A stretch of DNA of 34,847 nucleotides from Candidatus Kaiserbacteria bacterium. GTDB taxonomy: Bacteria; Patescibacteriota; Minisyncoccia; Phycocordibacterales; UBA918. Made by a program: the position numbers and the translations under genes. Position 1 is the first letter of the stretch, and every line of letters begins with the position of its first letter. A model generated the notes under the pieces. That model was not told where the DNA came from, searched no databases, and saw only the letters and a list, made by a program, of their open reading frames with translations. This document shows, piece by piece, positions 1 to 34,847 of this stretch. The stretch is from contig JAYVHQ010000020.1 of the NCBI GenBank assembly GCA_043771035.1, positions 1 through 34,847 of the forward strand. Direction: 5' to 3'.

Positions 1-89
1 AGGTGGTCAGCTGTTTTATACTCTTGGTCCCAAAAAGTAGTACCATGAGTTTTCTTTTTCTGTTTACGGATGAAGGGTCTTTTTGCCAC
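1..89 (-). CDS. 5' part of a gene running off the left edge (possibly a class I SAM-dependent methyltransferase)
   Basis: GTG at 89 opens an uninterrupted frame MAKRPFIRKQKKKTHGTTFWDQEYKTADH to the edge, divergent from the DsbA-like gene. The product is guessed only from the FWDxEY start. Confidence 0.4.
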   Translation of the reverse strand, partial: MAKRPFIRKQKKKTHGTTFWDQEYKTADH

Positions 90-169
90 TGGTTTTCTAT
101 TGAAACTATATTAGAGCATAAAATAATCAATTTCGCAAGGTGTATAGGGTTAAATCGAGCCGTATTCTT

Positions 170-178
170 TGGTATAAT
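170..178 (+). promoter_or_regulatory. extended -10 promoter (TGGTATAAT), probable leaderless or very short leader transcript
   Basis: TGn-TATAAT ends 8 nt before ATG 187; no Shine-Dalgarno between. Confidence 0.6.
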
Positions 179-186
179 ACCCGCAT

Positions 187-912
187 ATGAAAAATCCATG
201 GGTAATAATTGGGGTGTTGATGGTGGTTTTGATTGGTGGTTCAGTCTGGTATTCAAGCTCAGTAGCTGAGAAATATGATGAAGGCGTCGTGGTGAAAGCT
301 CATATCAAAGGTGGCGTCGACGCTGCTGTTACCCTCACTGAATACAGCGATTTTCAGTGTCCAGCTTGTGGTGCTGCCCAACCGATTGTTAATGAAATTT
401 TAGCAGAGTACGGTGATCAAATAAAATTTGAATACAAACACTATCCACTCGTGCAAATCCACCCCTTTGCTGAACCAGCCGCTAGGGCAGCTGAGGCTGC
501 TGGACAACAAGATAAGTTTTTTGAGTTTGCTGATATGTTGTTTGCGAAACAGTCAGAATGGACAAAATCTACCAACCCGAGCGGCTTGTTTACTAAGTAC
601 GCGACAGAACTCGGCCTCGACGCCGACTTGTTTTCTCAGCACCAAAAATCAAAATTGCTTTCAGGTAATGTAAAAGCCAACATGCAAGAAGCTCGTGGTT
701 TAGGACTAACAGGCACCCCGTCTTTTTATCTCAACGGCAAAAAAATGGAAATGACTTCGTTTGATGACTTCAAATCCCAAATAGCCGCTGCTATAAATCC
801 GTCAGTTGATTTTAGTCTGCCGGGTGAGACACTTAAGATTATTCCAGTTGCAGGGGGAGCTAGTACAACTGTGGAGGCATCTACAACTCCAGTTGTACAG
901 TTTGGGATTTAG
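187..912 (+). CDS. DsbA-family thioredoxin-fold protein (membrane anchored)
   Basis: N-terminal TM; EYSDFQCPAC CxxC motif; KHYPL, AAEAA and GTPSFYLNG (cis-Pro loop). Confidence 0.9.
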   Translation: MKNPWVIIGVLMVVLIGGSVWYSSSVAEKYDEGVVVKAHIKGGVDAAVTLTEYSDFQCPACGAAQPIVNEILAEYGDQIKFEYKHYPLVQIHPFAEPAARAAEAAGQQDKFFEFADMLFAKQSEWTKSTNPSGLFTKYATELGLDADLFSQHQKSKLLSGNVKANMQEARGLGLTGTPSFYLNGKKMEMTSFDDFKSQIAAAINPSVDFSLPGETLKIIPVAGGASTTVEASTTPVVQFGI

Positions 913-918
913 ATTTAT

Positions 919-2241
919 ATGTCGATTGAGAAACTGTCTAATCAGGAACAAGTACTTGATACAGAGTGGTATGATCGTTTTCAAGAATTATCGGTAGAAG
1001 CATTTTCGATGCTTGATGGAGATGCGAGTGTCCGCTCGGCTGAAAAAGAAAAATTCTTACACAGTGAAACAGGAAACCCAAGCCTAGGGTATCCTAAACT
1101 AGAAAACGTCGACTTCCTTTCTCAAGAAAATGAGCTCCTGCAACTCAAGGCAGAAGTGTTACAGAACGAAAGTAATGAAACAGTGAAAGAAATTTATCGT
1201 ACAAAAATTAATGAAACTATAGCTGAGTTGCGTATGTTGCAAGCGGCTCGCGACGGTAAGGATGCACATTTCACTAGATATTCTTCCTTCGTCTATGGTT
1301 ACCCCACCAGGGAGAACACTACACTCATGTCTGAGATTATTCAGGAAAAAGTAGCTCGGGGGAAAACGGATGAAAAAAAGGCAGCGGCTACAAATATTCG
1401 CCCGATTTTAGAAACGTTAGTTCCTCATATTCCTGAACGTAAAGATCCGTTAGTATTGGCTGAAAAACTAGATCAGCGGGTTGAGTCAGTGGAAGAAGTG
1501 GTGCTGGCTTTTGAAGCAGCTCTGCAAGAAGTCGGAGCAATTGATGGTTGGAGTGTTGTAGCCAATGTGGGTTCGGGAATCACAAATTTCCGGGTATCAC
1601 AAAAAGAAAAATCGGTATACGTCCCCGCAGACAAGGTTGTTGGTATGCAGAGACAAAATATTCAGGCTTTCATTCAACATGAAGTATTTGGACATGTTAA
1701 GCGTCGCGTAAATGGCGAGAACTCCATTCTGAAATTACTAGCTACTGGACTGGATAGAGTTGAAAAAGGCGAAGAGGGAGTAGCGACAGTAAATGAGCAG
1801 TTAGTTACCGGGGCTGACACTTTTTCTCACCCGGAACGCTATTTTGCGATAGCGTTAGCTCGGGGAGATGTTGATGGTATAAAGCGGGACTTCAGGCAAA
1901 CTTTTGATGTTCTTAAAGAGTATTACATTACGGTCCTGCAGGGAAAAAAGACTGGTCTAACTCTAAACGAGCGGGCCTCTGACTGGGCCTGGGGTCTGTG
2001 TGTTAGGGCTTTTCGCGGTACAACCGGTAACACTCCCGGTGCGGTTTTTACAAAAGACTTAAATTATTTTGTTGGAAACAAAGAGACCTGGGCATTAATT
2101 AATACTGATGAAAGTGTGACTGAGTATTTTACTGTCGGTAAATTTGATGCCTACAACGAACGTCATGTTGGCTGGATGTTTGCTTTAGGTATCACTGATG
2201 AAAAATTAGCCAATGTATTACAAGAGACAAAATCTATTTAA
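919..2241 (+). CDS. DUF1704 / MATCAP-like HExxxH metallo-carboxypeptidase
   Basis: HEVFGH, downstream EEGVA, CVRAFRG, FTKDLNYFVG and GKF motifs. Confidence 0.8.
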   Translation: MSIEKLSNQEQVLDTEWYDRFQELSVEAFSMLDGDASVRSAEKEKFLHSETGNPSLGYPKLENVDFLSQENELLQLKAEVLQNESNETVKEIYRTKINETIAELRMLQAARDGKDAHFTRYSSFVYGYPTRENTTLMSEIIQEKVARGKTDEKKAAATNIRPILETLVPHIPERKDPLVLAEKLDQRVESVEEVVLAFEAALQEVGAIDGWSVVANVGSGITNFRVSQKEKSVYVPADKVVGMQRQNIQAFIQHEVFGHVKRRVNGENSILKLLATGLDRVEKGEEGVATVNEQLVTGADTFSHPERYFAIALARGDVDGIKRDFRQTFDVLKEYYITVLQGKKTGLTLNERASDWAWGLCVRAFRGTTGNTPGAVFTKDLNYFVGNKETWALINTDESVTEYFTVGKFDAYNERHVGWMFALGITDEKLANVLQETKSI

Positions 2242-3214
2242 AATATGCCTCGAGTATTTTTGTGGCTACGAGAAATGGCGTTTGCCTATCATTATAGTAT
2301 TGCGTGATATAACACAGATTGGGTTTACTATTGAGTTCTATGATCATAATATCAGAAGGGTTTTCAAAACTCCCTTTAATAAAGACATCAATCCCAACAC
2401 TGTCGATACCTAATTCAGAGCAGAGCTGCGTAACCCAGAGGTTAATTTTGACCGGAAAATTTTTAGTGATATAAAATGCTGGATCACTTTTTTTAGTGAT
2501 GTGAGTTTGGAACTGTTTTCCTTTTTTTAAAATAGAGTTGAGAGTGAGTTTTTGCGTGCGACACTCTTCTGCGATTACAAAATCGTCTTTGTACTTAGCT
2601 ATTTTAATGAGCTCAGCAAGTGTTTTTATACCGTCACCAGTTACCGTAGGGAACTTTTTGCGGTGTATAAACATTATTTTCCTATCCACCACAGTAATAC
2701 GATACTCATCTTTGTTTACAAATGGTTGCGCTAAAAAGCTCTCGTCTTTGTTGTAATAATAATTAATCTGACTGAGGGTATCTTTTTTTGTGTAACAGAG
2801 AACAACACCGCTGCCGTCACTGCCACTAGTAGGCTTGATGAGGATAGGGAGCGGTTGTTGTAATATTTGTGTCTTAAGAGCCGTCTGGGTAATGCTTTGT
2901 TTACTGGTAAAAGATATTGTTTTAATGCTTGAAAATTTTGTCTGTTCCAGTACCGCGGTCGTAATTAGTTTGTTATCCATTAAAGCCAGTTGCCACCGTG
3001 ATACCTGAGGGAAATATGTCTTAGCCGAAATATAACAACGTTTGTTTTTATGCTCGACATAAAAACCGAAAAGACTTAAATTTCTTTTTCCATTCACTTC
3101 AACATCAGTCAACTTATAGCCGAGACCTTTGGCAGCGGCATAGAGAAGTGACGCATTGGACCGATATGGTCGAGCTGTAGGAGTGGCCGGTAATGTAGGG
3201 ACAGTTTTTTTCAC
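2234..3214 (-). CDS. ATP-grasp ligase (cyanophycin synthetase/GshF-like, single domain)
   Basis: DNKLIT, LPILIKPTSGSDGSGV, EYRITVV, VTGDGIKTLAELI, GIDVF, IIELNSKP. Confidence 0.85.
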   Translation of the reverse strand: MKKTVPTLPATPTARPYRSNASLLYAAAKGLGYKLTDVEVNGKRNLSLFGFYVEHKNKRCYISAKTYFPQVSRWQLALMDNKLITTAVLEQTKFSSIKTISFTSKQSITQTALKTQILQQPLPILIKPTSGSDGSGVVLCYTKKDTLSQINYYYNKDESFLAQPFVNKDEYRITVVDRKIMFIHRKKFPTVTGDGIKTLAELIKIAKYKDDFVIAEECRTQKLTLNSILKKGKQFQTHITKKSDPAFYITKNFPVKINLWVTQLCSELGIDSVGIDVFIKGSFENPSDIMIIELNSKPNLCYITQYYNDRQTPFLVATKILEAYFK

Positions 3215-3261
3215 GTGATTATAAATATGATTGAAGGGTAGTTTACTATTTACTGCAAAGT

Positions 3262-4242
3262 TTAAAGCTTAAAAAAACTCTCCATAATAGCCTTCCATAT
3301 TTTATAGGATTTATCTTTATGACCTTTTGCGTATATGCCTGATAAAGCTGGGTTCGAGTTAATTTCGATGATGAGATAATTTTTAGGATCGTTCCATTCA
3401 CCTTTGGTAAAAATATCCACCCCAAACACGCCCAGTCCGGTTGTTTTGTAAAGTCGGTTAGCCCAGATGTGGACATTTTTTGGAACAGTCTCACGGTATT
3501 CGGTAATTTTAGCCCCGAGACTAATATTAGCAGTTTCTTGCATAAACAACTGGTGTTCTGAAGCTAGTACAGAAGATATTGTCTTACGCTCTTTTTTGAG
3601 CAAGCTTTGGAGGTATTCTTGGTCGGGCTTAAAATTTTGTTCAGCAAGCAGTTCTTCAATAGTATGAATGCCAGTACCCGTGATGGTAACGCGTTGTTTG
3701 CGGTACATAAACTGGACTTTTCCCATGACTACAAAAATTCTGTATTCTGGCCTCACGGTGAATTTTTCAATTAAAAATGATACGACGTTATCTTTTTTTA
3801 GATTGGCGATGTGTCTTTTGAGGCCCGCTCTATTAAAAATAATTCTAGCATTAGCTCCCCGTGAACCGGTATTAGGTTTTACAAAAACAGGGTAGTTAAT
3901 TTCACCAGCATATTTATACGAAGCAGCTACCGTATCTTTGGCTTTGATTTCTATACCAGTAAAACCTGGATTGGTGATATGAAATATTTTTCCCCTAATT
4001 ACTCTAAAGCCAAATTTCTTTAAAAACCTTTTAGTAACGGACTTGTCATCAGCGAGATGCTCTGCGAACTTTGGGTTAACAGGGTACATGCCATATTTTG
4101 TTTTTGAGCGAGAAATGAAATATTTTTCACCGTCAGTTACGTAGATTGCTTCCGAGTAGCCTTTATCAACTAAGCCAAAAGAATAGCCGTACTTTTTGGC
4201 GGCGCGTTTTAGTATTTGCAGGTTTGGGATTTTAGTACTCAT
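3262..4242 (-). CDS. ATP-grasp ligase (cyanophycin synthetase/GshF-like, single domain), paralog
   Basis: DDKSVTK, YPVFVKPNTGSRG, EYRIFVV, TGTGIHTIEELL, TANISLGA, GVDIF, IIEINSNP. Confidence 0.85.
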   Translation of the reverse strand: MSTKIPNLQILKRAAKKYGYSFGLVDKGYSEAIYVTDGEKYFISRSKTKYGMYPVNPKFAEHLADDKSVTKRFLKKFGFRVIRGKIFHITNPGFTGIEIKAKDTVAASYKYAGEINYPVFVKPNTGSRGANARIIFNRAGLKRHIANLKKDNVVSFLIEKFTVRPEYRIFVVMGKVQFMYRKQRVTITGTGIHTIEELLAEQNFKPDQEYLQSLLKKERKTISSVLASEHQLFMQETANISLGAKITEYRETVPKNVHIWANRLYKTTGLGVFGVDIFTKGEWNDPKNYLIIEINSNPALSGIYAKGHKDKSYKIWKAIMESFFKL

Positions 4243-4289
4243 AATTTACAGAATTTGTTGTTGCGATTTGAATAATTTACTGTATAAAT

Positions 4290-5582
4290 ATGTGCGTCAT
4301 GTCAGTAAGAGATAACTATATTAAAGACGTATCAACTGATGCTCGGTGGTTCTTGGCGTTAAAAGCTATCCATCGACCCCTACTCCTGCATTCTTTGGCC
4401 CCAGATGCGTATGCTTCTAGTTTAGAAAAGGCTAAAGTATTTTCCGAAGTGGGTTATAACCCTGTTTTTACATACCCACATCTTAATTTAGATACGGTAG
4501 TAGCCGCGCAGGCTTCTTTGATACAATTGCGCCTGCAAGTATGTCAGGAAGAATCAAATAAGTCAATAGCAACCGTGTATAGTGAGAAACTGGACGAGCT
4601 TATTTTAGAGCAAGAGTTGCTCGTCGCAGCTGCGCAAAGTGACGGGTTAGCATTTGCTGAAGCAAATAGTAGATTGTACAAATTGCTTGACGCAACCTAT
4701 GTGCAGGAATTACTAGCGCTCATTCAAAACAAGACAGATTTTTTCAATGGCAAAATGAATGTTTCGGATTTACTTAAAACAAAAGAAGTATTACCCAAAG
4801 CACTCCCCGTATCTGATAATTTGTTTAAAATTGCTCAAAAAATTGTTTATGGTCCAGATATTGTCGTTGGTACAACCGAAGTTTTTACGAGTGAGTTAAT
4901 TGTGGCGAGATGGAATGAAAGTCTAAAGGAGACAATGCCTGACTGGAAAGTAGCGATTGATACTCAAGTTACTTCTATGTTGGTTGTGCACAAAACTAGA
5001 ACAGTTAAAATCCCTCCACATTTAAAAATGAATGCTAAACGTATGCGCAAATTATTTGTTCATGAAATCGGTACTCATGTCTATCGTCGTGAGCAGGGTA
5101 AAAAAAATAAACTCCAACTGGCCAGCATTGGTCTGGCAGGGAATCAAGTATTTGAGGAAGGTCTCGCTATTGTGCGCGCGCAATTAGTGAGCCGTACATT
5201 TCACCAGTTTGGTGGTCTGGATAAATACCTCACTCTTGCTATTGCTATGGGGAATCTTGACGGTGTGCCAAAAGATTTTAATCAAACGTTTAGTCTAGTT
5301 CGAGACTATTTTTTAGATAGGCTAAATCGTAAAAGAAGTAGTGTAAACAACCTATCGATTGCAGAGTCAAGAGCTTGGAACTGTACGTTTAGAATTTTTC
5401 GCGGTGGCAACCCGTCAATTCCGGGATGTTGTTTACTCAAAGATAAAATTTATCATGAAGGTAATCGAATCGTATGGCAGATGATAGCTACGCATCCTGA
5501 ATATTTTAAGACGGTAATGCAGGGTAAGTACAATCCCCAAAGTTCCTTACAGCGAAAACTGGTTCAAGAAAATGCTCAGTAG
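4290..5582 (+). CDS. DUF1704 / MATCAP-like HExxxH metallo-carboxypeptidase, paralog
   Basis: HEIGTH, FEEGLA, RIFRG, KDKIYHEG, GKY; the start may be ATG 4299. Confidence 0.85.
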   Translation: MCVMSVRDNYIKDVSTDARWFLALKAIHRPLLLHSLAPDAYASSLEKAKVFSEVGYNPVFTYPHLNLDTVVAAQASLIQLRLQVCQEESNKSIATVYSEKLDELILEQELLVAAAQSDGLAFAEANSRLYKLLDATYVQELLALIQNKTDFFNGKMNVSDLLKTKEVLPKALPVSDNLFKIAQKIVYGPDIVVGTTEVFTSELIVARWNESLKETMPDWKVAIDTQVTSMLVVHKTRTVKIPPHLKMNAKRMRKLFVHEIGTHVYRREQGKKNKLQLASIGLAGNQVFEEGLAIVRAQLVSRTFHQFGGLDKYLTLAIAMGNLDGVPKDFNQTFSLVRDYFLDRLNRKRSSVNNLSIAESRAWNCTFRIFRGGNPSIPGCCLLKDKIYHEGNRIVWQMIATHPEYFKTVMQGKYNPQSSLQRKLVQENAQ

Positions 5583-5631
5583 TACTTTTCTACAAAAGGG
5601 GATACACCTCTAGGTAAAAGCTGTTTTATTT

Positions 5632-5640
5632 TGGTATGAT
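5632..5640 (+). promoter_or_regulatory. extended -10 (TGGTATGAT), probable leaderless transcript
   Basis: 6 nt before ATG 5647. Confidence 0.55.
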
Positions 5641-5646
5641 GACTGT

Positions 5647-6429
5647 ATGATTCGAACACGGAATTTTTTGTTGTTTATTCTCATCATGGCTTTCCTGGTT
5701 GGGGGTATTTTGCTGACCTTGTGGTTTTCAGCTGATACTACCGGTCGGGGGAGTTATTCGGATATGATTTTTGGAGGAGCACAGACAGCTACTATGACAG
5801 CTGAGGTTGTAACGCCTGAGGATAAGCGGGAAAGCAGGCTGGCTGCTTTACGGAAAAAACTAGCAGGTTTTACTGATGTGGCATTAGCGCCGAGCTCAAA
5901 TGAAGTTGAGCCAACCGTAGACGTGACAGATATAGCTACAACGACTCAGCCTGCTGTAACTTTGGGTACAAAGGTGCAACTATGCTCAAACTATAGAGCA
6001 GCCTCGGTCCCCGCGCTCACGGGTGATTTGGTGTACGCAGAGAGTAGCGGACAACGTACGTTCTTTGTGACTGAAACAGTCCTCCCCGAAGCAACTTCTA
6101 CCCTGCCGATAGTGGCACAAACAGTTGTTTTTACCTTGCCTCTGCGGACAGCTGGTTTAGGGGTGACTGATTGTATTGGAACAGATATTATCGCTGTCAC
6201 TCCAGTAGGTGCCCCAATTAGAAATTCTGAAGTGGCAAAATATAGCGGTAGTGGTGAAAATACTTTGATTGGCTACACGATAGACGGTCTGCAGCTCTTT
6301 GGTACGACTTCGAGCATTGATACCGATGCTTGTGGGGGAGCGATGGTTGGTGGCGTTTATCGTTATTATCTCTCACCCGAGCGGAATACGATTGTGAATT
6401 GTTTTGTGGCGATACCTGTCGCGCTCTAA
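5647..6429 (+). CDS. membrane-anchored protein with a C-terminal YHYH-like domain
   Basis: N-terminal TM; LIGYTIDGLQLFG...DACGG...GVYRYY resembles the YHYH family C-terminus. Confidence 0.55.
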   Translation: MIRTRNFLLFILIMAFLVGGILLTLWFSADTTGRGSYSDMIFGGAQTATMTAEVVTPEDKRESRLAALRKKLAGFTDVALAPSSNEVEPTVDVTDIATTTQPAVTLGTKVQLCSNYRAASVPALTGDLVYAESSGQRTFFVTETVLPEATSTLPIVAQTVVFTLPLRTAGLGVTDCIGTDIIAVTPVGAPIRNSEVAKYSGSGENTLIGYTIDGLQLFGTTSSIDTDACGGAMVGGVYRYYLSPERNTIVNCFVAIPVAL

Positions 6430-6445
6430 CGATAGCTAATGTATC

Positions 6446-7177
6446 ATGCGCACCCTCATTATTGATATCGAAACGGTGGGTGAGGCTTGGAACGATTTAG
6501 ATGATACAACACAGGGAGTACTGGCACGTTGGATTGAACGCTCAGCCCGCAATCCAGAGGGAAAAGAGTTACAGCTAAAAGATCTGCGCGGGAGTTTAGG
6601 CTTCTCCCCACTAACAGGGAGTATTGTGTCTATTGGACTTTATGACCTAGAACGAGCGCAAGGAGCTGTCTACTATATTGGAGTCGATACTGAAGGAGAC
6701 GAAGAAGTAGGGGATTTTGTTTTAAAACAACGGAGTGAAGCGGCGATGCTTCGTGAATTTTGGGAAGGAGCCCTCGAGTACAACACATTCGTGACATTTA
6801 ATGGCCGGGCGTTTGACGTGCCGTTTATTATGCACCGGAGCGTGGCTCATGGTATCAAACCAACGCGCGAACTCATGAAGTATCGCTATCTAAGTCATCA
6901 GTCAGCCCCTTATCATATAGATTTACAAGACGAGTTAACTTGGTACGGCGCCATGAGTAGGAGACCATCACTCCATTTGTTTTGCCGAGCGTATGGGATT
7001 ATAAGTCCAAAAAGCGATGGAGTAGATGGTAATGATGTAGCAGAATTATTTTCCTCAGGAAAATTTCGCGATATCGCGCTCTATAATTCCCGCGACGTCG
7101 TCGCGACCAAAAAGTTGTATGAGTTGTGGCTTAAAAATTTAGCTCCAGCAAGTTTTTTAAATACGCTTGATTTTTAA
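6446..7177 (+). CDS. DnaQ/PolB-like 3'-5' exonuclease (DEDDy)
   Basis: ExoI DIET, ExoII TFNGRAFD, ExoIII YNSRDV. Confidence 0.85.
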   Translation: MRTLIIDIETVGEAWNDLDDTTQGVLARWIERSARNPEGKELQLKDLRGSLGFSPLTGSIVSIGLYDLERAQGAVYYIGVDTEGDEEVGDFVLKQRSEAAMLREFWEGALEYNTFVTFNGRAFDVPFIMHRSVAHGIKPTRELMKYRYLSHQSAPYHIDLQDELTWYGAMSRRPSLHLFCRAYGIISPKSDGVDGNDVAELFSSGKFRDIALYNSRDVVATKKLYELWLKNLAPASFLNTLDF

Positions 7178-7223
7178 GTAAAAATGTAGTCTAATAACTA
7201 TAGAAACATTGTAGGAGATTTCA

Positions 7224-7628
7224 ATGGGAGTTTGGTGGGAAGATGTCGATGTACCTGTTCCAAAACAGGTGGTGCGATTTGCTGGTGATCCGTCAGCGAT
7301 TTCAAAACGATGGCCTGTGTTGTGGCGCTTTGGTCAAGATTGGCATTGCTTGCAAGTCTCTGGTGACTACGAATCCGGCTACCGTCTTTATTTTGCGACC
7401 GGTCGGCATCAGATGTCGCATAAGAGTCTTATCTCGGCCAGATTTGTTATGGTTCGCGAAGGTCCAGAACCAGTTGTGTTTTGGGCAGAAGATGAGCATG
7501 GTGAGCAAATCAATTTGATTAAAACTAGGCGGATGTTGCCGGCTCACCGTTTCAGACCAGAAAGGTCTTGGCATCAAGCCCCAAGTATGGACTATTTGCG
7601 AGCTATTGGGGAAGTTGTAAAGGTCTAA
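7224..7628 (+). CDS. hypothetical protein
   Basis: 134-aa ORF with AGGAG upstream, followed by a terminator; no recognised motif. Confidence 0.6.
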   Translation: MGVWWEDVDVPVPKQVVRFAGDPSAISKRWPVLWRFGQDWHCLQVSGDYESGYRLYFATGRHQMSHKSLISARFVMVREGPEPVVFWAEDEHGEQINLIKTRRMLPAHRFRPERSWHQAPSMDYLRAIGEVVKV

Positions 7629-7638
7629 GTTATCAAGT

Positions 7639-7665
7639 AAAGGCGCGCCCACAAGCGCGCCTTTT
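7639..7665 (+). terminator. intrinsic terminator
   Basis: AAAGGCGCGC-ccacaa-GCGCGCCTTT(T). Confidence 0.75.
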
Positions 7666-7673
7666 GTTATACT
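7665..7673 (+). promoter_or_regulatory. extended -10 (TGTTATACT), probable leaderless transcript
   Basis: 7 nt before ATG 7681. Confidence 0.55.
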
Positions 7674-7680
7674 TGGTACT

Positions 7681-8313
7681 ATGAAATCAATTCTAGCGCT
7701 CTTGGCGGATTTTGCGAATGGGATTTTTGCGGTGTTGATTGCGTGTGCGGTGTATGATGTCGAACCATTGTGGTGGTATTTTTTGATTGGACTACCACTC
7801 GCTCAGTTGCCTGATATCGATGCGATTCCAGAGATACTAAAACGGGGGAAGGTCAGTGTTGATGCTACCTACACCCGTGATTATCGGACGTTTCTGCACT
7901 ACCCGATTATTTCCTTGGTTATTTTTACACCGGTGTATTTTTTTGGTGGGTTCTGGGGACTTATAATTGTCACTGCTGTTGCGCTCCATTTGCTTAACGA
8001 CATGTATGGTACAGGCTGGGGTTTACAGCTACTGTGGCCACTTTCGACGCGTCATTATAAATTTTTTGGCAGAAGGGCTAACCGTTTACATACTATGCTT
8101 GCCAAAGCAGGCGACCTGACCCTTCTTCCACCTGATGAAATCAGATTGCGCTTTATGGTGTCTTGGGCAGATGAGGAATTAGCTGACTATATCAAACGCT
8201 TTGGCGTCGATAATTGGATTATTCATTGGTATTTGCGACCAAACTGGGTGGCTGTGGTAGAGTATTCATTATTCCTCGTCGCTTTTACCCTAATGGTAGT
8301 TAGCTTAGTTTAA
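7681..8313 (+). CDS. YdjM-like inner-membrane metal-dependent hydrolase
   Basis: LPDID, RTFLH, HLLND, GLQLLWP motifs and several TM segments. Confidence 0.7.
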   Translation: MKSILALLADFANGIFAVLIACAVYDVEPLWWYFLIGLPLAQLPDIDAIPEILKRGKVSVDATYTRDYRTFLHYPIISLVIFTPVYFFGGFWGLIIVTAVALHLLNDMYGTGWGLQLLWPLSTRHYKFFGRRANRLHTMLAKAGDLTLLPPDEIRLRFMVSWADEELADYIKRFGVDNWIIHWYLRPNWVAVVEYSLFLVAFTLMVVSLV

Positions 8314-8317
8314 AACT

Positions 8318-8446
8318 ATGAAAAAATTTCCCGAAGGGTTTTACTGGGGTGAGAAATGGGATGGGACCCAGTTCGCAAGAGGTTGCCAGCTATTTTGGAA
8401 AAATAGCGACAACCTGTACAGCTTCTGTAAGAAGGGCTACTTTTAA
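8318..8446 (+). pseudogene. duplicated GH1 5' fragment interrupted by a GTGAG element (42-codon chimeric ORF)
   Basis: Encodes MKKFPEGFYWG versus MKKTFPEGFYWG at 8450, with the upstream AAACT also duplicated; the frame continues through the element to TAA 8444-8446. Confidence 0.7.
8349..8434 (+). mobile_element. GTGAG three-hairpin element, copy 1 (subtype A)
   Basis: GTGAG-P1-TTCGCAAGA-GGTTG..GCTATTTT/AAAATAGC..CAACCT-GTACAG-CTTCTGTAAGAAG; matches six other copies. Confidence 0.8.
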
Positions 8447-8449
8447 ACT

Positions 8450-9676
8450 ATGAAAAAAACATTTCCCGAAGGATTCTACTGGGGTTCAGCCACCGCCTCC
8501 TACCAAGTCGAAGGCGGAATCGAAAATACTGATTGGGCGCAAGCGGCGCGCGAGGGTCGTGTGCCGCCCTGTGGCGCAGCGTGTGAACACTATACTCGGT
8601 ACGCGTCTGATTTTGATTTAGCAAAAGATCTGGGTCACACAGCTCATCGTTTATCTGTCGAGTGGGCTCGAATTGAGCCGACTCCTGGGAATTATGATCT
8701 TAAAGAAATAGAACACTACCGTGATGTGCTAAAGGCACTCCACGCACGTGGACTCAAACCCTACGTTACCATCTGGCACTTCACCCAGCCGCTGTGGTTT
8801 TCAGAAAGCGGTAGTTTTGAACAAAAAAATGCTCCAGAGATTTTCGCCCGCTACTGTGCGTTTGTTGTGAGTGAGCTCGGTGATTTGTGTGACCATTTTT
8901 CGACTATGAATGAACCCAATGTGTTTGCAAGTAATGGCTGGCTTAGGGGGAGTTGGCCTCCATTTAAACGCTTTGCGATGACAGATCTGATTTCAATCAC
9001 GAACTCGGGTAAAATGCTTGACTCTAAAGCCTCTAAAGGATTTAGACCACTGTTTACCTACTGGCGAGTAATGAAAACTCTGGCTTTGTCGCATAATGCA
9101 GCCTATAGGGCGATCAAAAAAGTCTCACCCCAGACCGAAGTCAGTTTTGTGCACCACGTGATTGTGTTTGACGCAAACTGGAATCCCTTTAACAAGATAA
9201 AGGCTTGGCTCGCGAACTATATGTGGACCTATAAGTTCATGAATCGTACAGCTAAACACTGTGATTCCATTGGACTCAATTATTACTTCTACACTAAGTT
9301 TGGTGATACGCGGGTTTGGCGAAAGACGGATATGGACTGGAATTTTGCTCCTGAAGAGATCTATATGGCGCTCATGATGCTCGCTAGGTATAAGCTACCA
9401 CTATTTGTAAGTGAGGGTGGGGTAGCGGACGCTACTGATAGTATGCGCAGTGAGTACATCAAGAAGCAAGTCCTCGGAACATGGCGCGCCATCCAAGATG
9501 GCGCAGACGTGCGCGGGCACATGTACTGGTCACTTCTCGATAATTACGAATGGGCACTCGGCTTTGGGATGCGTTTTGGAATTATCAAAGTTGATTACGC
9601 AACTCAAATACGAACTCCCCATCCGTCAGCCTACGTGTATAAACAAATATGTGAGAGCAATGCTGTAGTAGAATAG
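8450..9676 (+). CDS. glycoside hydrolase family 1 (beta-glucosidase-like)
   Basis: FPEGFYWGSATASYQVEG, RLSVEWARIEP, TMNEP (acid/base), VSEGG (nucleophile), WSLLDNYEW. Confidence 0.95.
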   Translation: MKKTFPEGFYWGSATASYQVEGGIENTDWAQAAREGRVPPCGAACEHYTRYASDFDLAKDLGHTAHRLSVEWARIEPTPGNYDLKEIEHYRDVLKALHARGLKPYVTIWHFTQPLWFSESGSFEQKNAPEIFARYCAFVVSELGDLCDHFSTMNEPNVFASNGWLRGSWPPFKRFAMTDLISITNSGKMLDSKASKGFRPLFTYWRVMKTLALSHNAAYRAIKKVSPQTEVSFVHHVIVFDANWNPFNKIKAWLANYMWTYKFMNRTAKHCDSIGLNYYFYTKFGDTRVWRKTDMDWNFAPEEIYMALMMLARYKLPLFVSEGGVADATDSMRSEYIKKQVLGTWRAIQDGADVRGHMYWSLLDNYEWALGFGMRFGIIKVDYATQIRTPHPSAYVYKQICESNAVVE

Positions 9677-9683
9677 TGTTGTA

Positions 9684-10616
9684 ATGGCTTGGATTTTACT
9701 TGCAACCCTCGGACAGTTTATTAATGCGCTGGTATCTTTTTTAGACAAGTATATTGTCTCGGATGAAAAAGCTCTACCTAGACCATTTGTCTACGCTTTT
9801 TACTCTTGTATTTTAACGGGTGGTTGGGTGGTTATTTATTTTCTTGGTTTTATTCCGGGCTTACGTGAGCTTGGGTTTCCGCATCTTTCCAACATAGAAT
9901 CACCTTCAATTCAGGTGGTAGCCATGTCGTTTCTGGCTGCGTATACGTTCTTTATGGCTTTGGTATCCATGTACTCAGCCTTGCGTAACGCCGAGGCGGT
10001 TAATGTAATGCCGGTGATTGGGGCTGTCTCAGCGGTCTCGTCGTTTGGGATGGTGTATTTGTTTTTGGATGTGGCGTTTTCGCCAAATTTTATGTGGGGC
10101 GTGGTGGTGCTGTCTTTGGGAACATTGCTGGTAGCGCAAACAATTCCCAAAATGGAAGATGTTTTGCACGTCTTTCACAGTGGGCTCTTTTTTGCCCTAC
10201 ACTTTATCACCATGAAGGGTTTGTTCCTGGAGACTAACTTTGACGATGGCTTTTTCTGGTCGCGAGTTTGTTTTGTACTATTTGCCCTGTCGCTCCTCTT
10301 GGTGCCGACATATTATAAAAAAATTCGTGAGCAAACGGGCACTACCTCTAAAAAGACCGGAGTGATTGTTATTTTTACCAAAATTCTAGCGGGCGTGGCT
10401 GCCTTTATGTTGCTTAAAGCGACAGACATGGGCGATGTGGCCGTGGTGCAGGCGCTTGATGGAGTCAAGTTTGTATTTATATTACTCATTACAATTATTT
10501 TTGCTTCACTGCTGCCTGATAGTGTTGCTACACACGAACCAAAACCCAAAGAAGTGATGCGACGGGTGCTGTATGTACTTGTCATCGCAGTTGGATACTT
10601 CATCTTATTTACCTAG
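9684..10616 (+). CDS. EamA/DMT-family membrane transporter
   Basis: About 10 hydrophobic segments in two repeats; N-terminal LDKY motif. Confidence 0.7.
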   Translation: MAWILLATLGQFINALVSFLDKYIVSDEKALPRPFVYAFYSCILTGGWVVIYFLGFIPGLRELGFPHLSNIESPSIQVVAMSFLAAYTFFMALVSMYSALRNAEAVNVMPVIGAVSAVSSFGMVYLFLDVAFSPNFMWGVVVLSLGTLLVAQTIPKMEDVLHVFHSGLFFALHFITMKGLFLETNFDDGFFWSRVCFVLFALSLLLVPTYYKKIREQTGTTSKKTGVIVIFTKILAGVAAFMLLKATDMGDVAVVQALDGVKFVFILLITIIFASLLPDSVATHEPKPKEVMRRVLYVLVIAVGYFILFT

Positions 10617-10672
10617 TATGACTTCTATAAACAGCACATTTCTGCGTTGTTCTGCGCAAAATACTCCTCACC

Positions 10673-10755
10673 GTGAGAAAGTCTGGGAGACTTTCGCAAG
10701 AGGTTGCCAGCTATTTTGTAAAAATAGCGATAACCTAAACAGCTTCTGTAAGAAG
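10673..10755 (+). mobile_element. GTGAG three-hairpin element, copy 2 (subtype A)
   Basis: P1 GAAAGTCT/AGACTTTC; near-identical to 16009-16091. Confidence 0.85.
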
Positions 10756-10784
10756 CAAAAAGTACGGCTTACATTTTTTTCTTG

Positions 10785-10870
10785 CTTCTTACAGAAGCTG
10801 TCCACTCATTGGGTATTTTTTCAAAATTCCTCAATGAGTCTTGCGAAAGCAAAGTGGTTTGCTTTCTCAC
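10785..10870 (-). mobile_element. GTGAG three-hairpin element, copy 3 (subtype B, inverted)
   Basis: Reverse strand reads GTGA-GAAAGCAAA/TTTGCTTTC-GCAAG-ACTCATTG/CAATGAGT-GGACAG-CTTCTGTAAGAAG. Confidence 0.85.
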
Positions 10871-10931
10871 GCCTTGAACTGCACTTGTTTTTGAAAGTCA
10901 TACGGAATTTACTAATCTCTCAAATATAGTT

Positions 10932-11963
10932 ATGAAAGTTTCTCACGGACTGAAGTGGTTAAAACGAATTATTTATACGATACTGATATTAGTAATCGTT
11001 GTGGCTAGCGTGTTGTGGCTCTTGGCACGTAAACCTGTACCTGAAACAATTACATATGGGATGTCGTTTAATACTATGTATGCTCGTGAATTAGGTTTGG
11101 ACTGGCGTGAGACCTATGACGCAATCTTAGATGAGTTAGGGGTGCGGCACCTGAGGCTCGCTGCTCACTGGCCGATGATTGAGCCTAAAAAGGATGTCTA
11201 TAATTTTGAAGAGCTGGATTATCAAATTAAAAAAGCGGAAGAAGTGGGGGCTACTGTGGTATTGGCGGTGGGGAGGAGGCTACCACGTTGGCCTGAGTGT
11301 CATGTGCCAGGTTGGGCCAAAGAAAAAAGTTGGGACGATCAAAAAGTTGAATTAGTTGATTATATTACCGCTGTGGTAACGCGCTACAAAGAAAGTCCGG
11401 CAGTAACAGTGTGGCAAGTTGAAAACGAACCTTATCTGAGTTTATTTGCTTTTGAGCACTGTGGTGCCTTGGATGAGGTGTTTCTTGAGCAGGAAATTGC
11501 CTTGGTAAAATCACTTGATGCCACTCGTCCGGTCCTGATAACCGACAGTGGTAATTTGGGTACCTGGAAGGGAGCTTATAGTCGGGGTGATAGATTTGGG
11601 ACTAGTGTCTATGTGCATTTTTGGAATCCGGAGTTAGGTCAATTCCGCACCTTTCTCCCACCTTGGTTTTATCGGGTAAAAGAAAATGTGGTCGCCCTGG
11701 TGTATGGAGACAAACCAACCTATCTGATAGAATTATCAGCTGAACCGTGGCTGGTTGCACCGGTGACTGCCGTGCCACTTGATGTGCAGTTTACCCGCAT
11801 GGATGTAGCAAAATTCAATGATATTTTGCAGTATGCTCGTGATACACGGTATGAAAATCAGTACTTGTGGGGTGCTGAGTGGTGGTATTGGCTCTTGCTT
11901 AAAAATGAACCGGCCATGTGGGAGCGCGGTAAAGAGGTGTTTACAAACGAAGCTGCTCTATAA
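10932..11963 (+). CDS. clan GH-A glycoside hydrolase (GH5/GH42-like), membrane anchored
   Basis: N-terminal TM; GRRLPRWPECH, WQVENEP and IELSAEPW catalytic-type Glu motifs. Confidence 0.8.
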   Translation: MKVSHGLKWLKRIIYTILILVIVVASVLWLLARKPVPETITYGMSFNTMYARELGLDWRETYDAILDELGVRHLRLAAHWPMIEPKKDVYNFEELDYQIKKAEEVGATVVLAVGRRLPRWPECHVPGWAKEKSWDDQKVELVDYITAVVTRYKESPAVTVWQVENEPYLSLFAFEHCGALDEVFLEQEIALVKSLDATRPVLITDSGNLGTWKGAYSRGDRFGTSVYVHFWNPELGQFRTFLPPWFYRVKENVVALVYGDKPTYLIELSAEPWLVAPVTAVPLDVQFTRMDVAKFNDILQYARDTRYENQYLWGAEWWYWLLLKNEPAMWERGKEVFTNEAAL

Positions 11964-11966
11964 ACT

Positions 11967-12293
11967 ATGTTACAAAAACTACAAAAAAACCAACGTCAGA
12001 TTTTGGAGTCAAGTAAACGTATGACTACGACCGCTATCAATACGCTTGATGCTACCGTTACCAAAGCAACGACAGAAGTCGATACGTATATTAGCCCGCT
12101 TCGAAAATCTGTTTTGTCGAGGTTTCCCATTATATTTTCACTCCTCACTACGTTTGGTGTCGCTACTACTTTTTTAGGATTCGAGAAAATTGTCTCAAAT
12201 ATTGATTTCCTCGATAGACACCCGATGTTCATGTTGATAGTTGGGATTAGTATCTTGGCAGCAACTGGTACACTGTACAAGAAACTTTCATAG
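11967..12293 (+). CDS. small membrane protein (2 TM)
   Basis: Tightly coupled ORF with two C-terminal hydrophobic helices. Confidence 0.7.
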   Translation: MLQKLQKNQRQILESSKRMTTTAINTLDATVTKATTEVDTYISPLRKSVLSRFPIIFSLLTTFGVATTFLGFEKIVSNIDFLDRHPMFMLIVGISILAATGTLYKKLS

Positions 12294-12294
12294 T

Positions 12295-12465
12295 ATGTCT
12301 TTTTGGCAATTCATCTTTTCGTTTTTGTATGTTCGTAATTGGCATAGCGGCAAAAAAGAACTATCTCGACCAAGAATAGCATTATTTTTTGCTGGCATTT
12401 TTCTGATACTAATAGCTCTGTCACTGATCGGTTTTTTACAATCTCCAGTAGTATTTACCCCGTAG
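12295..12465 (+). CDS. small membrane protein (56 aa)
   Basis: ATG 1 nt after the previous stop; MSFWQFIFSFLYVRNWHSG... with one clear TM. Confidence 0.6.
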   Translation: MSFWQFIFSFLYVRNWHSGKKELSRPRIALFFAGIFLILIALSLIGFLQSPVVFTP

Positions 12466-12467
12466 TA

Positions 12468-12569
12468 ATGCTCGTTTATATGTCGAAACTTTTTGTGGGG
12501 TTATTTATTTTTGCAATTTTAACAGTAGTTGGTCTGTTTATACTAGTGCAATTTTTTGCGTTCGGGTGA
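12468..12569 (+). CDS. possible 33-aa single-TM peptide
   Basis: ATG 2 nt after the previous stop; MLVYMSKLFVGLFIFAILTVVGLFILVQFFAFG; below the ORF-track cutoff. Confidence 0.4.
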   Translation: MLVYMSKLFVGLFIFAILTVVGLFILVQFFAFG

Positions 12570-12606
12570 TTGAATTTTGTTGCAAAATAAGCAATACTAG
12601 TACTAT

Positions 12607-13707
12607 ATGAAATATATTTTGGCGGGGGTTATTACTCTTTTGATTCCAATGCAAGTTTTGTTTGCAAACACTGTAGTGCGGTCGGGGGATACGGTGACTA
12701 TGACCGAAAATCAATCTATTGAAGGAAGTTTTTATGTACTTGGTGGCACAGTCGCTCTCTCAGGAAATATAACAGGTGATACTACGGTAATTGGGGGAAA
12801 TGTGACAGTCAGTGGTGACATAAACCAAGATCTTAGTATTTTAGCGGGGACAGTCAGTCTACAAGCCCCTGTTAAAGAAGACGCTCGGATTGTAGCTGGT
12901 CAGGTGACTATTACTGAAAATATCGAGGGTGATTTGGTGGTGATTGCAGGTAAACTGACTATTGCTTCACAAGCCAAGATTTCCGGCGATATTTTGTTCT
13001 ATGGCGGAGAATTAGTGGTGGAAGGGGCGGTGGGTGGAAAAATACTCGGTAGTGCTGAGAGTATGAGAGTTGATGCTGTTGTCGAGAAAGGGGTAGACGT
13101 CACAGCTCGGACCCTGACATTGGGCGATCAGGCAAATGTTACCGGTGATGTCGAGTATGTTAGTGCTACTGATGTAGTACGCGCCCCTGGTGCGGCTGTG
13201 TCTGGTAAGGTAACAAAAAATGCTCCCGTAGTAGCTGCGGGTAACGATAATATTGCCCGCACGACGGCAGTCACGTTTCTTATTTCTTTGTTTGCCACAC
13301 TTAGTCTTTATCTTATCTTTCGCCGTCGCGTGGAATCGTTTGCCACCGCAGTACGCAGTGGTCTGATTGTTAAAACCGTCGTGGGGTTTGTATGGGTGTT
13401 TATGATGCCGCTTTTTATCATAATTCTCTTGGTGAGCGTGCTTGGATCATTTGTTGGATTGATAGCGTTGTGTGTATTTGCTTTACTGCTCACTCTGGCG
13501 ATACCTCTACTTGCGGTCACTATGGGGTCACTCCTGGCACAATTAATTGATAAAAAAAGTACCCTGTCGGTACCGTACATTCTGCTCGGTGGGGTAGTGG
13601 TGCACTTACTAGTCCTGGTGCCGATAGTTGGGGCGGTGATTTTGCTAGGACTGTATGTAGCGACAGTCGGTACTATGGTTGATTTTTTGTACAAAAAAGC
13701 TCGCTAA
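12607..13707 (+). CDS. bactofilin-like beta-helix repeat protein with C-terminal TM domain
   Basis: Signal peptide, repeated GxVxGD/GGxVxI units, then 4-5 TM helices. Confidence 0.8.
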   Translation: MKYILAGVITLLIPMQVLFANTVVRSGDTVTMTENQSIEGSFYVLGGTVALSGNITGDTTVIGGNVTVSGDINQDLSILAGTVSLQAPVKEDARIVAGQVTITENIEGDLVVIAGKLTIASQAKISGDILFYGGELVVEGAVGGKILGSAESMRVDAVVEKGVDVTARTLTLGDQANVTGDVEYVSATDVVRAPGAAVSGKVTKNAPVVAAGNDNIARTTAVTFLISLFATLSLYLIFRRRVESFATAVRSGLIVKTVVGFVWVFMMPLFIIILLVSVLGSFVGLIALCVFALLLTLAIPLLAVTMGSLLAQLIDKKSTLSVPYILLGGVVVHLLVLVPIVGAVILLGLYVATVGTMVDFLYKKAR

Positions 13708-13783
13708 AATTGGGCATAATCTGACCAAAAACTACACAAAAAAATAACCTAAATAAGGCTGTTTTCTTGAAATAATCAAAAAG

Positions 13784-13792
13784 TGGTATACT
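13784..13792 (+). promoter_or_regulatory. extended -10 (TGGTATACT), probable leaderless transcript
   Basis: 6 nt before ATG 13799. Confidence 0.6.
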
Positions 13793-13798
13793 TGTACC

Positions 13799-14740
13799 AT
13801 GTGGAATAACTTTTGTGCTGTTGTCGAAGATCTATTCTGGTTTGCTCTTGGAGCACAAACAGTGTCTCCGGTAGCTGTTGCGCACGTGCCTGCTCCTCAG
13901 GTGCTTCTAGCCCCTTTCAAGTCGGCCCCCGTGCATCTGCCTCTACTTATGCCCGCTACACTTGCTGCACCTGCTGTGAGTACACTCTTGGCTGCTCAGC
14001 CTGCTAGATTAGGATTGAGTGCTCATTCAACGGTTGTTACAAAATTTAAAACAATAGCACTTGAGACAAAGCCGGCCGCGTCAATTCTACACGCGCCGGT
14101 TGTGATGTATGTGTCGCAACCTTTGGGTACGGCTTGTCTTCATGTGCCACAAATTGATTTTGATGCAGTGATTGAAGTCTTACCCTACGGCACTGCGGTG
14201 ACGGTGATCGGCTACGCTGGACGGTTTGCTAGTGTGAATCGTTCCAACATTACTGGCTGGGTATTGAAGGATGATATTACTCCTCAAAAAAATGAAGTGT
14301 GGCCTGAATTTATCAGGGGTGGTGTATATGACGTCTTGCACGCAGATACCCTAAAGTCACGTTCCTTAATTAATGATATGTTTGCTGGCGGAGCACTCGC
14401 GTTACCACTGCAAGCGGGTGAATATGTTACCGTCCGTCTTAAGAGCGAGCACCGTACAATCACGTGGTCACGTAAACGTCCCAGAGTCGCTGGTGACTGG
14501 GCCCGTTTACTGCGCGGTACAGCAGGTATCCATATTGGTGTGACGCCAAAAACAGATACGGTGATAGAGTGGCGTAGTAGTGACGGCGAAGGGAGGTTGG
14601 GCTATGTAGAAGCTGTCGCGCCTGATCAAGCCATTACCATCAGTGCCGTGGGTACTGATGAAGCTGGTCTCTTTACAATCAAAACCATGTCCGAAGAAAT
14701 CTGGCGCGAATTACGACCAGTTTTTATTGAGGTTGCATAA
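13799..14740 (+). CDS. SH3b + degenerate CHAP-like domain protein
   Basis: LPYGTAVTV...TGWV (SH3); AGDW, TPK, GYVEAV..D..ITIS (CHAP fold) without the Cys/His catalytic residues. Confidence 0.6.
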   Translation: MWNNFCAVVEDLFWFALGAQTVSPVAVAHVPAPQVLLAPFKSAPVHLPLLMPATLAAPAVSTLLAAQPARLGLSAHSTVVTKFKTIALETKPAASILHAPVVMYVSQPLGTACLHVPQIDFDAVIEVLPYGTAVTVIGYAGRFASVNRSNITGWVLKDDITPQKNEVWPEFIRGGVYDVLHADTLKSRSLINDMFAGGALALPLQAGEYVTVRLKSEHRTITWSRKRPRVAGDWARLLRGTAGIHIGVTPKTDTVIEWRSSDGEGRLGYVEAVAPDQAITISAVGTDEAGLFTIKTMSEEIWRELRPVFIEVA

Positions 14741-14744
14741 ATAC

Positions 14745-15020
14745 CTGGGATAGAGTAATCTAATCGTTCGCAAGATTGTTGCCTAGCAGCGGAGTTCGGC
14801 CCCCAACTGCAGCTAGGATGCATCAATCTGAACGTTCCTCTGGTGGGGCGTTTTGCATACGGGGGAGGTGGCAGCCTTTCCCGTATGTATGCGTTTGCTC
14901 TTTTTGAGTTGTTGCTAGTTCTGACTTCCTTCGCCGCAGAAGGGGTATGTGAACGGTAGCATGAGCACGCGCAAGCGTTGCTCGGCGCAGAGGGGAGAGT
15001 TCGCCGCTCCTCTCTGCGTC
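14745..15020 (+). ncRNA. candidate structured non-coding RNA (family unassigned)
   Basis: Five consecutive GC-rich hairpins with G-U pairs favouring the + strand, a GCAA tetraloop and a TTCG-containing loop, followed by a terminator. Confidence 0.5.
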
Positions 15021-15034
15021 AAAAATTTTTTGGT

Positions 15035-15064
15035 AAGTTCCCAGTTTCTAGCTGGGGCTTTTTT
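15035..15064 (+). terminator. intrinsic terminator
   Basis: AAGTTCCCAG-tttctag-CTGGGGCTT followed by a T-run. Confidence 0.7.
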
Positions 15065-15080
15065 GTTATATACTAGAGTC

Positions 15081-15773
15081 ATGCAACAACCAGTCGCTTT
15101 CTTTGATGTTGACGGGACGATTTTTCGGTCGAGTTTATTTATTGAACTGGTTGAAGCCTTAATTAAAGATGGTGTGTTTCCGAGCGAAGCCAAAGATATC
15201 TACCGCAATGAATACACCGCTTGGCGTAATCGTGAAGGAACCTACGATGACTATATTAGCGCGGTGATTGAAACCTATCTTACGCACATTAAAGGCGTGC
15301 ACTACGGTGAATTTGCAGACGTGGGGAAGCGGGTGGTAGCTGTTCATAGTAAACGAGTCTATCGGTATACGCGCGATTTGATTACTGAGCTCAAAAGCAA
15401 AGGTTACTACATCGTCGCTATCTCCCAGTCGCCCAAGACTGTTCTCGACGCCTTTTGCAAACAGTATGGGTTTGATAAAGTATACGGACGGATGTATGAG
15501 ATTGGCCCTCAAGATAGATTTACGGGGCTCGTGACCGACGTTCACTTGATTGAGAACAAAGCCAATATTGTAAAGCGAGTATTTGAGCATAATCCTGCAC
15601 TCACGCGAACTGGCTCAATTGCGGTCGGAGATACTGATGGGGACATATCACTCTTGGAATCAGTGGAAACAGCGATTTGTTTTAATCCAAATGAAAAACT
15701 GTATACGTATGGTAAACGGATGGGGTGGGAGATTGTCGTCGAACGCAAAGATGTAATTTATAAAAATATATGA
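15081..15773 (+). CDS. HAD-IB family phosphatase (SerB-like)
   Basis: FFDVDGT, ISQS, conserved K, AVGDTDGD; start taken at ATG 15081, with TATACT 6 nt upstream. Confidence 0.9.
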   Translation: MQQPVAFFDVDGTIFRSSLFIELVEALIKDGVFPSEAKDIYRNEYTAWRNREGTYDDYISAVIETYLTHIKGVHYGEFADVGKRVVAVHSKRVYRYTRDLITELKSKGYYIVAISQSPKTVLDAFCKQYGFDKVYGRMYEIGPQDRFTGLVTDVHLIENKANIVKRVFEHNPALTRTGSIAVGDTDGDISLLESVETAICFNPNEKLYTYGKRMGWEIVVERKDVIYKNI

Positions 15774-15994
15774 CAACAAAAAGATTACACCGAGACCAAG
15801 AGACAGCCGTAGTAGCAGGAGTCCTGTCAGGAATGGCAGAGTACTTCAAACAAGATCCTGTTGTGTTTAGACTAGCTGCCGTCGTCTTGATTATCCTGAC
15901 AGGCGTGTTCCCTGGTCTATTATTTTATCTGGTAGCCTGGATACTAGTGCCGCGCAAGCCAAAGATGCAAGCAGACTATACGATTGTTGAATAA
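15770..15994 (+). CDS. PspC-domain protein
   Basis: KRLHR...VAGVLSGMAEYF..DP...RL...YLVAWILVP. Confidence 0.9.
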   Translation: MTTKRLHRDQETAVVAGVLSGMAEYFKQDPVVFRLAAVVLIILTGVFPGLLFYLVAWILVPRKPKMQADYTIVE

Positions 15995-16008
15995 AAATGA
16001 GCCACAGA

Positions 16009-16091
16009 GTGAGAAAGTCTGGGAGACTTTCGCAAGAGGTAGCCAGCTATTTTGCAAAAATAGCGACAACCTGAACAGCTTCTGTAAGAAG
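16009..16091 (+). mobile_element. GTGAG three-hairpin element, copy 4 (subtype A)
   Basis: 83 bp, 4 differences from 10673-10755. Confidence 0.85.
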
Positions 16092-16267
16092 CTAGCGACA
16101 ATGGCGAATTTTGTTCCCGATTTGCCCCTTCCTAGGGCAAATCGCTGGAACCTGTAATCGTTGCGGTCGCCCCTCTTTTCGCTACTACTTCAACACTTAG
16201 ACGACAATTGCGAATCCTCCCTCTAGGTTATTTTAATTGGTAGTAGCGTGGCAATCCATAGCTTAAT

Positions 16268-17089
16268 ATGACAAAAAAGCAGCAAGCTTTTGTTGACACC
16301 GTAAAAAAATTTTATACCGCCCATGGTCGGCATGATTTACCGTGGCGACAGACACATGACCCCTATAAAATACTGGTTTCGGAAGTCATGTTACAGCAAA
16401 CCCAGGTGGCGCGTGTGATACCAAAATACGCTGAATTCTTGAGTTTATTCCCAACGGTACAAGCGCTCGCGGAAGCTCCTCTTGGGGCAGTTTTAACCGT
16501 GTGGCAGGGCTTGGGATACAATAGACGGGCAAAGTTGCTCCACCTTTGTGCACAAGCGATTATAAGGGAGTATAAAGGGGAGTGGCCTTACGATATTGCT
16601 ACGCTTAAATCTTTACCAGGTATCGGTCCCTATACTGCCGGTGCTGTAGCAGCCTTTGCTTTCTCAATGCCCTCAACAATCATTGAAACCAATATTAGGA
16701 CAGTCTATCTCCAGCACTTTTTCCCAGATGAGACAGCCGTACCTGATTCGTTGCTGCTACCGGTAATTACTAGCACCCTTGATCAAGCAAACCCGAGAGA
16801 TTGGTACTACGCTGTGATGGATTATGGGAGTCATCTCAAGCAAACAATTGGTAACAAAAACACCCAAAGCAAGCACTACACCAAGCAGTCAAAATTTGTT
16901 GGCAGCGACCGCCAAATCCGGGGCGCTATCATCCGGACGCTCAGTCAGGCAAAAACTAGTTTTACTCTTCCTGTTCTAACTAAACAGCTGGGTGCAATCG
17001 AGCCAGAGCGTCTTACACACCAACTGCAAAAACTCGTCACCGAGAACATGGTTCAAAAAGTCGGTAGTCGGTACGGTTTACCGCAGTAA
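16268..17089 (+). CDS. mutY: A/G-specific adenine glycosylase, short form lacking the Fe-S cysteines
   Basis: LPWR, SEVMLQQTQV, WQGLGYNRRA, HhH LPGIGPYTA, ETN. Confidence 0.85.
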   Translation: MTKKQQAFVDTVKKFYTAHGRHDLPWRQTHDPYKILVSEVMLQQTQVARVIPKYAEFLSLFPTVQALAEAPLGAVLTVWQGLGYNRRAKLLHLCAQAIIREYKGEWPYDIATLKSLPGIGPYTAGAVAAFAFSMPSTIIETNIRTVYLQHFFPDETAVPDSLLLPVITSTLDQANPRDWYYAVMDYGSHLKQTIGNKNTQSKHYTKQSKFVGSDRQIRGAIIRTLSQAKTSFTLPVLTKQLGAIEPERLTHQLQKLVTENMVQKVGSRYGLPQ

Positions 17090-17137
17090 AATTATTTTAC
17101 TGTGACTAGAGGTACAGTAAGTATAGTTAAAAAACAT

Positions 17138-17173
17138 ACGTATAATGTAGCGGTTAACCGCTACATTATACGT
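17138..17173. repeat. 36-bp perfect palindrome between convergent genes
   Basis: ACGTATAATGTAGCGGTT|AACCGCTACATTATACGT. Confidence 0.9.
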
Positions 17174-17254
17174 GGAAGTTATACCTCTCTGCTAACAGAA
17201 AGGTTGGACGAGTTACATATTTAATTTTCCATCTTCTATTTTCAATATTCAATT

Positions 17255-18454
17255 TTATCTTGTGTCTTCAATTCCAAGTGTCAAAAAGATACCGATGACC
17301 ATGACAAAACCTAAGACGATAAAAGCCAGATGGAAAGGCATGATGGCGAGGCAGAGGCTACCCAGGAGCGAGCCGGCGAGAACAGCCAGCGGACGGGTGA
17401 GTCTAAAGACGCTCATCAGGTTGGCGTCTTGGCCGCTAACTTTTTTGAAGAAGTAGCTTTCGGTAGTGACTTCAACCAAGCTGGCACCAATTCGACTACA
17501 AAACATCAGAATCATCCAGGGAATCAGCACAGCCGTCGTCATAAATGAGATGCTTGATACCGTAATCGCGAGAATTAGAAAGCCGATAGCCATCATTTCT
17601 TTTTCGCCAAAATAATTATCAGCCAGGATACCAATCGGGTATTCAAAGAGAACATAGGCGAGGAGTCCAGCGGCAATAATGGCGCCAATAGACGACCAAG
17701 GTAGTCCAATGACACTAGCGAGATACAATGGGAAGTAGACAACTGTCCAAGTGAAAAATATTTGGAGAAGAAAGTGAGTTGCCAACACCAATTTAATCGC
17801 TTTATTCTCCCAACATTGACGGATGAGCGGCTTGAGCTTTATTTTGTGATAGAGCGGATCAACAAAACCGCGAAAGGCAGCTATGACAATCAAACTAAAG
17901 ACCACCCCAACGCCAATGGCGATAAAATATAGCTGGGCTAGGTTATCGCCTTCACCCACCATGTAACTAATAGTCAGCGGTGCACATAAGGCGGCGAGGC
18001 TCATGAGTGACAATGTCAGTCCGCGCACATGTCCGGTCGCGCCCTCATTTTTACCAATTAAAGTCTCAGTAAAGATGTCGATATTTAAATAAATCAAGGG
18101 ATTAATAATCAAGAACAAAATAAGACCAAGTATAACCAGTGGTGCAGATAGACCAATTCCCATCAGGGCGAGAGTTCCCATCGAAATGATCATCAAACCT
18201 ATTGTGACCAGGAAATTGCCGAATCGTTTAAGTAAGCTCGGCAAAAAAATAAAAATCAGTAGCGAACCAATTGAACCAATTGAGTATATGAGTCCGATGT
18301 GTCTGACATCAATAAACTCACCAAGGTACGTCGGACTGGTGTATGACACGACGAGGGTGTGGAAGTTGAAAATAACTGCAATCAGATAGACAAACCAAAA
18401 TTTAATTTTATGCGGCGGCTGGGTAGTCTCAGTCGGCTTACGGTAAAAGTACAT
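17255..18454 (-). CDS. MFS transporter
   Basis: About 12 TM; GILADNYFGEK motif-A-like loop. Confidence 0.85.
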   Translation of the reverse strand: MYFYRKPTETTQPPHKIKFWFVYLIAVIFNFHTLVVSYTSPTYLGEFIDVRHIGLIYSIGSIGSLLIFIFLPSLLKRFGNFLVTIGLMIISMGTLALMGIGLSAPLVILGLILFLIINPLIYLNIDIFTETLIGKNEGATGHVRGLTLSLMSLAALCAPLTISYMVGEGDNLAQLYFIAIGVGVVFSLIVIAAFRGFVDPLYHKIKLKPLIRQCWENKAIKLVLATHFLLQIFFTWTVVYFPLYLASVIGLPWSSIGAIIAAGLLAYVLFEYPIGILADNYFGEKEMMAIGFLILAITVSSISFMTTAVLIPWMILMFCSRIGASLVEVTTESYFFKKVSGQDANLMSVFRLTRPLAVLAGSLLGSLCLAIMPFHLAFIVLGFVMVIGIFLTLGIEDTR

Positions 18455-18551
18455 AGTATTACTAGTGTACTAGAGGGAGAGTGAATATTGAATCTGGATT
18501 AGTGAATAGAGTGAAGAGAAAATGATAAACAATCTGGAAAAAATAAAGACT

Positions 18552-18657
18552 TGGATTGCCACGTCAATTCCGCATTCGCTCCATTGCCTCGCAAAGACAT
18601 TGGAAATGCAATGCTGTTCGTCTTTGCGAGGAGGAGGTACGACGACGTGGCAATCCA
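18552..18657. repeat. inverted pair of CGTC-type REP-like repeats
   Basis: TGGATTGCCACG...CTCGCAAAGACA (18552-18599) and CGTCTTTGCGAG...CGTGGCAATCCA (18619-18657). Confidence 0.7.
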
Positions 18658-18674
18658 CGGTGTTATTCAATAAT

Positions 18675-18709
18675 ACAAAACACCGCAAACTAAGTTTGCG
18701 GTGTTTTGT
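18675..18709. terminator. strong hairpin, probable terminator downstream of rnj
   Basis: ACAAAACACCGCAAAC-taa-GTTTGCGGTGTTTTGT. Confidence 0.7.
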
Positions 18710-18732
18710 TTCTTACTTTGTTAAGTGGTCGT

Positions 18733-18937
18733 TGGACCTTTGTAGGTGAGTACAGTGCTAGTGAGAAGTGACCTGATGTCACTTCGCAAGACTCATTGAG
18801 GGATTTTGAAAAAATACCCAATGAGTGGACAGTTCCTGTAAGGAAGTGCAAAAAAATTTTGTGGAGACGTACTGCTTGTACGGCAGAATAAAATTTTCGC
18901 AGCAACGACAACGCAATGTGCCGTTTCTGGAAGTTCA
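18733..18937 (-). repeat. second copy of the MITE-like host repeat, carrying one GTGAG element
   Basis: Reverse complement ACTTCCAGAAACGGCACATT...CTGCGAAAAT...CCGTACAAGCAGTACG aligns with 10621-10770. Confidence 0.55.
18761..18846 (+). mobile_element. GTGAG three-hairpin element, copy 5 (subtype B)
   Basis: P1 GAAGTGAC/GTCACTTC, P2 ACTCATTG/CAATGAGT, P3 TTCCT/AGGAA. Confidence 0.85.
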
Positions 18938-18939
18938 CG

Positions 18940-21021
18940 CTAAATACCGATTAGGACAGGGATGACCATTGGGGACTTTTGGGTTCTTTGCATCAAGAAA
19001 CTCTGAACTGTCTCAGTCAACTCATCTTTAACGTAATCCAGGTCAATTGGGTTCATGCGTTCGGTATGCTTTTCAATCGTCTTTTTAATCAAAACTCGGG
19101 CTTCAGATAAAAGCTGTTGGTTTTCACGGAGGTAGACGAAGCCACGAGAGATGATGTCTGGTGATTTGCGGAGTTTACCGGTTTTGGCATTGACGGTGGC
19201 GATAATCACGAACATACCATCTTCGGCAAGTGATAAACGATCACGCAAGACTACTTCTTGCCTGGTACCAACGGTAAAGCCATCAACTAATACTTGTTCA
19301 TTTGGAATCTTAACTTTGTGACGAGTAAGCTCGGTTCCGTTTTTGATATCGATGATTGAACCATTGTCAGGGACAGCGACATTCTCACGGGGGAAGCCAT
19401 TTTCTACCGCCACAAACATGTGCGTTTTGACGTGGTAGTGGTGACCATGAACGGGAATCAGGAAGCGCGGCTTGACGGCTTTGTGTACCCATACGAGCTC
19501 ACCGGCGTTGCCGTGGCCTGAGGCGTGGACGTGAGACCCTTGGAAGTTCATTACACGGACGTTTTGGCGATAGATATTGTCTTTTAGTTTTTGGACAGCG
19601 ACTTCATTCCCAGGAATAATCGATGAGGACAAGACAATTGTATCTCGTTCAGTGAGAACAATTTGTTTGTGCTTGCCGGTAGCCATACGCATCAAGGCGG
19701 CAAATTCTTCACCTTGGGCACCAGTAGACAGCACCACGATTTTGTCTGCCGGGTAATTAGAAATTTCACCAGCTGAAATAAAGGTATCGGGTTTTACTTC
19801 CATGAGTTTGGCGGTGATAGCGATATCAATGTTGGTCTTGATACTACGGCCTTCCATGACGACTTTTTTACCCATCGCTTCACAGCTTTTAATGACCGAA
19901 ACTAAACGATCAAACTGTGAGGCAAAGGTTCCGATAATTAATCGGCCGTTTGTGGTACGAATAATTTCATCAAGCGTCTTGTACACTTTAGCTTCAGCGA
20001 CTGAGAAGCCTGGGCGGTCGACGTTGGTCGAGTCGCACAAGAGGGCGATATTATTGTGATTACCAAGTTCCTCCCAAACAGTTTTTTCTTCGATGACGAC
20101 GTCATTATTGTCATCGGTGACGACTTTAATATCACCCGTGACCACAATGTCACCGTGTTTGGTTTCCACTGCCAAGCCCATCGCGTCAGGGATAGAGTGA
20201 GTAACCGGGAAAGTACGGATTTTGAATTTACCGACCGTAAATGTTTCACCCTCTTTCACAATCTGCATATTAACCGGCGCCATGCTCGGGAATTCTTCTT
20301 GACGCTTGAGAATCATGAGTGAAGTGAGGTACTGGGTCCAAATCGGCGGGTTACCGATACGTTCAAGGATAAACGGAATACCACCAATGTGGTCGAGGTG
20401 ACCGTGGGTGATAACCAGAGCGCGGATTTTGTCTTTGCGTTCCTCGAGGTATTGCGTGTTTGGTAGAATGTACTGAATACCTGGGGCGTTACTTTCGGCT
20501 GACACAAACCCGAAACCAGCATCGATCACAATAATGTCATCTTTGGTTTCGATAATGTTCATGTTGCGACCAATTTCTTCGACCCCTGATACGGTAATGA
20601 TGCGGACAGTGTCTTCGTCAGTGATTGGTGGAATAGCCGGATTTTTCTCATCACTGATCGTCATGCGGTGGGTGAGTGCCGGACTCGTCATAGGACGACG
20701 CCCTCTATCACCGCCACCATTGCGGCGTTTATTGCCACGACCAGGTTTTTTTGGTGCACCAGTAGCCTGTGTGCCTGCACTAGGACGAGTCCCGTGTGGT
20801 CTTGGGGTGTGGCTGTGGTTGCTTCCGTGACTTAAGGCGGCAGCTTCACCAGCTGGCCTGGGGGTAGTCGTTACGGGTGCGCCCGTCGCGCCAGCGGGTC
20901 TTGGACCACGATTTGGCGGGCGATTAAAATAGCGTCGCGCTGGTCTCGGGGCACCGCCTGGCGTAGCTTGGGCGACTGCTGGCCGAGGATTTGGATTGTT
21001 GTGCGGTTGAATGTTGTTCAT
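18940..21021 (-). CDS. rnj: ribonuclease J with a long disordered N-terminal extension
   Basis: GVEEIGRNM, THGHLDHIG, HSIPD, TGD, DSTN, HASGH, PVHG, SRGFVY. Confidence 0.95.
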   Translation of the reverse strand: MNNIQPHNNPNPRPAVAQATPGGAPRPARRYFNRPPNRGPRPAGATGAPVTTTPRPAGEAAALSHGSNHSHTPRPHGTRPSAGTQATGAPKKPGRGNKRRNGGGDRGRRPMTSPALTHRMTISDEKNPAIPPITDEDTVRIITVSGVEEIGRNMNIIETKDDIIVIDAGFGFVSAESNAPGIQYILPNTQYLEERKDKIRALVITHGHLDHIGGIPFILERIGNPPIWTQYLTSLMILKRQEEFPSMAPVNMQIVKEGETFTVGKFKIRTFPVTHSIPDAMGLAVETKHGDIVVTGDIKVVTDDNNDVVIEEKTVWEELGNHNNIALLCDSTNVDRPGFSVAEAKVYKTLDEIIRTTNGRLIIGTFASQFDRLVSVIKSCEAMGKKVVMEGRSIKTNIDIAITAKLMEVKPDTFISAGEISNYPADKIVVLSTGAQGEEFAALMRMATGKHKQIVLTERDTIVLSSSIIPGNEVAVQKLKDNIYRQNVRVMNFQGSHVHASGHGNAGELVWVHKAVKPRFLIPVHGHHYHVKTHMFVAVENGFPRENVAVPDNGSIIDIKNGTELTRHKVKIPNEQVLVDGFTVGTRQEVVLRDRLSLAEDGMFVIIATVNAKTGKLRKSPDIISRGFVYLRENQQLLSEARVLIKKTIEKHTERMNPIDLDYVKDELTETVQSFLMQRTQKSPMVIPVLIGI

Positions 21022-21048
21022 AAATATATAGTTAGTAATTATTAGTAA

Positions 21049-22791
21049 TTATTTAAAAAAGGGCCAAAGCTTCTCCTCACTCATGTTCCAGTCACTTACG
21101 TTCATAAAGCGTTCCTGAGGTCGGCTGATCTGCTCCATCGGCGTTATCTTTATAGTACTGTCATGGACGTAGACGAGCTGTGGGACGTAGAGGAAGGCGG
21201 CCGGGGTCTCGCGGCTAAAGATTTGTAAGGCGTCTTTCGTCGCAGTGATTTGTATTTCGGTGGAAGTGGCTACCCGAGCGCGGTCGAGTAAACGGTCGAC
21301 TTCAATATTTGCGTACTGCGAAATATTTAATCCAGGATCTTCTCGTTGCGATGAGTGCCAAAACGGATAGAGATCAACTGCTCGATTCATGTCGAGACCA
21401 AATAATAGCCCTTCAAAATCTCGTGGACGAATGACTGCTTGCAATAAATCACTTTGTTCAAATTGTTCTACCTGCACTTCTACTCCTAGTTCACGCCAGG
21501 CGCGGGCAATAAATTCCGTCGTTGCTTCAAATGAGGGTGTGTTGGCTGTTTTAAGAACTATAGAAAGTTTTTTAATTTCACCATCAATCCGTTTTTCCCA
21601 ACCACCGGTATTGTTCTTGATCCAGCCAGACCGTACGAGAATGGTCTCGGCACTTTGTTTCGCTGAACTAGTTCCTGCAGTTACTGTTTGACTCATTGAT
21701 TCTACCGCAGGGTGGTTGCTTGGTACAGGGTACTTTATGGGGACACCAAAACCAGACAAAGCCTCATCTACTAATAGGTCACGATCAATCGCGGTGGTGA
21801 GCGCTAAACGGACAGCGGTATCACGCAGGGCTGGTGACCGATTTTGATTAAAAAATATCGCAAAGACCCGCGGGAGGGGTTCAGTCATGATGCTGTAGGT
21901 ATTGCTGTCTTTGAGGGCGATAACATCAGCAACTGCTAGCTGAGCCGTGCTGGTTATTTCTTTATTGGCAAAGGCGCTGCCTAAAGCCTCTTCGTTTTGG
22001 TAAAAATGAACTTCAACAGTACCGATAATAACCGGCTTATTATTTGCGTATTTTTTTAACTCGTAGGTTGAAATAAGACCAGATTCATCTTTGCTGAAAC
22101 TGTCTATCATAAAAGGTCCAGAACCTATCGGTTCCGTATTTTTAATACTAAACGGCACTTGTTCTATCGGTAGATTGCTCCAAATATGCTTTGGCAAAAT
22201 ACCCAGGGTAAAGTTTTCTATAAAAGGAGTATATGATTTGGTCAGTAGAATATTAAGCTCATACTCCCCAATTTCTTCGACGGTGACATCAGACCAGTTA
22301 CCTCGCAGCGGGCTCTTGAGTTCGGCATTTTGCACGAGGCCAATCGTAAAAGCGACATCACGAGCCGTGACTGGCGTGTCGTCATGGAAACGTAGATTAT
22401 TTTTAAGAATAACATTATACGTTTTTCCGTCGTCTGAAACGGTAATACTATCGGCTAAATCCGGCACCAGATCGCCTTGGGGGTTAATTTTCATTAGCCC
22501 ACTATATATAAGAGCAGTCATGTCTTGGTCTGCTCGGGTCACTGCCAGAACCGGGTTGACAAAGCGGGGCGTGCCGATGACGCCTTCCTTGAGCGTACCT
22601 CCCGCCACCGGAGAGTTAGAACTATTGGCACTGCTCCACATAACACCAGCTGTGACGAGGGATCCTATAAGCGTAAAAAACAAAATACGCAAAATCAGCC
22701 GGTCGCTCGGGAGCTTGTTTTCTATAGTACCGATAAGTGAGCCAATAAGACTCATTCGTTTGGCAGGTGAGTGCGAGAATCGCAATTTCAT
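21049..22791 (-). CDS. ABC transporter substrate-binding protein, family 5 (peptide/nickel type)
   Basis: GGTLKEG, PDLA, FHD..VTARDVAFT, PIGSGPF, WHSSQ. Confidence 0.9.
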   Translation of the reverse strand: MKLRFSHSPAKRMSLIGSLIGTIENKLPSDRLILRILFFTLIGSLVTAGVMWSSANSSNSPVAGGTLKEGVIGTPRFVNPVLAVTRADQDMTALIYSGLMKINPQGDLVPDLADSITVSDDGKTYNVILKNNLRFHDDTPVTARDVAFTIGLVQNAELKSPLRGNWSDVTVEEIGEYELNILLTKSYTPFIENFTLGILPKHIWSNLPIEQVPFSIKNTEPIGSGPFMIDSFSKDESGLISTYELKKYANNKPVIIGTVEVHFYQNEEALGSAFANKEITSTAQLAVADVIALKDSNTYSIMTEPLPRVFAIFFNQNRSPALRDTAVRLALTTAIDRDLLVDEALSGFGVPIKYPVPSNHPAVESMSQTVTAGTSSAKQSAETILVRSGWIKNNTGGWEKRIDGEIKKLSIVLKTANTPSFEATTEFIARAWRELGVEVQVEQFEQSDLLQAVIRPRDFEGLLFGLDMNRAVDLYPFWHSSQREDPGLNISQYANIEVDRLLDRARVATSTEIQITATKDALQIFSRETPAAFLYVPQLVYVHDSTIKITPMEQISRPQERFMNVSDWNMSEEKLWPFFK

Positions 22792-22878
22792 ATAAATTAA
22801 AGGAGAATGACGTGCTTTAAAAGCACATTAAGGTGTGTAACAACAATAGAGCGTGATGTAATGGATGTGGTGTCTCGT

Positions 22879-23118
22879 TTAGACAACGATATTCAGAAGG
22901 GCAGACAAAACAAAGAGAATCGCAATACCAACAGAGAACTTAAACAAGAAAAGCTCGGCGCCACGGCGCTTATGAAAAGCAGAACTAAAGTTGTCACCAC
23001 CAAAGGCACCACCTAAGCTTGATCCTCGTTGTTGAAGTAAAATAGCGGCAATGAGTAGGACAGAGAGAATTATCTGTACGAACGGGAGTGCCGGTTGCAC
23101 TGTCTGTATGATTTCCAT
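22879..23118 (-). CDS. secG: preprotein translocase subunit SecG
   Basis: ILLQQRGSSLGGAFGG...KRRGAE, 2 TM; start at ATG 23118 with TATAGT 6 nt upstream. Confidence 0.9.
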   Translation of the reverse strand: MEIIQTVQPALPFVQIILSVLLIAAILLQQRGSSLGGAFGGDNFSSAFHKRRGAELFLFKFSVGIAILFVLSALLNIVV

Positions 23119-23232
23119 GTGAGCACTATAGTAGCACAGATACAAATAGAGTAAATAGGGGAGTGGTGGAAGTGCCGCTTGCTAATTTTCTACGAATAAT
23201 AACAGCTATCCAATTGCAATCTTCGTCTTTGC

Positions 23233-23390
23233 GTGAGAAAGTCTGGGAGACTTTTTCAAGAGTGAGCTATGACCTAAGTCATAGCGCAAGACTTTATGAG
23301 GAGCTTTGCTTCCATAAAGTGGACAGTTCCTGTAGGGAATGCCTGCTATTTTGAAAAAATAGCGACAACCTAAACAGCTTCTGTAAGAAG
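23233..23390 (+). mobile_element. GTGAG element copy 6 (subtype A), interrupted by copy 7
   Basis: 23233-23261 plus 23340-23390 reconstruct a subtype A copy. Confidence 0.8.
23262..23339 (+). mobile_element. GTGAG element copy 7 (divergent subtype), nested in copy 6
   Basis: GTGA-GCTATGAC/GTCATAGC-GCAAG-ACTTTATG/CATAAAGT-GGACAG-TTCCT/GGGAA. Confidence 0.8.
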
Positions 23391-23547
23391 GACAGGAGCA
23401 AAGCGGAAGGCTGTGGCAATCCACGTCGCCTCACGTCAACCATAGACAAAATCAAAATCCCATCGTATAGCCTTGCAATTTACTGTAACTGGTATAGGAT
23501 ACTCGTATTAGTGAGTGGTCGGGGTTATTACATTTAATTTTATACAT

Positions 23548-25320
23548 ATGTTTACTAAAAGTCTGAAGCGTGGAGTGACTTTATTGGCCGTTTTTTCAAT
23601 CATTACGAGTTTAGTGCCAGTGACTAACGTTGCAGCCCAAGAAGCCCCACGTTGTACAGTTGTCAGTAATGCCTTTGTTCAAGAAGGTGGCGCAGATAGT
23701 TCCATAGTTGAACGAAACCCAGTTTGGTTTGATATTACTGGGGCTAGTTGGATTTGGGGAGATGCTGACAATAATGTCTCAACCACGACCCAAACTTTCT
23801 CAAAGCGCTTTATTGTAAACGGAACATCTACTGCAGCCCTACTGACCGTAGCGGCAGACAATGGTTATTCTGTTAAAGTTAATGGTTCATCTGCTGGAGA
23901 TGATAAATCAACAATTGAAGACAATTTTCGTTCAGCTACTGAGGTAAATATCCTTTCAAAGCTCGTAATGAATGCTGAAAACTTAATTGAAATCACCGTT
24001 ACAAATTTTGATGTAACTGGTATCAATCCTGCTGGATTGGCTTTTAAGATTGCTATGGAAGGCAATACTTGTGATCCACTTCCACCTCCAGACCTCTGTA
24101 GCAATATTACAGGTCTTCAGAATCCAGTTCCAAGAGGTTACGAATTAGTCAGTGGTAAATGTGTCCCAACGACTATCACGGTGGGTACTATGGACAAGTC
24201 ATGTATTACTAGTAATGAAAACTTGTTAACTAACGGTTCATTTGAGGTCCCCGCTATTATTCCAAGTTACTCAGTTGTAAGCAGTGTCACTGGTTGGATT
24301 AGTTCAGTGTTAACAAATGGATTTGAGATTTGGCGTGGACAAGGTGGTCCAGCTTCAGCCGGTGACCAACACCTCGAACTTGATGTCAATATACCAACAA
24401 CCATCACACAATCGGTAGCAACAGAAATTGGTAATCAATATAAGGTAACACTCGACTTTTCACCACGAAGTGGCGGAAATGCGGCTGATAACAAGGTTGA
24501 AGTAGCGGTGGGTGGTGTTCTCGGTTCTGTCAGTGCTGACGGTTCAGTGTATCCAGCTAACGTTTGGACAACTCGCAATTTCCTCTTTACAGCAGCAACT
24601 ACTTCTTCACTTCTTGAATTACGCGATATGGGGAATAGTAATGGTCTAGGAACTCTAATTGACAACGTTAAAGTATGTTTGGTAACAGACAATACTCCAG
24701 ATGGAACAATCAAGGGTTTTAAATTTAATGATTCTAATGCTGACGGCGTTTTTACAAACGACGAGAGTAAGTTAGCTAATTGGGATATCGTACTTACCGA
24801 TAGTGAAGGTAACGAAAAGTTTGCTACTACCAATAGTGTTGGTGAATACATTTTTGATGTAAAGTCAGGTAGCTACACAGTGACAGAAACTCAGCAAAAA
24901 GGTTGGGAGCAAACAGCAACCCTCGTTTCAACTGGATCAACTGTCGTTGGTAATGCGTGTAAAATTACTGTGACCAAAGATGGTGGCGAAATCGGAGTCG
25001 GTGAAGGAGGAGGTTTCGAAGGTTCATTTGGTCCTCAAACATACACTTGTGACTTTGGCAATCGTCAAATTGATGAAGAAGAACCACGTCGTAGTGGCGG
25101 TGGTGGCGGAACTCGTGTCGGAGATCGCAACCCACGAACTCCAACTGGTGAAGTGCTCGGTGCATCAACCTCAACTCCAACCGGAGTAGTGCTTGGGGAT
25201 GCAACTTCTACTATGCCAGTAGGTGCTCCTAATACAGGAGCTGGTGGAGCGGCTCCACTAACGGTATCACTGCCAACTCTCGTTGCAATCTTGTCTACAA
25301 CGACTCGCAAGAGTAAATAA
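23548..25320 (+). CDS. secreted multidomain surface protein (lectin/CBM-like + DUF642-like + SdrD-B-like), probable class F sortase substrate
   Basis: Signal peptide; WIWGD/AADN/NPAGL domain; NLLTNGSFE..ELD..DNV domain; GFKFND..DG..LANW domain; C-terminal PVGAPNTGAGG + hydrophobic stretch + RKSK. Confidence 0.8.
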   Translation: MFTKSLKRGVTLLAVFSIITSLVPVTNVAAQEAPRCTVVSNAFVQEGGADSSIVERNPVWFDITGASWIWGDADNNVSTTTQTFSKRFIVNGTSTAALLTVAADNGYSVKVNGSSAGDDKSTIEDNFRSATEVNILSKLVMNAENLIEITVTNFDVTGINPAGLAFKIAMEGNTCDPLPPPDLCSNITGLQNPVPRGYELVSGKCVPTTITVGTMDKSCITSNENLLTNGSFEVPAIIPSYSVVSSVTGWISSVLTNGFEIWRGQGGPASAGDQHLELDVNIPTTITQSVATEIGNQYKVTLDFSPRSGGNAADNKVEVAVGGVLGSVSADGSVYPANVWTTRNFLFTAATTSSLLELRDMGNSNGLGTLIDNVKVCLVTDNTPDGTIKGFKFNDSNADGVFTNDESKLANWDIVLTDSEGNEKFATTNSVGEYIFDVKSGSYTVTETQQKGWEQTATLVSTGSTVVGNACKITVTKDGGEIGVGEGGGFEGSFGPQTYTCDFGNRQIDEEEPRRSGGGGGTRVGDRNPRTPTGEVLGASTSTPTGVVLGDATSTMPVGAPNTGAGGAAPLTVSLPTLVAILSTTTRKSK

Positions 25321-25325
25321 TCACC

Positions 25326-25946
25326 GTGTTTGGTTTTCTTAAAACCAAAGTACATCGCACACGTCATTACGTCAGCGTAATGGCGTTTGCCGTTGTGCTC
25401 GTGCTACTGGCTTGTCTAGCTTGGTATTACAACACCGTAACCATAGTCTGGGAGGCAGATACTGCATCAGTCGATACTGTAGCAGTAAGTCAGTTTGTGC
25501 GCTCTAATCCCATAAGGCTAGAAATCCCCGCCCTCAACCTAGACACTTCATTTGTGTTGCCGCTCGGGCTGATGCCTGATCAAACCGTCTCGGTACCTGA
25601 TAGTTATGATCAAGTTGGTTGGTACGAGGGTGGTGCGACACCGGGTGAAATTGGCCCAGCTGTGATTTTAGGTCACGTTGACTCAGCTGATGGCCCAGCC
25701 GTATTTTATCCGCTCGGGCAACTAAAAGTGGGGGAAGAAATAAAAATCACGCGCGCGGACGGTACAACTGCGGTCTTTGTTGTCAAAAAACTCAAACGCT
25801 ACCCCCAATCAAATTTCCCCACCCTCGATGTCTATGGCCCCACTGATACCCCGACACTCCGTCTTGTTACCTGTTCTGGTTTGTTTAATAAAGCAAAACA
25901 GCAATATAGCCATAATTTAGTAGTGTTCGCTGAGCTCAAGGAGTAA
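25326..25946 (+). CDS. class F sortase
   Basis: LEIP, VGWY, PGEIGPAVILGHVD, GPAVF, LRLVTC, NLVVFA. Confidence 0.9.
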   Translation: MFGFLKTKVHRTRHYVSVMAFAVVLVLLACLAWYYNTVTIVWEADTASVDTVAVSQFVRSNPIRLEIPALNLDTSFVLPLGLMPDQTVSVPDSYDQVGWYEGGATPGEIGPAVILGHVDSADGPAVFYPLGQLKVGEEIKITRADGTTAVFVVKKLKRYPQSNFPTLDVYGPTDTPTLRLVTCSGLFNKAKQQYSHNLVVFAELKE

Positions 25947-26069
25947 GTAACGCTGTTTATATTACAGCATATAAACACAAAATGTCAAGATTGCATAGTG
26001 AGGAATTAAGCGTATTCTACTCACATATATGGAGGTAACTTTCATGCATTGTTTTTGCATTTTGGCCCC

Positions 26070-26103
26070 AAAAGCCCGCGCGTAATTTTCGTGCGGTTTT
26101 TTT
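26070..26103 (+). terminator. probable intrinsic terminator
   Basis: CCGCGCG-taatttt-CGTGCGG followed by T7. Confidence 0.55.
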
Positions 26104-26194
26104 GTATCTTCATAATTAGTAATAAAGTAAGTAATCAAGCGGCTAAATGACAACGATGTAGAGAAAGTAGAAGTTTTAGCATTATTATTAGCAG

Positions 26195-26224
26195 TTAATA
26201 ACAATTAATAACAATTAATAACAA
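26195..26224. repeat. 3 x 10-bp tandem repeat TTAATAACAA
   Basis: Exact triple, ending 4 nt before ATG 26229. Confidence 0.85.
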
Positions 26225-26228
26225 ATTT

Positions 26229-29200
26229 ATGACATTATTTACCATGCAGAACCAGATTGCCGTTAAAGCACTAGCTCTTTTAACAATGTTGATGATGGTC
26301 TTCAGTCTGCTACCGTCTTCTGTGTTTGCGCAGTCAGAAGGAGAGACTCCTGTTGAACAACAAGTTCCTGATTCAGTACCAACTAATGATGAAATAGTTG
26401 GCGGCGATGAAGAAGGTATCAGTGGAGATGAAAATGTTGAATCATTTAGTCGACAGCCGAAACCCCCAAAGGAAGAGGAAGATGACAATGACGAGTCTAA
26501 AGTGACAATTTGTCACGCAACAGAAAGTGAAACAAATCCTTATACTCAAAATGAGGTATCTAAATGGTCAATTTTGAAACCAATAAATGGACACAATGGA
26601 CATGATGACGATATCATTCCACCTTTTGAACGTATACTTTTTCCTAACTATACAGGTAAGAACTGGGATGATGAAGGACAAGCTATTTGGAATAATGATT
26701 GTGCAATTCCTGAACCTGAAATCCCCGCTGTACCTGTATGTGATCTTGGTAGTGAAACTGTAGCTGATACAACTTTTGATACATTCAGCCTTGGTAATGT
26801 AAATGGACAAAATGGTTGGAGTTCAACTGGTTCATTTGACCAAGAAGTGGTTACTAACACGTATGGATATACAACATTTGGTTGTAAATCACTCCGTATT
26901 TCAAATGCTGTGACTAGCAGTAGTTTTGGCGACCAAACCTTTGCAGCTTCACTTACAAATTCTGTTGGTGAAACTATTGCTACGAACGGAGTATTTCCAG
27001 TAGGTACTCGCTTCAATCGTTACGAAGCCCAGTTTGATATTGCGTCAACTAAGCAGACACAACAATCAGGTCTTCGGATGACAGTTTCTCCTGACCGTGG
27101 CGATGGTTCACGAATGAGTTTCTTGGCTTTTCAAGATACTGCTTCAGGAATTGATATTGTATTTAACGAAGTACTAGGAACTGGTCCGGTTTCTTTCGTG
27201 CCAACTACTATCGCTACTATTAATCGAAATCCACACACTATTAAATTAGTGGTAAATACTAACGAAGGAGCAAGTAACGACGTTGTTGAAGTGTACGTGG
27301 ATGGTGTTCTTAAACATACCGGAACATCATGGGAAAACTACTACCGTTTCGATGCTGAAGCATCAGCAGAACAGACACCGCGTCTTATAAAGACCCTTTT
27401 GTTCCGATCTTCAAATACAGCTGCACCAGCAACTGACGGAGAAGGATTTCTCTTTGACAATATGTCACTCAAAGCATTAAACCAGCCAAAAGCCAAAGAA
27501 GTAACAGTCGTAGCAACAAAAATTGTTTGTACTGATGAGGCTGAGCTACCCAATTTTGGCGCTAGTGGACCAGCAATGACAGCGACCACAGCTAGTGACT
27601 GGGTGACAGCACATAAGAGTTGTTCATTTGCCAAAGACTGGCAGTTCCAATACGCTGACCAAACTGGTATTGATACCGCTGGTAACTTTACTGGTACAGC
27701 TGCTGGTTACACAACTTTTACCAATTCTACTGACGTAAATGGCGTCACAACTCAAGTTATTCCACTTGGAAAAGGGGTGTCAGAGCTCCATCTTCGAGAA
27801 GTATTACAGGCAGGCTACATTCCATTTAGTAAAGATGGCGCTAATAATGTCAGTGCCGAATTCTACTGTGCTGATGACGTACTAAACTATGATAACTGGG
27901 ACTTTATCCGTAATCCAGAATCAGGCGAAACATATTACTGTGTTGCTTGGAACGTAAAGAAGCCACAAGAAACAGTCAAGGTACATATTTACAAATACCT
28001 ACAAGTTGGTACTACTTCAGCTCAAGTACCGAATGACTCGACTGCTCCAAGTTTCCCAATGATTTCTTCATGGTCAGCCACTAATATTGGTACTGGCTCA
28101 GGATCATATGTGTTAGGAAACAATGAAGGCGGAACTGTACTAGAATATGCGGCTGATACTTCAGCCATGTCAGTTCCAGCAGACTACACAACGAGCGAAG
28201 TAACTGGTGGCGATAGTGTCGTGTTGCCAGCTGATGTAAAGTGTATCCTCGGTAAGTACCGATTAGTCGGCTACAAACAAGGTGACTCAATCGGCGCTGC
28301 CGAAAGTGCAACACTTACAGCAACTGCACCCGTGTACACCGACATTACAACAGACAAATACGTGATTGTAGTAAATGAAAAGTGTGGAGATAATCCAAAA
28401 CCAGTGTGTGAAATTGGACAAAACTTAATGTTAAACGGTAGTTTTGAAAACACTCCGGCAGTGACCGCTAACGGTGGACAATGGCAGATCTTTGCTGGAG
28501 GTATCCTCAACTGGCTTGCTACTCTATCAAGTGGTCTAGAAGTCTGGAATACCTTTAATGGTACAGGCAACGACGTTGCTTCAGATGGTCTACAAAATGT
28601 AGAGCTAGATGGTGATGATGCTACGAATATTGCACAAGATGTAGCGACAATTCCTGGTGCGACGTATGAACTTAAGTTCGACTACTCAGCTCGCGCAGCC
28701 ACTGCCCTCGCTGATAGTAAAATGGACGCAATGATTAACGGTGTGTCTGCCTTGACGGTCAATACTGACGGTAGTGCTGCTACTCAGAATATGTGGGAAC
28801 CAAAAACGGTAAGCTTTGTTGCTACGGGAACCTCAACTAAAATTAGTTTTGAGGACAAAGGTGCTGCTAATCTAGATGGTGGCTTTGGTCCACTGCTTGA
28901 TAACGTATCACTATGTCTTACTAAAGAACCAGTACCAGAGCCAGTGTGTACACTTACTATCAAGTCAGACGTGATGGACTATGTAGTAGAAAAGAACGCA
29001 ATGGCACAAGCCCTATCAACTATTAACGGAGCCTGGGTGACTGCGTTTGGTACATCTACAGCAGCGTGGATCTGGGGTGATAACCCAGTTGTGAATCCAA
29101 CAGTAGCTGAAACTCAGACATTCAAAAAAGGTTTTAACTGGACGGGGGGAGCTGTTACTAGTGCGACTCTAAAACTATCGTCTGATAATACTCACAAAGT

Positions 29201-31253
29201 TACTCTGGGAGCCTTTGGAGTAACTGACAGTGGTGAATTCAACTATGGACCGGCTGATATTAGTACCTACAACGTAGCTACTGGAATCACAGCGGGTGCT
29301 AACATGCTCGAAATCGCGGTGGGCAACATTCCAATGCCAGGTAGTACGGCTGCTGAGAACCCAGCTGGACTGATGTATGAACTGACAATTACTGGAACGG
29401 GTAAGTCTTGTGGAACGGTTGTACCAGAAGTGCCAAAGACAACTGGTACGGTAACAATGTGTAAGGTGGACGAAGATAAAAATCCACTTTCAGGTTGGAC
29501 ACTAACACTGCTCGGAAATGAAGTTGAGAAAGTGATTGTGCCAGCAACTAATGCTGGCGGTGCTAATACGGTGGCCACTCTTAGTGGTGGAAAATCATAC
29601 GTCGCTAAAGCGTCAGGTACTTGGAAAAATGATCGTAGTCCTTACCCAATCAATATGGTTGATGCCGAGTATTCGACAGAAAATACCTGGACTTCCCATA
29701 TGGATGGATTTGGCTCAGATACTGAAATCCTAGAACTATCAATCAACAATGTGCTTAATGGACTACCAAGTTGGGGTGCGTACAACTCTGACCATAGCTA
29801 TGCACAAATGTTTACTCAAGCTACTGGTACAGCCAACTTCCGAATCGCTGATAGTTACTACGGGGATAACTCAGGTTCACTCAAAGTAGCAGTCTACGAA
29901 GGATATGCGGGAATTACAGGTAAAAATGGTTGTGTAACGTTCACTGATGTGCCATTTGGCACGTACGGGGCTGGTGAAATTGTGCAGAACGGTTGGTCGT
30001 ACGTCTCTGGCGCAGGTTCAACAGTTGTCAATCACCTTAATACCCCAAAGACAATTACGATTGTAAATGAGGAAGATGAAGATGAAGATGGTGATAATGA
30101 TGACACATATATCCTAGATGGATACAAATTTGAATGTTTCCTTGATGGTGAAGTATACTGTGATGATGATGGTCTAGCAGGTTGGAAAATTAAAGCTGTC
30201 AATGGGTCAACAACACTCTCTACTACAACTAATGCCAGTGGGTATTACTCATTTGAAGTTGGAGAAGGTGATTGGACTGTGAGTGAAGTTATGAAGCCGG
30301 ACTGGGAACAAGTAGATATTGATGTTTATGGTGGAGAAGTAGATGGTGAAACTTGTGTATTTGAAGTTGATGAAGATACTATTTGGGAACAAGCAGTAAA
30401 ATTCGTTAAGAAATCAAAATACAGTAATTACCAATGTAACTTTGGTAATTACGAAGACGAAGATGGTGATAATGAACCACGTACTTACACCGTTACTGGT
30501 TTCAAATGGAACGATGTAGATGGTGACGGAGAAAAGGATGCTGAAGAAGGTAAGCTCGCTAATTGGTTAATTACAGCTACGCAGGGCACAACTAGTGTTG
30601 CTACTACAACTAATGCCAGTGGTAACTACACACTTATCCTGCCTTATGACGAAGGTACCTGGGTAGTGTCAGAAACATTGCAGGGTGGATGGGCTCAAAC
30701 TGGTCGCTACCAAAATGGTACAAAAGTAACGCTTGGTGGTGAGGTTTCCAACAACTGTTCGTTTAACTTGGGAATCATTGCACCGACAGCCACTTGTGAT
30801 TTTGGTAATAAACAAAATACAGTTGTGATTGCTGATCCAGAAACACCAACTCCAACTAACCGTGGTGGAAATGGCGGATCAAGTACTCGTGTTAAAAAAG
30901 ATGCACCGGTCGGATTGGTTCTTGGTGCAGCTACTGGTACCCCAGCCTGTGGGATGTACCTCCAAGACTACATGCGAATGGGTAATGCTGCGAGTTCAAC
31001 GCAAGTTACCAAACTGCAAGTATTCCTCAACGCAGTAGGTATCACAGCCCCGCTCACGGGAGTGTTTGATGCCGCTACGGACGCTGCAGTCCGGGCTTTC
31101 CAGATGCAATACAAGCCAGAAGTTCTTACTCCGTGGTACCTAGCCAAGCTAGTCCCCCACGAGAATTCAACTGGTTGGGTATACCAACTCACACGATGGA
31201 AAATCAATAACATTGTGTGTCCAGGTAGTGAAGCGTATCCAGTTTTGAATTAA
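26229..31253 (+). CDS. large secreted multidomain adhesin-like protein with a C-terminal peptidoglycan-binding domain
   Basis: Signal peptide; KVTICHAT motif; DUF642-like; WIWGD/NPAGL domain; three SdrD-B/Cna-B-like domains; VTKLQVFLN..TGVFDAATDAAVRAFQ. Confidence 0.85.
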   Translation: MTLFTMQNQIAVKALALLTMLMMVFSLLPSSVFAQSEGETPVEQQVPDSVPTNDEIVGGDEEGISGDENVESFSRQPKPPKEEEDDNDESKVTICHATESETNPYTQNEVSKWSILKPINGHNGHDDDIIPPFERILFPNYTGKNWDDEGQAIWNNDCAIPEPEIPAVPVCDLGSETVADTTFDTFSLGNVNGQNGWSSTGSFDQEVVTNTYGYTTFGCKSLRISNAVTSSSFGDQTFAASLTNSVGETIATNGVFPVGTRFNRYEAQFDIASTKQTQQSGLRMTVSPDRGDGSRMSFLAFQDTASGIDIVFNEVLGTGPVSFVPTTIATINRNPHTIKLVVNTNEGASNDVVEVYVDGVLKHTGTSWENYYRFDAEASAEQTPRLIKTLLFRSSNTAAPATDGEGFLFDNMSLKALNQPKAKEVTVVATKIVCTDEAELPNFGASGPAMTATTASDWVTAHKSCSFAKDWQFQYADQTGIDTAGNFTGTAAGYTTFTNSTDVNGVTTQVIPLGKGVSELHLREVLQAGYIPFSKDGANNVSAEFYCADDVLNYDNWDFIRNPESGETYYCVAWNVKKPQETVKVHIYKYLQVGTTSAQVPNDSTAPSFPMISSWSATNIGTGSGSYVLGNNEGGTVLEYAADTSAMSVPADYTTSEVTGGDSVVLPADVKCILGKYRLVGYKQGDSIGAAESATLTATAPVYTDITTDKYVIVVNEKCGDNPKPVCEIGQNLMLNGSFENTPAVTANGGQWQIFAGGILNWLATLSSGLEVWNTFNGTGNDVASDGLQNVELDGDDATNIAQDVATIPGATYELKFDYSARAATALADSKMDAMINGVSALTVNTDGSAATQNMWEPKTVSFVATGTSTKISFEDKGAANLDGGFGPLLDNVSLCLTKEPVPEPVCTLTIKSDVMDYVVEKNAMAQALSTINGAWVTAFGTSTAAWIWGDNPVVNPTVAETQTFKKGFNWTGGAVTSATLKLSSDNTHKVTLGAFGVTDSGEFNYGPADISTYNVATGITAGANMLEIAVGNIPMPGSTAAENPAGLMYELTITGTGKSCGTVVPEVPKTTGTVTMCKVDEDKNPLSGWTLTLLGNEVEKVIVPATNAGGANTVATLSGGKSYVAKASGTWKNDRSPYPINMVDAEYSTENTWTSHMDGFGSDTEILELSINNVLNGLPSWGAYNSDHSYAQMFTQATGTANFRIADSYYGDNSGSLKVAVYEGYAGITGKNGCVTFTDVPFGTYGAGEIVQNGWSYVSGAGSTVVNHLNTPKTITIVNEEDEDEDGDNDDTYILDGYKFECFLDGEVYCDDDGLAGWKIKAVNGSTTLSTTTNASGYYSFEVGEGDWTVSEVMKPDWEQVDIDVYGGEVDGETCVFEVDEDTIWEQAVKFVKKSKYSNYQCNFGNYEDEDGDNEPRTYTVTGFKWNDVDGDGEKDAEEGKLANWLITATQGTTSVATTTNASGNYTLILPYDEGTWVVSETLQGGWAQTGRYQNGTKVTLGGEVSNNCSFNLGIIAPTATCDFGNKQNTVVIADPETPTPTNRGGNGGSSTRVKKDAPVGLVLGAATGTPACGMYLQDYMRMGNAASSTQVTKLQVFLNAVGITAPLTGVFDAATDAAVRAFQMQYKPEVLTPWYLAKLVPHENSTGWVYQLTRWKINNIVCPGSEAYPVLN

Positions 31254-31281
31254 GGTATTGAACAGAGAACGGAACGTGACG

Positions 31282-31311
31282 TGGATTGCTTCATTGTGAT
31301 TCGCAAAGACA
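31282..31311 (-). repeat. CGTC-type REP-like repeat
   Basis: TGGATTGCTTC...TTCGCAAAGACA. Confidence 0.6.
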
Positions 31312-31342
31312 CAAAGAAGTGAAGATGGAATAAAGAAAAAGC

Positions 31343-31368
31343 AAAAAGCTCCCGTCAGGGAGCTTTTT
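31343..31368 (+). terminator. intrinsic terminator
   Basis: AAAAAGCTCCC-gtca-GGGAGCTTTTT. Confidence 0.8.
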
Positions 31369-31408
31369 GGTTGGTAGGGAAAATCATTCATAAATACGAG
31401 ACCTTAGC

Positions 31409-31440
31409 TGGATTGCGTCAGTTGCGACTTCGCAAAGACG
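31409..31440 (-). repeat. CGTC-type REP-like repeat
   Basis: TGGATTGCGTC...TTCGCAAAGACG. Confidence 0.6.
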
Positions 31441-31613
31441 CGGGTCGGATTGATTGGGGATGAATTAATTTTATTTTAGACCATCGTTATGGTAATTGTA
31501 CAAGTAAAATAGTGTAAATATTTGCTCGTAGTACGGCAATAGAGTGTAGGGAACGTGTCAGTCTCATTCGCACTGACGTCCTTACAATTTATTGGTTTAA
31601 GTTATTACAAAAT

Positions 31614-32621
31614 ATGACAATGACACAAAAAGTTAGAAGGAATGTGGTAGTAGGGGCGAGTTTATTAGCAGCACTCTTTATCGGTGTATTATCAACCTAC
31701 GCGGCTGCTCCAGACTGGGATGTGGATGGTACGTATACGGTAGCGTTTGAGTATCAAGGCGCCGATTATGTACATGATGTCACCTTAGCTCAAAGTAATA
31801 CCGGAACTGTTACGGGTAATGGTGGTAGTCCGGTTGGCGCCAACGTATATACCTGGATGATCACCGCCGGATCTGTCTCAGGGGATGTGATTGACTTTAC
31901 CGCCAATTACACCGCTACCGCTGATGCAGTCATACCTCTGACGACGATGCACGTCATTGGTACGGTTGCCTCAACTGGAGTAATGTCAGGAACCTGGTCA
32001 GATAATTACCAAGGAGGTATCCGTACCGGTACTTGGAAAACTACCAGTGGACTAGCAGACGAACTGGAGGGGACTCTAGTCGCTGAAGACTTCGGTGTCG
32101 TTAATTACGATACTGGATTGGGAATTATTAAGGGATATACCGCTGGTTTTGGATTGACGAGCTCTACCTTTGCGGGAGCGCAATCAGTGGTAGTCAAGTT
32201 GTATTCGGGCGCGACTCTCTTGCAAACTAACACCGCAATTTTACCAAAGTTCAATGCCGATATTACGGGTACTCAGTTTTCATCACCGTTTGATGTTTCT
32301 GGCACCTTTAATTACGCAACAGATGGTTACTGGACTAATGTCCGGGCGGCACAGTACGGACAAAGTGTCCCCGCAACGCGCGTGGTCGCTACGGTCACAC
32401 TAGCTAGCGGACAAGTAGTAACAGCTGAGAATAACCTCCTGACGGGTGATCCAACTACTATTTATCCAATAGTGGTCGTGCCACCAGTTGTTACTGCTCC
32501 AACTACAAAAATGCAGTGTAAGGAGAATGGTTGGAAGACATTTACCAATCCAACATTCAAAAACCAAGGTCAGTGTGTGAGTCATGTTGTTCACCTGACT
32601 AAAGGTAACAGTAAAAAATAA
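31614..32621 (+). CDS. secreted beta-rich hypothetical protein
   Basis: Signal peptide; Thr/Gly-rich; C-terminal CKENGW..FKNQGQCVS module. Confidence 0.8.
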   Translation: MTMTQKVRRNVVVGASLLAALFIGVLSTYAAAPDWDVDGTYTVAFEYQGADYVHDVTLAQSNTGTVTGNGGSPVGANVYTWMITAGSVSGDVIDFTANYTATADAVIPLTTMHVIGTVASTGVMSGTWSDNYQGGIRTGTWKTTSGLADELEGTLVAEDFGVVNYDTGLGIIKGYTAGFGLTSSTFAGAQSVVVKLYSGATLLQTNTAILPKFNADITGTQFSSPFDVSGTFNYATDGYWTNVRAAQYGQSVPATRVVATVTLASGQVVTAENNLLTGDPTTIYPIVVVPPVVTAPTTKMQCKENGWKTFTNPTFKNQGQCVSHVVHLTKGNSKK

Positions 32622-32637
32622 AATTAAAATAAGAAAA

Positions 32638-32667
32638 TGCAAAAGCTCCCGCAAGGGAGCTTTTGCA
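32638..32667 (+). terminator. intrinsic terminator
   Basis: TGCAAAAGCTCCC-gcaa-GGGAGCTTTTGCA. Confidence 0.8.
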
Positions 32668-32720
32668 ATATGTATAAACTGCATAATGTAAAGTGGGAGG
32701 ATATAAACATAGCCTGATTG

Positions 32721-32765
32721 TTACATACTGAACCGTCCGGAATTTCCGGACGGTTCAGTATGTAA
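32721..32765. repeat. 45-bp perfect inverted repeat (22-bp arms)
   Basis: TTACATACTGAACCGTCCGGAA-t-TTCCGGACGGTTCAGTATGTAA. Confidence 0.9.
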
Positions 32766-32902
32766 AATCTGTTTACAGGTTGAAAATATTGCACACGGAA
32801 TATGGAAAAGTACACGCAAGAAAGGACGTTGTTTGCTGTGTCATTACGCTGCTCCACTCCTTACATAGAGGAAACCATCAGCACGCTCTCTCAGAGCGCT
32901 TT

Positions 32903-33529
32903 TTATTGGTTGAAGGTTTTTACTTGCTCGATTAAGAAAGATTTTATAACTTCAATGTCAACGGGATTGATTTTGTAAAGGATTTCTTCTGGTGTTATAT
33001 CGTCAAAATAAACTAATGATTTTAGGGCAAGGCTGGGATCGAGGGTGGGTAGTTTTACTCGTAAGCTATCAATGAGTGTCTGCAAGGATACTTCGTTTAA
33101 AATAAAGTACAGATCAACGTAATCTTTATAGGCGGTACGGCTGGTGATAGCACTTAATTTCATACATCCAATATCAACAATGCTGGCAAGGTCGAAAAAA
33201 TCAGTAGAAATTACTGGTTCAATAAGCTGGTATTTATATGTCATGAAACTTAGTCTGATGACATCATCGACTACTATCTCGAGAGTGTTTAGTTCATCTT
33301 GGAGGCGTAAAATGTTGTGTCCAAAAAATTGTTGTTCAATTTTGCTGAAAAGTGAAGTTGTATCAAAAGAATCCAGGCAGAAGAAATCAAAATCGATACT
33401 ATCGCGGTGTCCAATTTGTAGAGCTAGCGCTGTACCACCCGCCAAATAAAAACCCAATTCACGGAATGGTAAGAGTTTGGGTAAAACATTAATTCGTTGA
33501 TCGTCCAAAATTCCGTAGTGAATATTCAT
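32903..33529 (-). CDS. AbiEii-family nucleotidyltransferase (type IV TA toxin-like)
   Basis: YLAGGTALAL..GHRDSIDFDF, MKL.AI..R, KDYVDLY. Confidence 0.85.
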   Translation of the reverse strand: MNIHYGILDDQRINVLPKLLPFRELGFYLAGGTALALQIGHRDSIDFDFFCLDSFDTTSLFSKIEQQFFGHNILRLQDELNTLEIVVDDVIRLSFMTYKYQLIEPVISTDFFDLASIVDIGCMKLSAITSRTAYKDYVDLYFILNEVSLQTLIDSLRVKLPTLDPSLALKSLVYFDDITPEEILYKINPVDIEVIKSFLIEQVKTFNQ

Positions 33530-33533
33530 ACTG

Positions 33534-33806
33534 TTAGGAAAATCTGCCCATTCGCTTAGGTTTAATGCCGAGCATGAGTGACCAATAATTTAGGGATTTT
33601 TTAGTCCACTCTCCAGTACTGGATCCTTCAAAAACTTCAGCTATATCTGACTGGCTATAATTGGTTTTTAGCCACGTAATTGCATCTAAAGAACCGTGAT
33701 TGAGTGTTTGTTTAATAATGCGATTTTTATCACGTACTAAATCTAGTTTCTCTGTGTCGTAGGACCAAAGCGATGCTTTAACTGCAGTTGGGAGTGAAGA
33801 AATCAT
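33534..33806 (-). CDS. small partner protein (DUF6922-like), putative antitoxin
   Basis: LWSYD..KLD....IIKQTLNHG; lies 4 nt upstream of the AbiEii gene; start ATG 33806 preceded by TGGTATAAT. Confidence 0.7.
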   Translation of the reverse strand: MISSLPTAVKASLWSYDTEKLDLVRDKNRIIKQTLNHGSLDAITWLKTNYSQSDIAEVFEGSSTGEWTKKSLNYWSLMLGIKPKRMGRFS

Positions 33807-33920
33807 TTCTATATTATACCACAAATTTGATAAACGTGCTGGCAATTTCCACCGAGATAGCTGGAGCTTCTGATAAAATTTGCTTTTGCCCCGATATAGT
33901 TTGCTATAATAACCGTAACT

Positions 33921-34847
33921 ATGGACACGATTCACGATTTTTTACACTCGCTTATTAATCATCTTGTTCCGCATGAGGGGAATGACTATCGGCCGCACCT
34001 CCTGCAGCGCGGGGCGATGATTATGATGCTGATTCTAATCCTGCTGTCGTTCCTCGCGGCAAACTTTCAAGCACTCTTGTGGCAGTCATCTGATTGGCTC
34101 GTGGGAGCAGTTTTGCCGGCAGTCGTGGTTGATTTAACAAATACACAGCGGCTAGAGATGGCATTGTCTGTCCTTGTTCGAAATCCGGTACTTGATGCTG
34201 CAGCCACCCTAAAAGCCCAAGACATGGCGAAAAATAGCTATTTCTCTCACGATAGTCCGACTGGCGTCACGCCCTGGCACTGGTTCAAAGAAGCGGGGTA
34301 CCCATTTGTGAACGCGGGTGAAAACTTGGCAGTGTATTTTAGTGATTCGGGTGAGGTAGTAGACGCGTGGATGAAATCTCCAACCCACCGGGCAAATATT
34401 GTCGGTAGTCAGTACCGTGAGATTGGTGTCGGTACAGCAAAAGGTACCTATGACGGATTTGATACCGTGTTCGTGGTGCAATTATTCGGTACGCCGGCCA
34501 TACCTACTGTCCCAGCCCCTGCCGTGGTGGCACAAGCCGTGCCGGTGACACTTGCGCCACTGCAAATTGCGACCATAGAGACAAATGCAGCCGCAGTTGA
34601 GGGTGAGTCACGTAGTAATCAACCGCTCGTGGCGGGTGAAATGAGTAATGAACCTGAGACTGGTGTGACGAAGGAAACAAACGAATTAGCTGAAGCATTG
34701 GTGCCAAAAACCGCCACGCCAGTTCGTGATGTAAAAGAACTAGGAGCGGTTGTGCCCGAGACAACAAGTGAGACTGTTACCGACAACACACTTCCACCGG
34801 AGGCGTTTAGGGAAGATGCTAAAGTTATGATGGGTGCAGCCGAGGCT
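33921..34847 (+). CDS. CAP (SCP) domain protein, 3'-truncated by the window edge
   Basis: Absent from the ORF track (no stop in window). Translates to PHEGNDYRPHLL...LTNTQR...KAQDM..YFSHDSP..GENLA..AWMKSPTHRANI..EIGVG..VVQLFG. Confidence 0.9.
   Translation, partial: MDTIHDFLHSLINHLVPHEGNDYRPHLLQRGAMIMMLILILLSFLAANFQALLWQSSDWLVGAVLPAVVVDLTNTQRLEMALSVLVRNPVLDAAATLKAQDMAKNSYFSHDSPTGVTPWHWFKEAGYPFVNAGENLAVYFSDSGEVVDAWMKSPTHRANIVGSQYREIGVGTAKGTYDGFDTVFVVQLFGTPAIPTVPAPAVVAQAVPVTLAPLQIATIETNAAAVEGESRSNQPLVAGEMSNEPETGVTKETNELAEALVPKTATPVRDVKELGAVVPETTSETVTDNTLPPEAFREDAKVMMGAAEA

Follow-up and report, generated by a model that had tools for sequence, protein, structure and literature searches.

In Pseudomonas, the protease RimB is reported to remove the glutamates added by RimK and to stimulate RimK, and a RimB-RimK hybrid exists (PMC11957791). 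Moreover, CphA1 is described as joining a G-type ligase to a cryptic zinc peptidase site (PMC9262961), and the genetic data reported for the three rlo genes tie them to one process (PMC12239564). In the MATCAP family, mutants in the Glu residues of the zinc site, which consists of HExxxH and EEG, are described as dead in TMCP1/2 (PMC10499314). Our literature search found no paper on the pairing of a MATCAP-like peptidase with an ATP-grasp ligase. Here, we compare with these systems a four-gene cluster from Candidatus Kaiserbacteria, which lies in a window of 34,847 nucleotides, i.e. the whole stretch of DNA that was analysed.

Genes of the cluster and their predicted enzymes

The ORF listing of the window contains pep1, lig1, lig2 and pep2 as four intact ORFs, and the cluster and its frame are as follows.

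187-912, + strand: DsbA-like thioredoxin-fold gene (Pfam), left frame of the variable slot
919-2241, + strand: pep1, predicted MATCAP/DUF1704-family zinc peptidase (gluzincin; HEVFGH ... EEGVA), 440 aa (ORF list, PF08014)
2234-3214, - strand: lig1, predicted stand-alone ATP-grasp amino-acid ligase of the cyanophycin-synthetase G-domain/GshF type, 326 aa
3262-4242, - strand: lig2, predicted second stand-alone ATP-grasp ligase of the same type as lig1, 326 aa
4290-5582, + strand: pep2, predicted MATCAP/DUF1704-family zinc peptidase (HEIGTH ... EEGLA), 430 aa
5647-7177, + strand: right frame of the slot, YHYH-like and PolB-exonuclease-like genes, conserved 3' of pep2 or its replacement
5647-6429, + strand: YHYH-like protein of the right frame, membrane-anchored and Cys-rich
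6446-7177, + strand: PolB-exonuclease-like gene of the right frame

The layout read in the first-pass annotation, i.e. peptidase(+)/ligase(-)/ligase(-)/peptidase(+) with an 8-bp overlap and a 47-bp gap, was borne out by the ORF list: pep1 and lig1 are convergent and have 8 bp in common (2234-2241), and lig2 and pep2 are divergent across 47 bp (4243-4289). With an alternative start ATG at 4299, pep2 would have 427 aa, as in a 427-aa database copy (P0060), and the lig2-pep2 gap would be 56 bp. lig2 and lig1 are encoded on one strand, with lig2 first and 47 bp between them, and the two probably form one operon. pep1 starts 6 nt 3' of the DsbA-like gene, which is outside the enzyme module. The G+C content of positions 2001-5000 (0.373-0.386) is lower than that of most of the window. 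A profile search of the whole assembly (829 kb, 77% completeness) gave two MATCAP matches and four ATP-grasp-profile matches; both MATCAP genes and the two strong ATP-grasp genes fall inside one stretch of 4.7 kb.

All peptidase motifs that had been claimed were read in the translations, i.e. HEVFGH, EEGVA, RAFRG, KDLNY and GK in pep1, and HEIGTH, EEGLA, RIFRG, KDKIY and GK in pep2; thus, HExxxH and a downstream EEG are present in both. The residues His-Glu-x3-His, Glu-Gly of EEG, Phe and Gly of (F)RG, Tyr, and Lys of GK are invariant in two alignments of homologues (14/14 and 48/48). The Arg of (F)RG is at least 90% conserved in the alignment of 48, and the Gly of GK is invariant among the 14 and at least 90% conserved among the 48. 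In pep1, the invariant residues in the 14-homologue alignment include H254, E255, H259, R262, E286, G287, Y383 and K408. Both proteins pass the PF08014 (MATCAP) cut-off of 27 bits, with 74.7 bits for pep1 and 74.9 bits for pep2. By contrast, they scored 83.6 and 63 bits against the QEGLA equivalog TIGR02421, which has a cut-off of 338.65, and the QEGLA motif reads GEEGVA in pep1 and FEEGLA in pep2.

Human MATCAP was the sole match in the PDB for the peptidase family profile, as well as the sole Foldseek match at E<=0.001 for the predicted model of pep2 (pLDDT 94.9). In VIA-align, which was applied to pep2 only, this model aligned with human MATCAP (7z5g/7z6s) with Z 18.5 and an rmsd of 3.2-3.8 Å over 261-268 residues at ~20% identity; the next structural matches were DUF885 (Z 13.2), the function of which is unknown, and then M32 carboxypeptidases (Z ~9-10). 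The profile scores and the pep2 fold uphold the earlier assignment to DUF1704/MATCAP, and we predict that pep1 and pep2 are MATCAP-type zinc carboxypeptidases. To our knowledge, there is no bacterial MATCAP homologue with a known activity, product or substrate.

lig1 and lig2 match PF08443 (RimK-like ATP-grasp; cut-off 21) with 26.8 and 27.3 bits, TIGR02068 (CphA1; cut-off 850) with 55.7 and 92.5 bits, and NF002688 (GshF; cut-off 425) with 57.1 and 71.5 bits. Searched against the PDB, the profile of the ligase family matched the CphA1 G domain best (254.5 bits, E 1.1e-74), followed by GshF (231), CphA2 (~204-212) and RimK (~64). In Foldseek, the AlphaFold model of lig2 (pLDDT 93.0) had GshF (3ln6, best) and CphA1 as top matches, with RimK also among the structural matches. 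Three more specific identities were rejected: the RimK subfamily (41.2 and 46.5 bits for TIGR00768 versus a cut-off of 143.4), the tubulin tyrosine ligase family (no PF03133 match for lig1 or lig2 at E<=0.01 in the Pfam search), and cyanophycin synthetase, of which 326 aa spans the G domain only, without N or M, and for which both scores are below the TIGR02068 cut-off. Thus, ATP-grasp ligases as such stand, and they are of the CphA/GshF kind and not of the RimK or TTL kind that had also been named.

lig2 has 59 homologues, most of which are 50-92% identical. K67, K122, R168, D276, E293 and N295 are invariant in 51/51 ligase rows, lig1 included, and the invariant Lys, Arg, Asp, Glu and Asn correspond to K261, R309, D431, E450 and N452 of TeCphA1. 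R309 of CphA1 is described as holding the C-terminal backbone carboxylate and the acyl-phosphate, and GshF as extending a short non-ribosomal peptide by Gly at its C-terminal carboxylate (both PMC9427784). The TeCphA1 residues that bind the cyanophycin primer and the substrate Asp are E215, H267, R323, N394 and R458; their equivalents are H, R, K, N and S in lig2, and A, D, K, K and C in lig1, i.e. of these five, lig2 retains N394, and R323 is replaced in both ligases by another basic residue. The equivalents of E215, H267 and R458, which are specific to cyanophycin synthesis, are lost, so that these residues do not identify a product. Since lig1 and lig2 differ at positions that in CphA1 contact the incoming amino acid, i.e. 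the equivalents of H267 (D versus R), N394 (K versus N) and R458 (C versus S), they probably differ in the residue added or act one after the other. The two specificities suggested earlier are therefore plausible, with all catalytic residues kept in both ligases.

Peptidase-ligase linkage and the variable slot

Among 401 genomes of the phylum, PF08014 was detected in 76; all 86 matched loci were fetched, and they contain 91 peptidase genes. The co-occurrence in other genomes on which the first-pass annotation had staked its proposal beforehand was found: 64 of the 91 genes are linked to an ATP-grasp gene, with 22 fused to it in one ORF and 42 within 1.5 kb (35 within 150 bp and 7 within 1.5 kb). 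Two more lie within 5 kb, 16 have no ATP-grasp neighbour, and a further 9 have none but are at a contig end. By hand tally, the linked arrangement is present in 24 of the 31 peptidase-bearing family-level groups. Up to 1.5 kb from a peptidase gene, ATP-grasp genes occurred at a density of 28.9 per 100 kb, versus 1.0 per 100 kb at 4.5-6 kb, and Pfam confirmed 17 of 18 profile-positive ligases checked as ATP-grasp. In the L034 fusion, for instance, ATPgrasp_ST (234.8 bits) and MATCAP (204.9 bits) are both recognised. Outside the phylum, an operon of FGase, MATCAP and GshB-like genes is present in 4 of 6 proteobacterial plasmid loci examined; its hosts are Shinella, Mesorhizobium, Aminobacter and a record labelled Roseateles. 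The proteobacterial peptidase carries the name 'flavohemoglobin expression-modulating', which is annotation only. Because the two families are fused or adjacent in most peptidase loci of the phylum and form an operon in Proteobacteria, we conclude from gene arrangement that their link is beyond chance and that they are functionally coupled.

The coupling is looser for the subclade to which the peptidases of this cluster belong. Of the 40 rows of this long-form clade, 18 are linked to a ligase at a distance of up to 1.5 kb; the other 22, which include some at contig ends, are not. pep1 is placed in long-form clade A, and its nearest relative, the sister L029, has no ligase nearby. Of 60 relatives, 7 have both families, 5 the peptidase alone, 12 the lig-type ligase alone and 36 neither; in other words, the ligase is present in 7/12 relatives with the peptidase versus 12/48 without it, and of the 7 relatives that have both, 4 carry them in non-adjacent positions. 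The divergent pair of pep2 and the lig2 orthologue is kept in two genomes (G021 and G022).

The frame genes (DsbA-like, YHYH-like, exonuclease and GH1) are common to six sister species, with 28-73% identity; the DsbA-like orthologues, which flank the slot, are 49-58% identical, and the central ligase is 28-41% identical to lig1. In these species, the peptidase positions are taken by more peptide ligases (LAL-type, RimK-type and CphA M-domain-like), i.e. the lig1-like ligase is flanked by a LAL-type ATP-grasp and by a RimK-like ligase, ATP-grasp_4 or a Mur-ligase. For the Mur-ligase of G032 and G033, the best match is the CphA M domain (TIGR02068 152.1 bits; PDB 7wac, E 1.9e-20), and in G032 this gene is exactly in the place of pep1 with the same 6-nt and 8-bp junctions. 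With peptidases swapped for ligases, the variable island may carry the peptidase as a dispensable extra and not as a partner.

A candidate ligase/carboxypeptidase module and its alternatives

The analysis established the genes, families, fold, residue conservation, and linkage or fusion in other genomes. Building on these, we favour, at about even confidence, a ligase/carboxypeptidase module that would act on one cytoplasmic peptide C-terminus, the acceptor being most likely a non-ribosomal oligo- or poly-amino acid. lig1 and lig2 would each correspond, as a free-standing enzyme, to the G domain of cyanophycin synthetase and to the ATP-grasp module of GshF, and they would use ATP to phosphorylate the C-terminal alpha-carboxylate of the acceptor and then join one amino acid there. 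pep1 and pep2 would take residues off the free C-terminus, and adding and trimming would jointly determine how long the product becomes and which residues make up its end. The module would be seated inside a variable peptide-ligase island. Because sister species fill both peptidase positions with peptide ligases, the acceptor is most likely non-ribosomal and not a protein tail; it may be cyanophycin-like in its chemistry, yet it would not be cyanophycin. The enzyme activities, one common molecule for both enzymes and the nature of this molecule are what we infer from the sequences. The convergent orientation of pep1 and lig1, which are hence not co-transcribed, counts against the module.

Alternatively, a specific protein could receive one or more C-terminal residues from the ligases as a tag, which the MATCAP-like enzymes would take off again, with two orthogonal tags. 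The cluster would then be the bacterial parallel to the TTL/MATCAP cycle of tubulin and to the action of RimK/RimB on ribosomal protein S6, which we consider possible but on balance unlikely. The sole characterised MATCAP-family enzymes are described as trimming protein tails and polyglutamate (PMC10499314), RimK/RimB, of which a fused form exists, is reported as a bacterial pair whose adding and removing have been shown by experiment (PMC11957791), and cassettes of ATP-grasp enzymes and peptidases are presented as long-predicted systems for tagging and tag removal (PMC3495828). Moreover, fused ATPgrasp_ST-MATCAP proteins of the phylum often adjoin 7TM_transglut membrane proteins, and a few proteins of this genome end in acidic C-terminal tails. 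However, 7TM_transglut (PF14402) was not found in G000 or in four relatives (G021, G022, G007 and G030), a result made weak by control genomes that were also blank; the conserved downstream protein has only ~5 cytoplasmic residues, with an extracellular C-terminus by topology; and lig1 and lig2 are far nearer to CphA/GshF than to RimK in bits and lack a Pfam TTL match. Ligases of the L-amino-acid-ligase and Mur types, which fill the sister slots, are characteristic of the synthesis of free peptides. The tag on a protein tail proposed in the first-pass annotation thus loses ground, with the nearest characterised ligase relatives building non-ribosomal peptides, no candidate protein substrate found linked to the cluster, and peptide ligases, including the CphA M-domain-like one, in sister species where the peptidases sit here. 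In our view, it is distinctly unlikely that MATCAP homologues of bacteria form genuine writer/eraser pairs for protein C-terminal tails with the ATP-grasp enzymes next to them, here with two orthogonal tags; if they do, the add-and-trim logic of tubulin tyrosination and glutamylation would have existed in bacteria before its eukaryotic use on microtubules, and the bacterial version would already have had linked or fused ligase-MATCAP genes.

It is improbable that the peptidase is a helper and not an eraser, i.e. that it prepares the acceptor or supplies an amino acid and so feeds or stimulates the ligases, e.g. by cutting peptides that were imported or already present back to a suitable C-terminal residue. 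RimB is reported to stimulate poly-glutamate synthesis by RimK (PMC11957791), and in CphA1, primers for the G domain are described as being made by the zinc peptidase site of the N domain (PMC9262961); RimB and this N domain are endopeptidases, whereas a carboxypeptidase yields no new chain ends. The LAL-type ligases in sister slots would make a starting dipeptide de novo and thus be an alternative source of acceptor, and the small genome and an oligopeptide-type binding protein in the window fit a helper; sequence alone, however, does not separate it from an add/trim module. Finally, we regard it as very improbable that a recombination-prone island carries peptidases and ligases as unconnected genes with different substrates. 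The slot varies within the genus, its G+C content is lowered, and several genomes have one family without the other, but the fusions, the adjacency and their spread over family-level groups, the independent proteobacterial operon with a different ATP-grasp subfamily, and the scarcity of ATP-grasp genes in this genome (2 others in 829 kb) all argue against this explanation.

Relation to known systems

The candidate module shares with MATCAP/TMCP1-2 (KIAA0895L, KIAA0895) the peptidase family, the zinc site of HExxxH and EEG, and the fold of pep2 (PF08014; Z 18.5). The logic is also like that of MATCAP with TTL/TTLL, in which an ATP-grasp enzyme adds C-terminal residues and a carboxypeptidase takes them off; by contrast, lig1 and lig2 are not of the TTL family, and neither a tubulin-like nor another protein substrate is evident. 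Both ligases align over their full length with the G domain of CphA1/CphA2, and the residues for ATP, Mg and acyl-phosphate are kept. CphA1 also has a Mur-type ligase (M); sister species have a separate M-domain-like gene in the slot, and this genome has no CphA-M-like gene. No S51 cyanophycinase was over the cut-off in the 5 genomes searched. GshF was the second-best match by sequence and the best by Foldseek; unlike GshF, lig1 and lig2 are without a glutamate-cysteine ligase domain.

RloABC-type cassettes, which consist of an ATPgrasp_ST ligase, a 7TM inactive transglutaminase and a retropepsin-like protease, are part of the same wider theme. A fused ATPgrasp_ST-MATCAP form of this theme is present in CPR; the fusion partner of the MATCAP domain in this phylum is a TIGR02291/ATPgrasp_ST ligase, and 7TM_transglut genes recur near these fusions. 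By contrast, pep1 and pep2 are in a different, longer clade, and neither ATPgrasp_ST, the 7TM partner nor the retropepsin domain (PF05618), which is expected of RloABC- and RimABK-type cassettes alike, was detected by Pfam in the cluster of the window. In the proteobacterial FGase/QEGLA (TIGR02421)/GshB-like operon, a MATCAP-family peptidase adjoins an ATP-grasp ligase, as here; however, the ligase is of another subfamily (PF02955 GSH-S_ATP), there is an extra FGase-fold amidohydrolase, and the peptidase has ~620 aa and scores 312.6 bits on PF08014 versus ~75 for pep1 and pep2. In RimK-RimB (and RimA), which act in polyglutamylation of ribosomal protein S6, a ligase and a peptidase with opposite actions on a C-terminal tail are encoded together, and they have a natural fused form, as do ATP-grasp and MATCAP in this phylum. 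The predicted module would be of the same general kind as the known RimK/RimB-like cassettes.

The four genes and the enzymes that they encode

The cluster consists of four intact ORFs, i.e. two MATCAP/DUF1704 (PF08014) peptidase genes (pep1 and pep2) and two ATP-grasp ligase genes (lig1 and lig2):

919-2241, + strand: pep1, peptidase, intact ORF
2234-3214, - strand: lig1, ligase, intact ORF
3262-4242, - strand: lig2, ligase, intact ORF
4290-5582, + strand: pep2, peptidase, intact ORF

The ORF listing bore out the genes, layout and spacing described in the first-pass annotation: the convergent pep1 and lig1 have 8 bp in common, and the gap in the divergent lig2/pep2 pair is 47 bp, widening to 56 bp with a pep2 start at the ATG at 4299. 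In addition, 6 nt separate the end of a DsbA-like gene from the pep1 start, and lig2 and lig1 are separated by 47 bp on one strand. The start of pep2 is uncertain between two ATGs; the database copy of pep2 (P0060, 427 aa, 100% identical) begins at the second (4299), three codons past the first (4290). A scan of 1-7600 for promoters and terminators is no guide to operon structure, as its counts (14 promoter-like sites, 6 terminator-like sites) do not exceed those of shuffled sequences (15.6 and 6.5). The assembly of the window's own genome comprises 829 kb in 86 contigs, of which the window is C20, with an estimated completeness of 77%.

Both peptidases passed the Pfam MATCAP cut-off of 27 bits (pep1, 74.7; pep2, 74.9) and both fell far under the NCBIfam QEGLA equivalog cut-off. 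Every peptidase motif listed in the first-pass annotation was found, in columns that are invariant or at least 90% conserved in the family alignments. Human MATCAP was the sole solved-structure match of a profile of 48 peptidase homologues and, at E<=0.001, the only Foldseek match of the pep2 AlphaFold model (pLDDT 94.9). In VIA-align, this model matched MATCAP with Z 18.5 (rmsd 3.2-3.8 Å, 261-268 residues), followed by DUF885 (Z 13.2) and M32 carboxypeptidases (Z ~9-10). The role of MATCAP as a tubulin tail carboxypeptidase was recognised in 2022-2023. The characterised MATCAP enzymes all trim protein tails (PMC10499314).

Lig1 and lig2 both scored narrowly above the cut-off of the RimK-like ATP-grasp model. 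The sources named for close homologues of lig2 include Candidatus Pacebacteria, Kaiserbacteria, Parcubacteria and 'Patescibacteria group'. A 51-row ligase family profile matched the cyanophycin synthetase G domain over nearly its full length with 254.5 bits, followed by GshF (231 bits), CphA2 (~204-212 bits) and RimK (~64 bits), and structure matches of the lig2 model (pLDDT 93.0) agree with this ranking. Residue roles described for TeCphA1 (PMC9427784) were mapped onto the ligases using the printed alignment together with our own. The equivalents of K261, R309, D431, E450 and N452, i.e. the ATP, Mg and acyl-phosphate residues of TeCphA1, are invariant (51/51 rows). Homology thus gives good support to a chemistry in which lig1 and lig2 activate the C-terminal carboxylate of a peptide and add an amino acid to it. 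The equivalents of the cyanophycin-specific residues E215, H267 and R458 are not conserved, and thus the ligase product is other than cyanophycin. Moreover, the two ligases carry different residues at the equivalents of H267 (D in lig1, R in lig2), N394 (K, N) and R458 (C, S), which makes the two specificities that the first-pass annotation proposed plausible at the sequence level. Prediction of a lig2-pep2 complex from two alignments scored 0.27 against a mark of 0.32, which counts neither for nor against such a complex.

Two known systems were rejected as candidates. Cyanophycin synthesis or breakdown proper does not fit with the absence of the specific residues, the lack of an N or M domain, and the lack of an S51 cyanophycinase over the cut-off in the five genomes searched. 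The own genome has no CphA-M-like or LAL-like gene. A RimK/S6 system was rejected on the RimK profile scores (below the subfamily cut-off; ~64 bits for RimK vs 254.5 for CphA1). Longer, fused proteins related to lig2 were also sought; the matches were just GshF-like and CphA-like proteins of 24-25% identity, and none among them was a lig2-subtype ligase fused to MATCAP.

Peptidase-ligase pairing across genomes

PF08014 is present in 76 of 401 sampled genomes of the phylum. All 86 matched loci (4136 ORFs) were fetched and searched with two profiles, one for the peptidase and one for ATP-grasp, the latter grown from lig1 and lig2 over four rounds (53, 124, 150 and 152 matches). The 152 matches form one BLAST-linked set that includes 11 Pfam-verified members, and 17 of 18 profile-positive proteins checked with Pfam were ATP-grasp proteins; the exception, from locus L138 (510 aa), had no Pfam match, yet scored 173.6 bits on the ligase profile.

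Nearest ATP-grasp domain of the 91 peptidase genes in the phylum survey
Fused to ATP-grasp, single ORF of ~770-890 aa: 22
ATP-grasp gene <=150 bp away: 35
ATP-grasp gene <=1.5 kb away: 7
ATP-grasp gene <=5 kb away: 2
No ATP-grasp nearby: 16
No ATP-grasp nearby, contig end <=1.5 kb: 9

Up to 1.5 kb from a peptidase gene, ATP-grasp genes reach a density of 28.9 per 100 kb; at a distance of 4.5-6 kb, the density has dropped to 1.0 per 100 kb. By hand tally, 31 family-level groups have the peptidase and 24 of them show a linked arrangement. The fused forms combine an ATPgrasp_ST/TIGR02291 ligase with MATCAP, and one family has a five-gene set of a peptidase and four different ATP-grasps. A locus search with a single fusion protein returned three close Peribacteria/Peregrinibacteria loci only. 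Outside the phylum, a peptidase query gave 128 plasmid records, six of which were looked at: four (Shinella, Mesorhizobium, Aminobacter and one labelled Roseateles) have an operon for an FGase-fold amidohydrolase, a MATCAP-family protein and a GshB-like ATP-grasp, a Vibrio record has an FGase-MATCAP fusion and no ligase, and a Pseudoalteromonas record has the peptidase alone. In total, we conclude that the coupling of MATCAP-family peptidases to ATP-grasp ligases is real, and these observations suggest that it is ancient.

Three loci of the survey have unusual forms. At L090:8295-11060 (-), a 921-aa protein with ATPgrasp_ST, a retropepsin-like Zn_protease (PF05618) and a second ATP-grasp adjoins a MATCAP-like gene of the clade that holds pep1 and pep2. 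At L030:7276-8633 (genome G017), a MATCAP-like gene beside two ATP-grasp genes is broken up into ORFs of 240 and 228 aa that overlap, which may reflect a frameshift or a decaying copy. The C-terminal part of a 798-aa ORF at L111:5324-7720 (genome G238) is a weak MATCAP match (29.5 bits), and its first ~520 residues match neither profile.

Closer to the window, the own genome has two MATCAP and four ATP-grasp-profile matches, and the strong ones are all in this cluster. PF08014 was found in 13 of 61 genomes (relatives and the window's own); G021 and G022 both retain the divergent pep2-lig2 pair, which in G021 is followed by two further lig1-like ligases, and the peptidase of G007 lies at a contig end. 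At a ligase threshold of >=100 bits, seven of the 60 relatives have both families, five the peptidase alone, 12 the ligase alone and 36 neither; as relatives are not independent, these counts are descriptive. In four of the seven with both families, the genes are apart. A FastTree tree of 95 peptidase domains, built from stretches of at least 280 residues with shorter fragments excluded, has two clades. In the short-form clade (55 rows), 21 are fused, 27 linked and seven not; in the long-form clade, which holds pep1 and pep2 (40 rows), 18 are linked and 22 not, and the sister of pep1 (L029) has no ligase nearby. The counts in this latter clade and in the relatives weaken the peptidase-ligase link for this window.

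Proteins with DUF5939 and an adenylate/guanylate cyclase domain (L116:5312-6859 and L119:10108-11574 by Pfam; L109:3-1184 grouped with them by BLAST) recur beside ligase-free MATCAP-like genes of the same clade and may represent a different partnership.

The cassette slot and its surroundings

Six congeners without MATCAP (G019, G012, G033, G026, G032 and G027) have the frame genes that flank the cluster in the window.

Identity of frame gene products, window versus the six congeners
DsbA-like (187-912): 49-58%
YHYH-like membrane protein (5647-6429): 28-34%
PolB-exonuclease-like: 41-49%
GH1: 45-73%

Their slot holds three ligases. One is lig1-like, with 28-41% identity to lig1, and another is a LAL-type ATP-grasp_4 protein of 428-453 aa with weak similarity to BacD. 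The third is RimK-like in G012, G026 and G027, another ATP-grasp_4 in G019, and Mur-type in G032 and G033, where the CphA M domain is its closest match (152.1 bits on TIGR02068, positions 478-860; PDB 7wac, E 1.9e-20). In G032 (L133), the order is that of the window, with the CphA-M-like ligase in the place of pep1, the lig1-like gene on the opposite strand, and the LAL-type ligase in the place of pep2, followed by the YHYH-like and exonuclease genes. Moreover, the junctions of the CphA-M-like gene are identical to those of pep1, i.e. 6 nt lie between the gene and the preceding DsbA-like stop, and the gene overlaps the end of the ligase by 8 bp (ATTTAAA core). We conclude from the comparison of window 187-7177 with L129-L134 that the slot between the DsbA-like and YHYH-like genes is a cassette site.

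The G+C content of 2001-5000 (0.373-0.386) is the lowest in the first 10 kb of the window, the adjoining kilobases having 0.42-0.48, and fits with an island of different history.

The following further genes of the window were noted:

5647-6429, + strand: 260 aa, one N-terminal membrane helix, four invariant cysteines, DxCGG...YRYY motif
21049-22791, - strand: family-5 solute-binding protein (SBP_bac_5, 185.6 bits), oligopeptide-binding type
23515-25320, + strand: 601 aa, DUF642 and SdrD_B-like domain
26229-31253, + strand: 1674 aa, DUF642 and peptidoglycan-binding domain

All four pep2-clade loci encode the 260-aa protein downstream of pep2; a sister-species homologue has a weak Pfam YHYH match (22.3 bits against a cut-off of 25). 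The 260-aa protein is probably an extracytoplasmic protein outside the enzyme module. The solute-binding protein gene lies ~15 kb from the cluster with no link seen, and both DUF642 proteins are probably surface proteins.

Substrate and meaning

Opposite chemistry of ligase and peptidase on one C-terminus is the simplest account of their coupling. We lean towards a non-ribosomal oligo- or poly-amino acid as the substrate because the nearest characterised relatives of the ligases are CphA, CphA2 and GshF, because clusters carry up to five ligases, because LAL-type and Mur-type ligases occupy the slot in sister species, and because the proteobacterial peptidase occurs together with a GshB-like ligase and an amidohydrolase of small-molecule type. 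The first-pass annotation had proposed a reversible writer/eraser system for peptide tags; peptidase-ligase coupling, fused or adjacent across the phylum, upholds part of this interpretation, and for its protein-tagging part no candidate protein is linked to the cluster. A tag on a protein tail is possible, given that characterised MATCAP enzymes all act on protein tails (PMC10499314), and that RimK/RimB is a proven bacterial add/remove pair of which a fused form exists (PMC11957791); against it, the conserved downstream protein is extracytoplasmic, and a 7TM partner was not found in the own genome and four relatives, a search in which the control genomes were blank too. In a third reading, the peptidase would be a helper that prepares acceptors, in the way that RimB stimulates RimK (PMC11957791) and the peptidase site in the CphA1 N-domain yields primers (PMC9262961).

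Individual tail substrates were also considered. The downstream 260-aa protein was rejected as a membrane-anchored, extracytoplasmic YHYH-like protein, and a 7TM tail was rejected, weakly in view of the blank controls, with no 7TM partner in the cluster or found in the own genome. Two predicted proteins with strongly acidic C-terminal tails on other contigs of the own genome, C54:2989-4017 (-), with a long alternating Glu/Asp run, and C33:5166-6017 (+), are conceivable tail substrates.

The island represents rare dedicated, ATP-costly peptide chemistry in tiny-genome Patescibacteria that differs between sister species, and its product could be a storage, surface or signalling peptide. Once identified, the product would define either a new pathway to non-ribosomal peptides or a protein modification new to bacteria. 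Systematic fusion to or adjacency with ATP-dependent peptide ligases gives the large 'unknown' family DUF1704/QEGLA a concrete function that is open to test, and suggests an ancient origin for ligase pairing with MATCAP-type trimmers. A search of main texts, with the likeliest earlier mention (Iyer et al. 2009) lying outside it, found no literature on DUF1704 paired with ATP-grasp or on ATPgrasp_ST/PF14397, and we found none on bacterial MATCAP relatives (DUF1704, KIAA0895/QEGLA/PF08014/TIGR02421, prokaryotic MATCAP). For other peptidase folds, cassettes of an ATP-grasp ligase and a peptidase are already in print as tag and tag-removal systems, as a general idea, in PMC3495828, which cites Iyer et al. 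2009.

What the first reader, a model, noticed from the sequence alone, without database searches (positions are those of the whole stretch)
8349..23390. Unassigned ~80-bp three-hairpin mobile element with covarying stems (7 copies)
Seen: copies at 8349, 10673, 10785 (-), 16009, 18761, 23233 and 23262. Conserved linkers GTGAG, CGCAAGA and ACAG..CTGTA separate stems whose sequences change while pairing is kept. P1 variants: GAAAGTCT/AGACTTTC, GAAGTGAC/GTCACTTC, GAAAGCAAA/TTTGCTTTC, GCTATGAC/GTCATAGC and GAAaTGGG/CCCAgTTC. P2 variants: AGGTTG/CAACCT, ACTCATTG/CAATGAGT and ACTTTATG/CATAAAGT. P3 variants: CTTCT/AGAAG and TTCCT/(A/G)GGAA. There are no terminal inverted repeats, no target duplication and no transposase in the window. 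Inference: selection acts on a single-stranded fold, as expected for a HUH/RAYT-type transposase substrate or a small mobile or catalytic RNA. I do not recognise the family.
Basis: partly seen in the sequence, partly recalled or inferred. Interest (0 to 1): 0.85.

Follow-up and report, generated by a model that had tools for sequence, protein, structure and literature searches.

The report
Three-hairpin mobile repeat in Patescibacteria
A roughly 83-base DNA module that folds into three hairpins is scattered about ninety times through this tiny bacterial genome and its relatives, behaves like a small insertion element that often sits beside tRNA genes with a duplicated gene end, and matches no described RNA or repeat family.

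Summary
All 7 window copies match a covariance model. The stems covary strongly: 97.3% of cells pair and 24 of 27 pairs show double changes in 92 sequences.

The family is much larger than reported:
- about 90 copies in this 0.83 Mb genome;
- 34 of 36 same-genus genomes and 13 of 24 other families of the order;
- only 1 of 150 genomes in an even phylum draw.

No Rfam family matches.

Many copies lie inside CGTC-tagged palindromic repeats. Several are flanked by 20-85 nt direct duplications of a gene end. One is the window copy at 8349.

Filled and empty orthologous sites and a nested composite copied with exact ends show insertion as a unit.

Copies cluster beside tRNA genes on the same strand. 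The usual layout is tRNA end, hairpin, inverted copy, element, direct copy.

The enzyme is unknown. RAYT and IS200 links failed.

Best reading: a non-autonomous, structure-defined mobile repeat. It is a new variant of the REP/MITE kind.

The parts
8349..8434 (+). Element copy 1 (P1, P2, P3). It lies inside a short upstream reading frame that starts at the old start codon of the hydrolase gene.
   Evidence: R1 85.8 bits. Sequence. The frame 8318-8446 reads through it.
8309..8348 (+). Left copy of the duplicated 5' end of the glycoside hydrolase family 1-like gene (ribosome-site region, ATG, first 10-11 codons). It abuts the element's first base.
   Evidence: Direct repeat found. Orthologous filled and empty sites.
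8441..8483 (+). Right copy of the same gene start. This is the copy that continues into the intact gene (ORF 8450-9676).
10673..10755 (+). Element copy 2. It converges tail to tail with copy 3.
   Evidence: R1 109.8 bits. Sequence.
10785..10870 (-). Element copy 3, with different P1 and P2 sequences and the same linkers.
   Evidence: R1 64.4 bits. Sequence.
16009..16091 (+). Element copy 4.
   Evidence: R1 109.3 bits. Sequence.
18761..18845 (+). Element copy 5.
   Evidence: R1 61.7 bits. Sequence.
23233..23390 (+). Nested composite. The outer element (23233-23261 and about 23341-23390) is interrupted after CAAGA by a complete inner element.
   Evidence: Sequence. The same composite lies at C75:165-321 at 94.9% identity over 157 nt, with identity starting at GTGAG and ending at the outer P3. 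A third, more diverged copy lies on C37.
23262..23339 (+). Inner element of the nested pair.
   Evidence: It folds at -28.7 kcal/mol, z -3.75.
23224..23232 (+). CGTCTTTGC tag of the partner palindromic repeat, directly before the composite.
23413..23425 (+). GTGGCAATCCACG arm of the partner repeat's inner hairpin, downstream of the composite.
18552..18661 (.). Two halves of the CGTC-tagged palindromic repeat in 'inside-out' order (..TGGATTGCC..CTCGCAAAGAC, 20-nt loop, CGTCTTTGCGAG..GGCAATCCA..), about 100 nt before copy 5.

Best explanation
The ~83-nt module is GUGA, hairpin P1, GCAAGA, two-part hairpin P2, ACAG, hairpin P3. It is one member of a set of small, non-coding hairpin modules that insert into the DNA of one order of Patescibacteria. 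It has no gene of its own, so it is non-autonomous.

Shown:
- It is inserted and copied as a unit that runs exactly from GTGAG to the end of P3.
- It can insert into another copy of itself.
- About half of the copies in this genome sit directly after the CGTCTTTGCGA tag of a second, palindromic repeat.
- Many copies lie beside tRNA genes on the same strand.
- Insertions that hit a gene survive where a duplicated gene end (20-85 nt) keeps an intact gene.
- At tRNA 3' ends the inserted unit reads: terminator-like hairpin, inverted copy of the tRNA end (often split by P1), P2, P3, direct copy of the tRNA end. The element therefore sits in the loop of a stem made of target sequence. Such units can pile up in tandem.

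Inferred:
- A protein supplied in trans recognises the shape and the fixed linkers rather than the stem sequences. That would keep the stems paired by compensatory change.
- The inverted plus direct copies of the target fold into a double-stranded mimic of the target site on a single strand. Recombination at the tRNA T-loop boundary would then insert the unit, as folded single-stranded attachment sites do for integron cassettes and the CTX phage.

The enzyme, and whether the intermediate is DNA or RNA, are not known.
For: Abundance and patchiness:
- 105 matches at E<=1, about 90 of them at E<1e-5, in 828.7 kb.
- 0 to 59 matches per genome among 36 same-genus genomes.
- Several contigs end inside copies.

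Insertion as a unit:
- The composite at C20:23233-23389 matches C75:165-321 at 94.9% over 157 nt, with 0 nt of extra identity on the 5' side and -1 on the 3' side.
- A nested insertion is seen.

Filled and empty sites:
- At the hydrolase gene start, 7 loci are filled (L060-L064, L066, L067) and 4 are empty (L065, L068, L069, L071). No gene-start motif was found in L070.
- At the tRNA-Ser 3' end, G029 and G018 are empty. G000, G017, G069, G031, G072, G001, G015, G080, G073 and others are filled. Some of those hold two units in tandem, and different inner modules occupy the same site.

Flanking direct repeats:
- 11 rows reached the lower cut-off (score >=12) in the own genome. 4 are 36-51 nt long and end within 6 nt of the element start (C7, C44, C75, C34:118). 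The window copy adds a 28-nt repeat ending exactly at it.
- In other genomes 10 of 82 elements have such repeats, against 3 of 272 random positions.

tRNA link:
- 8 of 18 own tRNA genes have a copy within 600 nt.
- 23 of 91 elements elsewhere lie within 400 nt of a tRNA, and 24 of the 26 pairs are on the same strand.
- 10 of 17 own tRNAs have a copy of their last 16 nt 84-198 nt downstream, against 0 of 270 in mismatched controls. 7 of 17 also have the inverted acceptor strand, against 22 of 270.

Target-derived closing stem at a protein gene:
- At C75 the last ~26 codons of a comM-like gene are duplicated, and a 9-nt inverted copy closes a stem around the element.

Structure under constraint:
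- Searches show the covariation.
- The copies at the orthologous hydrolase site in 7 species carry different, fully paired P1, P2 and P3.
Against: - No candidate enzyme was found. No multi-copy ORF family that looks like a transposase exists in this 77%-complete genome. The only tyrosine recombinase looks like a Xer protein. The only reverse transcriptase sits in a diversity-generating retroelement beside an Avd-like gene.
- No RAYT or IS200 link was found.
- Most copies show no flanking duplication: 72 of 82. The 5' flank shows no target consensus beyond the CGTC context: 20 of 42 copies are in that context, and the other 22 show only a weak purine preference.
- A carried copy of each target cannot by itself explain how one family serves more than ten different tRNAs and several protein genes.
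- Some arrangements put the element inside the left copy of the duplication rather than between the copies (tRNA-Asn, Phe and Ile). That fits insertion into one copy of an older tandem duplication at least as well.
- The copies upstream of tRNA-Asn share derived changes across genomes, and the hydrolase site is filled in many species. Long retention could therefore reflect a host function rather than ongoing mobility.
- No polymorphism within a population was seen.
Confidence: 0.55

Rival explanations
1. It is a host-used structured RNA, and insertion is a side issue. It would be transcribed and perhaps cut out by tRNA-processing enzymes. At tRNA 3' ends the inverted and direct copies of the tRNA end would pair into an acceptor/T-stem-like helix around P1-P3, which RNase P and the 3' trimming enzymes could recognise.
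For: - The linkers are conserved at 90% or more, and all three stems covary, across many genera.
- Copies at the same orthologous site in different species keep perfect pairing with different sequences.
- Arrangements upstream of tRNA-Asn recur in five genomes with shared derived changes.
- tRNA genes and elements lie on the same strand in 24 of 26 pairs.
- At the hydrolase gene the element is on the sense strand of the mRNA and is read through by a short frame in 8 of 8 loci.
Against: - Orientation to flanking genes is not biased towards the sense strand: 17 co-oriented against 27 anti-oriented.
- The units at tRNA 3' ends begin with a terminator-like hairpin that should stop read-through.
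- Copy number runs from 0 to 59 among genomes of one genus, and two nearly complete genomes have none. An essential RNA would not vary so.
- G.U pairs are rare inside the helices, 48 of 2284 cells.
- The two strands fold about equally well.
- No Rfam family matches.
Confidence: 0.2
2. It is a REP/REPIN-type or IS200/IS605-derived miniature element moved by a Y1 (HUH) transposase on single-stranded DNA. P1 and P3 would be the subterminal hairpins, and the tetranucleotides before them (GUGA, ACAG) would guide the cuts.
For: - The layout resembles IS200/IS605 ends: a hairpin near each end, each preceded by a fixed short motif (the resemblance is recalled from knowledge of IS608).
- The genome encodes two complete RAYT-like ORFs with an HxH motif, plus a third partial match.
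- Half of the copies are joined to a CGTC-tagged palindromic repeat. CGTC is the tag of one of the two REP super-families described in PMC3733652 (abstract read).
Against: - One RAYT-like ORF is flanked on both sides by another palindrome and no repeat was seen beside the other. R1 finds no copy near either.
- There is no co-occurrence across 60 relatives.
- The three identical IS200-like copies of G035 have ends unlike the element.
- P1 varies freely in sequence within one genome. That is unlike hairpins read by sequence.
- Long flanking duplications are not made by this kind of transposase (established for IS608; recalled).
- The abstract of PMC3733652 says CGTC repeats lack a dedicated transposase.
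Confidence: 0.12
3. It is a small self-cleaving or otherwise catalytic RNA carried by a retro-element-like repeat.
For: Only general points support this. It is a compact three-helix fold with invariant joining nucleotides, it is multi-copy, and no known family matches.
Against: - No match to any ribozyme family in Rfam even at E<=10 over 8000-24000.
- There are no tandem or circularly permuted arrangements.
- The only reverse transcriptase in the genome belongs to a diversity-generating retroelement.
- The invariant nucleotides are few and lie in plain linkers.
Confidence: 0.04

Closest known systems
REP / REPIN / BIME repeats of proteobacteria, including the CGTC-tagged REP super-family (Di Nocera et al. 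2013, PMC3733652; abstract read)
   Same: - Short, abundant, extragenic, hairpin-forming and non-coding.
- Compensatory changes in the stems.
- Mosaic combination with other short motifs.
- The partner repeat here carries a CGTC tag and forms inverted doublets of about 83 nt.
   Different: - The element itself is three different hairpins in a fixed order with fixed single-stranded linkers. It is not one palindrome with a tag.
- No RAYT gene is flanked by it.
- It comes with long duplications of gene ends and a strong tRNA association.
IS200/IS605-derived miniature elements (palindrome-associated transposable elements); recalled, no paper read
   Same: Subterminal hairpins at both ends preceded by short fixed motifs, no coding capacity, and no short fixed target duplication.
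   Different: - The ends are unlike those of the IS200-like element found in the genus.
- The hairpin sequences are not conserved.
- Long variable flanking duplications are present.
Folded single-stranded attachment sites: integron attC sites and the CTX phage attP(+) hairpin; recalled, no paper read
   Same: - Structure is conserved and sequence is not.
- An inverted and a direct copy of the site pair on one strand.
- The integrated form has an inverted pair at one junction and a lone copy at the other.
- Tandem arrays form at one site.
   Different: - Targets are many different tRNA ends and protein-gene ends, not one attI or dif site.
- No integron integrase was seen, only one Xer-like recombinase.
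- No RYYYAAC/GTTRRRY cores were recognised by eye.
- No cassette genes are present.
Integrative elements at tRNA genes and their gene-less remnants (cis-mobilisable elements, accretion arrays); tRNA gene fragments as scars of integration (PMC9897764, search listing only)
   Same: A direct repeat of the tRNA T-loop-to-3'-end segment flanks the insert. The intact tRNA is restored. Units accrete in tandem.
   Different: - The insert is only 150-260 nt.
- It carries an extra inverted copy of the tRNA end.
- One backbone serves many tRNAs.
- No integrase-bearing full-length relative was found.
Modular pneumococcal BOX elements, Neisseria Correia elements, and hairpin repeats of organelle genomes (double-hairpin elements; repetitive hairpin-forming elements, PMC2800124, search listing only)
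   Same: Modular or nested small hairpin repeats that spread within compact genomes and sit at gene ends.
   Different: - The sequences and hosts are unrelated.
- None is known (recalled) to combine fixed linkers, three covarying hairpins and target-derived closing stems.

Membership tests
Any Rfam 15 family | Score at or above the family's gathering threshold | tested here: not met
   0 matches over the whole window at gathering thresholds. At E<=10 over 8000-24000 the only low E-value is rli40, at 41.3 bits against a threshold of 100, on the minus strand at 18674-18927.
REP/REPIN mobilised by RAYT | The RAYT gene is flanked by the repeat in inverted orientation | tested here: not met
   The RAYT-like ORF on C26 is flanked on both sides by a different 25-nt palindrome. 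No such repeat was seen beside the ORF on C73. R1 finds 0 matches in both loci.
REP/REPIN mobilised by RAYT | A single short palindrome with an unpaired GTAG or CGTC tag at one end | tested here: not met
   The element starts with GTGAG and has three distinct hairpins. The partner repeat does carry CGTC.
REP/REPIN mobilised by RAYT | Repeat and RAYT co-occur across genomes | tested here: not met
   G031 has 38 copies and 0 Y1 matches. G005 has 11 copies and 0. G046 and G056 have 0 copies and 4 Y1 matches each. The genomes are metagenome bins, so absences are soft.
IS200/IS605-derived miniature element | Ends resemble the left and right ends of a full-length element with tnpA | tested here: not met
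   The ~650-bp IS200-like element present in three copies in G035 has different terminal hairpins. Only this one full-length element was examined.
IS200/IS605-derived miniature element | Insertion 3' of a fixed tetra- or pentanucleotide, without target duplication | tested here: inconclusive
   Outside the CGTC context there is only a weak purine preference at -2/-1. The tRNA D-loop sites all read ..GGT(A/G)GA before GTGAG. A minority of copies have long duplications.
Integron attC site | Inverse core and core sites (RYYYAAC / GTTRRRY) at the base of one imperfect hairpin; cassette arrays; IntI nearby | tested here: inconclusive
   The junction at tRNA 3' ends lies at G|TTCGA of the T-loop. 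That shares only the GTT triplet. No integron-type integrase was looked for beyond PF00589, which gave one Xer-like hit. No attC model was run.
Integrative element at a tRNA gene | Direct repeat of the tRNA 3' segment at both ends of the insert, with the tRNA intact | tested here: met
   10 of 17 own tRNAs, against 0 of 270 controls. Empty and filled tRNA-Ser sites share the same downstream flank.
Integrative element at a tRNA gene | Encodes, or has a relative that encodes, its integrase | tested here: not met
   The inserts are 150-260 nt without ORFs. No full-length relative was seen in the loci examined. No systematic search was run.
MITE with terminal inverted repeats and short fixed target duplication | Terminal inverted repeats belonging to the element; a target duplication of 2-10 bp of fixed length | tested here: not met
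   The two ends of the unit defined are not inverted repeats of each other. The closing stems are made of flanking or target sequence. The duplications are 20-85 nt and vary in length.

The most novel reading that the evidence does not exclude
The units are miniature integrative elements that can be retargeted. Each carries, or makes at insertion, an inverted copy of ~10-25 nt of its target. That copy pairs with the target sequence on a single strand and so sets the insertion site and the length of the duplicated segment. One three-hairpin backbone could then colonise the ends of many different tRNA genes, 5S rRNA and protein genes while rebuilding the gene each time. This would be a nucleic-acid-guided insertion system with no dedicated gene inside the element. 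It would be served by a protein still unknown in one order of Patescibacteria.
Probability: 0.15. Interest if true: 0.9.

Novelty: new variant of a known kind. Interest (0 to 1): 0.68.

Why it matters
Patescibacteria have some of the smallest and most streamlined bacterial genomes. Even so, roughly one of these modules occurs per 9 kb here, and they break the assembly at many places.

If the reading is right, this is a structure-defined mobile repeat family in which the same backbone is found at many tRNA genes. In each case a target-matched inverted and direct copy is present and the gene is restored.

That combination is not part of the REP, MITE, integron or tRNA-island descriptions that I know or found. 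Four literature searches (listings only, apart from one abstract) turned up no description.

Practical consequences:
- The covariance model and the layout 'gene end, hairpin, inverted copy, element, gene end' would improve annotation of these genomes. They explain tRNA fragments, short spurious ORFs and contig breaks.
- The filled and empty sites give markers for strain history.

If a guide-like mechanism were shown, it would add a new way of choosing insertion sites.

Tried and rejected
- Rfam at gathering thresholds and at E<=10 gave nothing usable. The rli40 hit is far below threshold and lies on the other strand.
- tRNA scan of the window: none found.
- TnpB-type domain PF07282: no match in the genome.
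- RAYT link: rejected.
- IS200 link: rejected for the one element examined.
- Reverse transcriptase: the single RVT_1 match sits beside an Avd-like ORF and a repeated ORF pair, so it belongs to a diversity-generating retroelement and not to these repeats.
- Tyrosine recombinase: one Xer-like gene at a contig end, with nothing linking it to the element.
- Multi-copy ORF families: none looks like a transposase. The first attempt crashed on a script error.
- Viral contigs: 0 exact pattern matches.
- Phylum-wide prevalence: only 1 of 150 other genomes matched at E<=1e-5 with stricter filters. Those filters also cut this genome's own count from 105 to 30. I therefore dropped the idea that the element is general to the whole radiation.
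- Strand of the fold: helix-only counts favour the GTGAG strand. Minimum-energy folds of both strands are mixed. In the 92 sequences from other genomes the + strand is more stable in 62 and less stable in 29. In the own-genome set the figures are 43 and 48. G.U pairs in those folds are 56 against 98, and 129 against 110. The window copies fold at least as well on the minus strand. No conclusion was drawn.
- Orientation to genes: 17 co-oriented, 27 anti-oriented, 13 divergent, 8 convergent, 21 at contig edges, and 6 inside crude ORFs that are probably spurious. No conclusion was drawn.
- Expression: no RNA holder is listed for the stretch.
- Population polymorphism: contigs of four metagenome runs laid on 7700-24000 gave only short pieces and chimeric joints between copies. 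No contig cleanly skips one element.
- Peptide coding: rejected as a general property, because copy 18761 has an in-frame TGA in the frame that is open at the hydrolase site (read).
- Supplements of papers were not consulted. PMC3733652 may list CGTC families in supplements that I could not see.

Full report
**What is there.** It reads GTGA, hairpin P1 (closed by the G of GTGAG and the C of CGCAAGA), GCAAGA, a two-part hairpin P2 with a small internal loop, a linker ending in ACAG, and a 5-bp hairpin P3 with loop GTA.

I built a covariance model from eight equal-length copies with this structure. It recovers all seven places on the window's contig. The pair at 23233/23262 is one complete element inserted into another, right after the CAAGA linker of the outer one.

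Rfam has no family for it, either at gathering thresholds over the window or at E<=10 over 8000-24000. ARAGORN finds no tRNA in the window.

**How much of it, and where.**
- The window is contig C20 of an 828.7-kb, 86-contig genome with 43.6% G+C, estimated 77% complete.
- The model finds 105 matches at E<=1 in this genome, about 90 of them below 1e-5. Several contigs end inside copies.
- 34 of 36 same-genus genomes have matches, with 0 to 59 per genome. So do 13 of 24 genomes from other families of the order.
- An even draw of 150 genomes across the phylum gave only 1 with a match. That run used stricter filters, which also cut this genome's own count to 30.
- A strict sequence pattern hit at least 119 stretches in the species-representative genome collection. 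In the 80 listed titles, all but one that name a group name Patescibacteria groups: many Saccharibacteria, also Kaiserbacteria, Nomurabacteria, Zambryskiibacteria, Paceibacteria and others. The exception is labelled Acidimicrobiales, and the rest say only 'bacterium'.
- The same pattern hit nothing in IMG/VR.
- The family is therefore common in one order and sporadic elsewhere.

**Covariation.** I aligned 92 matches from those other genomes to the model.
- 97.3% of 2284 cells form standard pairs.
- 24 of 27 pairs have changes on both sides.
- The covariation score is 0.677. Shuffles give 0.170 and slid partners give 0.05-0.11. This alignment is fitted to the model and the sequences are related, so the figures flatter the structure.
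- As a check, a plain MAFFT alignment of 20 copies of this genome folded by RNAalifold gives P2 and P3 on its own, with 13 of 18 pairs compensatory. P1 is lost there because MAFFT misaligns it.
- The linkers are invariant or nearly so.

**Which strand folds is open.** Inside the helices G.T outnumbers A.C by 48 to 12. Folding each element on both strands gives no consistent winner. The stems are 95% Watson-Crick. Orientation relative to neighbouring genes is 17 co-oriented against 27 anti-oriented.

**It is embedded in a larger repeat system.** The commonest 11-mers of the genome are CGTCTTTGCGA and its complement (125 occurrences), followed by arms of a GGCAATCCA hairpin.
- Together they make palindromic units of about 83 nt.
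- In 20 of 42 copies that start with GTGAG, the three-hairpin module follows the CGTCTTTGC(GA) tag directly. This gives composites of 150-240 nt closed by the tag and its complement.
- The window holds such pieces at 18552-18661, 23224-23232 and 23413-25.
- A CGTC tag defines one of the two REP super-families of Di Nocera et al. Their abstract says these lack a dedicated transposase (PMC3733652, abstract read).

**It is inserted DNA.** Three lines of evidence support this.

- *Exact unit boundaries.* The nested composite of the window recurs at C75:165-321 with 94.9% identity over 157 nt. The identity starts at GTGAG and stops at the end of the outer P3. The unit's boundaries are therefore exact.

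- *The hydrolase gene start.* This concerns the start of the glycoside hydrolase family 1-like gene (window 8450; the family name rests on the FPxGFYWG start and is recalled, not tested).
  - Seven fetched loci hold the order: old promoter and start codon, first codons up to TGGG, element, short spacer, new start codon, intact gene.
  - Four loci have the plain gene. No gene start was found in one further locus, L070.

- *The tRNA-Ser(GGA) 3' end.*
  - In G029 and G018 the tRNA is followed directly by the downstream flank.
  - In G000, G017, G069, G031, G072, G001, G015, G080, G073 and others, 150-260 nt are added between the tRNA and that same flank. Some have two units in tandem, and different inner modules occupy the same site.

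**Duplicated gene ends.**
- In this genome 11 rows reached the lower cut-off (score >=12). Four are 36-51 nt long and end within 6 nt of the element start (C7, C44, C75, C34:118). The window copy at 8349 has a 28-nt repeat that ends exactly at it.
- In the other genomes 10 of 82 elements have such repeats, against 3 of 272 random positions. In 6 of those 10 the left repeat ends exactly at the element's first base.
- The repeated pieces are gene ends: the hydrolase start, 5' parts of tRNAs up to the D-loop (..GGT(A/G)GA then GTGAG), and what looks like a 5S rRNA piece, judged by eye.
- At C75 the last ~26 codons plus the stop codon of a comM-like gene are duplicated. A 9-nt inverted copy of the junction closes a stem around the element.
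It fails for the window copy at 8349, where 8309-8348 repeats 8441-8483.

**tRNA genes.**
- 8 of 18 tRNA genes of this genome have a copy within 600 nt.
- In the other genomes 23 of 91 elements lie within 400 nt of a tRNA. 24 of the 26 pairs are on the same strand.
- 10 of 17 own tRNAs have a direct copy of their last 16 nt 84-198 nt downstream. Mismatched controls give 0 of 270.
- The layout, read, is:
  1. the intact tRNA;
  2. a terminator-like hairpin with an A-tract and a T-tract;
  3. the inverted complement of the acceptor 3' strand;
  4. often hairpin P1;
  5. the inverted complement of the T-stem/T-loop ending in TTCGAA(A)G, which resembles the CGCAAGA linker;
  6. P2 or another inner module;
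  7. GTAC(T)G and P3;
  8. a direct copy of the tRNA from the T-loop to its 3' end.
- The inverted copy matches the functional tRNA better than the decayed distal copy in the two cases I compared, Ser and Arg.
- The hairpin after the tRNA is homologous between species at the same tRNA even when the inner module differs.

**What moves it is unknown.**
- The genome has two complete RAYT-like ORFs with HxH motifs and a third partial match. One is flanked by a different palindrome and no repeat was seen beside the other. The model finds nothing near either.
- Y1_Tnp presence across 60 relatives does not follow copy number.
- An IS200-like element in three identical copies in G035 has unrelated ends.
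- There is no TnpB-type domain.
- There is one Xer-like tyrosine recombinase.
- There is one reverse transcriptase, which belongs to a diversity-generating retroelement with an Avd-like gene.
- No multi-copy ORF family looks like a transposase.

**Reading.** I commit to a non-autonomous, structure-defined mobile repeat at 0.55. Its insertions into genes survive where a duplicated end rebuilds the gene.

The step I regard as inferred is the mechanism. The inverted plus direct copies would fold on one strand into a mimic of the target duplex, with P2 and P3 at its base. Recombination at the T-loop boundary would insert the unit, as with integron attC sites and the CTX phage attachment hairpin (recalled). 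This explains four things:
- the perfect palindrome spanning the tRNA end and the hairpin;
- the tandem arrays;
- the strand rule;
- the lone distal copy.

It does not explain how one backbone acquires matched arms for more than ten targets. It also does not explain the cases where the element lies inside the left copy of the duplication.

The rivals are a host-used RNA (0.2), a RAYT/IS200-type substrate (0.12) and a ribozyme (0.04).

**A detail that bears on function.** At the hydrolase site a short frame starts at the old start codon in 8 of 8 loci. It reads through the whole element and stops between 8 nt inside and 20 nt before the new start codon. Two of the eight loci give identical leader peptides and may be the same genome. 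The stems differ between species, so the frame has stayed open despite many changes. This looks like selection for translational coupling after the insertion.

**What I could not get.**
- No RNA run is listed for this organism.
- Metagenome contigs laid on the window gave only chimeric joints between copies.
- Four literature searches (listings only, apart from the one abstract) found no description of this element. That is not proof that none exists.

Noticed in passing
window 8318-8446 and orthologous loci L061-L064, L066, L067, L098: A 42-51 codon frame starts at the displaced original start codon of the hydrolase gene and reads through the whole element. It stops within -8 to +20 nt of the new start codon in 8 of 8 loci. 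This is a translational-coupling arrangement kept despite different stem sequences.
   Followed up: partly
G000 contig C18:3279-6890 (locus L091): A diversity-generating retroelement. It has a reverse transcriptase ORF (351 aa) and a divergent Avd-like four-helix ORF (177 aa). Two nearby short ORFs share a near-identical stretch, which is probably the template and variable repeats.
   Followed up: no
G000 contig C26:10370-13618 (locus L001), 1298-1322 and 1941-1965: A RAYT-like ORF (206 aa, LPNHFHL motif) is flanked on both sides by the same 25-nt perfect palindrome. This is a classic REP-RAYT arrangement, but with a repeat unrelated to the finding.
   Followed up: partly
G000 C35:8200-8410, C19:476-700, C13:7840-8043; also L054, L079, L081: A second inner module can take the place of P2-P3 in the units at tRNA 3' ends. 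It reads ..GAGACGGAGAC, hairpin, GTCGAGTCGGGGTCGAGA, hairpin with a GGAGCG.AGCGAA loop..TCGTGACC. It is itself a target for insertion of the three-hairpin element.
   Followed up: partly
window 10757-10784 and 18848-18905; G000 C19:9380-9450, C47:2170-2240: A further small module recurs next to copies of the element: an A/T-rich stem around GAGCCGTAC..GTACGG.
   Followed up: no
window 18674-18927, minus strand: A sub-threshold Rfam match to Listeria sRNA rli40 (41.3 bits, threshold 100, E 2.5e-7) overlaps copy 5 and the neighbouring hairpin module. It is probably a chance likeness of hairpin-rich sequence.
   Followed up: no
locus L165 about 6660-6920; locus L057 1700-1790: In another genome the flanking duplicated piece looks like part of a 5S rRNA gene, judged by eye and not confirmed. 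A 5S-like gene also lies near a copy in G009.
   Followed up: no
G035 locus L211 1330-2110: A ~650-bp IS200-like element sits between a tRNA gene and the hairpin-plus-inverted-copy unit that normally follows the tRNA. The tRNA 3' flank is therefore a shared landing place for unrelated elements.
   Followed up: no
window 10573-10929, 23163-23354 and 23206-23424: The ORFs listed here (118, 63 and 72 aa) run through element copies and are most likely artefacts of stop-free repeat sequence. Gene callers may report them as hypothetical proteins.
   Followed up: no
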